From the sequence record NC_105617.1: a stretch of 50,709 bases of DNA. One strand, written 5' to 3'. The notes beneath the pieces were generated by a model. That model saw only the letters and a list, made by a program, of their open reading frames with translations, had not been told where the DNA came from and ran no database searches. The translations under genes were made by a program, and so were the position numbers. This DNA comes from a phage. Below are positions 1 through 50,709 of this stretch, piece after piece. Positions within the stretch are counted from its first letter, which is position 1, and each line of letters starts with the position of its first letter.

Positions 1-525
1 ATGAGTGAACCTAAGAACGCCCCTGTAGTTCAGGGAGGTAATTTCAAAGAGCTATACAAGAAAAAGTTTGGCACTGTTCTTGCGAAGAATCGGGCAATGA
101 CTCCTGAGCAATTATTCGATCTGTCAGTGAAGTATTTTGAATGGGCCGAAGATAATGCGATCAAGGCGTCAGAATCAGCCAGCTTCCAGGGTGGCGTTTA
201 CGAGTCACTTGTTCATAAGCCGCGCGTCTTCACTTGGACCGGATACCGACTATTCATAGGAGCAAGCGAGGCCGCAATCATTAAATGGAAACGCGAGGAA
301 GAATACAGTGAGGTTATGGAGTTCGTGGAATCTGTAATCAACGAGCAAAAATTCCAGCTTGCTGCCAACGGTGTGATTAACGCCTCCTTTATCGGTAAGG
401 ATTTGGGAATCGATAAACCAGCCTCAATCAATATCGAAAACTCGTCAGCTTCCGCATCGACAGTAGTCGCCACTACTGAGGATGCAATGAAAGAGGCAGT
501 AAACAGCATTCTTGATATGCTTTAA
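1..525 (+). CDS. Terminase small subunit (putative)
   Basis: 174-aa ORF immediately upstream of the large terminase; ATG at window position 1 is preceded by an RBS (gaagagga) at the window end if the genome is circular; no diagnostic motif seen. Confidence 0.45.
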   Translation: MSEPKNAPVVQGGNFKELYKKKFGTVLAKNRAMTPEQLFDLSVKYFEWAEDNAIKASESASFQGGVYESLVHKPRVFTWTGYRLFIGASEAAIIKWKREEEYSEVMEFVESVINEQKFQLAANGVINASFIGKDLGIDKPASINIENSSASASTVVATTEDAMKEAVNSILDML

Positions 526-563
526 CGTTAGGGGCGCGCAAGCGCCCATACAGGAGAATTGAT

Positions 564-2132
564 ATGATTCAATGGGAAGAACTCGACGCAACTCAGAAGT
601 TAGCGATCAAGAAAATGAGCGAGGCCAATTTCGAAAAAATGATTCGGATCTGGTTCCAGCTTATGCAGGCGCAGCAGTTCCAACCTAACTGGCATCACCT
701 TTACCTATGCCACGAAGTGGAGGAAATTATTGCAGGCCGACGCGGGAATACTATCTTTAACGTCACGCCCGGTTCCGGTAAGACTGAGGTGTTCTCAATC
801 CACCTTCCGGTTTACGCGATGCTCAAGTGTAAGAAGGTGCGAAACCTTAACGTGTCGTTTGCCGATAGCCTGGTTAAGCGTAACAGTAAGCGAGTGCGTG
901 AGATTATCAGCAGCAACGAGTTCCAGGAGCTATGGCCCTGTAAGTTCGGCACATCAAAAGACGAAGAGATGCAAGTCCTTAACAGCGACGGTAAGGTCTG
1001 GTTCGAACTAATCTCCGCAGCGGCTGGCGGTCGAATTACAGGTTCGCGTGGCGGCTACATGACGCCAGGATTCTCCGGGATGGTAATGCTCGACGATATA
1101 GACAAGCCTGACGATATGTTCTCAAAGGTTAAGCGTGAGCGTACTCACATGCTATTAAAGAACACCATACGATCCCGTCGTATGCACAACGAGACGCCTA
1201 TTATCGCAATCCAGCAGCGACTGCACGCGCAGGATTCAACTTGGTTTATGATGAATGGAGGTATGGGTATTGAGTTTGATCAGATCTCGATTCCGGCACT
1301 AGTAACTGAGGAATACGGAAAGACGCTTCCTGACTGGTTACAACCATACTTCGAGCGCGACGTTTTGTCGTCTGAGTATGTAGAATTGGATGGAGTTAAG
1401 CATTACTCATTCTGGCCCAGCAAGGAGAGTGTTCACGACCTATTGGCTTTGCGCGAAGCGGACCAGTACACCTTTGATTCTCAGTATCAACAGAAGCCGA
1501 TAGCGCTTGGTGGCTCCGTGTTTAACTCGGAGTGGTGGACTTATTACGGAAGCAGCCTTGACGCTGACGAGCCAGATCCGGGTAAATATGATTACCGTTT
1601 TATCACCGCTGATACCGCTCAGAAGACAGGTGAGCTAAACGACTACACAGTCTTTTGTTTATGGGGTAAGAAAAACGATAAGGTTTACTTTATCGACGGC
1701 ATTCGCGGAAAGTGGGAAGCGCCTGATATGGAGAAACAATTTACCGCCTTCGTGAATCAGGCATGGAGGCACAATAAATCAATGGGTGTGCTTCGCAAAA
1801 TCTACGTGGAAGATAAGGCGAGCGGGACGGGATTGATTCAGAACTTAAGGAAAAAGACTCCGATCTCAATCACACCATTGCAGCGTAACAAAGATAAGGT
1901 TACCCGAGCTATGGATGCTCAGCCAGTAATTAAGGCCGGGCGCGTGGTTCTTCCAGAAGAGCACCCTATGCTTGCGGAAATCATCGCAGAACATAGCGCC
2001 TTCACTTACGATGACACCCATCCGCATGATGATATCGTCGATAACTTCATGGATGCGGCGAACATCGAATTGCTGACCATTGATGATCCTATCGAGAGAA
2101 TGAAGCGACTCGCCGGGATGGTTAAGCGGTAA
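564..2132 (+). CDS. Terminase large subunit
   Basis: 522 aa; Walker A-like TPGSGKTE and Walker B-like VMLDDID; C-terminal acidic nuclease-like region; position before portal. Confidence 0.85.
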   Translation: MIQWEELDATQKLAIKKMSEANFEKMIRIWFQLMQAQQFQPNWHHLYLCHEVEEIIAGRRGNTIFNVTPGSGKTEVFSIHLPVYAMLKCKKVRNLNVSFADSLVKRNSKRVREIISSNEFQELWPCKFGTSKDEEMQVLNSDGKVWFELISAAAGGRITGSRGGYMTPGFSGMVMLDDIDKPDDMFSKVKRERTHMLLKNTIRSRRMHNETPIIAIQQRLHAQDSTWFMMNGGMGIEFDQISIPALVTEEYGKTLPDWLQPYFERDVLSSEYVELDGVKHYSFWPSKESVHDLLALREADQYTFDSQYQQKPIALGGSVFNSEWWTYYGSSLDADEPDPGKYDYRFITADTAQKTGELNDYTVFCLWGKKNDKVYFIDGIRGKWEAPDMEKQFTAFVNQAWRHNKSMGVLRKIYVEDKASGTGLIQNLRKKTPISITPLQRNKDKVTRAMDAQPVIKAGRVVLPEEHPMLAEIIAEHSAFTYDDTHPHDDIVDNFMDAANIELLTIDDPIERMKRLAGMVKR

Positions 2133-2150
2133 TAAATGAGATATAATCAA

Positions 2151-2176
2151 GGCTGTCAATTGACGGCCTTTTTTTA
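2151..2176 (+). terminator. Intrinsic terminator-like hairpin between terL and portal
   Basis: ggctgtcaa/ttgacggcc stem then T7 run. Confidence 0.45.
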
Positions 2177-2189
2177 TTGGAGGGAAAGT

Positions 2190-3473
2190 ATGAAAATTGT
2201 TAAGCATGATGGTTATAACGATATCTTTAACGGCGGCGCGGACGGCTCACCTAAACCATTTTTTATGGTTGATGCGTCATATAACGTCGGCTCATTCTAT
2301 AACGATAACGCGACAGCGAAAAGAATTGTAGACGTGATCCCTGAAGAGATGGTTACGGCTGGTTTTAAAATATCAGGAGTCAAGGATGAAAAGGAGTTCA
2401 AATCTCTGTGGGATAGTTACAAAATTGATCCTAGCTTGGTTGATGTTCTTTGCTGGGCGCGCCTATACGGTGGAGCGGCTATTGTAGCGATCATTAATGA
2501 CAACAGAATGTTAACCAGCCCTGTTAAACCTGGAGCTAAACTTGAAGGTGTGCGTGTTTATGATAGATTCGCAATTACAATCGAAAAAAGAGTAACTAAT
2601 GCTCGATCGCCTCGCTATGGTGAACCTGAGATCTATAAGGTGTCTCCTGGTGACAATATTCAACCTTACTTAATCCACCACACAAGAATTTTTATTGCTG
2701 ATGGTGAGCGAGTAACACCTCAGATTCGAAAGCAGAATCAAGGGTGGGGTGCTTCAGTTTTGAATAAGTCACTGATTGATGCGATCTGCGATTACGACTA
2801 CTGCGAATCTCTAGCGACTCAGATCCTGAGGCGTAAGCAGCAGGCGGTATGGAAAGTCAAAGGTCTTGCTGAAATGTGTGATGATGATGATGCTCAGTAT
2901 GCAGCGCGCTTGAGACTGGCTCAGGTTGACGATAATTCAGGTGTTGGCCGTGCGATCGGTATCGATGCCGAGACGGAAGAATACGACGTTTTAAACTCTG
3001 ATATCAGCGGAGTTCCTGAGTTCCTATCAAGCAAGATGGACCGCATTGTCTCGCTTTCTGGTATCCATGAGATTATCATCAAGAATAAGAACGTAGGCGG
3101 CGTATCAGCGAGCCAAAACACAGCGCTTGAGACTTTCTATAAGCTAGTCGATCGCAAGCGAGAGGAAGATTACAGGCCGCTTCTTGAGTTCTTGTTGCCG
3201 TTCATTGTTGACGAAGAAGAGTGGTCCATCGAGTTTGAGCCGCTGTCGGTCCCGAGCAAGAAAGAAGAATCCGAGATCACGAAGAACAACATTGAGTCGG
3301 TAACGAAAGCTATCACCGAGCAAATCATCGATCTGGAAGAAGCTCGCGACACGTTACGATCCATTGCGCCTGAGTTCAAACTCAAGGATGGTAATAACAT
3401 CAACATTCGCGAACCGGAAGAAACAACAGAGCCGGAACCGGGATTAGGGGAGAAGTTAGAAGATGAAAATTAA
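2190..3473 (+). CDS. Portal protein
   Basis: 427 aa directly after terL; start placed at ATG 2190 behind RBS GGAGGG (track ORF from 2136 has no RBS); acidic C-terminus. Confidence 0.7.
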   Translation: MKIVKHDGYNDIFNGGADGSPKPFFMVDASYNVGSFYNDNATAKRIVDVIPEEMVTAGFKISGVKDEKEFKSLWDSYKIDPSLVDVLCWARLYGGAAIVAIINDNRMLTSPVKPGAKLEGVRVYDRFAITIEKRVTNARSPRYGEPEIYKVSPGDNIQPYLIHHTRIFIADGERVTPQIRKQNQGWGASVLNKSLIDAICDYDYCESLATQILRRKQQAVWKVKGLAEMCDDDDAQYAARLRLAQVDDNSGVGRAIGIDAETEEYDVLNSDISGVPEFLSSKMDRIVSLSGIHEIIIKNKNVGGVSASQNTALETFYKLVDRKREEDYRPLLEFLLPFIVDEEEWSIEFEPLSVPSKKEESEITKNNIESVTKAITEQIIDLEEARDTLRSIAPEFKLKDGNNINIREPEETTEPEPGLGEKLEDEN

Positions 3474-4224
3474 TGGCGTTGCAACACAGTGGCGCTATCC
3501 TGAAATGAGCGAGCGCGCAATGTCGCGCTCCTTACAGGATGTTGCAGCCAGACTAACAGAAAGAATGCGTGACGAATTAAAGCCGATGAAATTTGACGCT
3601 ACCGACGAAGAGATAGACCAAGCGGAAAGGTCATTGCTTGATTACGTCGAATCTCTAATCGCGCCGATTATCGGATCTCTATCATCCGTCGCGCTAACTA
3701 TCTATAAATTCAACTCTAAGCAGTGGTTGCGAATAGCTCGAAATGCTGGAGGTAAGAAGAATCAAGCCGTAATGCTACTTGCCCTGATTGGTCCTACCGC
3801 TGCCGAAAACTGGTACTCAGGACAATATAATCTGTGGAGATCGCAGGTGACTACTTCTATCAGGAAATTTGCCGCCAACATGGTTACTGATTTCACTGAT
3901 AAACTTCGTGCGGCATCCGGTCAGGGTAAAAGCAAGGATTTTGTTGTTGAACTTGCTAAGGAGAGATTTGGTATTTACCGGAATTGGGCCAAAAACAGAG
4001 CGTCGGGGATTGTCGGAACATGGAACAGTAGACTGATGCGGCAGCGCATAAAAGACGCTGGAGTCTCTTACTATTTCTGGCGAGGGGTGATGGATTTACG
4101 TGAACGTGAAAAGCATGTAAGATGGGAAGGTAAGCGTATAGCGGTAGATTCCGATCACGTATTCCCGGGTGAAGAATACAATTGCCGCTGTTGGGCTGTT
4201 CCAGACTTTTCTACAGGAGATTAA
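3463..4224 (+). CDS. Minor head / head morphogenesis protein (putative)
   Basis: 253 aa, overlaps portal stop; conserved position after portal in siphovirus head modules. Confidence 0.45.
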   Translation: MKINGVATQWRYPEMSERAMSRSLQDVAARLTERMRDELKPMKFDATDEEIDQAERSLLDYVESLIAPIIGSLSSVALTIYKFNSKQWLRIARNAGGKKNQAVMLLALIGPTAAENWYSGQYNLWRSQVTTSIRKFAANMVTDFTDKLRAASGQGKSKDFVVELAKERFGIYRNWAKNRASGIVGTWNSRLMRQRIKDAGVSYYFWRGVMDLREREKHVRWEGKRIAVDSDHVFPGEEYNCRCWAVPDFSTGD

Positions 4225-4226
4225 AA

Positions 4227-5339
4227 ATGAAGGCAAAACAAAGATTCGATTCCGTAAAAATCAAGGCGCACTTTGATGATAATGGTTTTTTGGTTGACCG
4301 TCCCATCGTGGCGAGAATCGGCGCTCAGGTTTACAATACTCCCCACGGCGATCGCGTCGAGTTCCGTCCGGCGTCCGAAGTTTTCAAGCAAGATTCCTTG
4401 CAAAGTTTTGCAGGCAAGCCGATCACAGTCGGTCACGTAACTGTGACTCCGCAAAATGCTAAGGACGTTGTTGTAGGATCGTGCGCTGGCGCTGGTATTG
4501 CTTCAGGCGTTGGAGTTGAAGTCCCTTTGAGCATTTACAGCGACTACGCGATCAGCAAGGCTAAAGCAAAAGAAGCTGGTGAATTATCTGTTGGCTACAC
4601 GTCAGTAGATATTGATAAGCCGGGATGGGGTTCAAATGAGACTGGAGAATATATCTTCGAAGAGGATATGAAACAGGACGAAGCGCCGCCTGAAGGTTGG
4701 GTTAAATTCGATGCTGTTCAAACAAACATCAAGGTAAACCACATTGCACTTGTTTTCAAGGGTCGCGCTGGAATTGCTAAATTAAACCTTGATGCCGAGC
4801 AGGAGTTCCCGTATGATAATAACGTTCAATTAACTAACGAGGACAAGCAAATGAAAAAAATTAAGATCGACTCAGTTGATGTGGAAGTGACCGAAGATGT
4901 TGCGAACCATATCGAAAAATTAACCGCGCAGATTGCCGCCATTCAGGGGAAAGCTGATGGCTTCGAAGCTGAGCGCGATGCGCTGAAGGTTAAGGTTGAC
5001 TCCCTGCCGGAACTGGTGAAGGCCGAAGTAGAGAAGCAAAAAGCTGACGCCGCAGCGCGTGCTGAAGTCACCGCAGTAGCGGAAACCGCAGGCGTTAAGC
5101 ATGATGGTCTTGATATCAAAGACGTTAAGGTAGCTGTTGTCAAAGCCATGCTTGATAAAGATGTTAGCGAAAAATCAGACGCATATATCGACGCTATGTT
5201 TGATGTTGCTAAGGATTCTGATATTATGGCTATTCAGCGTAAGGCGGTAAAAGGCGATTCTATCGAAGGCGGTAAGCCGGAAGAGAAAAACGACGCCGCA
5301 CCTGTTACGCCAAATTCACGTTTAAGCAAAGTAATGTAA
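4227..5339 (+). CDS. Prohead protease/scaffold-like protein (putative)
   Basis: Start at ATG 4227 with RBS GGAG; globular N-terminal half plus C-terminal coiled-coil rich in E/K/A; located between portal and capsid genes. Confidence 0.4.
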   Translation: MKAKQRFDSVKIKAHFDDNGFLVDRPIVARIGAQVYNTPHGDRVEFRPASEVFKQDSLQSFAGKPITVGHVTVTPQNAKDVVVGSCAGAGIASGVGVEVPLSIYSDYAISKAKAKEAGELSVGYTSVDIDKPGWGSNETGEYIFEEDMKQDEAPPEGWVKFDAVQTNIKVNHIALVFKGRAGIAKLNLDAEQEFPYDNNVQLTNEDKQMKKIKIDSVDVEVTEDVANHIEKLTAQIAAIQGKADGFEAERDALKVKVDSLPELVKAEVEKQKADAAARAEVTAVAETAGVKHDGLDIKDVKVAVVKAMLDKDVSEKSDAYIDAMFDVAKDSDIMAIQRKAVKGDSIEGGKPEEKNDAAPVTPNSRLSKVM

Positions 5340-5350
5340 GGGGAAATATC

Positions 5351-5827
5351 ATGGCACAGATTAATGCATCTTATCAGCGAGACATGGCTATTGCGCTTCC
5401 GGGTATGGTTGCGGATACTTCGAAGTATAATATTGATGGCGCTTGCGTCGTTAACGAAGGTGATGTTTTTGTTGGCGCTGCCGTACAGGTTGTTCAAGCC
5501 CAAGCCGTTGACGGCCATAAATTGGTTAAGGCTATGGAATCGTCTAAAGTGCCGTATGGCGTAGCTATTCGATCTCACTGGCAGACTGTGAACAAAGATA
5601 ATCAGATGATTTACGAAGATGGCGGTGCTATCAACGTCATGACCTCCGGGCGAGTCTGGATGCTTTCCAAATCAGAAGAAGCACCAACTTTCGGGACCGC
5701 TGTAAAACTTGACGTTGACGGTCAAGAGAAATCTGATGGTACGATCGAAACAACTTGGACCTACGCTGGCGGCTGGACCAAATATAAAGACATTCAGCTT
5801 GTTGAAGTTCAGTTGCATCAACTGTAA
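5351..5827 (+). CDS. Capsid-associated protein, paralog 1
   Basis: 158 aa; shares motifs YNIDG-CV, PYG-A-RS, GRVW, W-T-AGG with the next gene; followed by an intrinsic terminator. Confidence 0.35.
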   Translation: MAQINASYQRDMAIALPGMVADTSKYNIDGACVVNEGDVFVGAAVQVVQAQAVDGHKLVKAMESSKVPYGVAIRSHWQTVNKDNQMIYEDGGAINVMTSGRVWMLSKSEEAPTFGTAVKLDVDGQEKSDGTIETTWTYAGGWTKYKDIQLVEVQLHQL

Positions 5828-5842
5828 TTAGTGTTTAATATG

Positions 5843-5873
5843 GGGACTATCCTTTTGGGTAGTCCTTTTTTTA
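5843..5873 (+). terminator. Intrinsic terminator
   Basis: ggactatcc-tttt-gggtagtcc hairpin followed by T-run. Confidence 0.6.
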
Positions 5874-5886
5874 TGGAGAAAATACT

Positions 5887-6654
5887 ATGCCTTACGAAAA
5901 TTTAATGTTACGCCCGGCGTGCCCTGGTAATCTTTCGGATACTTCAACCTACAATATTGATGGATCTTGTGTTGCTCAAGGCGATATTGAGTTCGGCTCC
6001 GCTGTTAAAGTTATCGGTATTGTTGACGGCGTTAAGGTTGTTTCCACGCTTACTGATGGTGAAACACCTTACGGAATCGCTTTCCGTTCCCAATATGAAC
6101 ACCTGAGCGGTAAAATCCTCGACGGTGAAGTTTGCAACGTCGTTTCTCATGGTCGCGTGTGGACGCTAACTTCTCTTGATGAAGCTCCGGCCTTGTTCTC
6201 AAAGTTACAATTTGGATCTGGTGGTGTTGTTACTGGTAGCTCTGGTTCCGTAGGTTGGACTTTTGCTGGTGGATTTGTTAAGCACGAGGACGGGTACATT
6301 ATTGAGGTTCAGGTTAAGCAAAATGCCTTTATTGTTCCACCTCCACCCCCTCCCGTGGTTCTTGTTGAGTCTGCGACGATTACAACTAACAAGGAGAGTC
6401 CTCAGCCAAACAATGCACCTGTGCAATTTAACGTTGCTGTAAAACCTGACAATGCCACCGATAAAACTGGCGTGTGGTCTGTTGATGCTGAAAATATTGC
6501 GACAATAGATCCAAAATCTGGCGTTCTTACTCCAATTGGTGGAGATGCGGCAGGTAGCGTAATCGTAAATTGGACGGCTAACGATGCCAGCAAAACTAAA
6601 GAATCGATCACTTATGTTTTTGATGCTGCGCCAGCCGAAGAAGAAGAGTCATAA
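5887..6654 (+). CDS. Capsid decoration-like protein with C-terminal Ig-like domain, paralog 2
   Basis: 255 aa; N-terminal domain paralogous to 5351-5827, poly-proline linker (PPPPPPP), C-terminal Ig-like segment. Confidence 0.4.
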   Translation: MPYENLMLRPACPGNLSDTSTYNIDGSCVAQGDIEFGSAVKVIGIVDGVKVVSTLTDGETPYGIAFRSQYEHLSGKILDGEVCNVVSHGRVWTLTSLDEAPALFSKLQFGSGGVVTGSSGSVGWTFAGGFVKHEDGYIIEVQVKQNAFIVPPPPPPVVLVESATITTNKESPQPNNAPVQFNVAVKPDNATDKTGVWSVDAENIATIDPKSGVLTPIGGDAAGSVIVNWTANDASKTKESITYVFDAAPAEEEES

Positions 6655-6674
6655 CACAAAAATACTTTGACGCT

Positions 6675-6696
6675 TTAACAAAAAGTGCTATTATTG
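6675..6696 (+). promoter_or_regulatory. Reverse-oriented TAGCAC box forming extended -10 (TGcTATTAT) upstream of major capsid gene
   Basis: ttaacaaaaagtgctattattg; box is the reverse complement of the early-cassette box. Confidence 0.4.
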
Positions 6697-6697
6697 A

Positions 6698-6727
6698 AGC
6701 CGTGAACATAATCACGGCTTTTTTTAT
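6698..6727 (+). terminator. Intrinsic terminator
   Basis: agccgtga...cacggct hairpin plus T-run, upstream of capsid gene RBS. Confidence 0.55.
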
Positions 6728-6746
6728 TAACTAAGGAGAAGTAATC

Positions 6747-7706
6747 ATGACTACTAAAAAATTTGATGAAGCAGATAAGAGCAATGTTGAAATGTATCTG
6801 ATCCAGGCTGGCGTAAAACAGGATGCAGCCGCAACGATGGGTATCTGGACCGCTCAGGAACTACACCGCATCAAAAGCCAGTCCTATGAAGAAGACTACC
6901 CGGTAGGCTCCGCACTTCGAGTATTCCCGGTTACTACCGATCTATCTCCGACCGACAAGACGTTTGAGTATATGACCTTTGATAAGGTTGGTACTGCGCA
7001 GATTATCGCTGACTATACAGATGACCTGCCTCTGGTTGATGCGCTTGGTACTTCTGAGTTCGGTAAGGTGTTCCGCTTGGGTAACGCGTACCTGATTTCA
7101 ATCGACGAAATCAAAGCAGGTCAGGCAACTGGTCGACCGCTGTCAACCCGCAAGGCAAGCGCGTGTCAGTTAGCGCATGACCAACTGGTTAACCGTCTGG
7201 TGTTCAAAGGTTCCGCGCCGCACAAGATCGTGTCCGTGTTCAACCATCCGAACATCACCAAAATTACCTCCGGTAAGTGGATGAATGTCTCAACTCCGAA
7301 GCCGGAAACGGCTGAAGCGGAATTGACTCAGGCGATTGAAACCATCGAGACGATTACTCGCGGTCAGCATCGTGCAACCAACATTCTGATCCCGCCGTCC
7401 ATGCGTAAGGTTCTGGCGATCCGTATGCCTGAAACTACCATGTCTTACCTGGACTATTTCAAGTCTCAGAATGCTGGTATCGAAATCGACTCTATCGCAG
7501 AGCTTGAAGATATCGACGGTGCGGGTACTAAAGGCGTACTGGTGTACGAAAAAAATCCGATGAATATGTCCATCGAGATCCCGGAAGCATTTAACATGCT
7601 GCCAGCGCAGCCGAAAGACCTTCACTTTAAAGTGCCTTGCACCTCCAAGTGTACTGGCCTTACAATTTATCGTCCGATGACTATTGTCTTAATCACTGGC
7701 GTGTAA
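6747..7706 (+). CDS. Major capsid protein
   Basis: 319 aa ORF bracketed by intrinsic terminators, strong RBS AAGGAG; position and size typical of a siphovirus coat protein. Confidence 0.65.
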   Translation: MTTKKFDEADKSNVEMYLIQAGVKQDAAATMGIWTAQELHRIKSQSYEEDYPVGSALRVFPVTTDLSPTDKTFEYMTFDKVGTAQIIADYTDDLPLVDALGTSEFGKVFRLGNAYLISIDEIKAGQATGRPLSTRKASACQLAHDQLVNRLVFKGSAPHKIVSVFNHPNITKITSGKWMNVSTPKPETAEAELTQAIETIETITRGQHRATNILIPPSMRKVLAIRMPETTMSYLDYFKSQNAGIEIDSIAELEDIDGAGTKGVLVYEKNPMNMSIEIPEAFNMLPAQPKDLHFKVPCTSKCTGLTIYRPMTIVLITGV

Positions 7707-7713
7707 TATTATA

Positions 7714-7741
7714 GGGACTAACTTAGTTGGTCCCTTTTTTA
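7714..7741 (+). terminator. Intrinsic terminator after major capsid gene
   Basis: gggactaac...gttggtccc hairpin plus T6. Confidence 0.6.
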
Positions 7742-7755
7742 TTGGAGAAATCAAA

Positions 7756-8046
7756 ATGGCTAAAGAAAAAACTGTTGTTATCGTAAACGTTGGTGTAGCG
7801 CTTCAGATGTTCCGTCTTGAAGATGGCTCATTCGCAAAGGTTCTCCCGGATGAAGAGGTGACACTCCCAGCATCCGCACTTGAATTGCCCGGGCTGCGTT
7901 GCTTGATTGCTCGCGAAGAAATCGAAGTAAAAGACGACAGTGCCACCAACCGGGAAATCCGCGCAGAGATGGCTAAACTTAAAAAACCTGATCCGTGGGA
8001 TAAGATGAGCGTAAAAGAGCTTGAAGACGGCGGCGAATACTATTAA
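7756..8046 (+). CDS. Hypothetical structural protein
   Basis: 96-aa ORF with RBS, flanked by terminators on both sides. Confidence 0.35.
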   Translation: MAKEKTVVIVNVGVALQMFRLEDGSFAKVLPDEEVTLPASALELPGLRCLIAREEIEVKDDSATNREIRAEMAKLKKPDPWDKMSVKELEDGGEYY

Positions 8047-8052
8047 TCAACA

Positions 8053-8076
8053 AGGCGCTTAATGCGCCTTTTTTTA
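8053..8076 (+). terminator. Intrinsic terminator
   Basis: aaggcgc-ttaat-gcgcctt hairpin plus T7. Confidence 0.6.
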
Positions 8077-8088
8077 TAGGTGGAAATT

Positions 8089-8502
8089 ATGGATCAAGAA
8101 ACATTAAACAAAGTGGTCGAGCAAATGAGAAAGCTGGTTCCGGCACTTCGCAAGGTTCCAGACGAAACGCTTTATGCATGGGTAGAAATGGCTGAGCTAT
8201 TTGTATGCCAGAAGACCTTTAAAGATGCATACGTCAAGGCGCTTGCTCTTTATGCATTGCACCTTGCTTTCCTTGATGGGGCGCTAAAAGGTGAAGATGA
8301 GGATCTTGAATCGTACTCACGACGCGTTACGTCATTCTCCCTGAGCGGTGAATTTAGCCAGACTTTTGGAGAGGTGACGAAGAACCAGTCAGAGAACATG
8401 ATGCTTTCGACGCCGTGGGGTAAGATGTTCGAACAGCTTAAAGCGCGACGCCGTGGTCGATTCGCATTAATGACAGGACTCCGTGGAGGATGCCACCAAT
8501 GA
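8089..8502 (+). CDS. Head-tail connector/adaptor (putative)
   Basis: ATG 8089 behind RBS AGGTGGA; position between capsid and tail genes. Confidence 0.35.
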   Translation: MDQETLNKVVEQMRKLVPALRKVPDETLYAWVEMAELFVCQKTFKDAYVKALALYALHLAFLDGALKGEDEDLESYSRRVTSFSLSGEFSQTFGEVTKNQSENMMLSTPWGKMFEQLKARRRGRFALMTGLRGGCHQ

Positions 8503-8870
8503 ACTACTCACAGATCGAAAGGATGGCTCGCAAAGGCGTGGCTTTCTTCACCGATGCATCAAGACCTATGAACCTGATAAAGCAAGGTGAATACGGATAT
8601 GATGAAAACGGATTCGAGATCCCACCGATGGAACAGGTTATTCCAATATCCGGCGCGACGCGAAGACCGAACGCGCGTGAGATTGACGGGGAGACTATCC
8701 GCGCCTCAGACCTTTTGGGGATCTTCAATAACGACCATGAAATAAACGAAGGTGACTATATAGAGATTGACGGCGTTCGTCATGTTGTCGTTGATGCTCG
8801 CCCGGTTCAGGCGTCACTGAAACCAGTCGCCTATCGCCCAGTATTGCGGAGGGTATCAGTAGGTGGCTAA
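8499..8870 (+). CDS. Head completion protein (putative)
   Basis: ATGA start/stop overlap with upstream gene; RBS GGAGGA 8 nt upstream. Confidence 0.35.
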   Translation: MNYSQIERMARKGVAFFTDASRPMNLIKQGEYGYDENGFEIPPMEQVIPISGATRRPNAREIDGETIRASDLLGIFNNDHEINEGDYIEIDGVRHVVVDARPVQASLKPVAYRPVLRRVSVGG

Positions 8871-9306
8871 TTATCAGATTCGTAGATTTCAAGGTGAGAT
8901 TGATGCGTGGATTAAGGCCGCTGAAAGCACGTTAGAACATTCCATTGAGATATTTGTAAGGGATGTTCACGACGCGCTCGTTAGCCGTTCTCCCGTCGAC
9001 ACGGGGCGCTTTAAGGGTAACTGGCAGATAACTTTTAACGAAACCCCTAACTACGCATTAAATCGATACGATAAAACTGGCGGCGTCGTCCGTAGTGAGG
9101 AGCAAGCCAAAACTTATGGCATGTTCAGCCGTGGGGGCGCGATAACATCCGTTCACTTCTCAAACATGTTGATTTATGCAAACTCTCTTGAGTACGGTCA
9201 TTCACAACAAGCGCCAAACGGCGTCGTCGGGCTGGTTGCATTGAGATTGCGATCGTATATGGCAGACGCAATAAAGCAAGCAAGGAGACAACAAAATGCA
9301 CTATGA
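8863..9306 (+). CDS. Head-tail joining / neck protein (putative)
   Basis: 147 aa, GTG start overlapping upstream stop; position in neck module. Confidence 0.35.
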   Translation: MANYQIRRFQGEIDAWIKAAESTLEHSIEIFVRDVHDALVSRSPVDTGRFKGNWQITFNETPNYALNRYDKTGGVVRSEEQAKTYGMFSRGGAITSVHFSNMLIYANSLEYGHSQQAPNGVVGLVALRLRSYMADAIKQARRQQNAL

Positions 9307-9694
9307 GTTATCAGCGGCGGCGCGAGCCGCCTTTCTGTCGAAGTATAGAGACTTTCCTCACTACATGGAAAACAGGAACTTTACACCACCGAAGGATGGC
9401 GGCATGTGGCTAAGGTTCAACTACATTGAAGGGGATACGCTTTATCTATCAATTGACAGAAAGTGTAAATCTTACATTGCAATAGTTCAGATCGGAGTTG
9501 TGTTCCCTCCTGGTTCCGGCGTTGATGAGGCAAGATTGAAAGCAAAAGAGATTGCTGATTTTTTCAAAGATGGTAAAATGCTTAACGTTGGTTATATTTT
9601 CGAAGGTGCAATCGTGCATCAAATTGTTAAACACGAAAGCGGATGGATGATTCCGGTTCGCTTTACAGTACGAGTAGATACAAAGGAGACTTAA
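9296..9694 (+). CDS. Tail terminator/completion protein (putative)
   Basis: 132 aa; precedes putative major tail protein. Confidence 0.35.
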   Translation: MHYELSAAARAAFLSKYRDFPHYMENRNFTPPKDGGMWLRFNYIEGDTLYLSIDRKCKSYIAIVQIGVVFPPGSGVDEARLKAKEIADFFKDGKMLNVGYIFEGAIVHQIVKHESGWMIPVRFTVRVDTKET

Positions 9695-9695
9695 T

Positions 9696-10364
9696 ATGCA
9701 CTTACCAAATGGCGCGCAAATTTTCGTGGAAACCTCTCGCGGAGAAGAGATCGAGGCGACCGCTGTCACTAACGCAAAAAATCCTGTTGCTACAGTTGCA
9801 TCTAAGGGCGACTTGGCAAAAGGTGATTACGTTATTGTAACTCAGTCAACTTGGGCTAAGATGGTTAGTCGAGTACTTATTGTTACCGATGCTCAGGAAA
9901 CAAGCATTACTCTTGCTGGAATTGACACTACTGATACTCTTGTTTTCCCGGCTGGCGGTACGATGAGCTTTGCAAAAGTTACTGGCTGGACTGAGATTCC
10001 TTGCGTACAGGAGATTGGTCAGGACGGCGGTGAGCAGCAGTACTACACTTATCAGTGTTTGTCCGACGATAAAGAGCAGCAGATCCCGACGTTTAAATCT
10101 GCAATCTCGCTAACTTACACCTTCGCGCACGAATTTGATAACCCGATCTACCCTATTCTGCGTAAGCTGGATTCTTCTGGTCAGGTAACTTCGGTTCGTA
10201 TGTATGTTCCAAAAGCGAACGAGATGCGCATGTGGGCTGGCATCTTGTCTTTTAACGACATTCCGTCTACGCAAGTAAACGAAATGGAAACGGTACAACT
10301 AGCCGTATCCCTGAAGGGTGATTTCACTTTCGTTTCATCCTCTCTGGCATCACCTGGTGCCTAA
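9696..10364 (+). CDS. Major tail protein (putative)
   Basis: 222 aa, followed by GC hairpin; located just upstream of chaperone/tape-measure genes. Confidence 0.5.
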   Translation: MHLPNGAQIFVETSRGEEIEATAVTNAKNPVATVASKGDLAKGDYVIVTQSTWAKMVSRVLIVTDAQETSITLAGIDTTDTLVFPAGGTMSFAKVTGWTEIPCVQEIGQDGGEQQYYTYQCLSDDKEQQIPTFKSAISLTYTFAHEFDNPIYPILRKLDSSGQVTSVRMYVPKANEMRMWAGILSFNDIPSTQVNEMETVQLAVSLKGDFTFVSSSLASPGA

Positions 10365-10376
10365 ATCATATCCACA

Positions 10377-10400
10377 GGGGGCTTGCGCCCCCTTATTCAT
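10377..10400 (+). terminator. Terminator-like hairpin after putative major tail gene
   Basis: gggggc-ttgc-gccccc followed by T-rich tract. Confidence 0.35.
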
Positions 10401-10438
10401 TTCTGTAAAATCATCGTATCAACTTTTCACTATTCTCT

Positions 10439-10470
10439 TTTAACAAAAAGTGCTATTAACCAATCAGGAG
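10439..10470 (+). promoter_or_regulatory. Reverse-oriented TAGCAC box plus CCAATCAGGAG leader upstream of tail chaperone gene
   Basis: tttaacaaaaagtgctattaaccaatcaggag. Confidence 0.4.
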
Positions 10471-10477
10471 AAATATC

Positions 10478-10795
10478 ATGGCTAAATTTAATTTCGTTCT
10501 TGGTCAACTTCCAGACTTCAAACTTCCAGTCACCTTCACCATGCCTAACGGTGAAGATGCAACGATCATTTTCACTGTACGCCACCTTTCCAGTAAAGAA
10601 GTTCAGGATATGTATGCCAACCAGGGAGAAATGAACGATAGCGAGTTCATTACCAAGATCGCGTCAGGATGGAACCTTGAAGAAGAATTTAACGAAGAAA
10701 ATGCGCGAAAACTGGTTCAGTATTATCCTTCAGCAGCGTACAACCTGACAGCGACTTACATCAAGGCTCTCGCCGGACACCGCGCAAAAAACTAA
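10478..10795 (+). CDS. Tail assembly chaperone (G-like)
   Basis: 105 aa directly upstream of tape measure; ends in slippery heptamer A_AAA_AAC. Confidence 0.55.
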   Translation: MAKFNFVLGQLPDFKLPVTFTMPNGEDATIIFTVRHLSSKEVQDMYANQGEMNDSEFITKIASGWNLEEEFNEENARKLVQYYPSAAYNLTATYIKALAGHRAKN

Positions 10796-11112
10796 AAAGG
10801 GCGGTCTATCTGTTATATCAGAAGCCGCCAACAGAGGAACAATTGCGATCGGTTGGCTTAAGTCTTTCCGACTATGAAGACGAGGAGCCTGAAACGATAA
10901 TTGGCGACGCTGAAATGGTGAAGGCTTGGAATGTTTTTACATCAATGCTCACTCAGTGGAGAAGTTCAGGCGCTGGCGCTTACGGTCTTGATTATAATGT
11001 TTTGCCTATGTTGTTTAAAATCTATAAAATAGAAGATGAAGAACTGGCATTGCAGGACGTTAGGATCATGGAAGCGAAAGCGCTTGAAATGATTGCTAAG
11101 CAGAATAACTAA
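10478..11112 (+). CDS. Tail assembly chaperone, -1 frameshift fusion (GT-like)
   Basis: The -1 frame is open from the slippery site at 10786-10792 to 11112 with no stop; classic G/GT arrangement before the tape measure gene. Confidence 0.45.
10786..10792 (+). other. Candidate -1 programmed ribosomal frameshift slippery heptamer
   Basis: A_AAA_AAC in the zero frame of the chaperone gene, 1 codon before its stop; -1 frame open to 11112. Confidence 0.45.
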
Positions 11113-11113
11113 G

Positions 11114-11134
11114 CCGCCGTTTGGCGGTTTTTTT
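11114..11134 (+). terminator. Intrinsic terminator before tape measure gene
   Basis: ccgcc-gttt-ggcgg hairpin plus T7. Confidence 0.55.
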
Positions 11135-11151
11135 GTATATAAGGGGGTTAT

Positions 11152-14025
11152 ATGGTTGATAAGGTAGCAGGTCTATCGCTTGACGTTGATGTGTCGACAG
11201 TACAGCGCGCCGTCAAGTCATTGAAAGAGTTTTCAAAAGCTAACGACCAAGCCGCTGACTCTATGGGGTCTTTAATCAATGAGGCCGAGGTTGCAAAACA
11301 GAAGGCTAAAGAACACGCTGAGCAACTTAAGCGCCAGCGCAAAGAGTACGAGGCTGTAGAAAAGGCAATCGATCCTACAGTATCAAAAATGGAAAGGCTG
11401 AAGATTGCATCTCAGCAGCTTGATAAACTCTGGCAAAAGGGCATTGTTCCAGATGAAACATTTTTCCGTTTGGGTGAAATGCTGGACATGCAAAATGCAA
11501 AACTTGCTCGCAGCCGGGCCATGCTTACTGAAGAGGGGCAGGCAGCATTGCAGGAAGCGAAAGCAAAAGAGCAGGCAGCAGCGAAAAACAAAGCGTTCAT
11601 GGATTCCCTTAACAGTCAGGTTAACGCTATTGGCAAAACTCACGCAGAGTTAATGGAACTGAAAGCGGCTCAGCTTGGGCTATCAAATGAAGCAGCGCCA
11701 CTGATCGCAAAACTGAAAGAGCAGGGTCGAGCCATGAATGCCGCAGGTATTAGCGCGGGGCAATATAGGCAGGCAATGCGAATGCTTCCTGCACAGATTA
11801 CCGACGTCGTTACATCTCTTGCGTCCGGTATGCCAGTTTGGATGGTTGCCATCCAGCAAGGCGGTCAAATTAAGGACTCGTTCGGAGGGATCGGGAATAC
11901 GTTTAAGGTATTGCTCAGCTATATTAATCCGGTCACAGTTGGCGTTGGTGTTCTTGTCGGCTCTTTAGGACTTCTTGCGAAAGCTGGTTATGACTCTTAC
12001 AAGTCAATAACTGATATGCAGAAGGCTCTTGTTGAGACTGGAGGTTACGCAGGAGTCACGGCTGAAGAACTTGATTCTGTTGCTAAAAAGGTGGCTCAGA
12101 CGAGCAACTCAACAATTTCAAGCATTCGTGAGATTGTTACTGAACTTGCCAGTACGGGGAAGTATACGCGAGAGCAGATTCAGAACATCACAAAGGCTAC
12201 CGCTGAGTGGTCGACAGCAACCGGAAAATCAGCAAGTAAAATCATCGCTGAGTTCGATAAAATCGCAAGCGATCCTGTAAAGGGTCTGGCTAAACTTAAC
12301 GAGCAATACAACTTTTTAGAAAAAGGTCAACTGACATATATCGATACGCTAAGCCGTACTAAGGGTGAAACGGAGGCAGTGTCTGAAGCAACAAAATTAT
12401 TCGCCGAAGTTATGGAGAAGCGAATGAAGTCGATCGCAGACAATGCCACTCCTCTTGAAAAAATGTGGAACGATATTAAGCAGTGGGCCTCTGATGCGTG
12501 GGGGTGGGTTGGGGATCATACTCTCGGAGCATTAAACCTGATTATTGACGTAGTTCAGGGTACGGTAATTCAGGTAAAAATGATTCTGGCGAAGGGCGAT
12601 GAGTACATATCAAACTTTATAGCCTCTGCAATTAAGGCTACGCAGTCTCTGCCTGGAATGAGTGATTTCGGCGCTGATGTACTAAAGGAACAGGAGAATA
12701 TTGTAAAAAGTTCTCGTGACAACTACGATCAGTTAGCTTCAGAGCTTGATGCCATCAACGCCCGTGTTGAAAAAGGTGAGATGGGATACATTGAAGCAAT
12801 GAAGCAGCGCCGTACTCTTGAAAAGCAGTATAGCCAGGAAACTAAGGACGCTATCAAGGAAGAAGCTGAAGAGATCGAAAAGCGAAACCGTGAACGAAAT
12901 AAGCAGTCGAAAATTTTACGCTCACCTACAGAGCAATTCGATAAGGAGTTAATTTCACTCAAAGCACAGCTTAAGGTTTTGCAGGAGCACAAGGAGATAG
13001 GGCAAAAACTATCAGCACAGAGAAAGGCGCTGTTTACGACTGAGGCTACAATTGCCGTTCTTAGAGAAGCTAGTTCTAAGCGTCAGTTATCTGCGGAAGA
13101 AAAAGCACTACTTGCAAACCAGGAGAAAGTTTTAGAGCTTGCGAAACAAAAGGCCGAGATTGGCGATCAGATTGTTAAGCAGCAGCAGTTGAACGCTCTT
13201 ACTGATAAATCACTGAAGTTTGTCAATGATTTGACGGCAGCTACAGAGCAGCTAAACGCGTCTCGCGGGATGAGCACCCGAGAAATGGAGCGACAAGCGG
13301 AGTTGGCTAAGATCACCACTGACTATATTAATGCGGGTGGCAGCGAAGGGGATGAAAAACTCCAGAACATGATCAAGGCGCAAAATGATTACTATGCTGC
13401 GGAAGATGCCAAGCGTGCTGACTGGTTGGCAGGTGCTGAAAGCGCATTTGCAGATTACGGCGATTCCGCAATGGATATGTATGGTAACGTATATGATATA
13501 GCGTCAAGTTCACTTAACGGAATGAGTGATATGATGACCCAATTCCTGACTACAGGTAAGGCAAACTTTGAGGACTTTGCGAAAAACATCATTAGCATGA
13601 TTATAAAGATGATTGCTCAGATGGTAATCTTCAATACGATCTCAGGCATGATGGGCGGTAAGACGTGGAGCTTTGCTGGAGTGGCGTCGTCTGGTGCTTC
13701 TGCGGCATCACAGGCAACCCCTACGCCTGCCGCCTCCGGTTTTAGGTCTTTATCATCGGGCGTTGCTGTTACCTCGCTTGCTGCCGCAGCTGGTAGTGTG
13801 GCAACATCTGGATTTAACGCATCTAAAGCAGCGCCGAAGGCAGTAAACCAATCAGCAGGTGGGACGGTCGTTGACGTTAGGGGCATGGAGGTTAAAGTTG
13901 ACAATGGTTCAGATCCGAGAGGAATTTCTCAGGGCGTAGAGATGATGTTCAAAAAAATGATTCGCGAATCTTGTTCTCAGGGCGGTGAGGTTTACAATTA
14001 CATTCAGGAAAAAACAGGAGGCTAA
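11152..14025 (+). CDS. Tail tape measure protein
   Basis: 957 aa, long coiled-coil regions, Gly/Ala/Ser-rich C-terminal part; position between chaperones and M/L/K/I/J-like genes. Confidence 0.9.
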
Positions 14026-14027
14026 TA

Positions 14028-14381
14028 ATGGCGGCACTTGATACTTTTAGTTGGTGTACGCAGGTTCAAGGGGGCGGCGGCTCCCTTACCACTACCAACA
14101 ATGACAGATCCATACAGTTTGGCAACGGCTACATGCAGCTTGCATCTTCTGGATTTAACACCACGAGACGCGAGTATTCGGTTGTCTACGCTGGTGATGA
14201 TTTCATGGCTGTTTACAACTTCTGTGATTCTCATCGAATTAAACCTTTCGCATGGACACCTCCAGACGGGAAGATCGGGGTATGGGTAGTTAAGCCAAAT
14301 AGTTTGGGAGCGAAACCTGTATCACGGGACGTGATGGAAATTAACGTAACGTTTATGGAGCAGTTTACATCTATGCAATAG
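14028..14381 (+). CDS. Minor tail protein (lambda M-like)
   Basis: 117 aa immediately after tape measure; size and position match lambda gpM. Confidence 0.55.
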   Translation: MAALDTFSWCTQVQGGGGSLTTTNNDRSIQFGNGYMQLASSGFNTTRREYSVVYAGDDFMAVYNFCDSHRIKPFAWTPPDGKIGVWVVKPNSLGAKPVSRDVMEINVTFMEQFTSMQ

Positions 14382-14397
14382 CACTTAGTGACAAAAG

Positions 14398-14419
14398 CCC
14401 GCCTTGCGCGGGTTTTTTT
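14398..14419 (+). terminator. Intrinsic terminator (copy 1 of identical element)
   Basis: cccgccttgcgcggg + T7; preceded by TAGCAC box overlapping upstream stop; followed by TAGAAT. Confidence 0.6.
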
Positions 14420-14460
14420 GTAGCTGTAGAATGGTTGCAACTAAACAAGAGGAAAAGAAA

Positions 14461-15243
14461 ATGAGCGGAAACAAAAAACTTTATGATGAAGAAAGCGGAA
14501 AGAGCCTGTTTCATAACTGCCTTCAGTCACTGTATCCAGGGGAGATAATCACCCTTATTGAAGTTGATGGTAGCAAGTTCGGCGCTCAGGTTTATCGATT
14601 CCACGGAGAGAACATCCAGTACACTCCAGAGGAAATCATGCAGGCCCAGCAAACTGGAACGCTGCCGCCGAAAGAAATTACATTCCGTGGCGAGCAATAC
14701 GGAGCGCGACCGTTCGGTATATCCGGGATCTCGTTCGACAGTTCCGGTAAGGCCACAAAACCACAGTTGACGGTGGCGAACATTGATAGCCGAGTATCTG
14801 CAATGATTCGATCATATAACGGATTGATGCAAGCTAAGGTGACAATCTGGATCACTCAAAAGGACTTAATTCAACCTGACGGCTCAATAGCTGACGGCGC
14901 TTACCGCAAACTGGTATACTATATCGAACGCCCGAGCTATGTCGATAAGAGCGTCGCCCGATTCGATCTCACGTCGCCGTATGATATGGATGGCATCATG
15001 ATCCCGTCTCGACTAACGCAAAGCGTTTGCTATTGGGCGCAGCGGGGATGGTATAAAACCGGGAAAGGCTGCGGATACAACGGGCAAAACGGTTATTTTG
15101 ACAAAGACAACAACAAGGTAGGCGATCCATCCCTAGACTTCTGCCCTGGAACGGTAACTGCGTGCCGACTTAGATTTGGTGCAAATAATGAATTGGATTT
15201 TGGCGGTTGTGCTGTCGCTTCACTACAGAGGAAAAATCAATGA
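14461..15243 (+). CDS. Minor tail protein (lambda L-like)
   Basis: Start at ATG 14461 with RBS GAGGAAAAG; Cys-rich C-terminal region as in gpL-type proteins. Confidence 0.6.
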   Translation: MSGNKKLYDEESGKSLFHNCLQSLYPGEIITLIEVDGSKFGAQVYRFHGENIQYTPEEIMQAQQTGTLPPKEITFRGEQYGARPFGISGISFDSSGKATKPQLTVANIDSRVSAMIRSYNGLMQAKVTIWITQKDLIQPDGSIADGAYRKLVYYIERPSYVDKSVARFDLTSPYDMDGIMIPSRLTQSVCYWAQRGWYKTGKGCGYNGQNGYFDKDNNKVGDPSLDFCPGTVTACRLRFGANNELDFGGCAVASLQRKNQ

Positions 15244-15974
15244 TTAATGCAAAAATTAAACTTGAAATCATGACTCACGCTCAAGAAGAATACCCCCGAG
15301 AATGCTGCGGGGTAGTTACCCAAAAAGGACGCGTGCAAAAATACCATCGCATTGATAACGTGCATCGCGATCCTGAGAATCATTTCATGATGGACGCAGT
15401 GCAATACGCATGTATTGAGGATGACGCAGACTCAACCACGATTGCGATCGTTCACAGCCACACAGGAGACGGGGCTACAACTCTTCCCAGTGCGCACGAC
15501 ACATGCATGTGCAACGAGATGGAAGTTACCTGGATTATTGTTAGCGTACCGGAAGGAGATATGCGATTTGTTAAGCCTGAGAAATTACCTCTGATTGGTC
15601 GACCGTGGTCGTTAGGCTCATTTGACTGTTACGGTCTAGTAATGGCGTGGCACAAAGAGCACGGCGTAGAGTTACGCGATCGCCGATTGAATTTTGAATG
15701 GTGGAAACCTGAGTACGGAATTAATCTCTATCAGGATTATTACAAGCAAGATGGATTCGTTGAGATTCCAGATCAGAATAACCCATCATTCGGGGATATG
15801 GTAATCATGCAGATAGGGCAAAATGTTCCGGTATGGAACCACGCAGGGATTTACCTTGGTGATAATCAGATCTTGCATCACGCCTTTGGCAAACTTTCGA
15901 GACGTGATATCTATTCCGGCTGGTATCAGGATCATACTGTTTTAATTGTTCGCCATAAGGATCTTAAATTATGA
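15240..15974 (+). CDS. Tail assembly protein (lambda K-like, JAMM/MPN + NlpC/P60)
   Basis: JAMM-type motif HSHTGDGATTLPSAHD (H-x-H-x7-S-x2-D); ATGA overlap with upstream gene. Confidence 0.65.
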   Translation: MINAKIKLEIMTHAQEEYPRECCGVVTQKGRVQKYHRIDNVHRDPENHFMMDAVQYACIEDDADSTTIAIVHSHTGDGATTLPSAHDTCMCNEMEVTWIIVSVPEGDMRFVKPEKLPLIGRPWSLGSFDCYGLVMAWHKEHGVELRDRRLNFEWWKPEYGINLYQDYYKQDGFVEIPDQNNPSFGDMVIMQIGQNVPVWNHAGIYLGDNQILHHAFGKLSRRDIYSGWYQDHTVLIVRHKDLKL

Positions 15975-16570
15975 ATGATGTAAAAGTAATCAAATTATCC
16001 GGTTCACTTGGAAGGCGCTTCGGCGTCTTCCACCGATTCGCTGTTGACTCTTACCCGGAAGCTATCCGGGCGCTATCCAGTCAGGTGGATGGGTTCAAAG
16101 AATATATGCAAAGTGAGGTCGGCTCGCGTAGCAAGTTTGCAATATTTGTGGACGGCGTTAACGTAGGCCACCATGAAGAGGAAAAATTCAAGTGTGCTAA
16201 AGAGATAAGAATCGTCCCGATCCCGACTGGCTCTAAGTCTGGAGGTCTATTCCAGGTAGTATTGGGCGCGGCAATAATGGTTGCCGCATTCTATACTGGC
16301 GGCGCATCTCTGGCGTTAATGGGTACAATGTCATCATCTCTGTTTATGATGGGCGGCGCTATGGTGCTGGGAGGTGTAATGCAGATGATTTCACCGCAGC
16401 CGGGTGGCGCAAATTTTGAGGTTCAGTCCAGTAAAAACAAGCCTTCGTACGCATTCGGCGGTGCTGTCAATACGACGGCAGCGGGATACCCCCTTCCGGT
16501 CCCGTATGGATATCGTGCTGGAGGTGGCGCAACATTCTCGGCAGGTTCTTACGCTGAGGATATGAGTTAA
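15971..16570 (+). CDS. Tail assembly protein (lambda I-like)
   Basis: 199 aa, hydrophobic/Gly-rich C-terminal half; ATGA overlap; precedes the J-like gene. Confidence 0.55.
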   Translation: MNDVKVIKLSGSLGRRFGVFHRFAVDSYPEAIRALSSQVDGFKEYMQSEVGSRSKFAIFVDGVNVGHHEEEKFKCAKEIRIVPIPTGSKSGGLFQVVLGAAIMVAAFYTGGASLALMGTMSSSLFMMGGAMVLGGVMQMISPQPGGANFEVQSSKNKPSYAFGGAVNTTAAGYPLPVPYGYRAGGGATFSAGSYAEDMS

Positions 16571-16576
16571 AACCAA

Positions 16577-16611
16577 CCCGCCTTGCGCGGGTTTTTTTTC
16601 GCCTGTATAAT
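16577..16611 (+). terminator. Intrinsic terminator (copy 2, identical 22 nt) with downstream TATAAT
   Basis: cccgccttgcgcggg + T8 then gcctgTATAATgg. Confidence 0.6.
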
Positions 16612-16647
16612 GGGTTAACCGATAAACAGCACAAAAAGGTAAACATC

Positions 16648-19600
16648 ATGATTCAAAAAGTGATAAGTGGTTCGAAAGGCGGCTCTCCTAAGCCTCACAA
16701 TCCAGTTGAAATGGAAGATAACCTGATCTCAATCAACAAAATAAAGATTCTTCTGGCAGTATCTGATGGCGAGATTGACGAAACATTCAACCTCAAGCAG
16801 CTGATGTTTAACTCAGTCCCGGTGCAAAACGAGGATGGCTCTTTCAACTTTGAAGGCGTAACGGCAGAGTTCAGGTCGGGCACGCAGACTCAGGAATACA
16901 TCAAAGGTATGGAGGATAGCTCCAGCGAGGTAACTGTAAACCGTGAGATTACTACCGATAATCCATACACGATCTCAGTAACCAACAAGACGCTGTCGGC
17001 AATCCGTATCAAAATGTTCATGCCTCGCGGCGTACGCATTGAAAGTAACGGCGATAAGAACGGCGTTCGCGTTGAGTACGAAGTGCAGCAAGCGGTTGAT
17101 AGTGGTTCGTTTGAGACTGTTCTCACTGACGTAATCGAAGGCAAAACAATGTCAGGTTACGACCGAAGTCGTCGAATAAACTTACCAAACTTCAACAACC
17201 AGGTGATATTCAGGATTGTTAGAAAGACTCCAGACTCTGATAACTCAAACGTTGTCGATGCAATTCAGGTAAAAAGCTATGCTGAGGTTATCGATGCCAA
17301 GTTCCGTTATCCCCTGACTGGTCTTCTTTTTGTCGAGTTTGATTCGAAAATGTTCCCAAACCAACTACCTACGATCTCAATTCGTAAGCGCTGGAAGATT
17401 ATTAACGTTCCATCGAATTACGACCCTGAATCGCGAACATACAACGGAAATTGGGATGGTACTTTCAAGAAGGCGTGGACTAACAATCCGGCATGGGTTC
17501 TATACGACCTGATGATTAATCAGCGTTATGGACTGGATCAGAAAGAGCTTGGAATCTCCGTAGATAAATGGGCGCTATATGAGGCCGCGCAATATTGCGA
17601 TCAGATGGTTCCAGATGGAAAGGGTGGAACTGAGCCTCGCTACCTTTGCGACGTGATAATTCAGTCACAAACTGATGCATACAAAGTGATTCGAGATATT
17701 TGCTCAATATTCCGAGGTATGAGCTTTTGGAATGGTGAAAGCATTTCTGTAATCATCGACAGACCGCGTGAGCCTGCGTACATCTTCACTAACGACAACG
17801 TTGTTAATGGTGACTTCTCATACACGTTCGCAAGCGAAAAGAGCATGTACACGACGTGTAACGTGATGTTTGATGATGAACAAAACATGTATCAGCAGGA
17901 CGTTGAGCCAGTATTCGATCGAGAGGCCACTCTACGGTTCGGTAACAATGTAACCAGCATTACAGCGATCGGATGTACCAGACGCAGCGAGGCTAACCGA
18001 CGCGGGAGATGGATTCTGAAAACTAACCTCCGCAGCACTACGGTAAACTTCGCTACCGGGCTTGAGGGTATGATCCCGACCATCGGTGATGTGGTGGCGA
18101 TAGCTGACAACTTCTGGTCAAGTAACTTGACTATGAACCTGTCAGGAAGATTGCTCGAAGTGTCTGGACGTCAGATTTTCTTGCCGTTCCGAGTGGATGC
18201 GCGCGCAGGTGACTTTATTATCGTAAATAAGCCAGATGGAAAGCCCGTGAAGCGCACAATCTCAAGCGTTAGTGCAGATGGCAAGACCATAGAGATTAAC
18301 ATCGGCTTTGGCTTTCCTGTTAAGCCTAACACTGTATTCGCAATCGACCGCACTGACCTGGCATTGCAGCAGTACGTCGTGACAAAAATCGACAAGGGTG
18401 ATGACGATGAGGAATTTACCTACAAGATTACTGCGGTGGAGTACGATCCTAACAAGTACGACGAGATTGATTACGGCGTAAACATCGATGACAGACCGAC
18501 GAGCATTGTTGAGCCAGACCAGATTCCTAGACCGGAAAACGTGAAAGTATCCTCAGAGTCTAGAATCGTGCAGGGAATGAGCGTAGAAACGATGATTGTT
18601 AGCTGGGACAAAGTGCCGTACGCAGTTTTCTATGACGTCCAGTGGAGAAAGGATAATGGAAACTGGCAGAACGTCCCGCAGACGGCAAACAAGGAGGTTT
18701 ATGTTGAAGGGATTTACGCTGGAAACTATCAGGTTCGCGTGCGATCAGTAGCTGGTTCCGGAACGACTTCGGGATGGTCAAATATCGTCGCAGCGACGCT
18801 GACAGGTAAGCAGGGTGAGCCTGGTCGACCGATTAACCTTACAGCTACGGATGACGTTGTTTTTGGTATCCGTACAAAGTGGGGGTTCTCTGATGGTTCT
18901 GGAGATACGGCCTATACAGAATTGCAACAGTCACCGGATGGAACGGTTGATAACGCAAGTTTGCTATCTCTTATTCCATACCCGCAGCATGAGTATTATC
19001 ACTCACCGATGCCTGGAGGGAATATTGTGTGGTATCGGGTAAGGACGGTTGACAGGATCGGTAACGTATCTCAGTGGACTGATTTTGTCAGAGGCATGGC
19101 ATCAACAAACGTTGACGATATCATCGGAGAGATTTCTGTCGATATCGAAAACTCGCCGGGTTACGAGTGGCTTGTTGATAACGCAACAGACAACGCGGCG
19201 CAGAACGCAGCTAACGCAGAGGCGGCAATAGAAAACGCGCTCGCCAATGACAAAGATGCGATCTACATGAAGAAGGAGAACGGAAAACGAAAAGCTGAGT
19301 ACACGAAATCACTTAAACTTATTGCTGATGAGACGCAGGCGCGAGTGACGTCGATCGAGCAGTTGAAGGCAAGTTTTGACGATCAGATTAGCGCAAGCAA
19401 TAGCGAGTTGCGTGAAGTTATAGCAACCGAGACTGGAGCGATATCGCGTGAAATTGACCAACTCAAGGCTCAGATTGGTGACGATATTCAGGCGAGCTTG
19501 ACAGATATCAGAGAGGCTATCGCAAACGAGACTGAGGCCAGAACTCAGGCCGACTTAACGTTAAACGCGAGGCTTGGAAATAACGAGGCGGCACTTGCTC

Positions 19601-20100
19601 AAAAACTTGACTCTTGGAGTAATGCGAGTTCTACCGGGGCGATGTACGGCGTTAAGCTGGGGCTGAAATACAACGGGCAGGAATACAGCGCAGGAATGGC
19701 TATGTCCCTGATTGGTTCCGGCGCGGCTGTTAAGGCTCAGATTCTTTTTGAGGCGTCACGATTTGCAATCATGACCGGGATGAATGGAAAGACACAATAC
19801 CCGTTTGTTGTTGAGAATGGTCAGGTTATTTTAAGTAGCGCGATCATTAAAAACGGATTCATCACTAATGCTATGATTGGAAACGTTATTCAATCGAATA
19901 ACTTCTCTTCAGGTAGTGCTGGATGGATGGTTAACAAGAATGGATCGGCTGAGTTTAATGCGGTTACTGTCAGAGGCAAACTTTACGCAAGTAACGGTGA
20001 GTTTGCATTCAACGGAACGGGTAATACCGTTCAGATTAACAATAACGGCATCACGGTAAACTTACCTGGTGGCGGGAAAGTTGTAGTGGGGAGGTGGTAA
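16648..20100 (+). CDS. Tail tip / host specificity protein (lambda J-like)
   Basis: 1150 aa, last gene of the tail operon, fibronectin-III-like segment (WSNIVAATLTG), coiled-coil region, followed by terminator. Confidence 0.85.
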   Translation: MIQKVISGSKGGSPKPHNPVEMEDNLISINKIKILLAVSDGEIDETFNLKQLMFNSVPVQNEDGSFNFEGVTAEFRSGTQTQEYIKGMEDSSSEVTVNREITTDNPYTISVTNKTLSAIRIKMFMPRGVRIESNGDKNGVRVEYEVQQAVDSGSFETVLTDVIEGKTMSGYDRSRRINLPNFNNQVIFRIVRKTPDSDNSNVVDAIQVKSYAEVIDAKFRYPLTGLLFVEFDSKMFPNQLPTISIRKRWKIINVPSNYDPESRTYNGNWDGTFKKAWTNNPAWVLYDLMINQRYGLDQKELGISVDKWALYEAAQYCDQMVPDGKGGTEPRYLCDVIIQSQTDAYKVIRDICSIFRGMSFWNGESISVIIDRPREPAYIFTNDNVVNGDFSYTFASEKSMYTTCNVMFDDEQNMYQQDVEPVFDREATLRFGNNVTSITAIGCTRRSEANRRGRWILKTNLRSTTVNFATGLEGMIPTIGDVVAIADNFWSSNLTMNLSGRLLEVSGRQIFLPFRVDARAGDFIIVNKPDGKPVKRTISSVSADGKTIEINIGFGFPVKPNTVFAIDRTDLALQQYVVTKIDKGDDDEEFTYKITAVEYDPNKYDEIDYGVNIDDRPTSIVEPDQIPRPENVKVSSESRIVQGMSVETMIVSWDKVPYAVFYDVQWRKDNGNWQNVPQTANKEVYVEGIYAGNYQVRVRSVAGSGTTSGWSNIVAATLTGKQGEPGRPINLTATDDVVFGIRTKWGFSDGSGDTAYTELQQSPDGTVDNASLLSLIPYPQHEYYHSPMPGGNIVWYRVRTVDRIGNVSQWTDFVRGMASTNVDDIIGEISVDIENSPGYEWLVDNATDNAAQNAANAEAAIENALANDKDAIYMKKENGKRKAEYTKSLKLIADETQARVTSIEQLKASFDDQISASNSELREVIATETGAISREIDQLKAQIGDDIQASLTDIREAIANETEARTQADLTLNARLGNNEAALAQKLDSWSNASSTGAMYGVKLGLKYNGQEYSAGMAMSLIGSGAAVKAQILFEASRFAIMTGMNGKTQYPFVVENGQVILSSAIIKNGFITNAMIGNVIQSNNFSSGSAGWMVNKNGSAEFNAVTVRGKLYASNGEFAFNGTGNTVQINNNGITVNLPGGGKVVVGRW

Positions 20101-20107
20101 AATATAA

Positions 20108-20129
20108 GGGGCCGAGTGGCCCCTTTTTT
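20108..20129 (+). terminator. Intrinsic terminator after J-like gene
   Basis: ggggcc-gagt-ggcccc plus T6. Confidence 0.6.
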
Positions 20130-21102
20130 AATACATGTTCGGAAGAACTATCAACGGAGATTGAATTGCTATGTTCCTGTTAGGCATCACGAATTGCTGT
20201 CGAGAGTAGTTGCCAACAACCTTATTTTTAGCAACTCTTACCTTGTTTCCAGCCATTCTAATCCCGTTCATCCTTACGTGGTTATATCCTCCATTCCCTT
20301 CAATAAGTGCGCCGCAGTATGATAGCTGAATCAAGCTGTTTCCTATATCCTGATCCCCCGTTCCGATGTTGATTACGCGGTTGTAAACGAATGGCTTATT
20401 TACTGTAGAAAAAGTAACCTGACCTTGCTTGTTTGTCATTGTTATACCGTTACCGCCGCGAGGTGGAGTGTTATTGAATATAACTAAATCCATAGAAACA
20501 GAGGCTGTTACGTCATCTCTCCCCCCGTATGATGCATTCCTTACCGTGATGTTTGAACCGTCAAATCCAACGCTTACATTAGGATCGTCCCATCTGGCGA
20601 AAGGTATGCCGCTTACTGGCAACTTCATGTTTCCATTTACAGTTATACGTTTTGAGTATTGGCACGTCATTAATTTTGCAACGTTTGATATAGCTGTGAA
20701 ATCAGTAGAGTTTGCAACCAGTAAGCCCTCGTTTCTTGTTCCTACTGGCAATATTTCCATGACAGTACCAGCCCATTGAGGTAGCCCGTTATATGCACTC
20801 AATGCATCATCGCCTCTAATTATCACTCCGCTATTGCCATTCCTTGATACCGTCGTCGCATAAAACGGATCTGGTATAACAAGTGTCTGGTCGAACACCT
20901 CAATAACGTCAACAGGTTTTGTGAAAACAACAACAACCTGAGATCCCGGAGTTAATGGAGTATTTACTGTTAACGTCTTGTTTGATTGCGCCCTCTGATT
21001 AAAGTTAGCGCAGAATGACGGTGCGCGAAGCCCTGCCGTTATTTGCATCGCTGGTCGTCCGTCATTGTAGTTTACATATATCCCCTCACCCATAATTACC
21101 AC
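20128..21102 (-). CDS. Hypothetical beta-rich protein; candidate receptor-binding/host-range protein
   Basis: 324 aa, Gly/Asn/Thr/Val-rich; start overlaps the stop of the upstream Cor-like gene (same strand); function inferred from context only. Confidence 0.3.
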   Translation of the reverse strand: MVIMGEGIYVNYNDGRPAMQITAGLRAPSFCANFNQRAQSNKTLTVNTPLTPGSQVVVVFTKPVDVIEVFDQTLVIPDPFYATTVSRNGNSGVIIRGDDALSAYNGLPQWAGTVMEILPVGTRNEGLLVANSTDFTAISNVAKLMTCQYSKRITVNGNMKLPVSGIPFARWDDPNVSVGFDGSNITVRNASYGGRDDVTASVSMDLVIFNNTPPRGGNGITMTNKQGQVTFSTVNKPFVYNRVINIGTGDQDIGNSLIQLSYCGALIEGNGGYNHVRMNGIRMAGNKVRVAKNKVVGNYSRQQFVMPNRNIAIQSPLIVLPNMY

Positions 21103-21326
21103 TCCTTAGTTTTGACTGAGATCTTACCGCTAAAGTTGCCCTGATTGTCGTCTGATGAAAGGCCTTTGAATCGCATGTCAACTTCTCCAGCAGGCACTTT
21201 CTTACCGTCAATGAATCGCATCATGCAAGATCCGTAAGCGTAAGTAACACAGTCGCCATTCTTAAGATTCTGAGCGCAACCAGTCAGGATGAACGCAGCG
21301 GCGATAATGGTGATTAACTTTTTCAT
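21096..21326 (-). CDS. Cor-like outer-membrane lipoprotein (superinfection exclusion candidate)
   Basis: 76 aa; signal peptide with lipobox LTGC (MKKLITIIAAAFILTGC); own sigma70-like promoter upstream; size and position next to tail genes as for cor in T1/phi80-type phages. Confidence 0.5.
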   Translation of the reverse strand: MKKLITIIAAAFILTGCAQNLKNGDCVTYAYGSCMMRFIDGKKVPAGEVDMRFKGLSSDDNQGNFSGKISVKTKEW

Positions 21327-21355
21327 TTGTATGCCCTCGTCGTTAGTGTGTTTGA

Positions 21356-21384
21356 ATTGTATGTCGCATTTACTTTTATTGCAA
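21356..21384 (-). promoter_or_regulatory. Sigma70-like promoter for cor-like operon
   Basis: Minus strand TTGCAA-17 bp-TACAAT, about 25 nt upstream of RBS GAGGG. Confidence 0.5.
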
Positions 21385-21399
21385 TAGTTCGATTACAAT

Positions 21400-21790
21400 T
21401 TTTTTTCGCGTAACAGGTGTCTATTTTTGTAACTGGAAGTGGTGTTACAAAATCGACCTCATTCGACCGCAGGTAGATATGATAAAAACTCTATATAATA
21501 TATATAGATAGATAATATTTAATTTTAGCTTTATATATATAATTATTGCTGTGTAACAGTTGTCTATCATGTAACAGGTGATTTGATTGATTCGTCAAAT
21601 TTCTATCATATATGTTCAAAATTTAATCAATCTTGGTTCTATTCATGGATATCTGTGTATTTATAAGAAAAAGCGGTTACAAGTGTTACACAATATACAC
21701 CACATAAAATCAGTGTTAATCTATTGATTCCATTGATGCTGGTTGTAACTTGAGCGATATAGACACACGATTACACACCAATTACATGTA
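21400..21790. repeat. AT-rich divergent control region with iteron-like repeats (hub 1)
   Basis: GTAACAG(G/T)TGTCTAT at 21411 and 21556, further GTAACAGGTG/GTTACAA copies, long (TA)n tracts 21490-21545. Confidence 0.5.
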
Positions 21791-21795
21791 TTCGA

Positions 21796-21823
21796 TTGAC
21801 TAAACGCTGTTAATGGCTATAAT
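21796..21823 (+). promoter_or_regulatory. Consensus-like sigma70 promoter for exonuclease-erf-ssb operon
   Basis: TTGACT-16 bp-TATAAT, 31 nt upstream of the start codon at 21855. Confidence 0.55.
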
Positions 21824-21854
21824 GGATTCATCGTAAACGAAGGAGATAAACGAA

Positions 21855-22919
21855 ATGTTCCAGGTATTCACATCAAACCAGCTTTCTAATGACGAGTATC
21901 ATAGCAATGAAGGTTGGGCGGCAGAGTATGTAAGCGGATCGAGCCTTGCAGAAATTTATCAGACCTGCCCGGCTAACTGGCGATTCAAGAAAAACGAGAC
22001 AACGAAAGCGCTGGAGTTCGGTACTCAGTCTCATACCAACTTCGAGAGTCGCGATCTGTTTACTGCAACTTATGCTCGTTGTCCGGCTCCGTCAGAGTTT
22101 AAAGATCTCATTACTTCGCAAGCTGCACTGGCGGCAAAATTAAAATCCTTTGGCCTGAAAGGTACATCCGGTAAGCAGTACCCTGACCTCATCAAAATGA
22201 TGGTTGATTGTGGTGAAGAACTCAATGTCCAATACCTGATTGAACTGATCGCAGAGGCTGAGGCGCGCGCTGAAGGAAAGCAACTCGTTGACGCTGATAA
22301 ATACGACGCCTGCATGAAGATGAGAGCCATACTTGAGCAAAACCCTGATCACGAAGCGTGCATCAACAGCGAAACGGCGCAGCGGGAGATCTCAATCTTT
22401 GGCGAGATATCCGGCGTCAAGGTTAAGGTTAGACTTGACCATCTGGACTACAAAGAGAATGTTCCAGGCCGCGTGCTGACTGGTTATGATGAGAATGGTG
22501 ATCCTGTATTTGAAGACGTGATTTTCCCTGAAGCGCTGATTATTACTGACTTCAAAACCACGATGAGCGCCAACCCGTTAGAGTTCCCGAGACTGGCATA
22601 CAATCACGGGTATTATCTTAAAATGGCCTTGCAGCATGACTTATTGCGGCGTGCAATTCAGGCTGGAGCATTTGAAGGAAACTTCCCGGAAGATATCCCG
22701 ATCGTAGTTCGATTACTGGCACAGGAGAAAAAGGAACCTTACATTGCCCTTGCTTATCGCATGACTATGGAGCAAATCAGGATCGGTCGTAACCAGTACA
22801 TTAGCGTAGTCCACACTTACAAGGCTTGCTCTGAGATGGATGTATGGCCTGGATATGCTGGCGACGCAAGCGAGATCGAACTCGAAACGCCGTCATGGGT
22901 ACGATATCAAAACAAGTAA
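21855..22919 (+). CDS. Recombination-associated exonuclease (putative)
   Basis: 354 aa, first gene after a consensus sigma70 promoter, immediately upstream of Erf-like and SSB genes; possible PD-(D/E)xK signature (IITDFKT); weak on sequence alone. Confidence 0.4.
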   Translation: MFQVFTSNQLSNDEYHSNEGWAAEYVSGSSLAEIYQTCPANWRFKKNETTKALEFGTQSHTNFESRDLFTATYARCPAPSEFKDLITSQAALAAKLKSFGLKGTSGKQYPDLIKMMVDCGEELNVQYLIELIAEAEARAEGKQLVDADKYDACMKMRAILEQNPDHEACINSETAQREISIFGEISGVKVKVRLDHLDYKENVPGRVLTGYDENGDPVFEDVIFPEALIITDFKTTMSANPLEFPRLAYNHGYYLKMALQHDLLRRAIQAGAFEGNFPEDIPIVVRLLAQEKKEPYIALAYRMTMEQIRIGRNQYISVVHTYKACSEMDVWPGYAGDASEIELETPSWVRYQNK

Positions 22920-22929
22920 ACGGCACAAA

Positions 22930-22985
22930 TAGCTAAACAAATAATTAATGAGGTGTTATAATGCACCTCATACACCAATCAGGAG
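22930..22985 (+). promoter_or_regulatory. Degenerate box-hairpin cassette upstream of erf-like gene
   Basis: tagctaaac box, hairpin gaggtg/cacctc with TATAAT in loop, then CACCAATCAGGAG leader. Confidence 0.4.
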
Positions 22986-22993
22986 AAGTTAAG

Positions 22994-23641
22994 ATGCAAT
23001 TATCACCGGAAACAAACGAAATCCTCCCAGCACTGTTTAATGCTCGCAATAAATTCGCTAAGGCAAAGAAGGACGCTAAAAACAATCACCTGAAAAATTC
23101 ATACGCAACTCTTGATGCAATGATGGCGGCAGTTAGTCCGGCGTTAACTGATAACGATATCATGATCCTGCAATCAATGCTTGATACCAGCACGGAAACA
23201 ACATTCCATCTTGAGACTATGCTGATTCACAAATCAGGGCAATGGGCCAAATTCTTCATGATGATGCCTATTGCAAAACGCGATCCGCAAGGTGTAGGTT
23301 CAGCAATGACTTATGCGCGACGTTACTCTCTTGCCGCAGCGCTGGGAATTAGCCAAAGTGACGATGACGCTCAGCTTGCTGTGAAATCTGTCAAGGACTG
23401 GAAGAAAGAACTTGATGCGTGCGAAGATATCGAATCACTGAAGGATGTTTGGGCCAATGCTTACCGCCAGACTGACACGGCTAGCAAGTCAATAATTCAG
23501 GATCATTACAACGCACTGAAGGCGAAGTTTGAGATCGGCAAGGCTCGCGGCATTCGCCCGGCGCAACCGGAACGGAAAAAACAGGTTGAAGCAACAAGCG
23601 CGAAACCTGTACAATCTCAATCAATAACAAACTTCGAATAA
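22994..23641 (+). CDS. ERF-family single-strand annealing protein
   Basis: Motifs KNSYATL and GSAMTYARRYSLAAALGISQSDDDA resemble the ERF signature as recalled; adjacent to SSB. Confidence 0.6.
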   Translation: MQLSPETNEILPALFNARNKFAKAKKDAKNNHLKNSYATLDAMMAAVSPALTDNDIMILQSMLDTSTETTFHLETMLIHKSGQWAKFFMMMPIAKRDPQGVGSAMTYARRYSLAAALGISQSDDDAQLAVKSVKDWKKELDACEDIESLKDVWANAYRQTDTASKSIIQDHYNALKAKFEIGKARGIRPAQPERKKQVEATSAKPVQSQSITNFE

Positions 23642-23687
23642 TCACCCGGGCGGCTTTGGTCGCCCATAAATTTTAGGAGAGAAAATC

Positions 23688-24104
23688 ATGCATATTATCA
23701 CTGGCGAGATCCGAAAAGAACCTAAGATTCTTGAACGCAACGGCGGCAACACTTATATCATCGAAATGGCAGAAAGCTACAAGCCTCGTGATGGAGATCG
23801 CGAATACACCAACTACACATTCTTTTTTAGCGACGGTGGAAAACCTGGGCTTGCTGATTGGTATCGTGAGGCGTTCCAAGTTGGTCGGGTAATCTCAGTA
23901 TCGTGCGAGACGTTGAAGATCTCATCCCGTGAACATAACGGAACGGTTTATAATTCATTACAGGCAGCTGACTTCCCTAAGCTGGTATTCAGTCAGCGAG
24001 GTCAAAGCAACCAGCAGCAACGATCGCCACAGCAACACGCTAATCAGCAGTCACAACCACAACCAAATCCTCAATCAACTTTCGACGACGATATTCCATT
24101 CTAA
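23688..24104 (+). CDS. ssb: Single-stranded DNA-binding protein
   Basis: 138 aa, Q/P-rich linker and canonical acidic tail ...FDDDIPF at the C-terminus. Confidence 0.8.
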   Translation: MHIITGEIRKEPKILERNGGNTYIIEMAESYKPRDGDREYTNYTFFFSDGGKPGLADWYREAFQVGRVISVSCETLKISSREHNGTVYNSLQAADFPKLVFSQRGQSNQQQRSPQQHANQQSQPQPNPQSTFDDDIPF

Positions 24105-24135
24105 CAAAAAGCCCCGCAATGCGGGGCGTCTTTTT
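24105..24135. terminator. Bidirectional intrinsic terminator between ssb and tail fiber
   Basis: gccccgcaatgcggggc hairpin flanked by A-run and T-run. Confidence 0.65.
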
Positions 24136-26107
24136 ACTTACTATTAAGTAAAGATTTTACAATCAATTTCAATTCCTCAACTTCATTCCTTAATGAAACA
24201 ATTTCCTCCTCCTGCTCTTTGCACACCTGTAGCGTGTAGGCCGTTACAGCTCCATAGTCAACAGTGTAATATCGCTCTTCAAGAAAAAGAGGAGTCCCAT
24301 CCTGATTAACACCGTAAACACCATCCTCTTTCCTTCTGTAAGTTGTTCCAACAGCCTCCGGAACAACATCCATGAACTCCTGAGCTATAACCCCAGCATA
24401 AGGTAGTCCATCGTCCTTAAATGTGTACGTGTATCCTCCAACCTTTGACAGACCGCTCCTTGCGTTCTCTATAACCTTTATGTTTTCCTTTAAATCCCTG
24501 TCAGAGGTCTGATTAAAGGCTTTCGCCTCAGCAGTTCCTGATATGTTTAGAACGTGGCTATTATCGCTGTTTCTCTGTATATACATAGCGTAAGCCGAAG
24601 CGCCACCAGTCTCAAATAGAAATTCTATAACCCCAGGTCGCCCGGTATTGTTTCCCCACAATCTCTGTATTCCGTTAAGAGACGGAGATTGAACTTGGTG
24701 CGCCATGCTTCTTGAGCCATTGACATGATTAATGTTTCCAGCATTAACCCTTACCGCCCTTCCGGATTGTGCTGTTATTGCAACATCCCCAGGACCTTCA
24801 AGAGTTAATGAGTTTTTACCAATATCTGAATAAAGCGTTATATTTGTTGTTTCATTTGAACCCTTACCCAAAAAGAACGCTCTTGTTTTGTTTTTCCTGT
24901 AACCAGATAGAATTGGAGCGTCGTTACTCTCTGGTCTTATGTCTAAATATGAATTAGTGGTTAGACCTTTCGCGGCAGATAAAGCTCCTGGAACTCTTAA
25001 GTCACCGTTCTTTGAAAAATCAAGGAATTGAGGGTTGTTATTATCACTCCTGTTAATTAATGAAAAATTACCACCGCCGCTAGCCCTGATCTCACCTTGA
25101 GAAATAACATCCCCTCCGATAGATCCGGAGTAGTGAACCCATACAGTTGACGGCCCTACAGTGTTTAACTGCCCGACAGATTGGTTTACAATGCTCCCGT
25201 TCGTGTTCTTAATACCTAAAAACTCAGGTGTATTTTTTTTACCTAACCCCAAATTATCACGGGACTTTGATGCATCCTGAACATCACTAAGGTTTTTATC
25301 CTTGCGAAGTAGATTCGCTGCATCAACGCTATTTGCTGCGTCCTTAGCTTCCTGCGCGCTTACTGACGCCGCACCCTTTGCGCTAACCGCAGAATCACGC
25401 GCCGCCTGGGCGTCGTTTTTTGCTGAGGTTGCAGTTTGCGCCGCCGCCTGGGCGTTGTTAACGTAACCTGACAGATCTCCTTTGGCGTCATTGATTGCTT
25501 TAATGGCTGCTTTCTCTTCCGTGTCGATGTGCGTAATCGCCGCTGATTCTTTAGAGCCTACATCTGTGATCGCTTGTTCTTTTGCTGCATTGATGCTACC
25601 GACTGCCCCGTCAACAATTTGCTGAACTTGGCCTTTGGTGGCTTTAGCTTCGTCACGTGCTGCATTCGCTGAGTCGCGAGCAAGTTCCGCTTGATTCTGT
25701 GCAGATTCAGCGGCTGATTTGTTCGCCTTAATTTCTTCAACGATGCGGTTAAGGTTATCCATATCCAGACTCGCAATGATATCCATTGCCCCGGCAATCT
25801 CAGTCTCTTTGCTTTGATAGTATCGAAGCGTCTCAGCGACGTTTTGAGCCAATCCGTTAACAGTCAGTGAATCGTTAAGCAAGATCACATACTTACCGTC
25901 AGAGGCAGTCTGACCGTCGGTAGAGATAGCCTTTAATTCTGTGTCGCTAACGATATCGCTAATCACCGCCAGCTTAATTGGTTGCTCAAGGAATACGATA
26001 GTTGCACCTACGCGAATTAGAGCAAGCTGATCTTTCCATTTTGTATCGGTTCCGTGAACCGTTCCGTCTGCATCCATCGATGCTGTACCGCGTCTGTATA
26101 AAGCCAT
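24134..26107 (-). CDS. Tail fiber with C-terminal intramolecular chaperone (peptidase S74-like) domain
   Basis: 657 aa; C-terminal segment SGLSKVGGYTYTFKDDGLPYAGVIAQEFMDVVPEAV typical of self-cleaving fiber chaperone domains; Ala/Gln-rich coiled-coil shaft. Confidence 0.7.
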   Translation of the reverse strand: MALYRRGTASMDADGTVHGTDTKWKDQLALIRVGATIVFLEQPIKLAVISDIVSDTELKAISTDGQTASDGKYVILLNDSLTVNGLAQNVAETLRYYQSKETEIAGAMDIIASLDMDNLNRIVEEIKANKSAAESAQNQAELARDSANAARDEAKATKGQVQQIVDGAVGSINAAKEQAITDVGSKESAAITHIDTEEKAAIKAINDAKGDLSGYVNNAQAAAQTATSAKNDAQAARDSAVSAKGAASVSAQEAKDAANSVDAANLLRKDKNLSDVQDASKSRDNLGLGKKNTPEFLGIKNTNGSIVNQSVGQLNTVGPSTVWVHYSGSIGGDVISQGEIRASGGGNFSLINRSDNNNPQFLDFSKNGDLRVPGALSAAKGLTTNSYLDIRPESNDAPILSGYRKNKTRAFFLGKGSNETTNITLYSDIGKNSLTLEGPGDVAITAQSGRAVRVNAGNINHVNGSRSMAHQVQSPSLNGIQRLWGNNTGRPGVIEFLFETGGASAYAMYIQRNSDNSHVLNISGTAEAKAFNQTSDRDLKENIKVIENARSGLSKVGGYTYTFKDDGLPYAGVIAQEFMDVVPEAVGTTYRRKEDGVYGVNQDGTPLFLEERYYTVDYGAVTAYTLQVCKEQEEEIVSLRNEVEELKLIVKSLLNSK

Positions 26108-26120
26108 AGTATAAACTCCT

Positions 26121-26143
26121 TAAGTAAATAGCACGAATTGCTA
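26121..26143 (-). promoter_or_regulatory. Reverse-oriented TAGCAC box upstream of tail fiber gene
   Basis: Minus strand reads ttagcaattcgtgctatttact directly before RBS GGAG of the fiber gene. Confidence 0.4.
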
Positions 26144-26185
26144 AGCATTGATTTTATCATTGCGCTATGAGTCTTGCAACGGGCA

Positions 26186-26207
26186 ACAAAAAACCGCCCT
26201 AAGGCGG
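26186..26207 (-). terminator. Intrinsic terminator after primase gene
   Basis: ccgccctaaggcgg hairpin; T-run on minus strand. Confidence 0.55.
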
Positions 26208-27143
26208 TTATAGTAGATCGCTTGCTGAGAATAGCTTGGCTTGCATTCCTGAACGGTATCCTCCAGGATTCGGGATGATTATTTTTAATTGTCGGTCATC
26301 GGCCATGTATAAAGTCTCCTTATCTGAAGGTTCGCACGCCACTCTTACCTCTCGATCCCCTTTGTATCTGTACGCAACCATTTCGAGATTTTCAGGAGTG
26401 AAACAGGACCACACCTCTTGTTTTGTGTGAAAAGCTATGTGCTGAGCGTCAATCCAGTTTAGACACAAGTAGATCGCCTTTTCAGTTTTACCAGTCACGG
26501 CAACCGAGCAACTCGTGTATTTCTTCGCGTAAAATGACTCCCTTCCTTCTTCATCAATAATCAAAATATTGCAAAACTCATCATCAAGTCCATCCTCGTG
26601 CACAAGTTGACACGGGATAGTGTGAAATACGCTCTCCCCGCCATCTTCGCGACGCTTTACCCCAACGTCGAATGATTCAGTAGGTAGCGATTCAAACATG
26701 CTTAGAGGCGTGTTTACGCGCTTCTCTGTGCGCTCCATGACTTTCATCACCGCTTCATGATCTGCCATCATGACATTGACGCCCGATACCGGAGTCCGGC
26801 GCGCTTTCTTGTTTGCCTTGACGATGTATTCCTGCGGAACTTTTCCGAGAAATCTTCCCAGGATATTTATGCACTCGCTATACGGCATACCAGTTAATTT
26901 CATCAACCAACCTATCCCGGAGTCGTTACCGCATGAGTTGCAGATTGCACCGCCGTCTCCTGGGGTATTCAGATTGTCGGTCCAGCGAAAACGGTCTTTA
27001 CCTCCACAGTTAGGGCAAGGTTGATGCTTCTTGTTGAATACCTCGTTAGGTAATCCGCATACCGACTGGAAGGCATCTCGCCATAACCCCTTCATATACG
27101 GCAAGACGTCCTCTTTCTGAAACATCATAAACTCTTCGTTCAC
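26208..27143 (-). CDS. DNA primase (zinc-ribbon type, putative)
   Basis: CPNCGGKDRFRW...CNSCG zinc-ribbon near N-terminus; neighbours helicase; start codon uncertain (GTG 27143 or ATG 27128). Confidence 0.5.
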   Translation of the reverse strand: MNEEFMMFQKEDVLPYMKGLWRDAFQSVCGLPNEVFNKKHQPCPNCGGKDRFRWTDNLNTPGDGGAICNSCGNDSGIGWLMKLTGMPYSECINILGRFLGKVPQEYIVKANKKARRTPVSGVNVMMADHEAVMKVMERTEKRVNTPLSMFESLPTESFDVGVKRREDGGESVFHTIPCQLVHEDGLDDEFCNILIIDEEGRESFYAKKYTSCSVAVTGKTEKAIYLCLNWIDAQHIAFHTKQEVWSCFTPENLEMVAYRYKGDREVRVACEPSDKETLYMADDRQLKIIIPNPGGYRSGMQAKLFSASDLL

Positions 27144-27155
27144 TTCCAGATCTCC

Positions 27156-27195
27156 AAATAAAAAACGCGTAGAAGGATGTTAACCCGCTACGCGT
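27156..27195 (-). terminator. Terminator-like hairpin after regulator gene
   Basis: acgcgtag/ctacgcgt stem with long loop; T-run on minus strand. Confidence 0.35.
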
Positions 27196-27203
27196 AGTTT
27201 GTT

Positions 27204-27656
27204 TTAACTAAAAATGCTATTTGTCGTTCCAATATCTTCCTTCTTCACGACCCGCATAAACTTCTTGTTTTTGCAGCGCTTCTCAAGGCACTTGCCGTTC
27301 CCATCAAACTTCAGATCGAATCGCAGCCATGCGGCCCGAAATCCTTTGCAACCCTGTCGGCGATAAGCACGATGCGCCGCTTCAGCGCCTTGCCAGGAAA
27401 TCATATTTCGATCCTTCCAACCTTGAACCGTCTGGTTGCTAACTTTCAGAGCCTTTGCACAAGCCGCCGGACCACCATAATATTCAATAAGAGCATCCAA
27501 TCGCGCCCTCAGTCCTGCGCGCGTTTCTTCTTTATGGATATAAAATCCGCAGCGCTGGCGGGGCTTTTTGTCTTTACCGCGTCGTGTTCCGTTGTTACCA
27601 TTGATGTGACGCTTATCGATTTCACCAGTTGACTCTGCGATACGTTTCATATTCAT
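27204..27656 (-). CDS. Cro/YdaS-like HTH transcriptional regulator
   Basis: Start at ATG 27656 with RBS AGGAGAG; segment YYGGPAACAKALKVSNQTVQGW matches Cro/YdaS-type HTH pattern; basic N-terminal region. Confidence 0.45.
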   Translation of the reverse strand: MNMKRIAESTGEIDKRHINGNNGTRRGKDKKPRQRCGFYIHKEETRAGLRARLDALIEYYGGPAACAKALKVSNQTVQGWKDRNMISWQGAEAAHRAYRRQGCKGFRAAWLRFDLKFDGNGKCLEKRCKNKKFMRVVKKEDIGTTNSIFS

Positions 27657-27669
27657 CCTAACTCTCCTG

Positions 27670-27720
27670 TAGCACTTTTTGCTAAAAACGTTTACTGTAT
27701 GCCGTGTATTATATCGTAAA
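27670..27720 (+). promoter_or_regulatory. Box-hairpin-(-10) cassette upstream of helicase
   Basis: tagcactttttgctaaaa, 22-nt spacer, TATTAT; hairpin cgtttac/gtaaacg. Confidence 0.5.
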
Positions 27721-27750
27721 CGATACAACGATTCAAAGGATTAAATAGCC

Positions 27751-29769
27751 GTGACAATTAACATCAAAAAGCAAATCGCATTACTTGGCGATGACTATAT
27801 AAAACGCACTCAAGAACGATTCACTGTTGGTGAGGTCGTTCCGTATCCGTACCAGGTTGTTGCTTATGCTGAGATCGCAAAACGCCTATCAAATTACGAG
27901 CATCCATTCTTTGTTAAGGCGTCAGTGTCTGCTGGTAAGACAATCATTTTCGCTATGGTTGCAAAGCAGTGTCAAAAAATGGGCTTAAAAATGCTTGTGC
28001 TGGCTCGCCAGGGTGAGATTGTCGATCAGGATAGCGAAGAGATCGATAACTTCGGGGTAACTAACTCCATATTCTCAGCGTCACTTGGAATCAAGTCCTG
28101 CTACTTCCCGATCGTGGTTGGCTCTGAGGGCACTGTTGCAAATGGTTTAAATAATGAGTTGGCTGATTTTGTCCCTCACGTAATCGGGATAGATGAATGT
28201 CACCAGGTGGATTGGGAAGACCTTGCGCAAGCCATAGACGGAAAGGAAACGATGGAACAGATGCGGGGAGAAAAAGGGAAAATTATCATGGACGGTGATA
28301 TTCCTCTGATTGGTAATGATGGAAAGCCTCTTCTTGGAACTAAGCGCAGTCAGTACACGATCGTAATCATGGAAATGATGCGACGCTGTAAAGAGGTTCA
28401 CGGTCACGACCTTAGAATATTTGGTATGACTGGTTCTGAATTTAGGGGCGTAGTTCCTATTCTTGTTGAGAATCCAAAGGCGTTAGGCTTCTGGCGTGAG
28501 CGCGTTACTGATATAGACACCAACTACCTTATTGAGTTTGGCTCAGTCGTTCCGACTATATTCGGTTCTACGGACGGAGTTCACTACGATCTTGATAAAT
28601 TTAAGGCATCAAGCGAGGATGGGGTACAGGACTTTGCAGAGAAAGATATGAAGGCAATGGAAGATGAGATCCTTCATGATAAATCTCTTACTCAGCGAAT
28701 CATGCAAATGGTTGCCAAAAAGGCTGAAGAGCGTAACGCAGTTCTGATCACATGCGCCGGGGTGCGTCACTGCAAAGAGGCAGCGGCGGCACTACCACCA
28801 GGAAGCACATATGCAATTATTACTGGCGACACAGACACTAAAACGCGCAAGAAGATTCTTGATGATGTTAGGGCCGGGAAAATTAAATACACCTTTCAGG
28901 TCATGGCGCTAACTACTGGCGTTAACGTTCCAAATTGGGATTTCAGTGTAATACTTCGCAAGATAGGATCTCTTACCTTGCTGATTCAGCTTTTGGGTAG
29001 AGGTATGCGACTTCTTAAATCCTGGCAGGTTGCTGAAGGGATGGTTAAGCAAGACCATCTTGTATGGGATTTCGCAGGCACGATGGATGAGTTGGGGCAG
29101 CTTTATTTCGATCCTATACTTGAGCAGGCTCAGTTCCAGAAGCGATTTGAGAACGGAAAAGACCCTAAAACGTGCCCGAAATGTGGTTGCGTAAATAGCT
29201 TCTATGCTCGCCGATGCGTTAACGTTATCGACGGTGAGCGCTGTGATCATTTCTGGACTTCTCAGATTTGCGAGGACCAGGTTGATGAGCGCACTGGGAA
29301 AATTCTTGTCAAAGGGTGCGGTGCCGAGAATGACGTTGTGGCCCGAGTCTGTCGCTGTTGCGATGTTTCTCTTGTTGATCCTAACCTTAAGTTATCCGGT
29401 AAGGCTTACACCAAGAATGACTGGTACGAGGTCAAGAATTTTGAAGTTACGTTAACCAAAAACCAAAAGGGTGTGATATACAAATACACGCTTATTAATG
29501 ATGAGGGTGATGAGTTCAAGGCGTATGAAAAATTCTTCCCTGAGTCAGACTCTAAGATTTGCGGTACGCTATGGAAAACTAAAGGAGTATTACCTCACGT
29601 ATCAGATCCTAAAATGCGTCGATACTTTATCGGAATGAAGAACGCTATCAAGATCGTGCAATACTCTCATCATATAGCGCATCCGGTACGCGTTACTCAT
29701 AGGCGCAACCAGAAGAAGGAAGATATTATTTCACGCAAAGATTTCGGTATGGAGGATATCCCGGAATGA
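27751..29769 (+). CDS. SF2 DEAH-box helicase
   Basis: GTG start; motif I SAGKT, motif II GIDECHQ, motif VI QLLGRGMR; C-terminal Cys-rich zinc-ribbon-like region. Confidence 0.8.
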   Translation: MTINIKKQIALLGDDYIKRTQERFTVGEVVPYPYQVVAYAEIAKRLSNYEHPFFVKASVSAGKTIIFAMVAKQCQKMGLKMLVLARQGEIVDQDSEEIDNFGVTNSIFSASLGIKSCYFPIVVGSEGTVANGLNNELADFVPHVIGIDECHQVDWEDLAQAIDGKETMEQMRGEKGKIIMDGDIPLIGNDGKPLLGTKRSQYTIVIMEMMRRCKEVHGHDLRIFGMTGSEFRGVVPILVENPKALGFWRERVTDIDTNYLIEFGSVVPTIFGSTDGVHYDLDKFKASSEDGVQDFAEKDMKAMEDEILHDKSLTQRIMQMVAKKAEERNAVLITCAGVRHCKEAAAALPPGSTYAIITGDTDTKTRKKILDDVRAGKIKYTFQVMALTTGVNVPNWDFSVILRKIGSLTLLIQLLGRGMRLLKSWQVAEGMVKQDHLVWDFAGTMDELGQLYFDPILEQAQFQKRFENGKDPKTCPKCGCVNSFYARRCVNVIDGERCDHFWTSQICEDQVDERTGKILVKGCGAENDVVARVCRCCDVSLVDPNLKLSGKAYTKNDWYEVKNFEVTLTKNQKGVIYKYTLINDEGDEFKAYEKFFPESDSKICGTLWKTKGVLPHVSDPKMRRYFIGMKNAIKIVQYSHHIAHPVRVTHRRNQKKEDIISRKDFGMEDIPE

Positions 29770-30182
29770 TTACAGATAAAGGCGATTACTTAGAGTTTTA
29801 CGAGCGAGATCCTAGCGACACGAGAAAGGAGGACGCTCATCAAGTAGACTGCGTGTCTTGGTTGAAATACAATTTTCCTCAGCTTCTATTTTGGCACACA
29901 GTTAACGAAGGTGAAAAAACAATCACATCGGCGCTCAGGGACGAGCAAGCCGGATTGCTTAAAGGTGTTTCGGACTTCGTTATCCTGATTGGTGTAAACT
30001 CACGTTACCCGTTCGCAGCTATCGAACTCAAACGGGTTAATAAGTCCGGCAAGGGAAAGGCGTCACCAGTCAGCGATAAGCAAAGGGAGTTTCTCAAAAA
30101 GGTTCGGGATCGCGGTGGATTCTCTGCCGTTGCATACGGATTTGAGCAATTCAAGCTGGCAATATACGATTTAACTAAATAG
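29766..30182 (+). CDS. VRR-NUC domain nuclease
   Basis: 138 aa with D...ELK signature (SDFVILIG...AIELK) typical of VRR-NUC PD-(D/E)xK nucleases; overlaps helicase stop. Confidence 0.55.
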   Translation: MITDKGDYLEFYERDPSDTRKEDAHQVDCVSWLKYNFPQLLFWHTVNEGEKTITSALRDEQAGLLKGVSDFVILIGVNSRYPFAAIELKRVNKSGKGKASPVSDKQREFLKKVRDRGGFSAVAYGFEQFKLAIYDLTK

Positions 30183-30228
30183 CACTTTTTGTTAAAACTG
30201 CCTGAATGGAATCTGGCATTATTATCCC
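30180..30228 (+). promoter_or_regulatory. Box-hairpin-(-10) cassette upstream of dam
   Basis: TAG stop of upstream gene = box start; ttgtta + 22 nt + CATTAT; near-duplicate of minus cassette 40057-40099. Confidence 0.5.
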
Positions 30229-30249
30229 ACCGAAACGAGAGGATTAAAA

Positions 30250-30963
30250 ATGAAAGACTTTAAAGATATCGAAACAATCGACTTTGCAGAAACCGGGTGC
30301 TCATTCACTCGCGAAGCAATAGCATCAGGCGGTTATTATCAAGCATTGAAAACGCCAACCTGCAAAGAGATTTCAGGACGTCGATACAAGGGAACAAATA
30401 CACCTGACGCAGTTCGTGATTTATGGTCAACCCCACGCGAGGTTATCGCATACCTTGAGGGTCGCTACGGAAAATATGATCTCGACGCTGCGGCAAGCGA
30501 AGAAAATAAAGTTTGCGAGAAGTTTTATTCCCAGGAAACAAACTGCTTAAAACGTTGGTGGGGTAAAAATAAGCACGTATGGTTAAACCCTCCTTACAGT
30601 CGACCTGATATATTCGTCAAGAAAGCGATTGAGCAAATGGAGCACAACAACCAGATCGATATTCTTTTACCTGCCGATAACTCGACTGCGTGGTTTACTG
30701 AGGCTCGACAGCACGCGGCTGAAATCATCTGGATTGAAGCTGATTTGACTGAGGATATTGACGGCAATGAATACGCACGATCCGGTCGCTTGGCTTTCAT
30801 ATCCGGTGAAACTGGAAAGGCGGTTGACGGCAATAACAAAGGTTCGGTAATTTTCATTATGCGCGAACTTAAAGAGGGTGAGACACAGCAAACTCACTAT
30901 ATCCCAATCACAAGCATTTGCCCTTCGGTGAAAAACAAGCGCGCAAAAGTGAGGAAAGTATGA
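30250..30963 (+). CDS. dam: DNA N6-adenine methyltransferase (phage Dam family)
   Basis: 237 aa; catalytic NPPY motif (WLNPPYS); architecture of phage orphan Dam enzymes. Confidence 0.8.
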   Translation: MKDFKDIETIDFAETGCSFTREAIASGGYYQALKTPTCKEISGRRYKGTNTPDAVRDLWSTPREVIAYLEGRYGKYDLDAAASEENKVCEKFYSQETNCLKRWWGKNKHVWLNPPYSRPDIFVKKAIEQMEHNNQIDILLPADNSTAWFTEARQHAAEIIWIEADLTEDIDGNEYARSGRLAFISGETGKAVDGNNKGSVIFIMRELKEGETQQTHYIPITSICPSVKNKRAKVRKV

Positions 30964-31211
30964 TGAACGATAAAATGATTCCGGTTAAGTTAACTGATCA
31001 AGGTTTATGGCTGCTTTATCGAGCTACCTGCTGCGAAATTATGGAGAGAAACGGATTGACTCAGGATGTTATTGGTTGCGATCTGTGGGAGTTCACTAGT
31101 TCTCTTGATATGTCTTTCGACGAGATAAAAAGTGAATGCATAGAGAATTGGCCTTCAATCATACAGAAAGACGTGGAAGAACTTAAAGCTGATACAATCG
31201 TAAAGCACTAA
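30960..31211 (+). CDS. Hypothetical protein
   Basis: ATGA overlap with dam stop, RBS GAGGAAAG; 83 aa. Confidence 0.4.
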   Translation: MMNDKMIPVKLTDQGLWLLYRATCCEIMERNGLTQDVIGCDLWEFTSSLDMSFDEIKSECIENWPSIIQKDVEELKADTIVKH

Positions 31212-31250
31212 TTGCTAAAAATACCCGGCGAAAGTCGGGTATAGTTATTT
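31204..31250 (+). promoter_or_regulatory. Box-hairpin-(-10) cassette
   Basis: agcacTAAttgctaaaaa + 22 nt + TATAGT; hairpin tacccg/cgggta. Confidence 0.5.
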
Positions 31251-31277
31251 CATCAAAACGAAATGAGGAATCAGAAG

Positions 31278-31487
31278 ATGGCACGCATTAACGCAAACTT
31301 TTTCAATATCGCTCAACAGTCAGCAAAGATGGCTGTTCATATCACTGACAAGAAAGGCGGCAACTTTGATTGGGATATTGCCATGAACTTCCTTAAAATG
31401 GCTTACTACCTCTGCTCAGTCAAAGATGTTGAGTGTTTTATTGAAAGCGTGGAGAAACTAACCGATGCTTATAAAAAAACAAGGTAA
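31278..31487 (+). CDS. Hypothetical protein
   Basis: 69 aa behind a box-hairpin promoter cassette; RBS GAGGA. Confidence 0.4.
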   Translation: MARINANFFNIAQQSAKMAVHITDKKGGNFDWDIAMNFLKMAYYLCSVKDVECFIESVEKLTDAYKKTR

Positions 31488-31737
31488 ACGAGAGGTTTGG
31501 GAGCACGCGAAGGAATGCGGAATATCAGACGATATAGCACTAATAGCAAAATATTTCGATATAAAGGATGTTAGCATTATCTCAAATGGCAAGATTTCAT
31601 TTATGGAGGATATGCCGAGAAAAATGCATAGAGTGCCAGCAACTCCGTCACTTGAGTTTTATCGTGAAGAGGGAAAGAGAATTGATCGAGAACGAAAAAC
31701 AGCAAAGAACAACAAGTCTTCCAGGCTTAAACATTAA
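31465..31737 (+). CDS. Hypothetical protein
   Basis: 90-aa ORF overlapping upstream gene end; basic C-terminus. Confidence 0.35.
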   Translation: MLIKKQGKREVWEHAKECGISDDIALIAKYFDIKDVSIISNGKISFMEDMPRKMHRVPATPSLEFYREEGKRIDRERKTAKNNKSSRLKH

Positions 31738-31969
31738 CGAAGACGATTACCAGACCATATGGATCGGAAAGAAGCAGGTTAAGCAAATCCCTTTCTCTGA
31801 TTGGTTGCCTCCTGACTTCGTTAACGTGCTGTGTACCATAGGGATCGATCAGGAATTGCATATAGGTTATTACTCACCTGGTCGAAACAGTATGATGCTT
31901 GAGGTTGACGGAAAGCTAGTTGAGTTTAAATCGTCAGATCTAGGATTCTGGTTAAAGGCTGTGGCATGA
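31682..31969 (+). CDS. Hypothetical protein (start uncertain)
   Basis: Open frame 31568-31969 overlaps the previous ORF in another frame; unique coding part 31738-31969; possible TTG start at 31682. Confidence 0.3.
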   Translation: MIENEKQQRTTSLPGLNINEDDYQTIWIGKKQVKQIPFSDWLPPDFVNVLCTIGIDQELHIGYYSPGRNSMMLEVDGKLVEFKSSDLGFWLKAVA

Positions 31970-32047
31970 ATCTTTATTTTGCTGTAGTATTAACACCGCT
32001 AATTTCATTTTCAGTAATGTATTTCATTATCATGTAAGGATTAAAAT

Positions 32048-33199
32048 ATGTCACAAGCTAAAATCACTACCGAGCAACTTATTGAAGAGCGCATGAGCGG
32101 ACTTACACTTCGCGAGATTGCGGAAAAGTACGGCATGCACATTCGCACTGTTGAAGCTCGTCACGCAAAACTTGCAAAGGAAGGTCACTTCCACGGTAAC
32201 GAGCATGTTGCTAAGAACGTACCGGAAGGATTCATGGTAAAAGGCACATCAACGATGATTCGCGGCGATGGGACCGAGGTAGTGCGATGGGTTAAGACCG
32301 ATCAGGACCGTGAGAAGATTGCGGCAATGATGGAAGCAGCGCGTATTGCATTCTGTGAAGACTTGCCGAGAGCAAAACCAACTGAGCTACTCACATCGCA
32401 AGGGCTTACAACCGCTATTGGCAAGCTGGCACTCTACCCGGTGTTCGATCTTCACATTGGCGCGCTCGCTCACAAGCATGAATGCGGAGAGAACTACTCT
32501 ACAGACGTAGCGGAAAAAGTGCTGAATGACTTCTTTAACTACGCGATCGATATTGCCCCGAACGCAGAGAAGGCTGTTCTGTTAATCGGCGGCGACTTCC
32601 TTCACTCAGACGGTCTTGATTCTGTTACCCCGGCAAGCGGTCACGTTCTGGATCAGGATTCACGATATGCGAAATTGGTGCATGTGGCTATTCGATCGGT
32701 GCGAAGAGCTATCGACAAAATGCTGACTAAACACAAAGAGGTCGAAGTTCAGGTTATCGAAGGGAACCACGACCAGGCCGGAATGATTTGGCTACGCGCT
32801 GCAATGGCTGCATACTATGAGGACGAGCCGCGAGTATTCGTTGACGTTAGTCCTATGATTCTGCATAAGACCCGCTGGGGAAATACCTTGTTGGGATACA
32901 CTCACGGTCACACGATGAAAAAGGCAGACACGCGACTTGCAGCGATGGCGGCAGACTTCCGTGCAGACTTCGGTGAAAGCAAATACGTGTATACTCACAG
33001 TGGACACTGGCACCATCAAACAATCACAGAACACTCGTTAGGTATTGATGAGGTTCACGGGCAGTTAGGCGCGAAAGATGCATACGCCGCGCGAGGCGGG
33101 TGGCGCTCATATCGCCAGGCGGCGGTAATCGTTTACGATAAACAGTTTGGTGAAATCGGTCGATTCATCTATCGTCCAGAAATGACAGGATCGCACTAA
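32048..33199 (+). CDS. Calcineurin-like metallophosphoesterase with N-terminal HTH (sigma70 region 4-like)
   Basis: Motifs DLH, GGDFLHSDG, GNHD, GHTH/GHWH; N-terminal LTLREIAEKYGMHIRTVEARHAKL resembles sigma-70 region 4.2 / LuxR-type HTH. Confidence 0.6.
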   Translation: MSQAKITTEQLIEERMSGLTLREIAEKYGMHIRTVEARHAKLAKEGHFHGNEHVAKNVPEGFMVKGTSTMIRGDGTEVVRWVKTDQDREKIAAMMEAARIAFCEDLPRAKPTELLTSQGLTTAIGKLALYPVFDLHIGALAHKHECGENYSTDVAEKVLNDFFNYAIDIAPNAEKAVLLIGGDFLHSDGLDSVTPASGHVLDQDSRYAKLVHVAIRSVRRAIDKMLTKHKEVEVQVIEGNHDQAGMIWLRAAMAAYYEDEPRVFVDVSPMILHKTRWGNTLLGYTHGHTMKKADTRLAAMAADFRADFGESKYVYTHSGHWHHQTITEHSLGIDEVHGQLGAKDAYAARGGWRSYRQAAVIVYDKQFGEIGRFIYRPEMTGSH

Positions 33200-33235
33200 T
33201 CGCCAAAAACTCCCGAAGGGATTCGGGTATATTGA
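33192..33235 (+). promoter_or_regulatory. Box-hairpin-(-10) cassette (degenerate box)
   Basis: cgcacTAAtcgccaaaaac + 22 nt + TATATT; hairpin cccgaa/ttcggg. Confidence 0.45.
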
Positions 33236-33262
33236 CCACATAGAAAACAAAGAGGGTATTTC

Positions 33263-33439
33263 ATGAAACGAGTTAAGTGCATCCGAAATGATTCCAAAAC
33301 GCTTCCATTCCGCGTAAATCAGATCTATAGTGTTGGTTATGATTTCGGAGGTGGATTGTTTGAGATTTACGATGGTAGAGGTTCAACAATACAAGCTCCT
33401 CTGAACGGTCATTACCTAGAATTTATTGAGCTAGATTAA
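33263..33439 (+). CDS. Small hypothetical protein
   Basis: 58-aa ORF below track cutoff with RBS AGAGGG, own promoter cassette upstream and hairpin terminator downstream. Confidence 0.35.
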   Translation: MKRVKCIRNDSKTLPFRVNQIYSVGYDFGGGLFEIYDGRGSTIQAPLNGHYLEFIELD

Positions 33440-33461
33440 CAATATCATTCATAACCTTACG

Positions 33462-33491
33462 GGCTGGCATGGTTTACATGCTGGCCTTTTT
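33462..33491 (+). terminator. Terminator-like hairpin after small ORF
   Basis: ggctggcatg-gttta-catgctggcc (two G-T pairs) plus T5. Confidence 0.4.
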
Positions 33492-33557
33492 GCGTTGTAT
33501 CAAGTAAATTTGAAGGTTAAAATCAACTCACTTGTTCAAAAAATATATGGTGAGATT

Positions 33558-33773
33558 ATGAAAGAATTTTTAACAGCGGCTACGTCAAGCACGGGAGGCG
33601 CTTCATTGGTAGGGGCGGCGACAGGGCAACTTTATATTGCTGGCGCTACATTCATTTGCTTTCTGCTTTTTGGTGCATGGGGCGCATACTGGAAGTATCG
33701 TGATAGTAAGGCAATTCAGGAAGCGTTAAACGATGGCGATCTAAATAAGGCGCTTAAGATCAGGGGGAGATAA
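33558..33773 (+). CDS. Holin (putative pinholin)
   Basis: 71 aa with Gly/Ala-rich weak TM followed by hydrophobic TM ([31 protein letters not shown]), charged C-terminus; TAATG overlap with endolysin. Confidence 0.5.
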
Positions 33774-34261
33774 TGAGCTTAAAAAATAACGTTATAGGCG
33801 CATCGATCGGGGCCGCTTTGACGTTGACGCCTACCCTGCTGGAACGAATCGAAGGGATAGAATACGAAGTGTATTACGATATAGCTGGAGTACCTACCGT
33901 ATGCAGCGGAATAACCGGGCCGGACGTCATACCTGGCAAGAAATACACTAAGCGAGAATGCGATGCATTACTGATAAAGCATATAGGCGTCGCTCAGCGA
34001 TACGTTGACAAGAAGGTTAAGGTTGAAATTCCGGTAACGATGCGCGCCTCACTCTACAGCTTTACTTTCAACGTTGGTACTAGCGCATTCGGATCTTCCA
34101 CAATGCTTAAGCTAATCAATCAGGGTAAGCACAAGGAGGCGTGCAATCAGTTATGGCGATGGGTATACTACTACAATCCAAAAACAAAAAAGCGCGAAGT
34201 ATCGAGAGGCATAAAGAATCGACGCGCTGAAGAATACGCGTATTGCGTTAAGGAATTATGA
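33773..34261 (+). CDS. SAR endolysin (lysozyme, T4 E / P21 R-type)
   Basis: Gly/Ala-rich N-terminal signal-anchor-release segment; catalytic region [20 protein letters not shown]...[10 protein letters not shown]...[10 protein letters not shown] closely matches the P21-type SAR lysozyme pattern as recalled. Confidence 0.85.
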
Positions 34262-34662
34262 TGAAACTGAAGAAAACTTGCATTGCAGTTACTATTGCTG
34301 TTGGCGTTATTTCTCTATCAGGCTGTTCTGCGGCATCTGCCCTGAGCGGTTTAATTGGATCTAAACCGGAAGTTACGGCGCAGATTGGAGAGGAGAACAC
34401 AAAGCAATTAGCAGGAGTAACCGCAAAATCCGAAGATAAGAGAGATGTTAAAGTTGAGAAGTCCAATGTAGGAAAGGTTGACTCTTCCGTGAAAAAATCA
34501 ATTGAAGTGTCAACCATTAAGGCCAACACAGTTAACGCTGAAAGCATCACAGTCACTAAGCCTGGTAATTGGTACGACGCAATTGTAGGGTGGACTCTCG
34601 TTTTTATTGGCCTGTTGATGGTTTATTTTTCAATTCGTAAGTACGAAAAAAAGGAGGCGTAA
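34258..34662 (+). CDS. Unimolecular spanin (T1 gp11-like)
   Basis: N-terminal lipoprotein signal with lipobox LSGC plus C-terminal transmembrane helix ([13 protein letters not shown]) in one 134-aa protein; last gene of lysis cassette. Confidence 0.7.
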
Positions 34663-34678
34663 GCCTCCTTTCTTTTAT
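34644..34678. terminator. Bidirectional intrinsic terminator between lysis cassette and minus-strand block
   Basis: aggaggc-gtaa-gcctcct hairpin flanked by A8 and T-rich run. Confidence 0.6.
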
Positions 34679-34890
34679 GCATCAGCCCACATGTAACTTT
34701 CGTTCGTGAGTTTTGCGTATTCGCGAACCTCAATCTCGCAGGTGTCGCCGTACATCTCAGCGACCTTCTTCTCGTTCGCTACCGCCGTTTCTTCAGTCCA
34801 TCCATCAGCCTTGCTGTAAAGTGTAGGAATCTCACTGCTAGTGCCGTTAGAGTGGTTGTAAACGCGAACTACTAAAAATTTGTTAGCCAT
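34675..34890 (-). CDS. Hypothetical protein
   Basis: 71-aa ORF behind a minus-strand box-hairpin cassette; ends at a bidirectional terminator. Confidence 0.45.
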   Translation of the reverse strand: MANKFLVVRVYNHSNGTSSEIPTLYSKADGWTEETAVANEKKVAEMYGDTCEIEVREYAKLTNESYMWADA

Positions 34891-34927
34891 GATGTTTTCC
34901 TTCAGGTCGTTTCATTTCGATGAAACA

Positions 34928-34970
34928 AATATACCCGATACGAGATCGGGTGTTTTAACAAAAAGTGCTA
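34928..34970 (-). promoter_or_regulatory. Box-hairpin-(-10) cassette (minus)
   Basis: Minus strand tagcactttttgttaaaac + 22 nt + TATATT; hairpin cccgat/atcggg. Confidence 0.5.
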
Positions 34971-35079
34971 TTTGTACCTTTTCACATGAAGGAGCAACTC
35001 GCCATCCTGATCGCAAAGATTGTGTTCGCTGTCATTGTTGGCCCTCATTGAAGTAAGTAACAGGCTGAGTAACCCCTGT

Positions 35080-35487
35080 TCAAATTCTTCCTTTGTAAGC
35101 TGGAGTCTTGCGCACAATTCGACGTTCCGATCTATCAATGTTTCTACGTTCGCCAAACAAATCCTCATCACTCATCTCTCCAATGTGCATCATTTCCCAC
35201 GTATACCGATTGCTGTAGCCATCAATACACAACAGCTTCATCATTACCGGGCGCTTAATCTTTCCCTTGCACCAGTAAACACCATCCTTGCGATCCAAGT
35301 AACCCTCAGTCACGCAACGAGAGCAAAACTCCTTAGATAGCGCACTTGTAAATTCACGGTGAGTCATTCCAGCAGCCTTAGCAAATCGCTCACTTTCCTT
35401 GTGGGCGTATATAAATTTCGCTATGTGCTGTCGGGTGTATTTGTCGTAACCTTCGCAGAACCTGAACAGATCTAAAAGAAGCAGCAT
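35080..35487 (-). CDS. Hypothetical protein, possible winged-helix DNA-binding
   Basis: 135 aa; segment ERFAKAAGMTHREFTSALSKEF...GYLDRKDGVYW has HTH-like character; directly downstream of the P-loop NTPase gene. Confidence 0.35.
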   Translation of the reverse strand: MLLLLDLFRFCEGYDKYTRQHIAKFIYAHKESERFAKAAGMTHREFTSALSKEFCSRCVTEGYLDRKDGVYWCKGKIKRPVMMKLLCIDGYSNRYTWEMMHIGEMSDEDLFGERRNIDRSERRIVRKTPAYKGRI

Positions 35488-35491
35488 ATCA

Positions 35492-37060
35492 TTAACCCAT
35501 CAGTCTAGGATTGATGAAAACAATATCATCAATGCGGCAAGTGTAGTTCATCTCTTCGAGCGTGATCAGCAGGCTATCGATTCGCTCAGATACTTTCTGT
35601 TGACCGTTGAACGGAGTAACGTTCCGGCACTTTGCAACGATGCTATGAATAGGAGCGCGCCCTTTATTCTTCTTTGCGATCTCAGTGATAACATCAATCA
35701 GCTTACGAGATTCAGCCTCATCACCAGCATACCCGGCAGCGCTGGCAGACGACAGATAAGTTCTGGAAAGCTCATTGAAGATCATGATCGCTTCCTGCAT
35801 TGTTTCAAGGTCAATCTCACGGTTGGAACGGTTCGGTGATTCACCCTCCCAATTCTTGATCGTGTGGAGAACTGAAGCAATACGCAATGCGTGCTTATCG
35901 AACTTACCGAGATGACCGCGTAGCATTGAGTGCGAGTATTTGCCACCTGCGGCGAAATCCGGCTCCATTGCCTGACGTGCAAGGTTTAATTCACGCATAG
36001 CATTACGACTTACAGAAAGAACAACGTTTTCCTCCTTCATAATATTGTGCACAAGTCGATAATATTTACTCACCAATCCTCGATCGACTTCCTTGTACAG
36101 TGCATCACCATTTTCATCGCAAAGGATACGAGTACCTAAAAGAGGTTCCTCACGAACAAGAAGGAAACGCTCAGATACACCGATACCTCGTTGGCCTGCG
36201 TCCATGATACCTTTGATTGTTTCATCCTGCGCAATAACGCAGATGGAACCGACAGGGCAAAGGGACAAGTTGTTATCCTGGTTGGAACGCGCTACCTCCA
36301 TATGGTTTTTATCCCACGCCTTAAGGATAAGCTCACTATTTGATTTCTTGTCTGAACCACCATAAGTCAGGCCGAGCAATGTATTGATTGCTGTCGCCTC
36401 ATCAGAGATTACTGAGAAGTGACCTTGAACAGCCGCCACCTTCGCAAGACCTTCAGGTGTAGGATCTGATACCGCGAAAACAATATCAGCCATCTTCTTG
36501 ATCTTCTCTTCCAGTTTTTCTTTGTCTTCGTACAGCGCCGCCGTCGTGTTACCCTTCGGGTCGTTTTTAATTTCCTTCTCGACCTGACGTAGCTGACTGG
36601 TTAAGCGGATACGCTCCTTTTTTCTCTCTTCGTTCAGTCGCTGAATTTCTGCACGCATAGGCGTAATCGCTGCGGAGTTAATCGCAGATTTACCTGTTGA
36701 CGGTGGCTGGCTGATTACCATGTAAAGAGCGGTGGGTTGTTCTTCTCCGTGATATTGCACCCAAAACTTCCCGAGCATCGCGGCTGAGATGCACCCAATG
36801 AAATGAGCGTACGCAGACGAAACAGGGAACTGTACAGACTCAGCCTTTGCTTTTGCATATTCGAATACCAGGTTATCGCCACCTAGCGAAATCAGAGGGA
36901 ACTTATCGTTGCCGCTATTGATATCGATCGGATCTTGCCAAAATGAAACTGAGTCACCATAGCTGTTTTCACGAATTGCGATTGCCACCGGATTAACTCC
37001 AGTGCTATTGGCGATCTCAATAATCTGTTGGTAATTCAGTTTTGGCTTAATATTAAACAT
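35492..37060 (-). CDS. P-loop NTPase (putative replication/helicase-associated)
   Basis: Start at ATG 37060 with RBS AAGGAG; Walker A PPSTGKSA and Walker B-like VIAQDE separated by a coiled-coil insertion. Confidence 0.45.
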   Translation of the reverse strand: MFNIKPKLNYQQIIEIANSTGVNPVAIAIRENSYGDSVSFWQDPIDINSGNDKFPLISLGGDNLVFEYAKAKAESVQFPVSSAYAHFIGCISAAMLGKFWVQYHGEEQPTALYMVISQPPSTGKSAINSAAITPMRAEIQRLNEERKKERIRLTSQLRQVEKEIKNDPKGNTTAALYEDKEKLEEKIKKMADIVFAVSDPTPEGLAKVAAVQGHFSVISDEATAINTLLGLTYGGSDKKSNSELILKAWDKNHMEVARSNQDNNLSLCPVGSICVIAQDETIKGIMDAGQRGIGVSERFLLVREEPLLGTRILCDENGDALYKEVDRGLVSKYYRLVHNIMKEENVVLSVSRNAMRELNLARQAMEPDFAAGGKYSHSMLRGHLGKFDKHALRIASVLHTIKNWEGESPNRSNREIDLETMQEAIMIFNELSRTYLSSASAAGYAGDEAESRKLIDVITEIAKKNKGRAPIHSIVAKCRNVTPFNGQQKVSERIDSLLITLEEMNYTCRIDDIVFINPRLMG

Positions 37061-37089
37061 CACAATAAACTCCTTAGTTGACGGTGTAA

Positions 37090-37132
37090 ATGATACACCG
37101 CCAATGGTATACGCTTTTTGCAAAAAGTGCTA
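37090..37132 (-). promoter_or_regulatory. Box-hairpin-(-10) cassette (minus)
   Basis: Minus strand tagcactttttgcaaaaa + 22 nt + TATCAT. Confidence 0.45.
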
Positions 37133-37136
37133 TTGG

Positions 37137-37562
37137 TTATAAGTATTTGGCCTCAAAGGTTGTGCCGTCTGCGATACTAAAACCAACCTCTTCGCGAAAC
37201 AAGGTCCATCGACAACCATCTTCATCAAAGATGTAACCAGCTACGCCACCGAGAGCGCGACCGCTTTCAACCTGGTAACGCTTGCCAACTTTGAATGATT
37301 TTTTCATTGGGTTGCGATGGTCAAGCCCGGTGCACTTGAGCGTCTTTGTTTTCAACTCAGTGAACTTCGCGAAGAAGATTTCATCAGATCCGTGAATCTG
37401 TAATTCATCATGCTTTTCAAGTTTTAAATACTTGCCGCATTTTAACTTGATTTCACGAGTGCCATCATAGCGCTCTCTACCTTTGTACAGGTTGTTAACT
37501 TCAAATCCTGTGATTTTGTCTGCTGAAGTGCATTTAAGTTTGATGGATTTCATTGCGTTCAC
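37137..37562 (-). CDS. Hypothetical protein
   Basis: 141-aa ORF behind cassette with CCAATCAGGAG leader. Confidence 0.45.
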   Translation of the reverse strand: MNAMKSIKLKCTSADKITGFEVNNLYKGRERYDGTREIKLKCGKYLKLEKHDELQIHGSDEIFFAKFTELKTKTLKCTGLDHRNPMKKSFKVGKRYQVESGRALGGVAGYIFDEDGCRWTLFREEVGFSIADGTTFEAKYL

Positions 37563-37589
37563 TCCTGATTGGTTATCTTGAATAAGGCC

Positions 37590-37632
37590 ACTTTATCAAA
37601 TGACCTTACGGCAATATTAACAAATCGTGCTA
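37590..37632 (-). promoter_or_regulatory. Box-hairpin-(-10) cassette (minus)
   Basis: Minus strand tagcacgatttgttaat + 22 nt + TAAAGT; near-duplicate of plus cassette 45457-45505. Confidence 0.5.
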
Positions 37633-37633
37633 T

Positions 37634-37846
37634 TTACCAGGGAATATAATCGTCGTCGTCATTATCACCAATATCATCGCCGGGCATCTCGAAGTCGGGA
37701 TTATATTCACTTTCTGCGTCCATATCCATATTCCCTAGCGCGTCGTCAAGCGTAATTTCTTTATATGCAACCTTGATACACCATTCCGCACTAAGCCCGG
37801 CATCGAGCGCGGCAAAATAACGAGTCCAGAAATTATCCTGTTCCAT
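37634..37846 (-). CDS. Small acidic protein with SSB-tail-like C-terminus
   Basis: 70 aa; C-terminal 35 residues strongly acidic, ending ...GDNDDDDYIPW, resembling the SSB tail DDDIPF. Confidence 0.5.
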   Translation of the reverse strand: MEQDNFWTRYFAALDAGLSAEWCIKVAYKEITLDDALGNMDMDAESEYNPDFEMPGDDIGDNDDDDYIPW

Positions 37847-37849
37847 TAA

Positions 37850-38074
37850 TTAGCTCCATGAATTAATGTAAATCGAGTTAGCCTCAAGCGTTGCGCGAAC
37901 ATCCGCATCCGTTGCATTTACTAAGCGCGATCCTGGTGTGCTGCCAATAACGTTATTACCGTTCCGAGCCTTAGTTACCGTCATTGAAACAAAACCGGAA
38001 GACTTATCCATTTTGATAACTACACGTCCTTTCGCGTTCAGATGCTTGATGATATTCTCAACTTTAATACTCAT
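37850..38074 (-). CDS. Hypothetical protein
   Basis: 74-aa ORF behind a minus-strand cassette. Confidence 0.45.
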   Translation of the reverse strand: MSIKVENIIKHLNAKGRVVIKMDKSSGFVSMTVTKARNGNNVIGSTPGSRLVNATDADVRATLEANSIYINSWS

Positions 38075-38107
38075 TTTTAATTCCTTTATTTCGTTTGGTG
38101 TGGGAGT

Positions 38108-38151
38108 AATATACCTTACTCCCTATTTATTGTCTTTAGCAATTAGTGCTA
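38108..38151 (-). promoter_or_regulatory. Box-hairpin-(-10) cassette (minus)
   Basis: Minus strand tagcactaattgctaaag, hairpin gggagta/tactccc with TATATT in loop (spacer 23). Confidence 0.45.
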
Positions 38152-38295
38152 TCAGTACTCGGAAATTACTTTACACTCTTTGATTGTTCCACCTAGAACT
38201 ACTTTCTGCATCATTGCTTTTTGGTGGCTATCGTAAACGCGAACATTTTTTACGCTGTTAAATTTGCCAGTATAGAAAGTGTGAATATAAATCAT
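38152..38295 (-). CDS. Small hypothetical protein (micro-ORF)
   Basis: 47-aa ORF below track cutoff; ATGA overlap with upstream stop; its own stop TGA directly abuts a TAGCAC box. Confidence 0.25.
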   Translation of the reverse strand: MIYIHTFYTGKFNSVKNVRVYDSHQKAMMQKVVLGGTIKECKVISEY

Positions 38296-38612
38296 TTTTT
38301 ACCGTCCCATGTTTGATACGCCGTCACAAGGTTAATGCTATGGTCGAACTCGTCAATGCTAAGCGATCCGATTCGAACCAGTTCTTTATCATGCTTAATA
38401 TCTATCATCCGGCTATATGGATGACCTGGCACGTATTTGAACAGTCGCTTGCTGTCAGCAATATCAGCGTTGATTCCATAGAATCGGCCTACCGCCGCCT
38501 TCACGCGCTCCATGATGTTTTTTTCGTGGATTGCTGCCGCGTTATTCAATGCCGCGACCGTGCTTCCGTTAATCTTCGGTGATTTCGTTGTGATTTTATA
38601 AGTGTGGTTCAT
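38292..38612 (-). CDS. Hypothetical protein
   Basis: Start placed at ATG 38612 behind RBS GGGGG; track ORF extends further upstream without RBS. Confidence 0.45.
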   Translation of the reverse strand: MNHTYKITTKSPKINGSTVAALNNAAAIHEKNIMERVKAAVGRFYGINADIADSKRLFKYVPGHPYSRMIDIKHDKELVRIGSLSIDEFDHSINLVTAYQTWDGKK

Positions 38613-38628
38613 TATTCCCCCTAACCAG

Positions 38629-38829
38629 TCAGGATAGCTTTCTCGCTTCATCAATGATAACAGGTTCGAGACGCTCAAGTCGAACGCGGAACGTGTTCAT
38701 AAATCCTTCGTTATTCTTCAGTAGCTCGAATGCGTCTGTTGCCTCAATTGCGCTATTTCCCATGTAGGCAACTACTCTCTTTTGCGTCTTGCGTGAGATC
38801 GCAACCACGCGGTAGATATTATCACTCAT
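38629..38829 (-). CDS. Hypothetical protein
   Basis: Start at ATG 38829 behind strong RBS AAGGAGG; overlaps end of upstream gene. Confidence 0.45.
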   Translation of the reverse strand: MSDNIYRVVAISRKTQKRVVAYMGNSAIEATDAFELLKNNEGFMNTFRVRLERLEPVIIDEARKLS

Positions 38830-39193
38830 ACAATTCCTCCTTAACACGGTCCGCAATGCAGGAGTTTACAGAGATTGAGTAGTTAGCCACGCCCCATAAT
38901 GCAATATTGCCAAGCTCGGTACGCATTGATGGATTATTAAGCTGGATTATTGTCTCTCCAGTATCATTATCAATAAAGCGAGACACGCCTAAATGGTCCA
39001 CGGCGCGGGTTACTCGGTTAACACACTCCATTGCATCACTTACACCATAATAAGCGCTTAGAGCGGCTCTCACGGCATTCTCTTGCTTGTTGTAAATCTT
39101 TCGTGCAATGTTCTCGATCGCTACGTTCTCTTTCTCGTCAGTCTGGATTGCTGTGCTTGCTGAGAAGTCCAGGTCTACGAATTGTTTAAACAT
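38822..39193 (-). CDS. Hypothetical protein
   Basis: Start at ATG 39193 downstream of cassette 39225-39267; the longer track ORF would run through the promoter. Confidence 0.45.
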   Translation of the reverse strand: MFKQFVDLDFSASTAIQTDEKENVAIENIARKIYNKQENAVRAALSAYYGVSDAMECVNRVTRAVDHLGVSRFIDNDTGETIIQLNNPSMRTELGNIALWGVANYSISVNSCIADRVKEELYE

Positions 39194-39224
39194 GGTGATT
39201 GCCTCGTTTTCTGTAGATGGGATA

Positions 39225-39267
39225 ACTATACCAGCCATCCATGCCGTGCGTTTAGCAAAAAGTGCTA
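39225..39267 (-). promoter_or_regulatory. Box-hairpin-(-10) cassette (minus)
   Basis: Minus strand tagcactttttgctaaacg + 22 nt + TATAGT. Confidence 0.5.
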
Positions 39268-39270
39268 TCC

Positions 39271-39375
39271 TCAGCGACCAACTGCATCCATAATGATTGA
39301 GAACATGATCGCGAGCAAGCACCCGGAAAGAGCGAAAATCATTGAGGCTATTGCGTAATCAAAAAACTTTGTCAT
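39271..39375 (-). CDS. Small hydrophobic peptide (micro-ORF)
   Basis: 34-aa ORF MTKFFDYAIASMIFALSGCLLAIMFSIIMDAVGR with RBS GGGGG; stop followed by a TAGCAC box. Confidence 0.3.
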   Translation of the reverse strand: MTKFFDYAIASMIFALSGCLLAIMFSIIMDAVGR

Positions 39376-39377
39376 AA

Positions 39378-39608
39378 TTACCCCCTGAAACTATCAATAG
39401 TGTCATTAATGTATTTCACCTGAGCCTCGACGTCTGACGTGGCGATATACTGAAATGTATCGTAATCCTCCCGCAAGTCGACAAGCTCAATCTTTGTATG
39501 ATGCTCTTTCAAGCCACCCATGTGACCGTAATGCGTTCTGTAGACAATGAATCCCTCATCATTGGCGCGCTGAATTGCCTTCTTCAGCCCGGGGTGTTTA
39601 ATTGCCAT
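39378..39608 (-). CDS. Hypothetical protein
   Basis: 76 aa behind cassette with CCAATCAGGAG leader. Confidence 0.5.
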   Translation of the reverse strand: MAIKHPGLKKAIQRANDEGFIVYRTHYGHMGGLKEHHTKIELVDLREDYDTFQYIATSDVEAQVKYINDTIDSFRG

Positions 39609-39639
39609 CTGTTGATTCTCCTGATTGGTTGATGTGTTA

Positions 39640-39682
39640 ACTATACCCCGATCTCACTCGGGGCGTTTAGCAATTCGTGCTA
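39640..39682 (-). promoter_or_regulatory. Box-hairpin-(-10) cassette (minus)
   Basis: Minus strand TAA stop + tagcacgaattgctaaac + 22 nt + TATAGT; hairpin ccccga/tcgggg. Confidence 0.55.
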
Positions 39683-40018
39683 TTAATCGATATCAAACTC
39701 AGCGGCGTATGCTTTCTTGAAGCCAGCTTCGCGCATAGTGCGCTTGCTGATTTTGCGCGGGAATTTGTACTGGCTGTTAGGCTTGACCCACCAGAAGCAG
39801 GAAGTCTCGCGAACGATTTCATATTTACCGTAACGAGTGAAGGTATCGCGTTCCATATCAGGCTGATTAACACAGGTCAGGAATTTAGCTGCTTTGTCTT
39901 CAGTTTTGATTTCTTCCCAAACGAATGAGTCCATTCCGTTAACCTTGCAAGCAACCATGATGTACTCAACGCCGTTTTCGATTTTGATGATTTCGTTACC
40001 GCGATTTTCGTATTTCAT
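39683..40018 (-). CDS. Hypothetical protein
   Basis: Start at ATG 40018 with RBS AGGAG downstream of cassette 40057-40099. Confidence 0.45.
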   Translation of the reverse strand: MKYENRGNEIIKIENGVEYIMVACKVNGMDSFVWEEIKTEDKAAKFLTCVNQPDMERDTFTRYGKYEIVRETSCFWWVKPNSQYKFPRKISKRTMREAGFKKAYAAEFDID

Positions 40019-40056
40019 TTTCTTGCTCCTGATGTGTATCTCGTTTCGATGAGGTA

Positions 40057-40099
40057 ATAATGCCAGATTCCATTCCGGCAGTTTTAACAAAAAGTGCTA
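40057..40099 (-). promoter_or_regulatory. Box-hairpin-(-10) cassette (minus)
   Basis: Minus strand tagcactttttgttaaaac + 22 nt + CATTAT; box encodes C-terminus of MTase-like gene. Confidence 0.5.
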
Positions 40100-40788
40100 T
40101 TTGCGATCGCTTTAAAAAATCCCCTGGGCGACAGGGATCGTATCAACTTAGTTTTGGCAGATTTGCCGCCTAGCTTACTGTGCTGTGCAGAGTACCCGTC
40201 AGGCAGGCTTACAGGTTTTCTCTCGGGCATGACAAAATCGTCAGAGGTCCAAAGGCAAGTTTTCTTCGGGTAAGCATCGCGCGGCGCAATATACATCGGG
40301 AACCAGGGGTGTGAGTCATTCTCAGGAAGATAGCCGCCATACTCCCAGGGATTGAAGGAGTGATTTGGTTTTCTCCAGGCAGATGACAGGACGCTAACCG
40401 GATTCTCAATGATGTAAGTCACGCCCAGGCTATCGCCAATGTTCGCAGCAATCCGGGCGGTGGCAACAGCCTTCTCCTGGAATAACTGATCGCGTTCACG
40501 CTTTCTTGCGAAGTGAGCGGCACCACTAACAGCTAGGTCAGTGCACGGCGGGAAGGCCATAATGAAATCCGGCTTGCCATACACGCCAGCGATAGCATCA
40601 CGCTCAAACGCTGCGTCAATGAACACGTTCACATACTCAATGTTCGGATGCTCCACTCGGGCATTGTACTTTGCGTAATCTCCGTGATCGGCTCCGTCAA
40701 AGTTGAAGCACATTACCTTGTGACCTTGCTTAGCTAGCTCATGACCAGCAAGACCGGAACCGTCGAATAGGGACCAAATCAACTTCAT
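40084..40788 (-). CDS. DNA cytosine-C5 methyltransferase-like protein (compact, noncanonical)
   Basis: Motif I-like LFDGSGLAG, motif IV-like FPPCTDLAVSGA (PC dipeptide, T in place of Q), motif VI-like IIENPVS; only 234 aa; last five codons (NSTFC-stop) are encoded by a TAGCAC box. Confidence 0.5.
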   Translation of the reverse strand: MKLIWSLFDGSGLAGHELAKQGHKVMCFNFDGADHGDYAKYNARVEHPNIEYVNVFIDAAFERDAIAGVYGKPDFIMAFPPCTDLAVSGAAHFARKRERDQLFQEKAVATARIAANIGDSLGVTYIIENPVSVLSSAWRKPNHSFNPWEYGGYLPENDSHPWFPMYIAPRDAYPKKTCLWTSDDFVMPERKPVSLPDGYSAQHSKLGGKSAKTKLIRSLSPRGFFKAIANSTFC

Positions 40789-40928
40789 TTTGCGATCTCC
40801 TTTTTGTAGTGATTCAGCTTGTCGATGATTGACTTCGACTTGTTGGCTAGCGCCATGTCAGAGAACAGAGCTACGCGATAGATGTGTTCGTAACGATTAA
40901 TGGCTGCGTTGATGTTTGCAATATTCAT
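40785..40928 (-). CDS. Small hypothetical protein
   Basis: 47 aa from ATG 40928 behind CCAATCAGAGGA leader; first gene of the minus-strand block. Confidence 0.35.
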   Translation of the reverse strand: MNIANINAAINRYEHIYRVALFSDMALANKSKSIIDKLNHYKKEIAK

Positions 40929-41018
40929 GTCGATTCCTCTGATTGGTTGATGAGATGAATCATACCCGATCGGCAGTGCTGATGTGTTGCAAAAAATGCT
41001 ATTCCAATAGTTGCTCAT

Positions 41019-41610
41019 TATTCCACCATCAATGGAATATCTGGAATAATTGCGATCCCGATTGATCTCGAATGATGAAATGTGATTGTTGCATGGTGTG
41101 CAACTGTTGATGTGATTGTTTCTTAGAATGCAATGATTGTGAGAGGGGGGATTTAGTGTTACCCGGTTCGCCTGGTGGTCATCTCCATTTTTAGCAAAAC
41201 GTGCTATCGATTACAATTTAACTTGTCACGACTGTAATATTTGTCTAGAATCGCACTTGTGACAAAATTACGCACTGTGACGCATCACAATAGACATATA
41301 GATATATGTATATATATAATATATATAGTGTTTTTTTTATTTATATATATAGATAATTATATTGTAATAGTTGTGTATAGCCGTCTTACATTGTCTAGCG
41401 TACTGTTGGCATATTTCTATCTGCATGTTTATATATACAGTACTTTTTTGAGGGCTATATATTTCTATAGTGACTCTAGACAGCTAGACAAATATTACAC
41501 AGCTTAAAATTGGCTTGCAGTCGTTGACAGCTCTACGTCGCTCTGTCACAATGGCAATTGTTGACATGCTATGACACCATTTACACACCAATAGACAAAG
41601 AGGGCACATT
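41019..41610. repeat. AT-rich divergent control region with repeated TGTCAC/GTGACA and TTGTCTAG/CTAGACAA motifs (hub 2)
   Basis: Repeats tgtgattgtt x2, acttgtcac/acttgtgac, ttgtctag x2, ctagaca x2, atagaca x2; (TA)n tracts 41295-41360. Confidence 0.5.
41524..41552 (+). promoter_or_regulatory. Candidate sigma70 promoter for plus-strand early block
   Basis: TTGACA-17 bp-CACAAT about 58 nt upstream of ATG 41611. Confidence 0.4.
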
Positions 41611-42126
41611 ATGAGCAATACCAATCAGGAATTAAAAATCACCGACATGATTCGACTAACCTGCGATGCAATGTACCGCGACAAAGGCATGACCGAGTTC
41701 TCTTTCGTGGCTGATGATATGGCCCTAGAAGCAGCGCGATTCTACTTTCGTGGCCAGGAGGTAAGTGATAGCGATCTTGAATCTGCCGCTGCCGGATGGG
41801 TGGACCAGAACCAGGGGGAGGTAGAGAAGCGATTCAAATCTGCTTTCATCACTCCAATCATTACCCGACACTTTTGCAAGTATGGCAAGGTGGCAAAGGT
41901 GAAGGTAGGCCGGAATGACGCGGCAATCACGATGATAACCGTTATCGTTACCGACGAAGAGGTTCCGGTGAAGAAGCGCCGCAGCCGGAAAAAAGTTAGC
42001 CTGGCCGACTGCCTTGATTCGTTTGACGTTGATGTTAGCAAGCTATCCGATAGCGAGTTAATGGTTCGTGATGTGAATGAGATCGTGCGCCAGATGAAAG
42101 CACATATTGAAAAGTGTGGACTGTAA
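41611..42126 (+). CDS. Hypothetical protein
   Basis: 171 aa, first gene of the plus-strand early block, RBS AGAGGG; basic patch KKRRSRKK. Confidence 0.5.
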   Translation: MSNTNQELKITDMIRLTCDAMYRDKGMTEFSFVADDMALEAARFYFRGQEVSDSDLESAAAGWVDQNQGEVEKRFKSAFITPIITRHFCKYGKVAKVKVGRNDAAITMITVIVTDEEVPVKKRRSRKKVSLADCLDSFDVDVSKLSDSELMVRDVNEIVRQMKAHIEKCGL

Positions 42127-42138
42127 GGAGAGATGAGT

Positions 42139-42378
42139 ATGAGCAAGATTAAGCATGACGCCCTGAAAGGTATCTTGATGCGACTAAACCCAGGTGAAGC
42201 ATTCCAGCTTAACCCCGAGACGTTTGGATTCAATGGTGATTATCGTACAACCTTCGAATTTGTCCGGTATGTAAAGAAAGAGTTTGGATTCGAAGTTATT
42301 CACGCAGGTCTTATCAATGGCATCCAGACATTCATCTTTAAGCCAAATGAGATTCGTTGCTTCACGCTGATGAAATAG
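42139..42378 (+). CDS. Hypothetical protein
   Basis: ATG 42139 preferred over 42133 for RBS spacing; stop TAG lies in a TAGCAC box. Confidence 0.45.
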   Translation: MSKIKHDALKGILMRLNPGEAFQLNPETFGFNGDYRTTFEFVRYVKKEFGFEVIHAGLINGIQTFIFKPNEIRCFTLMK

Positions 42379-42424
42379 CACTTTTTGTTAAAACCGGAGC
42401 GGGATAACCTGGTATAGTTATCCC
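42376..42424 (+). promoter_or_regulatory. Box-hairpin-(-10) cassette
   Basis: TAG stop = box start; ttgtta + 22 nt + TATAGT; hairpin gggataa/ttatccc. Confidence 0.55.
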
Positions 42425-42449
42425 ATCGACAACGAATGAGGAAACGAAG

Positions 42450-42644
42450 ATGGAAACGCAAATTGACGTAGTGGTTGTTCAGCGTGACTCCACCCATGAA
42501 AAGGGGCTATTCAAGAAAGGAACTGAAATCACGATAGACCTTGAGGATATGGTTGCATATCACTCGGGTCTTACCTGGAACGTGGTGCGCGTAGGCAGCG
42601 ACTACAAACTCAAAGGCTTTAACACTTACTTTGCGGAGGTTTAA
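42450..42644 (+). CDS. Hypothetical protein
   Basis: 64 aa behind cassette 42376-42424. Confidence 0.45.
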   Translation: METQIDVVVVQRDSTHEKGLFKKGTEITIDLEDMVAYHSGLTWNVVRVGSDYKLKGFNTYFAEV

Positions 42645-42646
42645 TT

Positions 42647-43117
42647 ATGACAACCATTACCGTATTTCTTGCTAAAGATGAGCTTGATGGCGAAATGTCA
42701 TTCTTCGCGTTTGAGCACAAGACCGGATCGCACTGGCATGCGTACACTCACTACACGGTTATCTCAATCGAGGCGTTCGAAGGTGATTCACTCACTGATA
42801 AGCTGAGTTATTTTGTTGAAGCGGTTAAGGCTAGCGGCGGCTGTGAGTGGAAAGAAGATCACGAAGTTATGCGAATGCTTGAGATGGTCAATCCGGTTCG
42901 ACTTGAGTCTTTCGAGCTTGATTCTTACGTGAGCATTAAGGTGAGAAAGCCGGGTGAGTTGTTGCCAGGGATGCGTGTGCTGACTGGTTACTCAGGTCGT
43001 AAAGTGTGGCGAACCATATCGAAGATTCGACAGCGCTCAGAAACATGCTACAGCGTGTTCTTTGATGACGGCTGGAATGAGGTTGCTGGTAGTAACGTGA
43101 AGTATCTTACCAAATAG
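42647..43117 (+). CDS. Hypothetical protein
   Basis: 156 aa; stop TAG inside a TAGCAC box. Confidence 0.45.
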   Translation: MTTITVFLAKDELDGEMSFFAFEHKTGSHWHAYTHYTVISIEAFEGDSLTDKLSYFVEAVKASGGCEWKEDHEVMRMLEMVNPVRLESFELDSYVSIKVRKPGELLPGMRVLTGYSGRKVWRTISKIRQRSETCYSVFFDDGWNEVAGSNVKYLTK

Positions 43118-43163
43118 CACGAATTGCTAAAACCGGATCGGGGTATCTTGCTATAGTTACCCC
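43115..43163 (+). promoter_or_regulatory. Box-hairpin-(-10) cassette
   Basis: TAG stop = box start; ttgcta + 22 nt + TGcTATAGT; hairpin ggggta/tacccc. Confidence 0.55.
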
Positions 43164-43196
43164 ATCAAAACGACACACCAATCAGAGGATTTCACC

Positions 43197-43460
43197 ATGT
43201 CAATCGTCAAGAATAGAAACGCAATTGAAGCTACTCGCCACAACAAGCAACACGCGATTTTCATTGCTCGCTACTGCTCAAGCATCAATGGTGGCTTGCA
43301 GTATCGCCGCTATGCAGTGATTGAGCTTTCCCCATACATTTACAAAGAGTATCGAGAGGAGAATGGCAAGTGGATTGAGATTGAGGGCGTAACGAGCTTC
43401 TTGATCTGGAATGGTGAATTTCAGGGGTACGACGATATCAGCACTTTAATTGAGGAATAA
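43197..43460 (+). CDS. Hypothetical protein
   Basis: 87 aa behind cassette 43115-43163 with CCAATCAGAGGA leader. Confidence 0.45.
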   Translation: MSIVKNRNAIEATRHNKQHAIFIARYCSSINGGLQYRRYAVIELSPYIYKEYREENGKWIEIEGVTSFLIWNGEFQGYDDISTLIEE

Positions 43461-43466
43461 ATAATC

Positions 43467-43694
43467 ATGCCACGTTACAGCAACCTAACCAAACTAATCC
43501 GCGTCAACGGGCACATGATCCCGGCTAAATCTACTCACTGCGCGAAAGGCGCAAAGCACGGATTATATTTCAAGTGGCGCGGTCAATGGAACTTCACGGC
43601 GGTGAGCAATTTTTACATGCGCGTTCCTGGTGATGATCCGCAATCGGTAGTAGAAAACTCAATCGGCGACAACAAGATCGAGGTACTAAAATGA
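43467..43694 (+). CDS. Hypothetical protein
   Basis: 75 aa, basic. Confidence 0.45.
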   Translation: MPRYSNLTKLIRVNGHMIPAKSTHCAKGAKHGLYFKWRGQWNFTAVSNFYMRVPGDDPQSVVENSIGDNKIEVLK

Positions 43695-43801
43695 ACTTCA
43701 ATACAATAGCTCTATGGTCTGCCGTCTGGTTCTTCTGCATGGGTCACGTTATGGTCGGCATCGTGGTAATGCTTCTCCTGTGTGCGGGGGCGTTCGAATG
43801 A
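43691..43801 (+). CDS. Small transmembrane peptide (micro-ORF)
   Basis: 36 aa MNFNTIALWSAVWFFCMGHVMVGIVVMLLLCAGAFE; ATGA overlap with both neighbours. Confidence 0.3.
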   Translation: MNFNTIALWSAVWFFCMGHVMVGIVVMLLLCAGAFE

Positions 43802-43971
43802 TGCGAATATTGATTTGCATGATGGCGGCGGTCGCCCTGGCTATCCTGGTAGTGTCAGGATGCGGAGAGGTCAGAGATAGCTGTCATAAGACCGGGAACC
43901 AGGTTACTACGCTTGTGATGGTTGGCAACGTTTTGCTACCAATCACATCAAATGAGATCACTTGCGAATAG
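43798..43971 (+). CDS. Small lipoprotein (putative)
   Basis: 57 aa from ATG 43798; signal peptide MMRILICMMAAVALAILVVSGC with lipobox VSGC. Confidence 0.4.
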   Translation: MMRILICMMAAVALAILVVSGCGEVRDSCHKTGNQVTTLVMVGNVLLPITSNEITCE

Positions 43972-43980
43972 GATTTAAAA

Positions 43981-44172
43981 ATGGCTGATTTTATGCACCA
44001 AATGATTGCAGTATTCAAAGGTAGCGAAGATGAGGAAGTAAAAGAGTGCTTTACTGTCGACAAGCATTATAACGCTTCGCTAACCAGCTTCGGTAACATC
44101 TCATTGCTTGATGATAATGGCGATCCCTGGGTATTCGATGAAGATACGGATTGCTTCGAAATTAAAGAATAG
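43981..44172 (+). CDS. Small acidic protein
   Basis: 63 aa rich in D/E; stop TAG inside a TAGCAC box. Confidence 0.45.
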   Translation: MADFMHQMIAVFKGSEDEEVKECFTVDKHYNASLTSFGNISLLDDNGDPWVFDEDTDCFEIKE

Positions 44173-44218
44173 CACTTTTTGTTAAAACGCGATCATGTGG
44201 TTGCGATATAGTAACCAC
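44170..44218 (+). promoter_or_regulatory. Box-hairpin-(-10) cassette
   Basis: TAG stop = box start; ttgtta + 22 nt + TATAGT; hairpin gtggtt/aaccac. Confidence 0.55.
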
Positions 44219-44243
44219 ATCGACAACGAATGAGGACGAGAAC

Positions 44244-44732
44244 ATGAAAATTAAATTACTGTGCACTGGCGGTTACAAAGGCTTTACTCGCGACCTGGAA
44301 TCAGACCCGATTATCGTTGACGCTGTGAAGTGCGATGATAGCACGGGCGGCTACCGCGTCAAGGTTGACGACCTGGTAAAAGCTGGCGTGTACGATCTGG
44401 ATTACGGCCTATCGGTTAGTCCAGTATTTGGCCCGGCTGACTTCAACGAAAATGACGGAACGATGTTCTTTTTTGAATGGGAAGTCCAGGCAAACATCAA
44501 GCCGCGCAAGGTTCGACTTCTCAACAATGGCGGGTATCCTATGCGCCCTGGTTATGAGAATCGCACGTTCCCGGTTATTGTTGACTTTGAGGAAATTACC
44601 AGCACCCTGGCTTACGTTGGAAATGAACAACTCAATGCTGTAGGTTTTTGGGGTGGGATGAATAAAGAGTCTCTTTGCTTCTTCCATCGCGACACCGAAC
44701 CGTTCTCTATTGAGTGCGAGTTAGTTTACTGA
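44244..44732 (+). CDS. Hypothetical protein
   Basis: 162 aa behind cassette 44170-44218. Confidence 0.5.
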   Translation: MKIKLLCTGGYKGFTRDLESDPIIVDAVKCDDSTGGYRVKVDDLVKAGVYDLDYGLSVSPVFGPADFNENDGTMFFFEWEVQANIKPRKVRLLNNGGYPMRPGYENRTFPVIVDFEEITSTLAYVGNEQLNAVGFWGGMNKESLCFFHRDTEPFSIECELVY

Positions 44733-44780
44733 GCACGAATTGTTAAAAGGGGATTCGTCCTGACTGGTACAATCCACATA
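44730..44780 (+). promoter_or_regulatory. Box-hairpin-(-10) cassette
   Basis: tGAgcacgaattgttaaaag + 22 nt + TGgTACAAT. Confidence 0.5.
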
Positions 44781-44803
44781 TCAACCACTAAGAGGAAATC
44801 ATT

Positions 44804-45310
44804 ATGTTGAAATTAGAAGACGTAAAATTCCCGATTAAATTTATCAGCCTGGGTTGCGGTGAAATTACATTCACCAGTGAAGATAAAGGCAAGTGGGCAA
44901 CTGATGAGGTGTCTCAGCTTAAGTTGGATTGGTTTATCAATAGGCACAATGAAGTAAATCCTGAAAACTCAGCCAAGAAGGATTACCATTACATTATTAG
45001 TGGTAGTCAGGATGTGTACGAAAAGTATGATGGTTGGAAAACTGATCGATCCATCTTCCACCCCGCAAAGCCAGAAATTAAACCGATGTTACAATGCACT
45101 CAGATCGAGAACATGCCATTGAGCGCTACGATAAAGGGCGTCCAACTTGATAGCGAATCCTGGGCCGAGATTACCGCAACACCTAAAACTATTGAGGTGC
45201 ATGATGATGTAGTGATTCTCCTATTGCATTACGGCAGCTTTAAGCACAAAACGGTATCAGGTGAAATAAGCATTAAGCGCGGAACACTTGTACGCTATGA
45301 GGTGAAATAA
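44804..45310 (+). CDS. Hypothetical protein
   Basis: 168 aa behind cassette 44730-44780. Confidence 0.5.
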   Translation: MLKLEDVKFPIKFISLGCGEITFTSEDKGKWATDEVSQLKLDWFINRHNEVNPENSAKKDYHYIISGSQDVYEKYDGWKTDRSIFHPAKPEIKPMLQCTQIENMPLSATIKGVQLDSESWAEITATPKTIEVHDDVVILLLHYGSFKHKTVSGEISIKRGTLVRYEVK

Positions 45311-45459
45311 TGGCTTCATGGGTTTTGATTATCTTAATGAGTACCGGGCCAGATCACGTATACATGGAAAGCCAACAATCATGCAACAAGGCTCGGGAGG
45401 TGATTTCAGAGAACAGGCCGTTCGGATACGAAGTAAAAACGATGTGCGTTAAACGATAG
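45310..45459 (+). CDS. Small hypothetical protein (micro-ORF)
   Basis: 49 aa with hydrophobic N-terminus (MASWVLIILMSTG); TAATG overlap upstream; stop TAG is the TAG of a TAGCAC box. Confidence 0.3.
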   Translation: MASWVLIILMSTGPDHVYMESQQSCNKAREVISENRPFGYEVKTMCVKR

Positions 45460-45505
45460 CACGAATTGATAAACCTTCCGCAAGGCCATTTGATATAGTG
45501 GCCTT
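45457..45505 (+). promoter_or_regulatory. Box-hairpin-(-10) cassette
   Basis: TAG stop of micro-ORF = box start; ttgata + 22 nt + TGaTATAGT; hairpin aaggcca/tggcctt. Confidence 0.55.
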
Positions 45506-45539
45506 ATTGAAGCAAGGCAACCAATCAGAGGAATCAGCT

Positions 45540-45746
45540 ATGGCTACACGACTAACTCAGTGGCAGATTTACGACAAGGCCTCACGCCTACGTGAATCAC
45601 TTCGCGGACTGACGCAGAATGACAGAATGGAGATTATCGGGCACGCATTGCACGAACTCACGCCGCCGGACGTAACCTATCATTCATGCGGCAATAAATT
45701 CTGGAACGTGACATTCGAGGTAAAGAAAGATGAGCAAAACTCATAA
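45540..45746 (+). CDS. Hypothetical protein
   Basis: 68 aa from ATG 45540 behind CCAATCAGAGGA leader. Confidence 0.45.
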   Translation: MATRLTQWQIYDKASRLRESLRGLTQNDRMEIIGHALHELTPPDVTYHSCGNKFWNVTFEVKKDEQNS

Positions 45747-46017
45747 GTTAAAAATCGCCCCGATACATTTCATTGGTGTAATGAACGGAACCAAAACGGC
45801 AGAGTTCCGCATCAATGACCGCAACTTCCAGGTTGGTGATATCCTTGAGCTACGCGAGTTCGATCGTGACGAGTTTACCGGGTGGGAAGTTCACGCAAGG
45901 GTATCCGATGTTACCGATGTGACGCCATACATTAATCGCGGGTATGACGATCAAGGATGCGACTTCACGCAATACGTGATGTTATCAATCAAACCTTACA
46001 GGAAGGTTAGACCATGA
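45730..46017 (+). CDS. ASCH/PUA-like domain protein (putative)
   Basis: 95 aa; N-terminal pattern KTHKLKIAPIHFIGVMNGTKTAEFRINDRNFQVGDIL resembles ASCH-type domains; weak. Confidence 0.35.
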   Translation: MSKTHKLKIAPIHFIGVMNGTKTAEFRINDRNFQVGDILELREFDRDEFTGWEVHARVSDVTDVTPYINRGYDDQGCDFTQYVMLSIKPYRKVRP

Positions 46018-46670
46018 AATTTGAATGCGTATCAAGTAGCGGATCGGGCTTTAAGTGGGGAAAAATCTACGAAGGCGCTCGAGTCAATGACGACAGCTTC
46101 GTTGTCGTGGATGAGAACGGCAGTAACGTTAACATCACCCGTCGTAACGAGTACCAAGAAATTTTCCTGCCGTATGGCGGTAGTTCAAAATATATCTTCC
46201 ATCGAATCGTGGATGGTGTTAAATTTAGAGACGTAATCGAAGCAATCAACCAACTGCATAATAAAGAGGTAAAATTTATGAAATTTGAATGTATCAGCGA
46301 TAACACCAAAAAATTTACTGTTGGAAAAATCTACGACGTTCCTACTGAGCACGCAAAGCACACTGTAGCGCTTACTGACGACACTGGCCGTCACCGCATC
46401 GCTACCGTAACGCATAATGGCGAAGGTCTGCGATGGAATAGCGGCGGCACTAAGTTTGCAACGTTCGGCAAGAAGAAGCAGAAATTTAATACCAGTAGAA
46501 TCAAGGGCGGTTTCCGCATCGAACAGGGTAAGATTCAAAGCGTTAAGCCAATCGAAGTTGATGGTAAAGTCAAGCCTAAGCTGACCAACAAGGACATTGA
46601 TAATCTGGCGAACCTGGCTATGGCTACCGTGCTTCTTATTTCTCTTATCGTGCTGTTTTTCGTAGTTTAA
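46014..46670 (+). CDS. Tail-anchored membrane protein with tandemly duplicated N-terminal domain
   Basis: Two about 88-aa repeats each starting MKFEC(V/I)S...GKIY(E/D), second with its own SD AAGAGG; C-terminal TM LANLAMATVLLISLIVLFFVV. Confidence 0.5.
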   Translation: MKFECVSSSGSGFKWGKIYEGARVNDDSFVVVDENGSNVNITRRNEYQEIFLPYGGSSKYIFHRIVDGVKFRDVIEAINQLHNKEVKFMKFECISDNTKKFTVGKIYDVPTEHAKHTVALTDDTGRHRIATVTHNGEGLRWNSGGTKFATFGKKKQKFNTSRIKGGFRIEQGKIQSVKPIEVDGKVKPKLTNKDIDNLANLAMATVLLISLIVLFFVV

Positions 46671-46677
46671 CTTAAAG

Positions 46678-46709
46678 TGGGAATCGTTCCTGAGCGGTTC
46701 CCTATTTTT
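46678..46709 (+). terminator. Terminator-like hairpin
   Basis: gggaatcg/cggttccc stem (one G-T pair) followed by T-rich tract. Confidence 0.35.
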
Positions 46710-46720
46710 ATGAGGTGAAT

Positions 46721-46843
46721 ATGAATAGCTTTATGCCTGACTTTAAGAACTGGAAAAACGAACCTCCATCATTTCAGGAGTTGCTATTCTGCCTCCTGGT
46801 CCTGACATTATCTCTTAAGGGTGTTTTATGGCTACTATCATGA
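46721..46843 (+). CDS. Small hypothetical protein (micro-ORF)
   Basis: 40-aa ORF with RBS GAGGTG and hydrophobic C-terminal half; overlaps next gene start. Confidence 0.25.
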   Translation: MNSFMPDFKNWKNEPPSFQELLFCLLVLTLSLKGVLWLLS

Positions 46844-47046
46844 CAGCAGAAGATGCAGCACGTGAAGCAGTGGAAGGAATGCGACCAAATACCTCCAGAA
46901 TCGCACACTACTACAAATTTGACGTATCGGCAGTGCAATTGGTCCATGAAATTTTAAGGCTCCCACAAGTCGATTCAGCGCGTGTGGTGGCGTGCTTAAA
47001 AAATTATTTTTGCATCACTATTAAAACGAATAGCACGAATTGCTAA
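46828..47046 (+). CDS. Hypothetical protein
   Basis: 72 aa; last five codons (NSTNC-stop) are encoded by a TAGCAC box. Confidence 0.45.
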   Translation: MATIMTAEDAAREAVEGMRPNTSRIAHYYKFDVSAVQLVHEILRLPQVDSARVVACLKNYFCITIKTNSTNC

Positions 47047-47079
47047 AACCTATCAAGGGGAATGCGCTATGATTCCCCT
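47031..47079 (+). promoter_or_regulatory. Box-hairpin-(-10) cassette
   Basis: Box encodes last codons NSTNC-TAA of upstream gene; ttgcta + 22 nt + TATGAT; hairpin ggggaat/attcccc. Confidence 0.5.
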
Positions 47080-47103
47080 ACACCAACGAACGAGGGAATA
47101 CTC

Positions 47104-47550
47104 ATGAAACACTTGATTTGCATTGATACACCTAACAATGAACACACTCTGCACGGCATTGGGATGTTCAAAGGCCACTACATGACAGCAAGCATTTATG
47201 ATGCGCATCGCGACGATGGCGATCTGATGATTACGTCAAAAGACGTTAATCCGTACATCATGCAGAATCTTGGCAACAATGAATATATGGCTTACGGATG
47301 CAACGCGGTGTACAAGAATGTCAAGATCCGTAAGCGTATTGTTCGCGCATTTAAGAAAATCGCCATGAAGCACTGGAAGATGAGCAAGAAGGAGGCTGGG
47401 CGCTGGGCGCGTAACGTTGCTGATTCATACTTCTATCGTAACGGTGAGTCGTGCCACTTCCTGATCGATGAAATGATGGAAAATTATAGCGGCACATTCC
47501 GCCAAAGTGATTTTGACGCTTGGGCTTACTACGAGGTAGATTGCTGGTAA
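47104..47550 (+). CDS. Hypothetical protein
   Basis: Start at ATG 47104 with RBS GAGGG, downstream of cassette 47031-47079. Confidence 0.45.
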   Translation: MKHLICIDTPNNEHTLHGIGMFKGHYMTASIYDAHRDDGDLMITSKDVNPYIMQNLGNNEYMAYGCNAVYKNVKIRKRIVRAFKKIAMKHWKMSKKEAGRWARNVADSYFYRNGESCHFLIDEMMENYSGTFRQSDFDAWAYYEVDCW

Positions 47551-47597
47551 TAGCACGAATTGCTAAAACTTACTCAAGGGCATTTGGTAGAATGCCC
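47551..47597 (+). promoter_or_regulatory. Box-hairpin-(-10) cassette
   Basis: ttgcta + 22 nt + TGgTAGAAT; hairpin gggcat/atgccc; CCAATCAGAGGA leader downstream. Confidence 0.55.
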
Positions 47598-47633
47598 TTC
47601 GTTGAGTTAAACAACCAATCAGAGGAATAAATC

Positions 47634-48167
47634 ATGGATAAAATTACAATTTGGGGTCAAACTATCAACCTGTTTCTCGGTCCGCGCCGCGTCGCAATCT
47701 TTGACTTTGACGGAACACTGAGTGACGGATCAAAGCGCCTTCACCTGTTGCCAAAAAAGGATTTGCACTTGACTGAAAGCTGGTCTGAGTTTAATCGAGC
47801 CGCAATATTTGATAACCCCATCCAGAGCACGATTGAGGTGATGAACTCATTACGCCAAGCTGGGGTGTATGTAATCATTTTAACCGGGCGAAGCGATGAG
47901 GTGCGTTACGCATCTGAGTTATGGCTTAAGCATCACGGTGCGCGATATGATTACTTAGTCATGCGACCGCACACAGACAACCGGAAAGACACAGTGATGA
48001 AAGAGGAAGCGGTGCGAGCGATCGGTATTGAAAACATCCTCGCGGCTTGGGATGATTCACCGCAAATTATTCCATTATTCCGGTCGCTTGGAATAACCAC
48101 ATATGCTGTAGTTGACTATGGCGATAACGTTCACGATCATTTAAAATCGCACGGGGTAGAGAAATGA
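47634..48167 (+). CDS. HAD-superfamily phosphatase (polynucleotide 3'-phosphatase / nucleotidase-like)
   Basis: HAD motif I FDFDGTL, motif II ILTGRSD, DNRKDTVMKEE segment, motif IV AWDDSPQ; resembles the phosphatase domain of T4 polynucleotide kinase as recalled. Confidence 0.6.
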   Translation: MDKITIWGQTINLFLGPRRVAIFDFDGTLSDGSKRLHLLPKKDLHLTESWSEFNRAAIFDNPIQSTIEVMNSLRQAGVYVIILTGRSDEVRYASELWLKHHGARYDYLVMRPHTDNRKDTVMKEEAVRAIGIENILAAWDDSPQIIPLFRSLGITTYAVVDYGDNVHDHLKSHGVEK

Positions 48168-48274
48168 ACCTATACGAATTTATTGCAGCACATCCGGTAT
48201 TGACGGTTATCATCCTGCTAATCATCAATCACACTATCATAAATGTAGCAAAATTATTTTTAGGGAGATACTGA
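48164..48274 (+). CDS. Small transmembrane peptide (micro-ORF)
   Basis: 36-aa ORF MNLYEFIAAHPVLTVIILLIINHTIINVAKLFLGRY; ATGA overlap with phosphatase stop. Confidence 0.3.
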   Translation: MNLYEFIAAHPVLTVIILLIINHTIINVAKLFLGRY

Positions 48275-48275
48275 C

Positions 48276-48848
48276 ATGAAAACAGCTATCGTTTTAAACG
48301 GCGCGCCTGGAGCGGGAAAAGACACTATCGGATGCATCCTGGCTGACACTTACGATCACGTAGCCTTGCGCAGCTTCAAAGCGCCAATGTTTGAGATTGC
48401 CCGGGCAATCCTGGGTGAAGCTAACTACGAGTATTTCATGTTCTTGTATGAGGACCGTCGATATAAAGAAGAGCCAGCATCCATCCTGAACGGTAAAAGC
48501 CCACGCCAGTTTATGATCTGGATTAGCGAGGAAGTCATCAAGCCGCAGTTCGGAAATCGCTTCTTCGGTATGCGAGCGGAAAGCAAGGTGAAAGAGTCAC
48601 ACTCCCTTTCTGTATTTACTGACGGTGGATTCAAAGATGAGATCTTGCAAATGATTGAAGGCGATATCCAGGTCAAGCTATGCCGCATACATCGCAACGG
48701 CTGCAACTTCGATAACGACAGTCGAGATTATATCTACCTGGATGATATGATCGGTGTCAACGGTTATCAGGAATGTGACTTCTTCTCTGTCGAAGGTCAT
48801 CCAGAAATTACCGCTCAGCACATAGCCGCTACGTTCATCAACAAATAG
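48276..48848 (+). CDS. P-loop nucleoside-monophosphate kinase-like protein (dNMP kinase candidate)
   Basis: Walker A GAPGAGKDT at N-terminus; LNGKSP segment; overall resemblance to phage dNMP kinases as recalled. Confidence 0.5.
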   Translation: MKTAIVLNGAPGAGKDTIGCILADTYDHVALRSFKAPMFEIARAILGEANYEYFMFLYEDRRYKEEPASILNGKSPRQFMIWISEEVIKPQFGNRFFGMRAESKVKESHSLSVFTDGGFKDEILQMIEGDIQVKLCRIHRNGCNFDNDSRDYIYLDDMIGVNGYQECDFFSVEGHPEITAQHIAATFINK

Positions 48849-48895
48849 CACTAATTGCTAAAACGTCGGTGGGGTGATTTGATATAGTCACCTCA
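48846..48895 (+). promoter_or_regulatory. Box-hairpin-(-10) cassette
   Basis: TAG stop = box start; ttgcta + 22 nt + TGaTATAGT; hairpin ggtga/tcacc. Confidence 0.55.
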
Positions 48896-48920
48896 TCGAC
48901 AACGAAGAGAGAAAATAGAA

Positions 48921-49130
48921 ATGATGGTGTCAACTGATAAGTTTTTCACTTGCAATAAAACTTCTGAAGTATTCGAACTCGTTCATACTGATAACGGTGA
49001 TTTCATGCATGACGGTTGCGACGTTTTCATTGAAGTGAAAGAAAGCGACTATGATGACGGGGTTTATTACAACCCGGCAGTGAACACTCAGTTTTTTACA
49101 CCGATCGAAGGTGAGGGAGAAGAGGCATGA
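48921..49130 (+). CDS. Hypothetical protein
   Basis: 69 aa, acidic, behind cassette 48846-48895. Confidence 0.45.
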   Translation: MMVSTDKFFTCNKTSEVFELVHTDNGDFMHDGCDVFIEVKESDYDDGVYYNPAVNTQFFTPIEGEGEEA

Positions 49131-49471
49131 TTACGATTAACCTGTCAGAGAAGCAAGCTCGTGAAATCCTTGATGCGATCGGCGACCAGTTGCATATAAA
49201 AGGAGCAGCCGCCGAGTTGCTAAACCAGGTCGAAAAACAACTTACTCCTGTGTCAACGAATCAAGCTGAGTTTGCAGCCTGGAAAAGCGAGCGAATCCTG
49301 CCCAATATCATCAAGGCATGGAAGCGCAAGCATAAAAAAGAAATCAATGTTGATGACTTATTTACTGATGAATTAAGCCCTTCAAAGGTTGCTCAATATC
49401 AGTTGCGATACATGGAATCAGTTTGCAATCAGGTTTTAGGTGTTAATTTTTCATTTGGGAGAGGTAAATAA
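49127..49471 (+). CDS. Hypothetical protein
   Basis: 114 aa; ATGA overlap upstream. Confidence 0.45.
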   Translation: MITINLSEKQAREILDAIGDQLHIKGAAAELLNQVEKQLTPVSTNQAEFAAWKSERILPNIIKAWKRKHKKEINVDDLFTDELSPSKVAQYQLRYMESVCNQVLGVNFSFGRGK

Positions 49472-49701
49472 TGTTCGGTTTAAGTGAAGCGGAATGGAAC
49501 GTAGTAAAGCGCGCAGCGAAGGAATTGAATAAATTCGTTAGCGGAATGAAGAAAGAAGATCGCAAAAACGAAAAGATTATGATTGACGTAATTTCGACTC
49601 ACCATAAAAAGGTCGAACTACTCATTGACCGCTACAAATTTGTCTGGACTGCCGGGTATATTGCAGGGCGCGTAGGAAACAAAGAAGGGGATTACGAATA
49701 A
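49471..49701 (+). CDS. Hypothetical protein
   Basis: 76 aa; TAATG overlap. Confidence 0.45.
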   Translation: MFGLSEAEWNVVKRAAKELNKFVSGMKKEDRKNEKIMIDVISTHHKKVELLIDRYKFVWTAGYIAGRVGNKEGDYE

Positions 49702-49904
49702 TGGCTAATTTACCGAAGAAAGGCGATCAGGTTCGATGTGTCACCTCACGCAATGGTAATGCTTTCTCGGCGGGGTGCTTGTACGACGTAGAAAAAGTCA
49801 GTAAATCAAAGAGGCTTGTATTCGTGTACGGTGATGATGGAAACCTGCATGAGCTTGATTACCCGCAGGATGTAACTAATGGTCAATTCGAAATTAATGA
49901 TTGA
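49701..49904 (+). CDS. Hypothetical protein
   Basis: 67 aa; TAATG overlap. Confidence 0.45.
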   Translation: MANLPKKGDQVRCVTSRNGNAFSAGCLYDVEKVSKSKRLVFVYGDDGNLHELDYPQDVTNGQFEIND

Positions 49905-50068
49905 CCTAAATACCTGAGCGGTGATAGTATTAATCCCGTAGACAGACGAGGCGCAACTAAGCGCAACGCGTGAGACGATTCTCACACTTCCAGCTAACAA
50001 GCTCGGTTGCATAGTGGTTAAGCAACGCCGCAGACCCGTAAGCGGCAACAATTCAAGAGGGTTGCATA
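49905..50068 (+). repeat. Structured GCAAC/GTTGC repeat-rich intergenic region
   Basis: 164-nt gap in otherwise tight gene packing; GCAAC or its complement 6 times; hairpins gtgaga/tctcac, gccgc/gcggc, gttgc/gcaac. Confidence 0.4.
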
Positions 50069-50230
50069 ATGCAAAAAACTAAAGACGAATCAGTCAAAAT
50101 TGAAATTAAAGTAACTCGCAACGGTGAAACCACTCGTTATAAAAAACGATTAAATCCTGGAGAGGCTGTTATTGGTCGCATTGCTGGCGTTATGGTTAAG
50201 GCGCAGGAAGATGAAGCGATTCAAAGTTAA
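50069..50230 (+). CDS. Small hypothetical protein
   Basis: 53-aa ORF below track cutoff with RBS AGAGGG; start codon sits in a small hairpin (ttgcat/atgcaa). Confidence 0.3.
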   Translation: MQKTKDESVKIEIKVTRNGETTRYKKRLNPGEAVIGRIAGVMVKAQEDEAIQS

Positions 50231-50396
50231 ATTAATTATTCGAAAGATGGGAATGTTTTGCCAGTCGTGCAAGCAATCTTTCGAAACTGAATTATCAGCA
50301 ACCAGTCAGGCAGAAGCCATCGCGAAAGCAAAAAAACTTTCCGGAGCAAACCTTGACACTCACAAAATAAACATTGAATTAATTAAGGAGATTTAA
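50211..50396 (+). CDS. Hypothetical protein
   Basis: Start placed at internal ATG 50211 (MKRFKVK...); basic N-terminus. Confidence 0.35.
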   Translation: MKRFKVKLIIRKMGMFCQSCKQSFETELSATSQAEAIAKAKKLSGANLDTHKINIELIKEI

Positions 50397-50397
50397 C

Positions 50398-50625
50398 ATG
50401 GAAATTTTTTTATGGATTATCGCTGGTATCGTTATTTTTGGTGCTGGTTTATTTTCTGGCTTCGTTCTTGTAGCGTTCGCGATGGCTATGGAAGCAAAAG
50501 ATAAAACTGGCGTGTGGCTGACCTACTCACCTAAGAAGGACCAGTGGGAAATGATTGGTGATCTTGCTCACTGCTATTCTAAAGCACGGCTACACCATAA
50601 AGGCATTAAACGACGATTATCGTGA
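50398..50625 (+). CDS. Small membrane protein
   Basis: 75 aa with N-terminal TM helix (IFLWIIAGIVIFGAGLFSGFVLVAFAMAM); followed by terminator. Confidence 0.45.
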   Translation: MEIFLWIIAGIVIFGAGLFSGFVLVAFAMAMEAKDKTGVWLTYSPKKDQWEMIGDLAHCYSKARLHHKGIKRRLS

Positions 50626-50634
50626 TAATCAATA

Positions 50635-50657
50635 ACCCGCTACGGCGGGTTTTTTTA
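50635..50657 (+). terminator. Intrinsic terminator
   Basis: acccgc-tacg-gcgggt plus T7. Confidence 0.6.
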
Positions 50658-50709
50658 TGCCTGCGATATGGTAAAATAGCACTAAATGTTAAACGAAGAG
50701 GATTGATTT
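50658..50709 (+). promoter_or_regulatory. Post-terminator -10-like element and TAGCAC box leading to window end
   Basis: gcctgcGATATGg then tagcactaaatgttaaac and RBS gaagagga at the window end. Confidence 0.35.

Follow-up and report, generated by a model that had tools for sequence, protein, structure and literature searches.

Sequence record NC_105617.1 as the very probably complete genome of the virulent T1-like phage vB_EcoS_SA12KD (Tunavirus, Drexlerviridae)

A phage record that opens exactly on the start codon of a putative small terminase gene raises the question of whether it represents a whole genome, and of which phage. The whole 50,709-nucleotide stretch of record NC_105617.1 (hereafter the window) had been read in an initial annotation, made from the letters alone, as a complete, circularly permuted, T1-type genome of about 50 kb, a size that agrees with the unit length found here. 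With high confidence, we identify the window as the complete, non-redundant 50,709-bp genome of Escherichia phage vB_EcoS_SA12KD, a virulent siphovirus of the genus Tunavirus (T1-like) in the Drexlerviridae. Three window proteins were compared with the SA12KD GenBank entries UIU28238.1, UIU28244.1 and UIU28271.1, and all three (the gpJ-like protein, the lateral tail fibre and the Dcm-like methylase) were identical over their full length, with no difference detected among them. The reading as a whole T1-like genome is correct but ordinary, the genome of this phage being already deposited. The published description of SA12KD gave a genome size of ~44 kb by PFGE, smaller than the 50.7-kb sequence, and proposed from morphology a placement in 'Jerseyvirinae' (PMC6956337). 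Both statements conflict with the genome and are treated here as imprecise.

Nucleotide similarity searches returned only Tunavirus among the best megablast matches. Under the ICTV genus criterion, members share at least 70% genome-wide nucleotide similarity with other members or with the type species. Genome similarities, computed with our own approximation to VIRIDIC for T1, Chapo, SA30RD and LeonhardEuler, reached 77.6%, 88.4%, 87.5% and 85.3%, respectively, which places the window in Tunavirus (Drexlerviridae, Tunavirinae). By the same approximation, all four values lie below the species line of at least 95%, and the window was assigned to none of these four species. Gene order and core genes, as judged from collinear HSPs and Pfam/PHROG annotation, are those of the genus: the window aligns to T1 (NC_005833), type species of Tunavirus, at ~88% identity across 86% of its length, in full synteny from end to end. 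The two phages have in common the lysis cassette, Dam, the Erf/RecE module and an intergenic repeat (20 copies in T1). By contrast, the window lacks the three HNH endonuclease genes of T1 and carries a Dcm-like methylase block (39269-41087), another lateral-fibre tip and several other small early genes. Among the genomes compared, the closest were vB_EcoS_Chapo (MT682715) and vB_EcoS_SA30RD (OL960579), which differ from the window by their lateral-fibre tips and by several swapped early cassettes. The features of the window are collected in Table 1.

Table 1. Coordinates, strands and supporting matches of the features recognised in the window
Position	Strand	Feature	Basis
1..525	+	terS (small terminase)	Pfam GP3_package E=7e-10; 174/174 aa identical to T1 TerS
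564..2132	+	terL (large terminase)	Terminase_6C; 518/522 aa identical to T1 TerL
2136..7706	+	Head module: portal, Mu-F-like head morphogenesis, prohead protease/scaffold, two cement/decoration proteins, MCP (6747-7706)	Phage_portal_3, Major_capside, Phage_cement, Big_2, Phage_Mu_F, DUF2213; phrog_324, phrog_530
7756..11112	+	Head-tail joining genes, tail tube (9696-10364), tail assembly chaperone G/T pair (10478-10795, 10843-11112)	Tail tube/chaperone region: Phage_tail_3, Phage_TAC_4, phrog_680; genes 7756-9694 by synteny with T1 ST46-ST39
11152..20100	+	Lambda-like tail tip module: tape measure, gpM-, gpL-, gpK-, gpI-, gpJ-like	Pfam: TMP_2, Tape_meas_lam_C, Phage_min_tail, Phage_tail_L, Prok-JAB+NLPC_P60, Lambda_tail_I, FNIII-A_GpJ, Phage-tail_3, Phage_Tail_Tip
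20128..21102	-	DUF6453 protein, RBP locus downstream of gpJ, LptD-associated allele	DUF6453 E=9e-123
21096..21326	-	Small 76-aa lipoprotein at cor position	PF24052 and phrog_4281
21327..21854	.	AT-rich non-coding control region upstream of recombination operon	Sequence; 40.6% GC
21855..24104	+	Recombination: RecE-like exonuclease, Erf annealase (22961-23641), SSB (23688-24104)	DUF3799, ERF, phrog_44
24134..26107	-	Lateral tail fibre: N-terminus conserved, distal 398 aa divergent, with chaperone domain	Pfam: Peptidase_S74
26208..30963	.	Replication/modification: primase (-), gp23-like HTH regulator (27204-27656, -), helicase (+), VRR-NUC (+), Dam (30250-30963, +)	Zn_Ribbon_Prim, weak P22_Cro, Helicase_C/ResIII, Dam, phrog_2856, VRR_NUC
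32048..34662	+	DNA-repair exonuclease, standalone SH3-clan protein (33263-33439), holin (33558-33773), SAR endolysin (33773-34261), u-spanin (34258-34662)	phrog_704, phrog_1804, DUF7244 E=8.5e-29, Phage_lysozyme, translations
34675..41018	-	Leftward early block of small genes; DUF3987 helicase (35492-37123), Dcm-like C5-methyltransferase (40084-40788)	DUF3987, phrog_757, PHROG scans
41019..41610	.	Divergent non-coding region, likely pac/first-cut neighbourhood	T1 record base 1 at 41088
41611..50625	+	Rightward early block of ~25 small genes; polynucleotide kinase/phosphatase (47634-48167), dNMP-kinase-like P-loop protein (48276-48848)	HAD_PNKP, phrog_139, PHROG scans
50634..50709	+	Terminator, ATAGCAC motif, RBS GAAGAGGA serving terS across the junction	Alignment to T1/Chapo terS upstream

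The two ends of the window were suspected from the outset to belong together, with a start on the small-terminase ATG and its ribosome-binding site at the far end, and this holds. Base 1 is the A of the terS ATG, which opens a 174-aa ORF, and the site GAAGAGGA occupies positions 50695-50702, 7 nt ahead of the ATG once the sequence is wrapped around. The 8-mer by itself is not significant (3 matches against 1.46 expected), so the case for this site rests on its context. The last 150 nt, which include the terminator, the ATAGCAC motif and the RBS, can be matched column for column to the stretch of equal length that precedes terS in T1 and Chapo, identity averaging 95%. The 3000-nt junction formed by the last 1500 and first 1500 nt matches Chapo (positions 7929-10928, 94.7%) and T1 (6896-9896, 91.5%), in a single HSP each. 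No terminal self-overlap was found in the window and, given this unbroken 3-kb alignment to both relatives, the sequence closes as a circle, without gap or overlap, as judged by comparison with these genomes. Since the records of SA30RD, SA32RD and LeonhardEuler begin at the same terS base, the start point reflects an annotation convention on a circular assembly, in line with the reorientation initially proposed.

The form of the DNA inside the virion is a separate matter. Because TerS, a member of the P22 gp3 family, is 100% and TerL 99% identical to the T1 proteins, a T1-type, pac-initiated headful packaging is to be expected. From this terminase and from the headful packaging documented for T1, TLS and Sfin-2/6 (PMC11447400, PMC10716491), we infer that the virion DNA is circularly permuted. 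Virion DNA would presumably be cut from concatemers, starting at a pac site and proceeding by headfuls in short processive series, so that each molecule would be terminally redundant and circular permutation would be limited; T1 itself shows limited, pac-initiated permutation, not a random one. Reads from such molecules would assemble as a circle, which depositors would then have linearised at terS. Base 1 of the T1 record, where the annotated terminal repeat of 2.8 kb begins, has its counterpart at window position 41088 (GTTGCATGGTGTGCAAC), and the first cut, or pac, probably lies near this position, a placement taken simply from where the T1 record begins. The alternative is a T1-like phage whose ends are fixed, by cos sites or by exact direct terminal repeats, and whose DNA is not permuted. 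Permutation is not visible in the sequence itself, and the defined pac site at which T1 packaging begins gives the first molecule of each series a fixed left end. We nevertheless give this reading a very small probability: headful packaging is established for the phage whose terminase the window shares, the close relatives Sfin-2/6 showed no cohesive ends and blurred terminal fragments (PMC10716491), and PhageTerm found no fixed termini on the Tunavirus KanT1 (PMC13164509).

Less probable still than fixed ends is an incomplete or chimeric assembly, either a fragment or two T1-like phages joined. Identity to any one relative is uneven, Chapo reaching 97.6% over the structural half (1-24134) and ~93% in the other half, and several cassettes remain unaligned to relatives. 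Against this, all T1 modules are present and kept in T1 order, the T1 sequence missing from the window amounts to the three HNH genes, the RBP locus, the fibre tip and small early genes, and the junction is seamless relative to two relatives. Uneven identity is moreover the usual mosaicism of the genus, with breakpoints clustered at repeat modules. The region encoding the fibre tip (24137-25324) did not align to T1, Chapo, SA30RD or LeonhardEuler, and the full-length matches of its distal 398 aa in INPHARED reached ~34-45% aa identity; two Logan contigs (50,178 and 46,239 bp at most) each carry a 657-aa protein in the 90%-identity cluster of this fibre. The window therefore continues to be read as one complete genome, collinear with T1 over its full length and holding the T1 gene set, as initially proposed.

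That the window left a bacterial chromosome as a prophage or other temperate element is effectively refuted. Temperate lambdoid phages do share the lambda-like tail genes, the Erf/RecE recombination module and a Cro-like HTH protein, of which the window has one by a weak P22_Cro match. This protein, however, is 97% identical to gp23, which is conserved in the virulent T1, the window holds no bacterial genes and its ends join each other. Neither an integrase nor a CI-type repressor, antirepressor or excisionase turned up in Pfam and PHROG scans that covered all ORFs of at least 170 aa and the small early and non-structural ones; for the small head-tail genes at 7756-9694, identification came from synteny with T1. 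Likewise, 5,426 complete E. coli genomes (20,395 records) gave no megablast match to the window, and so no prophage copy. With these two results and the isolation of the phage as lytic (PMC6956337), the virulent lifestyle first deduced from the missing lysogeny genes is supported.

The gene set on which the T1-type assignment had been based was recovered, with one imprecise item, and includes the lambda-like tail genes (tape measure and gpM/L/K/I/J by Pfam), Dam (E=5e-69), Erf (by Pfam) and SSB (phrog_44). The "Cor-like" lipoprotein stood in part: a lipoprotein does occupy the cor position, but its mature part is not Cor. A Cor superinfection-exclusion protein should be homologous in its mature part to Cor of T1, N15 or phi80, and is usually encoded beside gp31/gp32-like membrane-protein genes. 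Identity to T1 Cor is confined here to residues 1-17, the signal peptide, a match to phrog_1119 covers residues 1-33 (the best families being those of Table 1), and the alignment of the window to T1 revealed no gp31/gp32 homologues.

Where T1 has its FhuA-associated gp32/gp31/Cor cassette, the window carries the DUF6453 receptor-binding protein, which replaces gp32/gp31 in a region unaligned to T1, and the different lipoprotein. In the LptD-associated loci of small siphoviruses, gpJ is followed immediately, on the other strand, by an ORF of ~930-960 bp and the gene of a small lipoprotein, both homologous to those of LptD-dependent phages (PMC13035648, PMC8594841). The window has this arrangement, with a 975-bp ORF whose product is 99.4% identical to that of SA30RD and 79% (aa) to that of Oekolampad (Bas18), and a lipoprotein 64% identical to bas18_0026. 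Oekolampad, a Dhillonvirus that depends on LptD (PMC8594841, PMC13035648), has the same two-gene minus-strand arrangement right after gpJ, but belongs to a different phage group, without the gp23-like regulator and without the ATAGCAC repeat. As the locus is of the LptD-associated type, the terminal receptor of the phage is probably LptD rather than FhuA, and the lipoprotein is a probable superinfection-exclusion partner of the receptor-binding protein.

The lysis genes are, as predicted from their translations, a pinholin / SAR-endolysin / u-spanin set as in T1, a cassette also reported in PMC13164509. SAR endolysins combine a weakly hydrophobic N-terminal SAR segment with an E-X8-D-X5-T triad, and u-spanins are single chains with a lipobox at the N-terminus and a TMD at the C-terminus. 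Both types, already proposed at first reading, were confirmed by the translations, Phage_lysozyme and phrog_1804: the endolysin has an N-terminus rich in Gly/Ala/Ser/Thr and an E27-X8-D36-X5-T42 triad, with predicted release from the membrane, while the spanin carries the lipobox LSGC and, at its C-terminus, a TMD. The control region preceding the recombination operon contains TTGACT-N17-TATAAT at ~21797-21825 and an AT repeat in common with 41302-41368. In the leftward early block, the Dcm-like C5-methyltransferase, absent from T1, displays the motifs FDGSG, PPC and ENP.

A known Drexlerviridae repeat, ATAGCACnnnTTGnTAAA, occurs in the window with a -10 at fixed offset and a variable hairpin. 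The family consensus of this 21-nt intergenic element is aaATAGCACnnnTTGnTAAAA, with many intergenic copies, co-oriented with transcription and ~76 nt upstream of start codons (PMC11447400). The window holds 23 copies with at most one mismatch (0.15 expected), 18 of them co-oriented with an ATG ~70-85 nt downstream. The repeat resembles the promoter-early stem-loops (PeSLs) of T4-type phages (PMC2839356, PMC4122927), each being a short multicopy cassette between small early genes that combines a promoter-like element with a stem-loop and is enriched in indel/replacement breakpoints between relatives. PeSL sequences are unrelated to it, however, and the window repeat differs by a near-invariant dyad-like box 22 nt upstream of the putative -10 and by a hairpin lying before or around this -10, mostly without a U-tract, its promoter and terminator roles being putative. 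Strong restriction-site avoidance was also observed in the window.

Similarity searches supported the view that the window is a whole T1-like genome, as claimed in the initial annotation: by megablast against 50,697 phage records, strong matches to either half were T1-like phages only. The best relatives were vB_EcoS_Chapo (97.6% over 1-24134), XJA18, SA30RD, ISF002, the Sfin phages and LeonhardEuler, with the taxonomy Drexlerviridae; Tunavirinae; Tunavirus in those of their records that were examined. The blastn alignment to T1 itself (NC_005833) consists of collinear HSPs that together span 86% of the window, with 88% identity. VIRIDIC-like intergenomic similarities of 77.6% to T1, 88.4% to Chapo, 87.5% to SA30RD and 85.3% to LeonhardEuler place the window within the genus Tunavirus, under 95% similar to all four genomes compared. 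The phage is a known object, a member of a well-known genus already deposited as Escherichia phage vB_EcoS_SA12KD: its gpJ-like protein, lateral tail fibre and Dcm-like methylase have exact counterparts in the SA12KD proteins UIU28238.1, UIU28244.1 and UIU28271.1. SA12KD originated from dairy-cattle faeces in South Africa and was presented as lytic and T1-like, a siphovirus with DNA that EcoRI and HindIII did not cut (PMC6956337). The same publication gave a PFGE size of ~44 kb and tentatively placed the phage in 'Jerseyvirinae' (PMC6956337); neither agrees with a 50.7-kb Tunavirus genome, and both are regarded here as imprecise. Sites for EcoRI, HindIII, BamHI, PstI, EcoKI and EcoBI are entirely missing from the whole window (0 each, for 5-14 expected), which explains the published insensitivity to EcoRI and HindIII (PMC6956337) with no need to invoke base modification; EcoRV has 26 sites. 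GATC (243) and CCWGG (94) show no avoidance, and genes for Dam and a Dcm-like enzyme are present. Only a family-wide intergenic repeat is of research interest, the rest of the window being best read as a virulent, host-RNA-polymerase-dependent, headful-packaging T1-type genome with contiguous ends.

This repeat, TAGCACnnnTTGnTAAA, occurs in 23 copies at no more than 1 mismatch, against 0.15 expected, and corresponds to the 21-nt repeat aaATAGCACnnnTTGnTAAAA of unknown function reported for TLS and stated to occur also in T1, Rtp and Rogue1 (PMC11447400). Eighteen copies are co-oriented with the next gene, whose RBS and ATG follow ~70-85 nt from the motif. A TAnnnT hexamer, usually with G or TG just before it, lies at the exact offset 38-43 in 17 of these 18 copies, and the gap between TTGnTA and the hexamer is fixed at 22 nt, likewise in 17/18. 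Reading TTGnTA as a sigma-70 -35 element was rejected, since this constant gap to the -10-like hexamer exceeds the spacing expected between -35 and -10 elements. The repeat box forms an imperfect dyad, TAGCA-N5-TG[C/T]TA, centred near -42, while the variable stretch before or around the hexamer folds into a hairpin whose stem sequence differs between copies (mean MFE z = -3.2 over 19 folded copies, the atypical 26129(+) included); the T-rich tail of an ordinary intrinsic terminator is present in only a few of them. Twenty copies were counted in T1, and 14 in 40 kb of a Klebsiella Webervirus with the same offset; the Dhillonvirus examined had zero copies and was also missing the gp23-like regulator, an HTH protein.

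Borders of genome divergence also cluster at the modules, each composed of repeat, hexamer and hairpin. Comparison with T1, Chapo, SA30RD and LeonhardEuler over 26-50.7 kb yielded 60 breakpoints, defined as limits of unaligned or replaced segments and not phylogenetically independent, of which 18 fell within 25 nt of a module, for 5.8 expected and a maximum of 14 in 2000 randomisations. This excess suggests cassette shuffling through recombination at the repeats. The modules resemble the PeSLs known from T4-type phages (PMC2839356). Tentatively, and as a possibility that we hold to be rather less than probable, the 23 ATAGCACnnnTTGnTAAA repeats could be operators for a Drexlerviridae-specific factor at -35-less extended -10 promoters, set within portable gene-shuffling cassettes. 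The dyad of ATAGCACnnnTTGnTAAA would serve as the operator, with the conserved gp23-like HTH protein as the candidate factor, and these operators would control a whole family of -35-less, extended -10 promoters. Each operator/promoter, together with its adjoining hairpin, would form a portable unit, and early genes would be shuffled by recombination from one such unit to another, making the system a T1-family analogue of the T4 PeSLs. The 22-nt spacing, the copy-specific hairpins, the Webervirus/Dhillonvirus pattern and the breakpoint excess permit this operator and cassette reading and do not prove it; the co-occurrence of regulator and repeat is compatible with a link and does not discriminate, because both are simply Drexlerviridae-wide.

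Further promoter-like elements were observed. After the atypical copy 10455(-) comes TGATACGAT, which may be an antisense promoter directed at the tail-tube gene. In addition, a GC-rich terminator hairpin with a T-run is present in three copies, each directly followed by a TGnTAnAAT-like extended -10, an arrangement upstream of gpL, gpJ and terS that agrees with the 'transcripton' layout reported for late genes of T1.

Coordinates of repeat copies, breakpoints and other features of the window
Feature	Position	Strand	Remarks
TAGCACnnnTTGnTAAA copies, typical	27670, 30180, 31203, 42376, 43115, 44170, 44731, 45457, 47031, 47551, 48846	+	
TAGCACnnnTTGnTAAA copies, typical	34970, 37132, 37632, 38151, 39267, 39682, 40099	-	
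TAGCACnnnTTGnTAAA copies, atypical	6690(-), 10455(-), 26129(+), 41206(-), 50677(+)		
Breakpoint boundaries, examples	34965-34968, 39233-39269, 39596, 39662, 40037-40038, 40103		
Breakpoint boundaries, further examples	41208, 42372, 43112, 44166, 45455, 45525-45537		
GC-rich terminator hairpins with T-run	14398-14434, 16577-16613, 50635-50671		upstream of gpL, gpJ, terS
Largest non-coding regions	21327-21854, 41019-41610		AT-rich
DUF6453 protein	20128-21102	-	324 aa; adjoins lipoprotein; takes the place of T1 gp32/gp31
Lipoprotein	21096-21326	-	76 aa; PF24052, phrog_4281
Lateral tail fibre, distal 398 aa	24134-25330	-	
gp23-like HTH protein	27204-27656	-	97% identical to T1 gp23
SH3-clan protein	33263-33439	+	58 aa; DUF7244, E=8.5e-29; between DNA-repair exonuclease and holin
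Block without counterpart in T1	39269-41087		1.8 kb
Dcm-like methylase	40084-40788	-	234 aa; phrog_757, database names, visible motifs I (FDGSG), IV (PPC), VI (ENP)
ORF adjoining the Dcm-like gene	40785-41018	-	no PHROG match
RBS GAAGAGGA	50695-50702		7 nt before window end

The ends of the window are contiguous. Its first base is the ATG of a 174-aa ORF of the P22 gp3 small-terminase family, identical to T1 TerS at 174/174 residues, which bears out the terminase start proposed from the sequence. The matching RBS GAAGAGGA proposed for the window end was rejected as statistical evidence on its own, the bare 8-mer having 3 matches for 1.46 expected (not significant), and is borne out instead by its context: the final 150 nt can be aligned column by column to the equally long stretch preceding terS in both T1 and Chapo, including terminator, repeat motif and RBS, and an artificial 3-kb junction of the last 1500 and first 1500 nt was recovered as a single HSP, both in Chapo (7929-10928) and in T1 (6896-9896). 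A search for terminal self-overlap of the window found none, and the SA30RD, SA32RD and LeonhardEuler records start at the same base. Together, these results indicate that the window is a circular assembly of unit length, which was linearised at terS as a matter of convention.

In T1 and TLS, headful packaging starts at pac and proceeds in series of three to four heads, resulting in terminal redundancy and partial permutation (PMC11447400); the close relatives Sfin-2/6 are without cohesive ends (PMC10716491) and KanT1 has no fixed termini (PMC13164509). With a TerS identical and a TerL 99% identical to those of T1, we infer packaging in the T1 mode, the permutation itself not being readable from a consensus sequence, and a putative first cut near 41088. 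This position aligns with base 1 of the T1 record, at the start of an annotated 2.8-kb repeat_region, and the inverted repeat GTTGCA-TGGTG-TGCAAC is conserved there. The two largest non-coding regions, the second of which contains 41088, have in common a repeat of the ATATATATAGATA type as well as multiple short repeats resembling GTTACA/TGTGAC, and both carry near-consensus sigma-70 promoters towards early operons (e.g. TTGACT-N17-TATAAT at ~21797-21825). They are candidates for immediate-early control regions, origin or pac.

Evidence for a virulent lifestyle was likewise consistent with the initial annotation, which had seen no integrase, repressor or antirepressor. All ORFs of at least 170 aa were given a family, none of them integrase or recombinase, and when the early and non-structural small ORFs were compared with PHROG and Pfam, neither a CI-type repressor nor an antirepressor or excisionase turned up; synteny with T1, rather than these scans, places the small ORFs of the head-tail region (7756-9694). 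The sole HTH protein is gp23 of the virulent T1, found in 824 phage records that, among the matches listed, are T1-like phages. Megablast of the two window halves against 5,426 complete E. coli genomes gave no match, and thus no prophage relatives were found there.

The gene modules named in the initial annotation were all found, apart from one label discussed below, so that its overall observation is confirmed and its interpretation supported. Packaging and head genes comprise terS, terL, portal, major capsid protein, a Mu-F-like protein, protease/scaffold and cement proteins; tail genes encode the tail tube, a tail-assembly chaperone, the tape measure and gpM/L/K/I/J homologues with lambda-family Pfam domains. 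The recombination and replication genes encode a RecE-like exonuclease, Erf, an SSB (phrog_44), primase, helicases, VRR-NUC and Dam. The lysis cassette (DNA-repair exonuclease, SH3-clan DUF7244 protein, holin, endolysin and spanin) follows the order described for Tunavirus (PMC13164509). Its endolysin has an N-terminal segment rich in Gly/Ala/Ser/Thr and the triad E27-X8-D36-X5-T42, and its spanin combines an LSGC lipobox and a C-terminal TMD in a single chain. The standalone DUF7244 protein matches an accessory lysis-module gene recently reported in Tunavirus (PMC13164509). A tRNA scan and Rfam at gathering thresholds gave no match over the window.

Differences from T1 are ordinary mosaicism. 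The T1 HNH genes ST63, ST15 and ST8 are all three missing, and one block of the window is without a T1 counterpart. The Dcm-like methylase that this block carries gave no match in Pfam (E<=0.1) or in a sequence search of the PDB, and is short for a C5-methyltransferase.

The label to be corrected is that of the 'Cor-like' lipoprotein, which has the signal peptide MKKLITIIAAAFILTGC in common with T1 Cor but nothing in its mature part. The DUF6453 protein beside it is 99.4% identical to that of SA30RD and 79% to that of the Dhillonvirus Oekolampad, in which the two genes follow gpJ in the same way and the lipoprotein is 64% identical to that of the window. Oekolampad is LptD-dependent, its ORF class being taken as the LptD receptor-binding protein (PMC8594841, PMC13035648), whereas the Cor and gp31/32 cassette correlates with FhuA use (PMC13164509). 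The receptor-binding locus is thus of the LptD-associated type, unlike the FhuA-associated gp32/gp31/Cor of T1, of which only the Cor signal peptide is kept. From this pairing, the terminal receptor is predicted to be probably LptD and not FhuA; fhuA/tonA 'T1-resistant' strains are hence not expected to protect, and fhuA-deficient strains are probably not resistant to this phage.

The lateral tail fibre, conserved across Tunavirus in its N-terminal part, ends in a distal 398 aa with a Peptidase_S74 intramolecular chaperone domain, whose full-length relatives among the 50,697 phage records are only ~34-45% identical; the glycan specificity of this distal part is probably a rare one. A 657-aa protein in the same 90%-identity cluster as this fibre is encoded on each of two Logan contigs.

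Follow-up and report, generated by a model that had tools for sequence, protein, structure and literature searches.

T1-like phages are common contaminants in industrial fermentations and are also candidates for phage therapy. The window analyzed here (the whole 50,709-nt stretch of record NC_105617.1) is 99.8% identical to Escherichia phage Chapo and comes from a phage of this kind. It carries about 25 copies of a short box, nearly all of which lie between open reading frames. Matches to the box with at most three mismatches number 15 in the window against 0.02 expected, and GTGCTATT occurs 18 times against 1.7 expected. Judged by its sequence, the box is the published 21-nt Drexlerviridae repeat aaATAGCACnnnTTGnTAAAA. 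The TLS phage genome paper described 21-nt direct repeats with this consensus about 76 nt before start codons, oriented along transcription, and listed the function of the repeat as an open question for T1-like phages (PMC11447400). The window shares with that description the consensus, the approximately 20 intergenic copies, the phage family, and the central-triplet subtypes TTT, GAA, and AAA/TAA. Forward copies, about 20 in number, occupy the early regions at 27 to 50 kb and read ATAGCAC...TTGYTAA along transcription. Four further copies, preceding the capsid, tail chaperone, tail fiber, and pir genes, depart from the published pattern in that they are reversed relative to the gene and lie 10 to 55 nt from the ATG. 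The TLS table includes the capsid copy as DR7 on the minus strand, with no comment (PMC11447400).

A sequence-only reading of the window had placed reversed copies before three late structural genes, and its coordinates and sequences were borne out. TTAACAAAAAGTGCTATT is present exactly at 6675-6692 and 10440-10457 on the plus strand, both of which are exact reverse complements of ATAGCACTTTTTGTTAA. The third copy, on the minus strand at 26127-26144, reads TTAGCAATTCGTGCTATT, the exact reverse complement of ATAGCACGAATTGCTAA; it has four mismatches to TTAACAAAAAGTGCTATT but exactly matches the second common form of the box, which is also present at 39667, 43113, 47029, and 47549. All three of these copies are reversed against the approximately 20 copies at 27 to 50 kb, and the hexamers that follow TGc are TATTAT (capsid), TATTAA (chaperone), and TATTTA (fiber), as had been stated. 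The features discussed below are as follows.

6667-6694, plus strand: capsid promoter (-35 TTGACG at 6667-6672, 16-bp spacer, TG at 6686-6687, -10 TATTAT at 6689-6694)
6675-6692, plus strand: reversed repeat copy before the major capsid gene (ATG at 6747), exact match, kept in relatives
6696-6728, plus strand: terminator hairpin and T-run, the 5' arm beginning 2 nt past the capsid -10
10383-10411, plus strand: rightward sigma-70 promoter of the chaperone/tape-measure module (-35 TTGCGC at 10383-10388, 17 bp, -10 TAAAAT at 10406-10411)
10413-10418, minus strand: -10 TACGAT of a putative leftward repeat-driven promoter, 21 nt from the repeat and overlapping the rightward -10
10440-10457, plus strand: reversed copy before the tail chaperone gene (Shine-Dalgarno sequence at 10466-10470, ATG at 10478), exact match
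26127-26144, minus strand: reversed copy, variant TTAGCAATTCGTGCTATT, before the tail fiber gene (Shine-Dalgarno sequence at 26120-26116, ATG at 26107), conserved in Rtp
26151-26179, minus strand: fiber promoter TTGCAA-17-TAAAAT with TG, just past the primase terminator (26209-26192), annotated in Chapo
27204-27656, minus strand: homologue of T1 Orf23/Pir, 150 amino acids, Cro-like helix-turn-helix, candidate reader of the repeat
27668-27685, minus strand: reversed copy in the pir leader (about +16 to +33), abutting the Shine-Dalgarno sequence, in all 62 distinct relatives
27708-27736, minus strand: pir promoter TTGAAT-17-TATAAT, its -10 overlapping the helicase -10

The sequence-only reading had proposed that the reversed box itself forms an extended -10 element (TGcTATTWW) and that late transcription begins from it at each of the three genes. 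At the capsid gene this part of the claim stood. The box is kept at the orthologous position in 30 thinned and 45 distinct relatives and supplies the spacer and TG together with the initial 4 nt of the -10, so that the promoter reads TTGACG-16-TGcTATTAT; this is the only site that combines TG with an A at position 2 and a T at position 6 of the hexamer. The promoter scores 10/12 plus TG, is annotated in phage Chapo, has an A-tract upstream (cacaaaaa, 6655-6662), and is predicted to give a leader of about 45 nt with a ribosome site. TAnnnT is found at the capsid -10 in 42 of the 45 distinct relatives, with 3 more shifted by 1 nt, and TTG and the spacing are kept across genera; the arrangement of TTGnnn, a 15- to 17-bp spacer, and TATnnT persists in relatives whose capsid proteins are 57 to 100% identical. 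Matches from the promoter scanner were not counted alone because shuffled sequence gives similar numbers.

The full terminator hairpin at 6696-6728 has a predicted stability of -15.0 kcal/mol, and RNA begun 7 nt after the capsid -10 retains only -5.3; the start would thus fall inside the terminator stem. This location is enough to account for escape from termination, and the geometry is the same in 26 hairpin-bearing relatives. The spacer TTAACAAAAA(G/A)TGC is invariant across genera, which a sigma-70 spacer does not require. Since the Rtp capsid promoter (TTGCGT-17-TATAAT) has no repeat, the repeat is an added layer. No promoter is present on the opposite strand at the capsid box, where 2 of 46 relatives fit.

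A promoter role was not supported for the chaperone and fiber boxes. The hexamer in the box has the form TAnnnT in 1 of 28 distinct relatives at the chaperone gene and 1 of 29 at the fiber gene, the last T being absent from both in the window. The boxes end 13 to 21 nt from the ATG, so that a start driven by either would lie within the AGGAG ribosome site or beyond it and leave no usable leader. Separate, conserved promoters lie upstream of both. For the chaperone gene, 24 of 26 distinct relatives have a strong -10 at a distance of exactly 28 nt upstream of the box. TTGCGC is conserved as well, its window copy lying in the loop and 3' arm of a terminator at 10376-10393; this promoter places the box at about +22 to +39. 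For the fiber gene, 28 of 29 relatives have a strong -10 placed 5 to 6 or 11 nt ahead of the box, and the box spans about +1 to +18. (A single-protein primase search reached close relatives alone, and an alignment was used instead.) The fiber promoter of Klebsiella phage Sushi does read aTGcTATTAT, in favor of the extended -10 proposal, but a reversed copy also stands before the early gene pir, where the box hexamer has the form TAnnnT in 0 of 62 relatives. We therefore regard a box-encoded promoter at all three sites as unlikely. The capsid promoter is the single true promoter among the three proposed late ones, which can guide the design of transcript mapping and reporter constructs.

The reversed copy at pir (27668-27685) had been overlooked in the sequence-only reading. 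It is kept in relatives that include Rtp, Sushi, and Vibrio phage Vc1, and like the chaperone and fiber boxes it adjoins the ribosome site, the three ending 10 to 21 nt from the ATG. A forward copy adjoins the ribosome site of the late gene terS (50676-50692), and a degenerate one (16626-16642) adjoins that of a late J-like tail gene. The proposal that orientation separates early from late expression therefore fails, given a reversed copy before an early gene and forward copies before late ones.

A better divider is the position of the repeat relative to the promoter. A TAnnnT hexamer lies exactly 21 nt downstream of the approximately 20 forward copies, with no -35, and across the window, Rtp, and Sushi the same holds for 48 of 64 copies. 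This centers the forward repeat near -42 of promoters with a -10 and no -35, where class II activators bind. Copies of the second class fall within complete sigma-70 promoters or shortly after them. At two sites a single copy belongs to both classes. Read on the minus strand, 10440-10457 is an ordinary forward repeat for the leftward promoter at 10413-10418, whose antisense transcripts would enter the major tail gene at its 3' end; the hexamer at this distance has the form TAnnnT in 24 of 26 relatives, with middle bases that vary. Read on the plus strand, 27668-27685 is the forward repeat of the helicase promoter, whose repeat-driven -10 (TATTAT, 27707-27712, plus strand) overlaps the pir -10. 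No opposite-strand promoter was found at the fiber box (0 of 29 relatives).

The gene adjacent to a repeat in every lineage examined is pir. The window homologue matches PHROG 2856, "transcriptional regulator" (E = 4e-76), and its match to P22_Cro falls below threshold (E = 5.5e-5); its structural model (pLDDT 81), whose core resembles the Xfaso-1 and N15 Cro proteins, confidently predicts a Cro-like fold. Reporter assays identified T1 Pir as a regulator that activates the dam promoter and represses its own (PMC6737242), although that work defined no binding site and assayed no structural-gene promoter. In our mapping, the T1 dam fragment contains a perfect forward repeat with CATTAT 21 nt downstream, and the T1 pir fragment contains a perfect reversed repeat in the leader; the opposite responses of the two fragments are those that the two position classes predict. 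The agreement is incomplete. The T1 hol and recE fragments, which are regulated by Pir, lack a full repeat, and the orf65 promoter, reported to be Pir independent (PMC6737242), carries a perfect forward repeat, so that either Pir is not the sole reader or the repeat alone is insufficient. Among other early proteins, Pfam returned nothing for the gp16 homologue (32048-33199), leaving the sigma region 4 suggestion of the Sushi annotation unsupported, no domain for the Orf65 homologue (47062-47550), and no DNA-binding domain for nine more. A regulator code in the central triplet (TTT for Pir, GAA for Orf65) was considered and dropped because the triplet at the fiber site varies among lineages.

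Taken together, we consider it about an even call that the reversed boxes are operators, with the repeat being most likely the site of a phage regulator, for which Pir is the best candidate, and with the late copies holding back their promoters. This reading draws on the promoter anatomy and conservation observed here and on the effects of Pir on dam and its own promoter (PMC6737242), and it offers a testable model for the function of the repeat. A protein bound inside or just downstream of a promoter would block binding or escape of the polymerase, and the boxes are placed accordingly: in the spacer and -10 at capsid, at about +1 at fiber, about +16 at pir, and about +22 at chaperone. A conserved sigma-70 promoter precedes the box at chaperone, fiber, and pir, and pir is negatively autoregulated in T1. 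At the chaperone and fiber genes, the box sits downstream of an independent promoter and ahead of the ribosome site; Pir or another phage protein bound there would most likely restrain expression, and we infer the same negative sign at the capsid promoter. Near -42 of the forward promoters, the regulator would act as a class II-type activator. For as long as the regulator is plentiful, the operators would hold back its own promoter and those of the capsid and tail genes. At chaperone and pir, the repeat would also drive a divergent promoter whose -10 overlaps the sigma-70 -10, so that activating one should exclude the other. Late relief could perhaps come from titration of the auto-repressed regulator by the roughly 25 sites on each replicating genome.

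Several points weigh against this operator model. A repressor that is synthesized only once infection has begun cannot keep complete sigma-70 late promoters silent at time zero. Nor would a simple operator need all four reversed copies to face the same way relative to the gene, as they do. The Pir of Vibrio phage Vc1 is 45% identical and has a different helix-turn-helix sequence, yet its repeat is unchanged, so there is no regulator-repeat covariation to exploit; the invariant repeat also fits recognition by a conserved host polymerase. The literature yielded no time-resolved transcript or transcript-end data for a T1-like phage.

Direct reading by host RNA polymerase would make the repeat an UP-element or -35-like module upstream of a promoter and would make TGnTAT a sigma-70-dependent pause downstream of one. 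Phages that infect Escherichia, Klebsiella, and Vibrio, hosts with conserved polymerases, carry an invariant repeat; TTGYTA and AAAA occur within it, and the authors of the TLS paper remarked on a resemblance to UP elements (PMC11447400). However, the 22 bp that separate TTGYTA from the -10 exceed the reach of sigma region 4, and the conserved ATAGCAC half is not A/T rich. The pause-type hexamer lacks its last T at three sites, and the dam promoter responds to Pir (PMC6737242). We thus hold direct reading by the polymerase to be improbable.

We also give little weight to a role of the repeat as RNA, in which the leader box would pair with forward repeats in early polycistronic transcripts, or bind a protein, and so control translation or stability. 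The leader box is perfectly complementary to the forward repeat carried at gene ends, forward repeats overlap the stop codons of upstream genes and would be transcribed by read-through, and in all lineages the leader box directly adjoins the ribosome site at three genes. The capsid box, however, precedes the transcription start and is not part of the RNA made from the capsid promoter, and the fixed 21-nt distance from repeat to -10 is a feature at the DNA level. An Rfam scan of the whole window matched no RNA family, and Pir works on promoter-gfp fusions (PMC6737242). It is very improbable that the late copies are recombination scars between repeat-bearing cassettes, with no regulatory role, like the promoter-early stem-loops (PeSLs) of T4: many near-identical copies do lie between small genes in variable regions, and a hairpin accompanies the forward copies as in PeSLs, but the reversed copies keep orthologous position, orientation, and fixed distances across genera despite diverged flanking intergenic DNA.

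Returning to the operator reading, its broadest form is a single two-way switch, in which a Pir-type regulator activates the approximately 20 early promoters, restrains the capsid, tail, and pir promoters, and times the passage from early to late by titration. We put this forward tentatively and consider it rather doubtful as a whole. If it were true, the early set would include an antisense promoter into the tail operon, and no late activator, sigma factor, or antiterminator would be needed.

Compared with known systems, the capsid promoter resembles extended -10 sigma-70 promoters (TGnTATAAT): its TG (-15/-14) and its -10, which includes the key A and T, are both supplied by the repeat. A good -35 and an A-tract make it independent of the TG, and the chaperone and fiber boxes fail the -10 test. 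Like lambda PR'-qut-tR', the capsid site has a conserved element between the -35 and -10 and a terminator directly after. It differs in that Webervirus lacks the downstream hairpin and the start lies inside the terminator stem, and it does not qualify as a Q module; no Q-like protein was found in the annotations or among the scanned proteins. Mycobacteriophage L5 stoperators are likewise asymmetric, numerous, located in short intergenic gaps, and strongly biased in orientation, and the leader copies could block elongation in a similar way, but most copies in the window lie at a fixed distance upstream of a -10 and are promoter parts rather than elongation blocks. Dual regulators whose effect depends on position include CRP at class II sites (-41.5) and lambda CI, which at OR activates PRM and represses PR. 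The putative site in the window differs from theirs in being asymmetric, about 17 to 21 bp long, and present in about 25 copies per genome of an essentially virulent phage. The likeness is that one type of site occurs both near -42 of promoters with no -35 and inside or downstream of complete promoters and that, as at lambda OR, divergent promoters overlap at two sites in the window.

The window has the usual T1 gene order, with the small terminase as its first gene, followed by head, tail, recombination and replication genes and many small early genes. Over positions 6000-12000 it shares 99.8% identity with Escherichia phage vB_EcoS_Chapo (Tunavirus, Drexlerviridae), and identity to other T1-like phages is 92-98%. 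With respect to their downstream genes, the boxes before the capsid, tail chaperone and tail fibre genes are reverse complements of the early-region copies, as the sequence-only reading had stated for all three sites. Exact TTAACAAAAAGTGCTATT lies on the plus strand at 6675-6692 and 10440-10457, and the minus strand at 26127-26144 reads TTAGCAATTCGTGCTATT. The third copy should not be taken for a weak match, given that it is identical to the second common variant of the box, which is present at four early sites. The window contains 15 boxes when up to three mismatches are allowed, compared to 0.02 expected, and the core of the box, GTGCTATT, is present 18 times compared to 1.7 expected. The genome paper on phage TLS described a 21-nt direct repeat, aaATAGCACnnnTTGnTAAAA, at 18 intergenic places, oriented along the direction of transcription; it pointed to comparable repeats in T1, Rtp and Rogue1 and listed the function as open, with a stoperator, an enhancer or an UP element as guesses (PMC11447400). 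DR7 in the table of that paper, a single minus-strand copy directly before a head-region terminator that is passed over without comment (PMC11447400), is the capsid copy.

All copies from the window, Rtp and Klebsiella phage Sushi were aligned on the repeat. A TAnnnT hexamer lies exactly 21 nt past it in 48 of 64 copies (after forward repeats most commonly TATAGT, TATTAT or TATAAT), and forward copies have a conserved CATCGAAACGA about 7 nt beyond the hexamer, then the ribosome site and ATG. No -35 was found at 16-18 bp from the -10 in the forward-copy promoters of this alignment, and the distance from the repeat-internal TTGYTA to the -10 is 22 bp. If transcription starts 7 nt past the hexamer, the 17-nt core would span -50 to -34, with its centre at -42. 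The 38 nt past the repeat fold much better than shuffled sequence (mean z = -2.9; below -2 in 33 of 49), and the stems vary in sequence from copy to copy. Such hairpins occupy the stretch from the forward repeat to the presumed start (for example 42392-42429, 44186-44223 and 48862-48899), with the -10 in the loop or directly past the stem; across 27686-50692 none is followed by a T-run, and they are therefore not terminators. A leader, CATCGA(A/C)AACGA, is conserved about 7 nt past the forward-promoter -10 (e.g., 42425-42437) in the window, T1, Rtp, Sushi and Vibrio phage Vc1, and gives the most frequent 10-mer of the Vc1 locus. Forward repeats also overlap the upstream stop codon (30180-30182, 42376-42378, 44170-44172 and 48846-48848; on the minus strand, 40084-40086 and 27204-27206), which is a TAG inside AATAGCAC or a TAA at the repeat end, so that the upstream gene's transcript carries the repeat at its 3' end. 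The copy at 41191-41207 (minus strand), equivalent to T1 positions 104-120 close to the genome end, has no -10 at 21 nt and sits in a gap of ~220 bp between two divergent early blocks.

The reported boxes are copies of this repeat inside or directly past complete sigma-70 promoters. The features concerned, with a fourth reversed copy and two forward copies at late genes, are as follows.

6667-6672: -35 of the capsid promoter, TTGACG, followed by a 16-bp spacer
6686-6687 and 6689-6694: TG and hexamer of the capsid TGcTATTAT
26179-26151, minus strand: fibre promoter, TTGCAA-17-TAAAAT with TG, directly past the primase terminator
27668-27685, minus strand: fourth reversed copy, 22 nt past the -10 of TTGAAT-17-TATAAT (27736-27708)
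50676-50692: forward copy adjoining the ribosome site of the late gene terS
16626-16642: degenerate forward copy adjoining the ribosome site of the late J-like tail gene

The reversed box had been read as a TGcTATTWW extended -10 for late genes, and this holds at the capsid gene, where TGcTATTAT is conserved and accompanied by a -35, and fails at the other two sites. The capsid promoter scores 10/12 plus TG and is annotated as a promoter in Chapo. Among 63 related capsid loci, with capsid proteins 57-100% identical, no lineage has lost the A-tract, TTGnnn, the 15-17 bp spacer or TATnnT; TAnnnT is present in 42 of 45 distinct sequences, and the hexamer has a one-base shift in the remaining three. 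One relative without GTGCTAT still has a -10 (GATATT), and Rtp has a capsid promoter (TTGCGT-17-TATAAT) without the repeat, so there is selection on the promoter itself. The repeat is selected as well, given that the spacer TTAACAAAAA(G/A)TGC is invariant across genera and is not required by sigma-70. In 26 hairpin-bearing relatives, a terminator hairpin starts 1-3 nt past the capsid -10, with -11 to -15 kcal/mol for the full hairpin and -2 to -7 for RNA starting 7 nt past the -10. The window's capsid promoter is likewise nested in the preceding gene's terminator (6689-6728), whose 5' arm begins 2 nt past the -10, so that the promoter's own RNA lacks most of the arm (-15.0 kcal/mol in full, -5.3 in this RNA). 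We infer that the terminator halts upstream read-through and that the promoter's own transcripts begin inside the stem and escape.

At the chaperone gene, TGc is followed by TATTAA in the window and by TATCAA, TATCGG, TATCAC or TATTTA in relatives, with TAnnnT in only 1/28. Only 13-21 nt separate the end of the box from the ATG, so transcription beginning 7 nt past the hexamer would start in the ribosome site. Moreover, 24/26 relatives have a strong -10 (TAAAAT, TAGAAT or TACAAT) at exactly 28 nt upstream of the box; on these grounds the box was rejected as a -10 here. TTGCGC lies 17 bp upstream of that strong -10, within the loop of the preceding terminator. Three late terminators have TTGCGC in common as loop and 3' arm (10383-10388, ~14406-14411 and 16583-16588), 17 bp upstream of a -10 (TAAAAT, TAGAAT and TATAAT), so the hairpin also supplies the -35 for the promoter of the following module. 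On the opposite strand, 24/26 relatives have TACGAT, TAGGAT, TAGCAT, TAGAGT or similar at the standard 21 nt; read on that strand, the chaperone copy is a normal forward repeat belonging to a leftward promoter, whose -10 overlaps the rightward one. The constant 28 nt could accordingly be read a second way, as the spacing of the leftward promoter. This conserved promoter (10406-10457, minus strand) is directed, in antisense, into the 3'-terminal part of the major tail gene (9696-10364); downstream of the promoter no ORF was found to be conserved, and its product may be an antisense RNA.

The fibre box begins 6 nt past the fibre -10. Across 80 primase-anchored loci, a strong -10 precedes the box by 5-6 or 11 nt in 28 of 29 distinct sequences and the ribosome site follows within a few bases, while the box-end hexamer reads TAnnnT in 1/29 and an opposite-strand promoter was found in 0/29. 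The layout is identical in Rtp. The fourth copy abuts the ribosome site of gene 27204-27656, a layout found in all 62 distinct relatives and in Rtp, Sushi and Vc1; on the plus strand this copy serves the helicase promoter as its forward repeat, and the helicase -10 (27707-27712) overlaps that of the opposing promoter. The idea that orientation separates early from late expression has to be given up, given that forward copies also adjoin terS and the J-like gene.

Gene 27204-27656 is the homologue of T1 orf23; its product has a hit to PHROG 2856, "transcriptional regulator" (E = 4e-76), and a below-threshold hit to P22_Cro. The structure modelled from 25 homologues (mean pLDDT 81) has a core resembling Xfaso-1 and N15 Cro; TM-scores are 0.70-0.74 by target length, and the Foldseek E-values are weak. 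The best-conserved part of the protein (27207-27656, minus strand) is not the helix-turn-helix but residues 5-33, a basic N terminus (RIAxSTGEIDKRxxNGNNGTRRGKDKKPR) predicted to be disordered (pLDDT ~50). Using gfp fusions, Laganenka and colleagues found that Pir, their name for T1 Orf23, is an activator of the dam and hol promoters and a repressor of the recE promoter and its own, whereas Orf65 is a repressor of the pir promoter and an activator of its own; the repeat is not mentioned (PMC6737242). We mapped their fragments (150 bp upstream of the ATG and 15 bp beyond it) onto T1. A perfect forward repeat is present in the dam fragment, with CATTAT 21 nt later, and in the orf65 fragment; in the pir fragment the repeat is reversed and lies in the leader, and no repeat was found for hol or recE. 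The published direction of effect at dam and pir matches the prediction from repeat position. Separately, the T1 gp16 homologue of Klebsiella phage Sushi (32110-33240) carries a depositor-annotated sigma-70 region 4 domain; a Pfam search of the window's gp16 homologue (32048-33199) found nothing.

The layout of the reported boxes is the same as at the auto-repressed pir promoter. We propose that they are putative operators, through which a phage regulator would restrain the capsid and tail promoters, with extra competition at two sites from an overlapping repeat-driven promoter; late release by titration, over ~25 sites per replicating genome, is a suggestion only. We consider the chances of this model, with the boxes as candidate binding sites, to be evenly balanced. 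Against it count the two Pir-responsive fragments, hol and recE, that lack the repeat, and the orf65 promoter, which has the repeat and is reportedly Pir-independent (PMC6737242). The model also leaves silence at time zero and release late in infection unaccounted for. The repeat is invariant even where Pir has diverged, which likewise counts against the model and would also fit recognition of the repeat by host polymerase. Neither the repeat nor the regulator is a new element, and extended -10 promoters are likewise known. Judged by the searchable literature, what appears to be new is the second configuration of the repeat, promoter-internal or leader, conserved across genera, together with the -42 geometry of the forward copies and the connection of the repeat to the published Pir results.

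Follow-up and report, generated by a model that had tools for sequence, protein, structure and literature searches.

Described systems with which the element examined here is compared are the Chi sequence of E. coli (GCTGGTGG), the L5 stoperators, which occur in a single orientation, and T7 primase, one of whose primers is ACCA. The sequence analysed (the window, 50,709 nucleotides) is the complete genome of a T1-like phage (Drexlerviridae, Tunavirus). The conserved gene leader of this phage is one of the settings of a strand-asymmetric word present in about 20-30 copies per 50 kb in Drexlerviridae. The word takes the form (A)CC[A/G][A/G]TCAG, followed by a base other than T and then a purine, and opens with ACCA.

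The word and its leader copies

The leaders are alike beyond the Shine-Dalgarno (SD), as the original prediction held. ACCAATCAG occurs 17 times in the window against 0.28 expected from dinucleotide shuffles (a count reached in 0/100 of these) and tops the over-represented 9-mers in an unbiased scan. Since 9 further exact copies of ACCAATCAG, together with all 12 copies of ACCAGTCAG, lie outside leaders, the unit is ACCARTCAG, of which there are 29 copies and, at 16077, a single 8-mer copy; the 9-mer excess is about 25-60-fold. Treating the 9-mer as a leader feature had captured only about one third of the set, 21 of the 29 copies being located elsewhere.

All eight shared leaders proposed on the two strands are present where they had been placed. 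On the forward strand, ACCAATCAG precedes the tail assembly chaperone gene 10478-10795 (10459..10467, with GAG and an ATG 10 nt downstream), the Erf-like annealase gene with probable start 22994 (22974..22982), gene 43197-43460 (43177..43185), gene 45540-45746 (45520..45528) and the polynucleotide kinase/phosphatase gene 47634-48167 (47614..47622). On the reverse strand, it precedes the T1 gp7-like gene 37137-37551 (37565..37573), gene 39378-39608 (39621..39629) and a small ORF starting near 40925 (40939..40947). Each copy is followed by GAG/AGGA and by a start codon 10-12 nt past the 3' end of the motif. The ORFs that they head span 47-215 codons.

These eight copies sit in duplicated promoter-leader cassettes, ordered as a 21-nt box, a hairpin holding an extended -10, the +1 (AUC...), the word and the SD. 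The cassettes are paralogous, with hairpins and initial transcribed sequence in common. In that of leader 43177 (43115..43157, + strand), the box TAGCACGAATTGCTA and a 22-nt spacer precede TGc-TATAGT, which lies in the loop of hairpin GGGGTA/TACCCC. The cassettes of leaders 45520 (45457..45499, +) and 47614 (47551..47593, +) carry hairpins AAGGCCA/TGGCCTT around TATAGT and AAGGGCA/TGCCCTT around TAGAAT, respectively. On the reverse strand, the cassette of leader 37573 (37590..37632, -) has a hairpin paralogous to that at 45457, and that of leader 39629 occupies 39640..39682 (-). Directly next to the leader copy at 10459 lies the 21-nt box in inverted form.

The second leader family put forward in the original prediction is also found, CATCGACAACGAA being exact at 42424, 44218 and 48894, all on the forward strand. 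The corresponding leaders are CATCGACAACGAATGAGGAAACGAAG (42424..42449, ATG at 42450), CATCGACAACGAATGAGGACGAGAAC (44218..44243, ATG at 44244) and CATCGACAACGAAGAGAGAAAATAGAA (48894..48920, ATG at 48921). Degenerate copies had been anticipated, and a fourth leader, the degenerate CATCGTAAACGAAGGAGATAAACGAA (21829..21854, +), follows TATAAT and precedes the recE ATG at 21855. With transcription predicted to start (+1) at the A of CATC, 7 bases past TATAGT, CATCGACAACGAATGAGGAAACGAAG would be the entire short 5'UTR. This second family is the transcript start at sister promoters, nothing more.

Copies outside the leaders and their conservation

Non-leader copies lie within ORFs, in every reading frame. 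About 70% of the intragenic copies are antisense while the leader copies are sense; antisense sites read LIG, LTG or xDW, and sense sites NQS, TNQ or PV. In terL, ACCAGTCAG is antisense (1330..1338, -; sense frame P-D-W) and is kept in T1 (as the A variant), TLS and KP36, with one mismatch in Rtp. Gene 3463-4224 carries an antisense ACCAATCAG (3784..3792, -; L-I-G) and gene 8080-8502 a sense ACCAGTCAG (8384..8392, +; N-Q-S). The tape-measure gene contains a divergent pair, with an antisense ACCAGTCAG on the left (13418..13426, -; kept in T1 and TLS) and a sense ACCAATCAG on the right (13847..13855, +). A second pair links an antisense ACCAATCAG in the minor tail gene (15591..15599, -; kept in T1 and KP36) to the 8-mer core CCAGTCAG, preceded by T, in gene 15971-16570 (16077..16084, +). 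Tail gene 16648-20100 has two antisense copies, ACCAGTCAG (17314..17322, -; kept in T1 and TLS) and ACCAATCAG (19708..19716, -; not kept in T1).

Further antisense copies of ACCAGTCAG occur in the reverse-strand lipoprotein gene 21096-21326 (21279..21287, +), the recE-like gene 21855-22919 (22476..22484, -; divergent partner of leader 22974), the reverse-strand gene 38292-38678 (38624..38632, +) and gene 42647-43117 (42980..42988, -; divergent partner, at 198 bp, of leader 43177). Those of ACCAATCAG occur in the ssb gene (23854..23862, -) and gene 31568-31969 (31797..31805, -), both as the G variant in T1, and in the helicase gene 27751-29769 (28306..28314, -). The VRR-NUC gene 29766-30182 holds the tightest divergent pair in the window (81 bp), formed by an antisense ACCAATCAG on the left (29985..29993, -; kept in T1) and a sense ACCAGTCAG on the right (30065..30073, +). 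Other sense copies of ACCAGTCAG are in the reverse-strand DUF3987 helicase gene 35492-37123 (36593..36601, -) and gene 50172-50396 (50301..50309, +), and ACCAATCAG occupies codons 4-6 of gene 41611-42126 (41620..41628, +). Finally, T1, TLS and Rtp all keep an intergenic ACCAGTCAG (44760..44768, -), whose complement CTGACTGGT on the opposite strand overlaps the gene 44804 promoter at its extended -10 (TGGTACAAT). A site that lies over a -10 and is kept in three subfamilies suggests that it acts at the DNA level.

The 8-mer CCARTCAG is similarly abundant in relatives (30 copies in the window, 26 in T1, 29 in TLS, 26 in KP36 and 19 in Rtp), and 27 of the 29 TLS copies by this count are non-leader. 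In 20 dereplicated IMG/VR relatives it is 5-7 times more frequent than a conservative Markov-3 expectation. It is at background level in T7 and the outgroup phage loci, and three related lineages (L023, L038 and L043) have few copies. The first A of the word is relaxed in KP36 and Rtp. Between the window and T1, all 8 fixed bases are kept at 22 of 24 window sites (binomial P=8e-7) and A/G swaps affect three sites. For intragenic sites, the fixed bases show an identity of 0.889 over 69 site-by-genome comparisons versus 0.716 for the flanks, where columns dip to about 50%, dips that the motif columns do not show. Different subfamilies have the word at orthologous positions, its central purines drifting between A and G. 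The non-leader copies are conserved beyond coding constraint, and the word is under selection as a nucleotide sequence, whatever its strand or reading frame.

Spacing and polarity

Sites are more evenly spaced than under random placement (gap coefficient of variation 0.62-0.80 vs 0.95), and their orientation follows a simple rule. All pairs closer than 600 bp are divergent (5'-CTGAYTGG...CCARTCAG-3'): 5/5 in the window, 4/4 in T1, 6/6 in TLS, 5/5 in KP36 and 4/4 in Rtp, with strand-shuffle P values of 3e-5 to 5e-3 per genome. None of these five genomes has a close pair in tandem or convergent orientation, against about 3-7 expected. The rule reaches significance in four genomes that are largely independent, and 24 of 25 close pairs in the IMG/VR loci obey it. 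On the 3' (CAG) side of any site, the next site does not occur within about 700 bp, so that close neighbours are found only back-to-back and divergent, 74-560 bp apart. A simple tiling model would place convergent neighbours at about twice the distance of tandem ones, which is not observed.

Candidate functions and known systems

A genome-wide word, mostly intragenic and on both strands, argues for a hitherto undescribed DNA signal recognised by a protein rather than an addition to the ribosome-binding site. That it is a polar, DNA-level signal read by a protein is the reading we favour, with a probability of about 0.8 as judged from sequence. A conserved phage protein would read the word on DNA and act directionally from the site. 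The existence of leader copies is probably due to the word's purine-rich 3' flank, which merges with the SD; these copies would fill the only free intergenic space, in the slot just 5' of the SD in duplicated cassettes. Our preferred mechanism is that the word signals where the phage replication machinery starts or is loaded, divergent pairs being bidirectional start points and single sites one-way starts. The phage has a T7-type zinc-ribbon primase (Pfam Zn_Ribbon_Prim, E=5.5e-16) and its helicase matches DUF3987; no DNA-polymerase gene is annotated in T1, TLS, Rtp, KP36 or SA30RD. The full statement, mechanism included, is tentative, and replication start taken specifically is, on these genomic grounds, a little more doubtful.

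Two other ways of reading the word on DNA appear unlikely, and to a similar degree. It could be a polar, phage-specific Chi-like or exonuclease-pause word that controls a DNA nuclease or helicase, keeping resection of phage DNA in check or labelling that DNA as self during degradation of host DNA. How T1-like phages break down the host genome is listed as an open question in a 2024 paper on TLS (PMC11447400). The asymmetric 8-9-bp word is indeed strongly over-represented, occurs on both strands and in all frames, and is spread evenly over conserved positions. The polar neighbour rule agrees with a direction-dependent reader, and the phage encodes a RecE-like exonuclease, an Erf annealase and a ResIII-type helicase adjoining the VRR-NUC nuclease. 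However, the word is unrelated in sequence to that of E. coli, strands acting independently would not by themselves predict divergent-only close neighbours, and intervals bracketed by inward-facing sites cover only about 30% of the genome.

Alternatively, the copies could be dispersed, stoperator-like operators or roadblocks for a putative phage regulator that binds DNA as a monomer. Early units would be shut off through the leader copies, looping or insulation would be the role of divergent pairs, and the copy over the -10, conserved in three subfamilies, would be a classical operator. The number of asymmetric sites (about 30 per genome), the eight located at +5 to +25 of promoters and several divergent pairs flanking promoter cassettes at loop-like distances (128-760 bp) would suit this arrangement. 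So would a conserved Cro-like HTH protein (27204-27728), missing near the helicase in outgroup phages that lack the word. Yet the sites have no uniform orientation relative to transcription, many divergent pairs are entirely inside structural genes and enclose no promoter, the palindromic 21-nt box is a more natural target for the HTH protein, and T1-like phages are virulent.

Less probable still is an element confined to the leader RNA, in which ACCAAUCAG beside the SD would serve translation as an operator or enhancer, be cleaved by an endoribonuclease or be targeted by an sRNA, and the intragenic copies would be unrelated. Part of this proposal stands: leader copies are under an extra constraint of their own, the set start-codon spacing and the AA variant (21/22 leader copies vs about 50:50 elsewhere in five genomes, Fisher P=7e-5; P=0.005 without T1), neither of which is predicted by a pure DNA model. 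Predictions also leave most of the motif unpaired, the A/C-rich leaders being weakly structured, which would suit a standby or enhancer site. The eight leader copies may in addition act in translation or RNA processing. The RNA-level options themselves found no positive support. Neither 16S nor 23S rRNA contains a complement of the motif (best duplex 7 bp, 16S 1019-1025), no Rfam family was matched and the leaders showed no conserved fold. No partner RNA was found: all anti-motif copies lie inside coding genes, leaving no non-coding copy able to act as an sRNA, and in most paired copies the central base is mismatched. Moreover, the distance from the predicted +1 varies (+5 to +15), the motif is no better kept than the rest of the cassette in orthologous leaders (0.90 vs 0.85, n=10), and most copies are non-leader, these being mainly antisense and conserved beyond coding constraint. 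A by-product of cassette duplication and codon or composition bias is highly improbable: although the cassettes are clearly paralogous and codons CTG, ATT, GGT, GAT and TGG are common, the intragenic copies lack surrounding cassette sequence and lie in genes and frames that are unrelated, and neither the 9-mer excess, the identity of the motif over its flanks nor the orientation rule fits this explanation.

For the favoured protein-read signal, comparison with T7 counts against a reading by the primase, since known primases recognise about 3 nt versus 8-10 nt here. A T7-like cryptic C would need G before ACCA, where A stands in 62% of copies, and pairwise similarity between T7 gp4 and the phage primase is limited to the zinc-ribbon motif. 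The relaxed first A in KP36 and Rtp, the low copy numbers in lineages L023, L038 and L043 and the distances between convergent neighbours likewise weigh against the favoured explanation. The word also differs from the L5 stoperators in occurring in both orientations relative to transcription. In its formal properties it matches Chi.

Arrangement of the word in the genome

In an unbiased k-mer scan of the window, ACCAATCAG is the top-ranked 9-mer, with 17 copies against 0.28 from dinucleotide shuffles. It is the exact A variant of a polar word, (A)CC[A/G][A/G]TCAG. The window itself is a complete, circularly permuted T1-like siphophage genome (50,709 bases). It shares about 90% identity over 8 kb with IME18, LeonhardEuler, Sfin-1, ADB-2 and Shfl1, and its gene order is colinear with that of the annotated Tunavirus SA30RD and of T1, one of the seven classical T phages. 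The terS-to-tail genes lie at 1-20.1 kb (+ strand) and the recombination, replication and lysis genes at 21.8-34.7 kb (mostly + strand). At 41.0-41.6 kb, a non-coding, AT-rich stretch of 600 bp separates two divergent early arms. This region (41018-41610; 64% AT, with (TA)n runs) is the counterpart of the T1 genome end, includes near-consensus sigma-70 promoters (e.g. TAGACA-18-TATAAT at 41291-41320) and may contain pac and/or an origin.

Besides eight copies located in leaders, just 5' of a Shine-Dalgarno (SD) sequence, the window carries 9 further ACCAATCAG and 12 copies of the G variant, ACCAGTCAG; together with an 8-mer-only copy at 16077 this gives 30 CCARTCAG sites. The intragenic copies (about 14 antisense and 6 sense) are scattered over genes with no relation to one another (terL, tape measure, tail genes, recE, ssb, helicase, VRR-NUC and DUF3987 helicase). 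They are translated as L-I-G, L-T-G or x-D-W on one strand and as N-Q-S, T-N-Q or P-V on the other, in five different frame and strand combinations, which excludes a protein-level cause. Nor do they resemble cryptic leaders of small antisense ORFs, as no start codon occurs at SD spacing. Flanking preferences are limited to a weak A on the 5' side (the base preceding ACCA is A in 18 cases, C in 4, G in 3 and T in 4) and to "not T" followed by "purine" on the 3' side. The site at 44760, which T1, TLS and Rtp all retain, overlaps the extended -10 of a promoter and is carried by the strand opposite to the direction of transcription. Given this position, it is hard to see how it could act as sense RNA.

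The sites are spread more evenly than expected by chance (gap coefficient of variation 0.62-0.80 versus 0.95 for random placement). All adjacent pairs closer than 600 bp are divergent, that is, back to back as 5'-CTGAYTGG...CCARTCAG-3', with members 74-560 bp apart. This holds for 5 of 5 close pairs in the window, 4 of 4 in T1, 6 of 6 in TLS, 5 of 5 in KP36 and 4 of 4 in Rtp (P from 3e-5 to 5e-3 per genome in strand-label shuffles), while close tandem or convergent pairs, of which about 3-7 per genome would be expected under random placement, were never seen. Many divergent pairs are located wholly within structural genes and promoters therefore do not explain them. The CAG side of each site faces an empty zone of about 700 bp that has no equivalent on the ACC side. 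This one-sided zone is the signature of a directional action from the site. A genome-long strand polarity of the word (Chi- or KOPS-like skew) was looked for and not found, and no helical phasing of the pair distances is evident.

Conservation among T1-like phages

Counts of ACCARTCAG and CCARTCAG are 25 and 26 in T1, 25 and 29 in TLS, 15 and 26 in KP36, and 9 and 19 in Rtp, which represent four different subfamily-level lineages. Among 20 dereplicated IMG/VR relatives, the AA, AG and GG variants exceed by 5-7 fold a Markov-3 expectation that is itself inflated by the word. T7 carries 4 copies in 40 kb, which corresponds to background, and the enrichment is absent from five outgroup loci whose helicase is 41-48% identical and which have no gp23-like, Dam or gp16-like genes nearby.

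Twenty-two of the 24 window sites alignable to T1 retain all eight fixed bases, whereas an identity of roughly 90% would predict about 10 (P=8e-7); the central A/G is swapped at three sites. With a local identity of 68-76%, the sites in terL, tape-measure and tail genes are still present in TLS and/or KP36. Identity at the fixed bases is 88.9% over 69 site-by-genome comparisons, versus 71.6% for the flanks, whose columns fall to about 50% at intervals, and such dips are absent within the motif. These alignments indicate that individual sites are under selection. The word is nucleotide-level, asymmetric, conserved, evenly spaced and polar, and we infer that a conserved phage protein reads it on DNA. 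Candidate readers are the zinc-ribbon primase (26208-27143, - strand), the DUF3987 helicase (35492-37123, - strand), the Cro-like HTH protein (27204-27728, - strand), a ResIII helicase (27751-29769), VRR-NUC (29766-30182), the RecE-like exonuclease (21855-22919), Erf, and gp7-like and gp10-like proteins.

The preferred central purines differ between lineages: AA in TLS, AG in T1 and GG in the IMG/VR lineage L025. In L025 (7 copies of CCGGTCAG in 19 kb), L043, Rtp (L003) and KP36 (L005), CCGGTCAG is favoured and the leading A is relaxed. These shifts look like a drifting specificity of the putative reader, and the drift could be used to find this protein by co-variation. The GATC-creating variant CCGATCAG seemed to be avoided in five complete genomes (4 observed versus 7.6 expected), an exclusion that was dropped with the larger IMG/VR set (32 versus 15). 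A search for alternative words in low-density relatives returned only a tandem protein repeat and fragments of the promoter cassette described below.

Leaders and the promoter cassette

The original prediction of a leader common to at least eight genes holds: ACCAATCAG precedes genes at 10459, 22974, 43177, 45520 and 47614 (+ strand) and at 37573, 39629 and 40947 (- strand). GAG or AGGA directly follows every copy and the start codon lies 10-12 nt past the motif. The onset of the word varies from +5 to +15 relative to the predicted transcription start while the SD always adjoins it. The second leader family, CATCGACAACGAA, was also recovered, as exact copies at 42424, 44218 and 48894 and as a degenerate copy before recE at 21829.

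Most leaders belong to a repeated cassette composed of a box (TAGCAC-N3-TTGNTAAAA), a spacer of constant length (22 nt), an extended -10 (TGnTATAGT or a close variant) and a hairpin. The arms of the hairpin vary in sequence yet always pair, holding the -10 in the loop. In most cassettes the stem around the -10 hexamer measures 6-10 bp (e.g. 43136-43165, 45467-45492, 47561-47586 and 48850-48888; 37595-37622 on the - strand) and no T-run follows it. The hairpin may serve to expose the -10 in single-stranded DNA, or may work in read-through RNA. In SA30RD, terminator features from WebGeSTer/TransTermHP are annotated just upstream of the same genes; since the intergenic regions are colinear, they probably correspond to the cassette hairpins, in which case hairpins around a -10 are currently labelled as terminators.

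Counting 7 nt from the -10, the predicted +1 is the A of a conserved CATC. The second family would then be the entire short 5'UTR (AUCGACAACGAAUGAGGA...) of three sister promoters, and the first family, as read from the sequence, is the same leader type extended by ACCAAUCAG. Sister cassettes share their hairpin sequences (45457 with 37632; 43115 with 39682), so that the leader similarity is partly paralogy. In T1 and SA30RD the start of Erf is set at ATG 22961, which falls within the promoter TATAATG (locus 22957-22996). The ATG at 22994, which follows the ACCAATCAG leader at SD spacing, is the more likely start; the annotated start codon, at least in this case, has probably been put within a promoter. 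Similar upstream-extended ORFs occur at 45498 and at 41018 (- strand).

The window contains 21 copies of the box core TAGCAC-N3-T[T/A][G/C], for example at 42376, 43115, 44170, 45457, 47031, 47551 and 48846 on the + strand and at 34970, 37132, 37632, 38151, 39267, 39682, 40099 and 41206 on the - strand. The core is quasi-palindromic (TAGCA-N5-TGCTA), and several boxes precede leader copies of the word by about 60 nt. The box ATAGCACnnnTTGnTAAAA, oriented with transcription, is found about 76 nt upstream of the start codon for the leaders at 37573, 39629, 43177, 45520 and 47614 and also for the second family (42424, 44218 and 48894). The leader at 10459 has an inverted box that adjoins it, and the leader at 40947 lacks an associated box, the closest (41206) being about 260 nt upstream. 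The late region departs from this use of the box. At the locus 50679-50709 joined to 1-3, a box precedes the terS start by 16 nt without an intervening -10, and inverted boxes occur at 6690 (6676-6690) and at 10455 (10441-10458), the latter directly adjoining the ACCAATCAG leader of a tail chaperone gene.

No usable -35 is present upstream of the box-linked extended -10. The 22-nt spacing puts the centre of the box near -43, a position that by analogy would suit a class II activator or operator site. A Cro-like HTH protein (27204-27728, - strand) is a candidate reader of the box. A sigma-54 element was rejected for the box because of its N3 spacing (N5 in sigma-54 promoters). The genes of a Dam-family DNA methyltransferase (30250-30963; promoter 30180-30249, + strand) and of a second DNA methyltransferase on the other strand (40084-40788; promoter 40030-40099, - strand) have promoters that are near-identical from the box to the initial transcribed sequence, with 85% identity in 100 aligned columns reaching past the cassette on both sides. 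This likeness suggests either co-regulation or a recent copying of the cassette.

The box is the 21-nt direct repeat, aaATAGCACnnnTTGnTAAAA, described for TLS and other T1-like phages, whose function was left as an open question (PMC11447400, 2024). It resides in the same genomes and the same intergenic cassettes as the leader copies of the word. However, the repeat is quasi-palindromic, intergenic and fixed at 22 nt from the extended -10, whereas the word is asymmetric and mainly intragenic.

Possible roles and comparison with known systems

The reading that we rank first, with a probability of roughly 0.3, is that the word is a start or loading signal for replication, each site launching synthesis along its own arrow. 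It is placed first because only divergent close pairs would be useful in such a scheme, because the phage encodes a T7-type zinc-ribbon primase (PF08273, E=5.5e-16, above the curated cut-off) and a DUF3987 helicase, because no DNA polymerase is found among the annotations of relatives, and because the word begins with ACCA, a T7 primase primer. T7 gp4 recognizes 5'-TGGTC-3' and 5'-GGGTC-3', 5-nt sites with an obligatory cryptic C, and makes the primers pppACCA and pppACCC. The word starts with ACCA (ACCG in some lineages), the primases share a Pfam zinc-ribbon family and divergent pairs would give outward-pointing primers. However, primases normally read about 3 nt and gp4 sites comprise 5, whereas the word has 8-10 constrained positions. 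The base before ACCA is mostly A and does not follow the T7 cryptic-base rule (G before ACC on the primer strand), the leading A is relaxed in KP36 and Rtp, and pairwise similarity to gp4 is confined to the region of the CxxC zinc-ribbon motif. Sequence searches of the PDB with the primase, the DUF3987 helicase and the gp16-like protein gave no matches.

More tentatively, a directional DNA transaction may have to start or load at the word, be it site-specific priming with helicase loading or the control of resection by a nuclease. About 30 polar sites, evenly spaced and hard-wired, would then serve the whole genome. Pairs placed back to back would work in both directions, for instance as multiple bidirectional origins, and one site in three would also be part of an mRNA leader.

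A Chi-like role, or one as an exonuclease pause site, is unlikely. Chi, 5'-GCTGGTGG-3', is read by RecBCD. Like Chi, the word is an asymmetric, over-represented 8-base sequence found genome-wide in coding DNA whatever the frame, and Chi has one active orientation. However, the two sequences are unrelated, Chi belongs to the host whereas the word is specific to a phage family (with a density of about 1 per 1.7 kb), and the divergent-pair rule is proper to the word.

We also consider it unlikely that the word is a stoperator-like site bound by a regulator, for which the Cro-like HTH protein would be the candidate repressor. The stoperators of mycobacteriophage L5 are 13-bp asymmetric sites of a temperate repressor, placed in one orientation relative to transcription. 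They resemble the word as some 25-30 dispersed asymmetric sites within and between genes, some of them just downstream of promoters; they are cited in PMC11447400. However, the word is shorter (8-10 bp), belongs to a virulent phage and occurs in mixed orientation, sense in leaders and predominantly antisense within genes.

A purely leader-specific RNA element is rather improbable. The original prediction had proposed a translational operator, RNA processing site or sRNA target; an element of this kind restricted to leaders fits poorly, as 21 of the 29 copies lie elsewhere. A role at the RNA level retains some support from the AA variant, found in 21 of 22 leader copies but in about half of the others (P=7e-5; 0.005 without T1), and from the fixed distance to the ATG, which make an additional translational function of the eight leader copies possible. 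The E. coli 16S and 23S rRNAs contain no complement of the motif with one mismatch or fewer (the best duplex is 7 bp, at 16S 1019-1025), and a T7 epsilon-type enhancer was rejected on this ground despite the leader position. No Rfam family was found across the whole window and the leaders share no structure (minimum free energy -1 to -7 kcal/mol, motif mostly unpaired). RNA-RNA pairing between members of divergent pairs, or between leaders and intragenic anti-motifs, is ruled out: the A variant, which all leaders carry, mostly has a G-variant partner, giving 5 of the 6 window pairs a C·A mismatch at the centre. Among the subset of window proteins scanned with Pfam, PHROG and NCBIfam, no RegA or RegB homologue was found. 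An ASCH/DUF3850 (PUA-like) protein, "RNA-binding" according to PHROGs and RefSeq, is encoded at 45730-46017 (+ strand), second in an operon whose first gene has a ACCAATCAG leader. The word was also rejected as a sigma-70 -35/-10, MotA-box-like or sigma-54 element (no consistent partner hexamer at fixed spacing) and as an IHF site (WATCAR-N4-TTR, of which the TTR part is missing). That the word is a passive by-product is very improbable.

The 21-nt box is already published; to our knowledge the orientation rule of the word is undescribed. The word is not mentioned, as ACCARTCAG or CCRRTCAG, in PMC11447400, nor in a T1-like comparative paper or the phage papers among the top-ranked results of string searches. 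The route of host genome degradation and the role of the 21-nt repeat are presented as open questions for T1-like phages in the TLS paper (PMC11447400, 2024). The word offers a concrete handle on these points and on the T1 replication origin, the early-to-late switch and the sparing of the phage's own DNA while that of the host is destroyed. Its sites are open to synonymous mutation, and it could serve to fish for its reader or be sought in nascent-strand, nick, methylation and ChIP maps. Codon-recoded T1-like genomes without it may lose fitness, a point for phage engineering.

Several known elements share part of these features. The T7 gene 10 epsilon enhancer and the T4 RegB (GGAG cleavage) and RegA operators are translation-acting leader elements, likewise short conserved sequences at or near the SD of several mRNAs. 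The word differs in having no rRNA complementarity and in its copies being mostly outside leaders. The PeSLs of T4-type phages are repeated early promoter and stem-loop modules duplicated between small early genes, and thus resemble the cassettes. However, in the T1-like cassettes the stem encloses the -10 and both an upstream box and a leader are conserved, and PeSLs are not accompanied by a genome-wide intragenic word. Formally, the word is like Chi, stoperators and primase sites, and departs from each in at least one defining feature. It is a kind of dispersed polar DNA word. As an obligatory start or loading point, it would be a phage-encoded counterpart of Chi and primase sites with a previously unseen orientation grammar.

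Follow-up and report, generated by a model that had tools for sequence, protein, structure and literature searches.

We analysed a 50,709-nt stretch of phage DNA (sequence record NC_105617.1; hereafter, the window), which belongs to a Tunavirus and is 89% identical to phage T1 in the region described here. The relevant part of the tail module carries, all on the plus strand, a gene for an M-like minor tail protein (14028–14381; PF05939, E = 4.6e-26; the T1 homolog is annotated as lambda M-like), gene L (14461–15243; PF05100), gene K (15240–15974; JAB + NlpC/P60), gene I (15971–16570; PF06805), and gene J for the tip attachment / central tail fibre protein (16648–20100; PF09327, PF24801, PF13550). 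The L-K-I unit (14461–16570) is bounded by two copies of a 22-nt element, CCCGCCTTGCGCGGGTTTTTTT, which matched exactly at 14398–14419 and 16577–16598 on the plus strand; allowing up to three mismatches revealed no further matches in the window. An earlier note on this DNA had reported the repeat, had placed its copies between M-like and L-like and between I-like and J-like genes, and had pointed to a −10-like hexamer after each. All of these observations were confirmed: Pfam assignments of the flanking genes agree with the placement, and the hexamers are TAGAAT (14427–14432) 3′ of copy 1 and TATAAT (16606–16611) 3′ of copy 2.

The expected number of chance matches to the element was 0.00 (100 dinucleotide-preserving shuffles). 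Similarity between the copies extends beyond the 22-mer to 37 nt (86% identity, 14398–14434 versus 16577–16613, spacing 2179) and takes in both the CTG linker and the hexamer. Both copies were also invariant in ~20 distinct Tunavirus sequences in which the flanks vary, and the M-L copy grouped with I-J types (see below). These results argue against the possibility that the resemblance is a chance or neutral duplicate, that is, two independent GC hairpins with T-runs that share neither function nor history. Given the short length and constrained composition of terminators, similar sequences could arise independently, and the hairpins at the two sites are not identical in other genera; nevertheless, we consider this explanation highly improbable.

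Each copy forms the core of a predicted intrinsic terminator. Copy 1 (14395–14419, plus strand) has the stem CCCGC/GCGGG (14398–14402 / 14408–14412), the loop CTTGC and a T7 run, and its stem is lengthened by A/G·U pairs. Copy 2 (16575–16599, plus strand) has the same stem and loop followed by T8. Thus, both hairpins contain five GC pairs (seven to eight pairs when extended) and a 5-nt loop before the T-run. The RNA fold of copy 1 gave −15.9 kcal/mol (z = −2.64) and that of copy 2 gave −12.6 kcal/mol (z = −2.48). The stop codon of M (14381) lies 13–16 nt upstream of copy 1 and that of I (16570) 4–6 nt upstream of copy 2, with genes and elements co-oriented on the plus strand.

To place these hairpins in context, we compared 93 loci from several Drexlerviridae genera, comprising 124 distinct M-L/I-J intergenic sequences, of which 119 contain a fully paired GC hairpin next to a T-run. 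RNAalifold returned no structure for a MAFFT alignment of the elements because unequal loop lengths break the alignment register. Conservation of structure was examined instead by a per-sequence parse with an arm-swap control, and by a covariance-model alignment. The parse identified 14 different stem cores, all of which pair, whereas swapped arms paired in only 4 of 182 combinations. In the covariance-model alignment, which is itself fitted to the model, all 284 cells (100%) were paired, and 29 two-sided changes were observed versus 7.7 in shuffles (0/500 reached 29). Compensatory changes have maintained the hairpin: relatives share the structure, not the sequence.

Rho-independent terminators are already annotated at both sites in the T1 GenBank record (AY216660, 22793–22816 and 24972–24994) and in TLS, Sazh, SA30RD and SA32RD. 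In TLS the two are named T46/T49, with T49 at I-J, and Chapo has a terminator annotation at I-J as well. The T1 sequence at both sites is CCCGCCTTGCGCGGG plus a T-run. We concluded that the duplicated element is most probably the ordinary stop signal of T1-like phages after tail genes M and I.

Overlapping each terminator is a predicted σ70 promoter on the same strand. P(L) spans 14404–14432, with the −35 hexamer TTGCGC (14404–14409), a 17-nt spacer and the −10 hexamer TAGAAT (14427–14432); P(J) spans 16583–16611, with TTGCGC (16583–16588), again a 17-nt spacer, and TATAAT (16606–16611). In P(L), the −35 is made from the loop and 3′ arm of the hairpin, and the T-run falls inside the spacer. 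The predicted start sites lie near 14438–14440 for P(L) and near 16617–16619 for P(J). The −10 hexamers match the consensus at 5/6 (TAGAAT) and 6/6 (TATAAT) positions, both with T at −12, A at −11 and T at −7, and the −35 agrees with TTGACA at 3/6 only (TTG), at a distance of exactly 17 bp. A generic promoter/terminator scan of the window reported neither promoter because it required at least 4/6 matches per hexamer; it reported the copy 2 hairpin on the plus strand and copy 1 as a minus-strand match only. We replaced it with a σ70 weight-matrix scan, in which P(J) ranked 16th and P(L) 32nd among 101,358 positions (top 0.03%). The database records examined contain no promoter annotation at the M-L or I-J sites. 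A re-annotation of TLS, whose screen allowed up to two mismatches, lists three σ70 promoters only, none of them at these sites, and published promoter counts disagree (3 in TLS, 5–10 in the AHP24 group, 20 in SU57).

Comparison among relatives showed that the hexamer is conserved in a promoter-like manner. At I-J, a TAnnAT-type hexamer (TATAAT, TACAAT, TAGAAT or similar) was present in 59/59 distinct sequences, the best −35 stood at a 17-nt spacer in 56/59, and TTG-17-hexamer was found in 40/59. At M-L, the hexamer was present in 57 of 65 distinct sequences, with a 17-nt spacer in 44 of those 57. When sequences were anchored on the hexamer, positions 1, 2, 5 and 6 reached 2 bits and position 3 was variable, which is the signature of a σ70 −10 element; information was also high in the TTG 23 nt upstream and low in the intervening linker. 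Lengths of T-run and linker compensate at I-J, occurring as (6,8), (7,7), (8,6) and (9,5), and the spacing thereby stays constant. In the Webervirus and Rogunavirinae I-J elements the hexamer is kept with a poor −35 (TAGCCT, TAGTGC). In Rogunavirinae, NBD2 and L067, where the M-L terminator runs directly into the ribosome binding site (RBS), there is neither a hexamer nor a TTG in the loop (Fisher p ~0.009, for samples that are not independent). Part of the hexamer conservation could come from shared descent.

These data allowed us to weigh whether the sites act as terminators only, with L-K-I and J expressed by read-through, and with the loop TTG and the hexamer unused as a promoter, the latter being conserved for some other purpose (e.g., as an AT-rich aid to termination, or as leader). 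Consistent with this idea, database annotations at both sites are for terminators alone, the −35 is weak, and the Rogunavirinae M-L site works without a promoter. Moreover, late terminators elsewhere in the window (2149, 5842, 7713, 8052, 11111) lead directly to an RBS and have no promoter, which makes read-through expression the norm in this operon. Conservation is nonetheless specific to the hexamer and leaves position 3 free, as in σ70 sites, and the strict 17-nt distance to the TTG is held by the compensating lengths noted above. Further evidence against this idea comes from the rank of both sites in the matrix scan and from locus L024, where the I-J hairpin is destroyed yet the hexamer is retained. 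On balance, we judged that terminators without promoters are an unlikely, though not negligible, explanation.

We also considered a role in RNA stability or processing, in which the hairpin would serve as 3′ protection or as a processing signal and the AU-rich hexamer as an RNase E-type site, yielding separate stable mRNAs for M and upstream genes, for L-K-I, and for J. RNase E usually cleaves where a stem-loop is followed by AU-rich single-stranded sequence, a context that the element fits, and conservation of the hairpin by covariation is equally in keeping with this role. However, AU-rich cleavage sites of this type are loose in sequence, and would not be expected to fix positions 1, 2, 5 and 6 of TAnAAT or the 17-nt distance to the loop TTG. 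What defines an intrinsic terminator is a hairpin that leads into a long U-tract, and an Rfam scan of the whole window returned no family match. We therefore regard processing as quite improbable.

Our preferred interpretation is that each element is probably an intrinsic terminator overlapped by a host σ70-type promoter, serving L-K-I at the first site and J at the second. The earlier note had proposed such terminator-promoter couples, and stem covariation, existing terminator annotations, the −10 pattern and the TTG at 17 nt all point the same way, as sequence and comparative evidence. A search of the literature for experimental 5′- or 3′-end data on any T1-like phage returned none, and we infer from the sequence features that transcription would both stop and restart at these sites. 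Polymerase arriving from upstream would transcribe the GC hairpin and U-tract behind M at copy 1 or behind I at copy 2, where some of the transcripts would stop. The −35-like TTGCGC in the loop and 3′ arm, with the −10 hexamer exactly 17 bp downstream and beyond the T-run, would then permit transcription to restart ~7 nt past the hexamer, at ~14439 and ~16618. The restarted transcripts would have short leaders carrying the RBS of L and J, and could not terminate at the hairpin because it would be absent from them. A constitutive σ70 promoter at these positions would be expected to switch on the late tail genes early, unless something holds it back.

A third site of the same design, which adds to the case for embedded promoters, lies between the tube gene V and the chaperone gene G (10376–10411, plus strand). 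Its hairpin pairs AGGGGGC with GCCCCCT around the loop TTGC, and the predicted promoter has TTGCGC (10383–10388), a 17-nt spacer and TAAAAT (10406–10411). The T-run of this site has decayed in Tunavirus (TTATTCATTT), whereas other genera have a canonical T6–7 run, then CTG and TAGAAT, TACAAT or TAAAAT. Elements at V-G, M-L and I-J split the tail module as V | G-T-H-M | L-K-I | J. Given this division, it is reasonable to suggest, as the earlier note had, that the elements set the stoichiometry of tail components: abundant upstream products such as the tube protein may be made independently of tip proteins present in few copies, and expression of the distal genes would be kept up. In the lambda tail tip, the homologs of M, L and J occur in similarly few copies, and for these genes the stoichiometric rationale is accordingly weak.

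Among systems in which internal terminators set stoichiometry, T7 Tφ, after the capsid gene, lowers downstream expression. PMC9045158 describes intrinsic terminators within operons that set subunit stoichiometry, for example in ABC importer operons in Clostridia. Such terminators follow a gene needed in excess, a pattern best matched by the V-G element with its position behind the tube gene; M versus L and I versus J are not obviously required in very different amounts. Furthermore, the Clostridia and T7 cases depend on read-through alone, whereas here a promoter is apparently built into the terminator. The transcription network of φX174 includes pA, pB and pD, and the leaky terminators TJ, TF, TG and TH. 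This small phage uses host RNA polymerase only, and partial terminators between its structural genes, with closely juxtaposed promoter/terminator pairs, shape transcript abundances (PMC11527146). Its arrangement resembles a capsid-gene site in the window (6667–6721), and differs from the two sites studied here, where the terminator comes first and the −35 of the promoter lies inside it; in addition, the φX174 elements have been measured, whereas those of the window are sequence-based predictions. The lambda late operon contains homologous M-L-K-I-J genes in identical order. Lambda transcribes its whole set of head and tail genes from a single promoter under Q antitermination, and is not known to have terminator-promoter couples inside the operon; by comparison, approximately nine terminators punctuate the homologous genes of T1-like phages.

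For T1 itself, PMC11447400, citing the T1 genome paper, applies the term ‘transcriptons’ to units of the late region that have terminators at their flanks and RpoD promoters within. The terminators of T1, TLS, Sazh, SA30RD and SA32RD occupy the same M-L and I-J positions as ours, and the transcripton idea likewise envisages late modules with terminators outside and RpoD promoters inside. At these two positions the records examined annotate terminators only, and the elements in the window add a predicted promoter at both. In the records and literature searched, the original T1 paper aside, we found no earlier account of a −35 placed in the terminator loop, of a strictly 17-nt spacer, of a third element at V-G, or of the two Tunavirus copies being paralogous. 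The kind of element is ordinary and largely known, and the embedded promoter is neat and unsurprising. Because the signal is ordinary in kind and its terminator half was already annotated, the value of this finding lies in better annotation, not in new biology. T1-like phages (Drexlerviridae) are common contaminants, as well as candidates for phage therapy and biocontrol. If the embedded σ70 promoters are real, they would explain how L-K-I and J come to be expressed despite the six or seven terminators that precede them, would offer compact natural terminator/promoter insulators for engineering, and would give precise coordinates for end mapping.

The earlier note had listed a third variant of the couple at 50635–50670. 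Only its terminator half was upheld: upstream of terS there is an intrinsic terminator (50634–50658, plus strand) with the stem ACCCGC/GCGGGT, the loop TACG and T7, whose hairpin (50634–50651 plus T7) folds at −12.7 kcal/mol, and the T1 record has a terminator at the homologous position. The promoter half failed, as CGATAT/GATATG is not −10-like and ranked ~34,000th or lower of the 101,358 positions in the σ70 scan. A composite covariance model scored the terS hairpin at 20.7 bits, versus 60.0 and 56.7 bits for the two tail copies. Relatives have CAATAT or TAATAT in place of the terS-site hexamer, and the distant relative L110 has TTGCGG-18-TATAAT at this site. A minus-strand hairpin (24111–24127) followed by TAGAAT was rejected as a further member: its spacer is only 10 nt, and its hexamer is coding sequence read on the opposite strand.

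The elements at V-G, I-J and terS are each directly followed by a copy of the Drexlerviridae 21-nt direct repeat (10439–10456, 16626–16643 and 50676–50693, respectively), given as aaATAGCACnnnTTGnTAAAA in the TLS paper. The I-J copy, ACAGCACAAAAAGGTAAA (ATAGCAC in T1; 16626–16643, plus strand), has one mismatch to ATAGCAC-N7-TAAA and is oriented with local transcription. It is homologous to TLS DR8, lies in the predicted J leader outside the 22-nt element, and overlaps the Shine-Dalgarno sequence. Across genera it is conserved as AAATAGCACAAAAGGTTAAAA, even where the distance to the ATG differs. An ATAGCAC-like match adjoining copy 1 (14378–14395) was not counted with the module: it shares bases with the M stop codon, and T1 and SA32RD lack it. 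Elsewhere, the repeat stands a fixed 20 nt ahead of a −10 hexamer, which is the geometry of an activator site, and in ~19 early or middle promoters the palindrome is centred near −42, where a −35 would be.

One may ask, then, whether the sites are regulated switches, with a phage protein bound to the palindromic ATAGCAC…TGYTA repeat controlling the promoters, and perhaps read-through, in a role of timing rather than stoichiometry. The positions of the three late copies, the conservation at I-J and the activator-like geometry elsewhere all favour such control, and T1 encodes helix-turn-helix (HTH) proteins (one P22 C2-like, two RipR-like). However, the repeat-binding protein is hypothetical only, no repeat copy is conserved at the M-L element, and the I-J copy in the window is a poor palindrome (2/5 half-site positions complementary). 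Such a switch would also be an addition to the terminator-promoter reading, not a replacement, and as an explanation of the sites it seems to us distinctly unlikely. A broader version holds that the −35-in-loop, U-tract-in-spacer overlap did not come about merely through genome compactness and was selected as a terminate-and-restart node that recaptures released polymerase, and that nodes at V-G, I-J and terS are gated by an HTH protein on the TAGCA-N5-TGYTA repeat; a single regulator would thus activate a new class of activator-dependent promoters and time the late tail genes of Drexlerviridae. We offer this version as a speculation that is rather unlikely to be correct.

Returning to the terminator-promoter reading, we examined how the copies may have arisen and whether they recombine. 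The earlier note had suggested that they are potential substrates for recombination. Deletion between them would remove the homologs of L, K and I, which in lambda are essential tail-tip genes. Neither the deletion junction (M flank-element-J flank) nor its reciprocal had an exact match among 2.9 million IMG/VR viral contigs, and none of the 93 loci lacked L-K-I between the elements; thus, the suggestion found no support as regards deletion or duplication. Past ectopic copying fared better. The Tunavirus M-L element differs at 6–9 of 40 positions from ~20 I-J types, and at 12 or more from the M-L element of every other genus, and the 22-nt identity is confined to Tunavirus and one related lineage. 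Because the Tunavirus M-L copy resembles I-J types more than it resembles the M-L elements of other genera, its sequence suggests that the pair most likely arose when an I-J-type element was transferred to the M-L position by ectopic copying or gene conversion, and selection on hairpin, spacing and hexamers may have upheld the identity since then.

The 22-mer CCCGCCTTGCGCGGGTTTTTTT occurred exactly twice in the window, at 14398–14419 and 16577–16598 on the plus strand, as an earlier note had reported. No third match was found in the window at up to three mismatches, and none was expected from shuffles. With mismatches allowed, the repeat measured 37 nt at 86% identity and took in the hexamers 3′ of both copies, TAGAAT (14427–14432, plus strand) and TATAAT (16606–16611, plus strand), which the note had rightly called −10-like. 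The window belongs to a T1-like siphovirus (Tunavirus, Drexlerviridae); in the tail region it shares 99.6% identity with phage Chapo and 89% with phage T1. Pfam agreed with the note's M-, L-, I- and J-like gene labels: M-like spans 14028–14381, L 14461–15243, K 15240–15974, I 15971–16570 and J 16648–20100, with tube protein V at 9696–10364 and chaperone G at 10478–10795. The flagged copies were not isolated, since the late module held about nine co-oriented intergenic elements consisting of a hairpin and a T-run (2149, 5842, 6696, 7713, 8052, 11111, 14395, 16575 and 20106); a further one preceded terS at 50634.

The terminator half of the element is already known. The curated T1 GenBank record carries rho-independent terminators at exactly M-L and I-J, plus other late sites; both are also annotated in SA30RD, SA32RD and Sazh, only I-J is annotated in Chapo, and Table S1 of the TLS re-annotation lists the pair as T46 and T49. 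The element studied here belongs to the same class as these annotated T1 and TLS terminators. No promoter was annotated at M-L or I-J in the records of T1, SA30RD, SA32RD, Sazh, Chapo or TLS, and the TLS re-annotation, with a screen limit of two mismatches, gave only three σ70 promoters genome-wide. No experimentally determined transcript map of a T1-like phage was found in the literature searched. Four refinements appear not to have been annotated: the embedded-promoter geometry, its family-wide conservation, a third site, and paralogy between the Tunavirus copies.

We compared 93 loci, comprising GenBank relatives (Tunavirus, Tlsvirus, Changchunvirus, Warwickvirus, Vilniusvirus, Webervirus and Rogunavirinae) and 80 IMG/VR contigs retrieved with an L-protein profile. 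Among the 124 distinct intergenic sequences from M-L and I-J, 119 had a perfect GC-rich hairpin adjoining a T-run. The 5-bp stem cores were of 14 different types, all pairing; in a control where arms were swapped between types, only 4/182 combinations paired. A covariance-model alignment (75 copies, 53 loci) had standard pairs in 284/284 cells, a percentage that is optimistic because the alignment was fitted to the model. Both sides had changed at three of the six stem pairs, and double-change cells numbered 29 versus 7.7 in shuffles, a count reached by 0/500 shuffles. Predicted RNA energies were −15.9 kcal/mol for copy 1 and −12.6 kcal/mol for copy 2. Because of this conserved structure and their position just after stop codons, the M-L and I-J hairpins are predicted to be textbook intrinsic terminators. 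A module for RNA stability or processing would share the conserved pairing; considered together with the T-run and the hexamer spacing described below, we regard it as improbable. Neither copy varied among ~20 distinct Tunavirus sequences, although the flanks did, which indicates purifying selection on each. Two Tunavirus contigs were aberrant, and could reflect either assembly error or true variation. In IMGVR_UViG_2974674285_000001 (~2937–3000), a deletion that starts at the first T 3′ of the M-L hairpin and reaches about codon 40 of L has removed the T-run, the predicted promoter, the RBS and the N-terminus of L, and in IMGVR_UViG_2974611450_000001 (~5116–5164) the I-J hairpin is destroyed (CCCGCTCCGCATTCA), with the T-run and TATAAT kept.

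A −10-like hexamer was present in 59/59 distinct I-J sequences (TATAAT in 37, TACAAT in 14, TAGAAT in 4, the rest similar). In 56 of these, a 17-nt spacer separated the hexamer from its best −35 match, and 40 had the full TTG-N3-N17-hexamer pattern. At M-L, 57 of 65 distinct sequences had the hexamer, 44 of them with the 17-nt spacer. With the hexamer as anchor, information was maximal (2 bits) at positions 1, 2, 5 and 6, and position 3 was free (T/C/G); information was again high at the TTG 23 nt upstream, with little in the linker between T-run and hexamer. T-run and linker lengths compensated as (6,8), (7,7), (8,6) and (9,5), each summing to 14; where the stem was longer by a single G, the pair was (6,7). 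TTGCGC and the hexamer were thereby kept 17 nt apart. When both strands (101,358 positions) were scanned with a σ70 weight matrix, the I-J site ranked 16th and the M-L site 32nd. M-L terminators served as an internal control: those that ran directly into the ribosome-binding site (Rogunavirinae, NBD2 and the comparative locus L067) had neither hexamer nor loop TTG, and the two were associated at M-L with p ~0.009 among sequences that are phylogenetically non-independent.

The hexamer thus behaves like a σ70 −10 whose putative −35 lies within the terminator. The predicted promoter for L has its −35 at 14404–14409, its −10 at 14427–14432 and a start near 14439; that for J has 16583–16588, 16606–16611 and 16618, respectively, both on the plus strand. 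Terminators followed by a non-functional hexamer would agree with the existing annotations; set beside the constant spacing, this reading seems doubtful to us. That the identity of the two copies is a coincidence is very hard to credit. The best-supported model, which we consider probable, is an intrinsic terminator overlapped by a σ70 promoter. Such an element would attenuate upstream transcription and then restart it for the next unit; transcripts begun at the embedded promoters would escape the terminator because they lack the hairpin. The J leader (16612–16647) was unusually conserved across genera (AACCGATAAAYAGCACAAAAGGTTAAAA), including a copy of the 21-nt repeat described below that overlaps the Shine-Dalgarno. 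A similar GGCACAAATGGTTAAAC directly follows the −10 in Rogunavirinae despite a longer leader, so the position of the motif goes with the promoter and not with the start codon.

The V-G intergenic region contained the hairpin AGGGGGC-TTGC-GCCCCCT (10376–10393), whose loop and 3′ arm contain TTGCGC, with TAAAAT 17 nt downstream (element 10376–10411); the site ranked 33rd in the matrix scan, at 10406. The comparative loci L126–L155 carried the design at ~1063–1111. Other genera had a canonical T6–7, then CTG, then TAGAAT, TACAAT or TAAAAT, and decay in Tunavirus was confined to the T-run. We take V-G as a predicted third terminator-embedded promoter of the same design, so that the three sites would split the tail module into V, G-T-H-M, L-K-I and J. 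The suggestion that such couples set the stoichiometry of tail components would be strongest at V-G, because tube protein is needed in large excess, and weaker at M/L and I/J. Facing the V-G promoter, on the minus strand at 10439–10456, lay a copy of the Drexlerviridae 21-nt repeat with TACGAT at the usual 20-nt offset; the facing −10 hexamers (10406–10411 and 10413–10418) are 1 nt apart, an arrangement kept across genera. This copy could be no more than an operator, or could start a short antisense RNA that runs into the tube gene's 3′ end.

The note had also proposed a third variant, which lies upstream of terS. Its terminator half stood, as the hairpin (50634–50651) and T7 are present, conserved, and annotated as a terminator in T1. 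Its promoter half did not: the hexamer is CGATAT, without the A at −11 (CAATAT or TAATAT in relatives), its matrix score was near genome background, and a covariance model of the composite element gave 20.7 bits versus 60.0 and 56.7 for the flagged copies, which ruled out a terminator-promoter couple there in this genome. The distant relative L110 has TTGCGG-18-TATAAT at this site. The major capsid gene is flanked by the opposite order (6667–6721 and 7684–7735), strong σ70-like promoters ending 1–2 nt before terminator hairpins. The first is TTGACG-16-TATTAT with a TG (matrix rank 5th; a promoter annotated in T1) and overlaps a minus-strand 21-nt repeat copy at 6674–6691; the second is TTGTCT-17-TATTAT (rank 20th). 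Both would bypass the terminator, since their predicted starts fall inside the hairpin 5′ arm.

Outside Tunavirus the two sites differ from each other, for example GCCGCC-TTTGT-GCGGC at M-L versus CCCCGCC-TTGC-GCGGGG at I-J. Compared at 40 anchored positions, the M-L element of Tunavirus, which lineage L043 shares, showed 6–9 differences from ~20 I-J types of various genera and at least 12 from every other genus's M-L element. The simplest reading, resting on 40 nt, is that the Tunavirus ancestor acquired an I-J-type element at M-L by copying or conversion. The predicted M-L/I-J deletion junction and its reciprocal each occurred in 0 of 2.9 million viral contigs, and L-K-I was absent from 0/93 loci, which gave no backing to the idea that the identical copies serve as recombination substrates. 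Lambda L, K and I are essential tail-tip genes, and viable deletion genomes are not expected because the deletion would remove their homologs.

The lambda late region is a single antiterminated transcript, in contrast to the punctuated tail genes predicted here. The element may be likened in function to the promoter/terminator networks of φX174 (PMC11527146) and to internal operon terminators (PMC9045158). The finding is real and ordinary in kind; its value lies mostly in better annotation and in giving transcript mapping a target.

The 21-nt repeat (ATAGCAC-N7-TAAA) was described for TLS, with no function assigned there. We counted 26 copies in the window, for example at 42375–42392, 43114–43131, 44169–44186, 47030–47047, 47550–47567 and 48845–48862 (plus strand) and at 34954–34971, 39251–39268, 39666–39683 and 40083–40100 (minus strand); 22 of the 26 formed the palindrome TAGCA-N5-TG(C/T)TA. 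A −10-like hexamer, mostly TATAGT, followed exactly 20 nt after 19 copies, and any other offset was common to at most three. The palindrome centre falls near −42 and there is no −35 hexamer, which is the geometry of a putative activator-dependent promoter class; candidate binders encoded by T1 are one P22 C2-like regulator and two RipR-like HTH proteins. A regulated switch under the neighbouring palindromic repeat is an unlikely account of the flagged elements, though one compatible with the terminator-promoter model. At early-region repeat-type promoters (e.g. 42393–42427, 43132–43165, 45474–45505 and 47568–47600), a short inverted repeat holds the −10, either in its loop or in its 3′ arm. 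The arms differ at every promoter (GGGATAAC/GTTATCCC, AAGGCCA/TGGCCTT, AAGGGCAT/ATGCCCTT), so what is conserved is the structure and not the sequence. The same feature occurs at some relatives' late promoters, such as GGTTGC-TATAAT-GCAACC at I-J of locus L038.

Follow-up and report, generated by a model that had tools for sequence, protein, structure and literature searches.

A pair of genes downstream of gpJ has been studied in Drexlerviridae, Dhillonvirus and Queuovirinae (Maffei et al., PMC8594841). The allelic types at this position match the terminal receptor of the phage without exception, and one of the types corresponds to LptD. The receptor loci downstream of gpJ move horizontally, and loci for receptor-binding proteins (RBPs) are hot spots of transfer (PMC8594841).

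The RBP of phage Oekolampad (Bas18, Dhillonvirus) was seen by cryo-EM inserted in the extracellular lumen of the lipopolysaccharide translocon, LptD/LptE, in the open state (Dunbar et al., PMC12685063). The interface between this RBP and LptD measures ~1,700 Å2 and involves loops EL3-5 and EL11. The LptD substitutions D352Y (EL4) and Y671N (EL11) each abolish binding and infection. Phage Rtp (Braunvirinae) encodes the lipoprotein Rtp45, which attaches to LptD from the periplasm, at a site between LptE and LptM. The hairpin of Rtp45 extends upward through the lumen and shifts EL4 by as much as 20 Å, making RBP binding impossible. The mechanism described in that study is that of Rtp45; expression of the putative exclusion lipoprotein of Oekolampad failed (PMC12685063). 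Phage OzMSK also depends on LptD, and the Tunavirus SH6 has been listed as a predicted LptD user (Black et al., PMC13035648). Distant members of the DUF6453 family, at 33-43% identity, still use LptD (PMC8594841, PMC12685063, PMC13035648).

Two FhuA-directed systems are also relevant. T5 has a separate RBP, pb5 (oad), at the tip of its central fibre, and a small outer-membrane lipoprotein facing the periplasm, Llp, in whose presence the receptor no longer binds the RBP. The effect of Llp on FhuA is a long-range allosteric one, that of Rtp45 on LptD the physical displacement of a loop (PMC12685063). The cor cassette of T1 consists of three genes (ST32, ST31 and cor), two of them on the + strand. 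In phages that depend on FhuA, cor is found together with ST32 and ST31 (PMC13164509).

We found that a T1-like siphophage (Tunavirus, Drexlerviridae) carries, next to its J-like gene, a gene pair that is very probably a host-recognition cassette of the LptD type found in small siphophages, made up of an RBP and an exclusion lipoprotein. The window, that is, the whole stretch of DNA analysed, is the 50,709-nt genome. Both open reading frames that the first-pass annotation had placed on the reverse strand directly after the J-like gene were confirmed (Table 1). The layout is that of the RBP type: a gene of ~930-970 bp lies immediately downstream of the J-like gene and convergent with it, and a small lipoprotein gene precedes it. 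The same order, J and then a convergent RBP gene with its preceding lipoprotein gene, is present in Oekolampad, Shfl1 and Rtp. The other neighbors of the pair are recombination genes, and there is no lysis cassette at the locus.

Table 1. Features of the J-proximal cassette and its surroundings (positions in the 50,709-nt window).
Feature	Position	Strand	Remark
J-like tail-tip gene, 1150 aa	16648..20100	+	adjoins the minus-strand gene pair
3' end of the J-like gene, last ~50 codons and stop	19945..20100	+	goes with the LptD-type cassette
Bidirectional intrinsic terminator where the J and RBP genes converge	20106..20125	both	8-bp GC-rich hairpin
Putative RBP gene, 321 aa and stop, LptD/LptE-targeting type	20128..21093	-	Pfam DUF6453 (PF20051)
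RBP core, ~aa 29-316	20144..21008	-	exchanged relative to Shfl1-type Tunaviruses
Putative exclusion lipoprotein gene, 76 aa and stop, Rtp45/SE-Oeko type	21096..21326	-	Pfam PF24052
Lipoprotein signal peptide and lipobox, MKKLITIIAAAFILTGC	21276..21326	-	Tunavirus backbone, common to T1 cor
Sigma-70-like candidate promoter TTGCAA-17-TACAAT of the lipoprotein-RBP transcript	21384..21356	-	9/12 consensus match

Over the 1.8 kb around the gene pair, DNA identity to Escherichia phage vB_EcoS_SA30RD is 99.8%. Further relatives of this region, at 90-96% identity, are the Tunaviruses Chapo, EF3-1, XJA18-XJ-2024 and ULIM2. In the GenBank record of SA30RD, whose genome is nearly the same as the one studied, the homologous genes are labelled 'hypothetical protein' and 'lipoprotein'. 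The 'intergeneric' tail-fibre gene mentioned in connection with SA30RD (PMC11430396) is the lateral tail fibre SA30RD_28, at a different locus. Searches of the whole 50,709-nt genome with Rfam (gathering thresholds) and ARAGORN gave no matches.

The RBP gene is slightly shorter than previously thought. Its longest reading starts at a GTG at 21102 and gives the 324 aa of the first-pass annotation. We placed the start at the ATG at 21093, which has an AAGGAG box 8 nt 5' of it, because all homologues, including the construct in the PDB, begin MG...; the protein then has 321 aa. With this start the two genes do not overlap, as had been reported, and are separated by 2 nt. The lipoprotein gene has its own ribosome binding site (GAGGG, 8 nt 5' of the ATG). 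Tight coupling and co-transcription of the two genes are plausible.

The 321-aa protein belongs to the family of LptD-type RBPs. It matches PF20051 (DUF6453) with an E value of 8.6e-123 (409.8 bits; cut-off 25) over residues 4-297, covering profile positions 1-290 of 291. A phmmer search of the PDB matched its full length (residues 1-321) to 9RPT_C (E 4e-174), and chain C of 9RPW and 9RQI was also matched. In all three entries chain C is the Oekolampad RBP, gene bas18_0025, in complex with LptDE. The protein is 79.4% identical to bas18_0025 (66 positions differ), 43.9% identical to Shfl1p51 and 34.7% identical to Rtp44; the latter shares 96% identity with the RBP of AugustePiccard, a phage that depends on LptD. 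Gln299, which in the Oekolampad complex hydrogen-bonds Ser350 of LptD, is kept.

Both ends of the protein are conserved. In a four-way alignment of LptD-type RBPs the conserved ends are residues 1-26 and the PNMY terminus, and the N-terminal MGxGIxxxxNDGRxxMxIT and C-terminal PxMY columns are invariant. This fits the proposal that a conserved 'base' of these RBPs mediates assembly onto the tail (PMC13035648). The earlier description of the protein as beta-rich agrees with its published homologues, which consist of two lectin-like beta-sandwiches (PMC13035648). Its description as rich in Gly, Asn and Thr was roughly right (10.0%, 10.6% and 7.2%, respectively); Val makes up 10.9%. A single-sequence AlphaFold2 model had a mean pLDDT of 30 and a pTM of 0.18, too low to be of use. 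Given the 79% identity to a structurally characterized RBP, the suggestion that the partner might be the receptor-binding protein was borne out, and we regard the 321-aa protein as very likely a tail-tip RBP of the LptD/LptE type.

The small lipoprotein belongs to the same family as Rtp45. It scores 86.2 bits on PF24052 (Phage_lipoprotein; cut-off 27), compared to 128 bits for Rtp45, 76.3 for SE-Oeko (bas18_0026, the putative exclusion lipoprotein of Oekolampad) and 84.1 for Shfl1p52. In a search of the PDB it matched 9RPS_D, which is Rtp45 (E 1.1e-9). Its mature part is 90% identical to that of Shfl1p52, 69.5% to bas18_0026, 38% to Rtp45 and 16% to T1 Cor. C26 and C34 (Cys-x7-Cys) align with the C30-C38 disulfide of Rtp45, the VPAGEVD hairpin segment is identical to that of Rtp45, and the C-terminal KEW is also kept. 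The LTGC lipobox noted earlier can be read directly in the sequence as LTG|C17 and is followed by A18; there is no Asp at +2 and thus no inner-membrane retention signal. The assignment of the lipoprotein signal was made by this reading, because the match to LPAM_1 (17.9 bits) falls below the cut-off of 20. The shared family and the direct match to the Rtp45 chain are in line with the exclusion role that the first-pass annotation had given the lipoprotein. Taken together with the RBP, it is very probably the cognate superinfection-exclusion factor, directed at LptD.

Members of both families also occur in Kuravirus podophages, which have a DUF6453 protein next to the tail-needle gene and a lipoprotein that strongly matches PF24052. 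The homologue of the RBP there is SU10_019, the gene next to SU10_018. SU10_018 itself, the tail-needle protein, is of similar length and was ruled out as the RBP homologue (E 0.74). In a literature search we found no paper linking Kuravirus with LptD as a receptor.

The first-pass annotation had proposed a different target. It read the lipoprotein as a Cor-type protein that blocks FhuA, with the partner being an FhuA-binding RBP or a second exclusion factor. The pair does have the position, orientation and promoter block of T1 cor, the lipoprotein agrees with T1 Cor at every one of its first 17 residues (17/17; signal peptide including the lipobox Cys, MKKLITIIAAAFILTGC), and there is a weak match to PHROG 1119, 'Cor' (E 6e-6). 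However, the PHROG match covers residues 1-33, essentially the signal peptide, and is due to the 17 identical residues, which also carry the BLASTP match to T1 Cor. The mature proteins are unrelated at 16% identity. T1 Cor has neither the Cys pair nor the VPAGEVD motif, and it reaches 17.7 bits on PF24052, below the cut-off that the 76-aa lipoprotein passes easily.

The companions of the lipoprotein do not fit FhuA either. A tblastn search of the studied genome with T1 ST32 and ST31 found nothing below E 0.5, and ST32 and ST31 are not DUF6453 proteins. In contrast, the partner present at the locus is 79% identical to a protein solved with LptDE. We therefore consider it very improbable that the pair is directed at FhuA. 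The likeness to Cor is confined to the first 17 residues, and the partner, a protein of the RBP family, is not a second exclusion factor. The earlier comparison with the llp/oad genes of T5 holds as an analogy: in outline, the LptD-type pair resembles T5 in having a separate RBP and a small lipoprotein that acts on the receptor from the periplasm. Among the PDB chains matched by sequence with the two proteins (E limits of 1 and 10), none was T5 pb5 or Llp.

Database labels point to yet another reading, one that makes the lipoprotein a lysis protein (spanin) and the 321-aa protein a membrane protein or moron. In phage Chapo the lipoprotein is labelled 'u-spanin', and PHROG 1265 gives the label 'membrane protein' for the 321-aa protein. 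We give this reading almost no credence. The signal peptide is the one hydrophobic part of the lipoprotein (19-residue hydropathy maximum of 1.54, at residue 4), which has no C-terminal transmembrane segment, and the 321-aa protein has no hydrophobic segment (hydropathy maximum of 1.19). The locus adjoins a tail-tip gene and is outside any lysis cassette. Furthermore, both proteins match solved chains of known role.

The transcript of the two genes would start at a promoter of the Tunavirus backbone. The TTGCAA-17-TACAAT element that had been assigned to the lipoprotein gene is present, as a candidate by consensus match; the region contains 7 promoter-like sites compared to 6.4 +/- 2.4 in shuffled sequences, i.e., no excess. 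The element falls within 32 nt that do not vary between the studied genome, T1 (upstream of cor) and Shfl1. The promoter annotated by the depositors of SA30RD is a different site, ~30 nt further upstream. An array of TGTAACA motifs is also present in the intergenic DNA 5' of the lipoprotein gene. At the other end, the hairpin between the J-like and RBP genes has a stem of 8 bp, 6 of them GC pairs, and T-runs on either strand. The SA30RD record has a terminator annotated here for each strand, and the hairpin is kept in Shfl1.

Comparison with T1 showed where the cassette has been exchanged. The T1 cor cassette occupies the same slot, between J and the exoVIII gene, and shares the promoter block, the 5' UTR, the signal peptide and the general purpose. 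Homology to T1 DNA runs from 23000 down to 21276 and stops right after the lipobox Cys codon, CTGACTGGTTGC. From the other side, homology to T1 J, at 91% and falling to 84%, ends at ~19944 (blastn and alignment). Relative to T1, then, the C-terminal ~50 codons of J, ST32, ST31 and the mature part of Cor are replaced. The 205-bp stretch with the promoter and the signal peptide is found in 63 Tunavirus records, with either Cor or a lipoprotein of the PF24052 type.

The end of J goes with the cassette. Unlike T1, in which the last ~50 aa of J differ, the studied phage, Shfl1, Rtp and Oekolampad have the last ~45 aa of J in common (VRGxLYAxxGEFAFNGTxNTVQINNNGITVNLPGGGxVVVGxW). The C-terminus of J thus co-varies with the type of cassette, and it is presumably the docking site for the RBP.

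A second exchange was found by comparison with Shfl1. The Shfl1/SH6/Sfin-1-type Tunavirus cassette (Shfl1p51 and Shfl1p52) has the same genus backbone. By blastn, identity to Shfl1 is ~90% as far as 20143, gives way to an interval that has no match in DNA, and returns to ~90% at 21009. The end of J, the terminator, the last 5 and the first ~28 codons of the RBP gene and the lipoprotein are kept, and the RBP core alone differs, as a different allele with ~44% protein identity. Only five records carry this RBP core at 90% or higher nucleotide identity. Outside Tunavirus, the nearest relatives of the core in a search of phages are from Dhillonvirus, of the Oekolampad type, with up to 79% amino acid identity. 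DNA identity to Oekolampad across the module is 68.6%, indicating that Oekolampad is not a recent donor.

At the level of sequence, the locus is a chimera: a Shfl1-type lipoprotein and an Oekolampad-type RBP core on a T1-type scaffold of promoter and signal peptide. We found no description of such a chimera of lipoprotein and RBP core in the papers on these receptor modules cited here. The locus is like that of Oekolampad in the order and orientation of the two genes after the J-like gene and in both Pfam families. It differs in that Oekolampad belongs to another phage family and has a different lipoprotein signal peptide, and in that the lipoprotein of the studied phage is of the Shfl1 lineage (90%) rather than the Oekolampad lineage. 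Compared to Rtp (Rtp44 and Rtp45; 9RPS is Rtp45 with LptDE(M)), the architecture, the Pfam families, the Cys-x7-Cys spacing, the VPAGEVD segment and the KEW terminus are the same, but identity is low, at 34.7% for the RBP and 38% for the mature lipoprotein.

An exchanged core could also mean that the RBP, while keeping the LptD-type fold, has by drift come to recognize another outer-membrane receptor or another range of LptD alleles, leaving the lipoprotein partly mismatched. The core was exchanged independently of the lipoprotein, 21% of the residues of the whole RBP differ from the Oekolampad RBP, and such loci are prone to horizontal transfer (PMC8594841). However, the conservation of LptD use among family members at 33-43% identity, and the match between allele type and receptor reported by Maffei et al. 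(PMC8594841), argue against a change of receptor. In addition, five Tunavirus genomes, at 90-99.8% nucleotide identity, keep this combination of lipoprotein and RBP, which argues that the combination works. We consider such drift quite unlikely. The lipoprotein and the RBP core are of different lineages (Shfl1-type and Oekolampad-type, respectively), so that we assume, on the grounds of the common receptor, that they work together. The lipoprotein would act on the receptor and not on the RBP, and a Shfl1-lineage lipoprotein should therefore be compatible with an Oekolampad-lineage RBP core.

Family membership, homology to two structurally characterized proteins, motifs, gene order and junctions support the assignment of the pair to the LptD type. 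Binding to LptDE, the mechanism of exclusion and attachment to the tail are carried over from the homologues. By analogy with these, the RBP would be attached to the C-terminus of the J-like protein through its N-terminal ~26 residues and its C-terminal PNMY. Its loop-bearing tip would enter the extracellular lumen of open LptD/LptE and touch EL3-5 and EL11, and this insertion would trigger irreversible adsorption and ejection of the DNA. In the infected cell, both genes would probably be co-transcribed from the backbone promoter shared with T1 cor, with transcription ending at the bidirectional hairpin by J. The 76-aa lipoprotein would be exported, lipidated at Cys17 and, with Ala at +2, sorted to the outer membrane. 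There it would bind periplasmic LptD between LptE and LptM and push its beta-hairpin up the lumen. With EL4 displaced, the RBPs of the phage itself and of other LptD-targeting phages could no longer bind. The infected cell would be spared superinfection, and progeny would not be lost on cell debris.

Earlier work (2021-2025) had already described this type of module, its receptor and its horizontal mobility, and had solved both structures. New here are a further predicted member of the module and the particular chimera with its cleanly mapped joints. The analysis corrects the labels 'hypothetical protein', 'membrane protein', 'u-spanin' and Cor-like, and it gives an in silico receptor call for the studied phage and for Chapo, EF3-1, XJA18-XJ-2024 and ULIM2: LptD, not FhuA. 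If the receptor is LptD, then the fhuA/tonA mutations that make laboratory and production strains resistant to T1 would give no protection from these phages. The relevant countermeasure would be engineering of loop 11 of LptD (PMC13035648).

The joints suggest a more general possibility, which we put forward tentatively and with the balance of our judgement slightly against it. Fixed 'linker' sequences may serve as recombination joints that record the rewiring of receptor specificity, including a lipoprotein that is indifferent to the RBP allele. Candidates for such linkers are the C-terminus of J, the promoter together with the signal peptide, and the two ends of the RBP gene (~28 codons at the 5' end, 5 at the 3' end) plus the terminator. 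One joint may lie exactly at the lipobox Cys and turn cor into a gene for an LptD-directed lipoprotein. A second pair of joints may allow the RBP core to be replaced while the resident lipoprotein stays. If this is true, a lipoprotein of the Rtp45 type would exclude all LptD-targeting phages, whatever their RBP allele, and the joints would be ready-made sites for engineered receptor swaps.

The region upstream of the lipoprotein gene is rich in a short motif. We found that four of the five copies of TGTAACA or its reverse complement TGTTACA in the window lie inside this intergenic region, where 0.05 would be expected. GTAAC pentamers are also frequent there (8, compared to 1.2 expected). The promoter-proximal 160 nt (21321-21480), which contain the first TGTAACA copy, are conserved in phages T1 and Shfl1. 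The motifs and repeats of this region are candidate operators through which a phage regulator could act on the divergent promoters.

Positions of the features described here. L006 and L007 are parts of the genome of Kuravirus SU10 (KM044272).
Feature	Location	Strand	Remarks
Lateral tail-fibre gene	window 24134-26107	-	657 aa according to the list of ORFs; annotated as 2127 bp in SA30RD
Divergent intergenic region, AT-rich	window 21327-21854		528 bp; flanked by the lipoprotein and exoVIII genes
TGTAACA/TGTTACA copies in the intergenic region	window 21443, 21552, 21570, 21684		
Direct repeat, 25 nt	window 21395-21419 and 21556-21580		within the intergenic region
SU10_019, DUF6453 protein	L006 6059-7087		343 aa; 83.5 bits
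SU10_0104, PF24052 lipoprotein	L007 2441-2719		123.9 bits, strong match

The lateral tail-fibre gene is a second mosaic host-range locus of the window. Its product is only "partially similar" to the fibre of T1, and a 2024 paper (PMC11430396) places the orthologue from phage SA30RD, at 48% identity, among relatives of a Dhillonvirus fibre.

Two database labels for the receptor-binding protein and lipoprotein pair look wrong in light of the solved structures. A lipoprotein identical to that of the window (21096-21326) is labelled "u-spanin" in phage Chapo (MT682715, 30705-30908 region), and the DUF6453 receptor-binding protein is labelled "membrane protein" in both RefSeq and PHROG. The temperate Enterobacteria phage mEp021 (MH706966, 52682-52852) encodes a lipoprotein that shares 40% identity with the mature portion of the one in the window (E = 1e-4).

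We found homologues of both proteins in podophage SU10. SU10_019 is 22% identical to the window receptor-binding protein over aa 111-315 (E = 3e-13), and its gene is directly 3' of the tail-needle gene, gp18. SU10_0104 is encoded elsewhere in the SU10 genome. Across the phiEco32-like phages as a group, there were weak matches to both the DUF6453 protein and the PF24052 lipoprotein. The SU10 cryo-EM paper nowhere mentions gp19, and the literature searched contained no connection between Kuraviruses and LptD. Taken together, these observations suggest that these podophages carry an unrecognised LptD-directed pair of receptor-binding and exclusion proteins.
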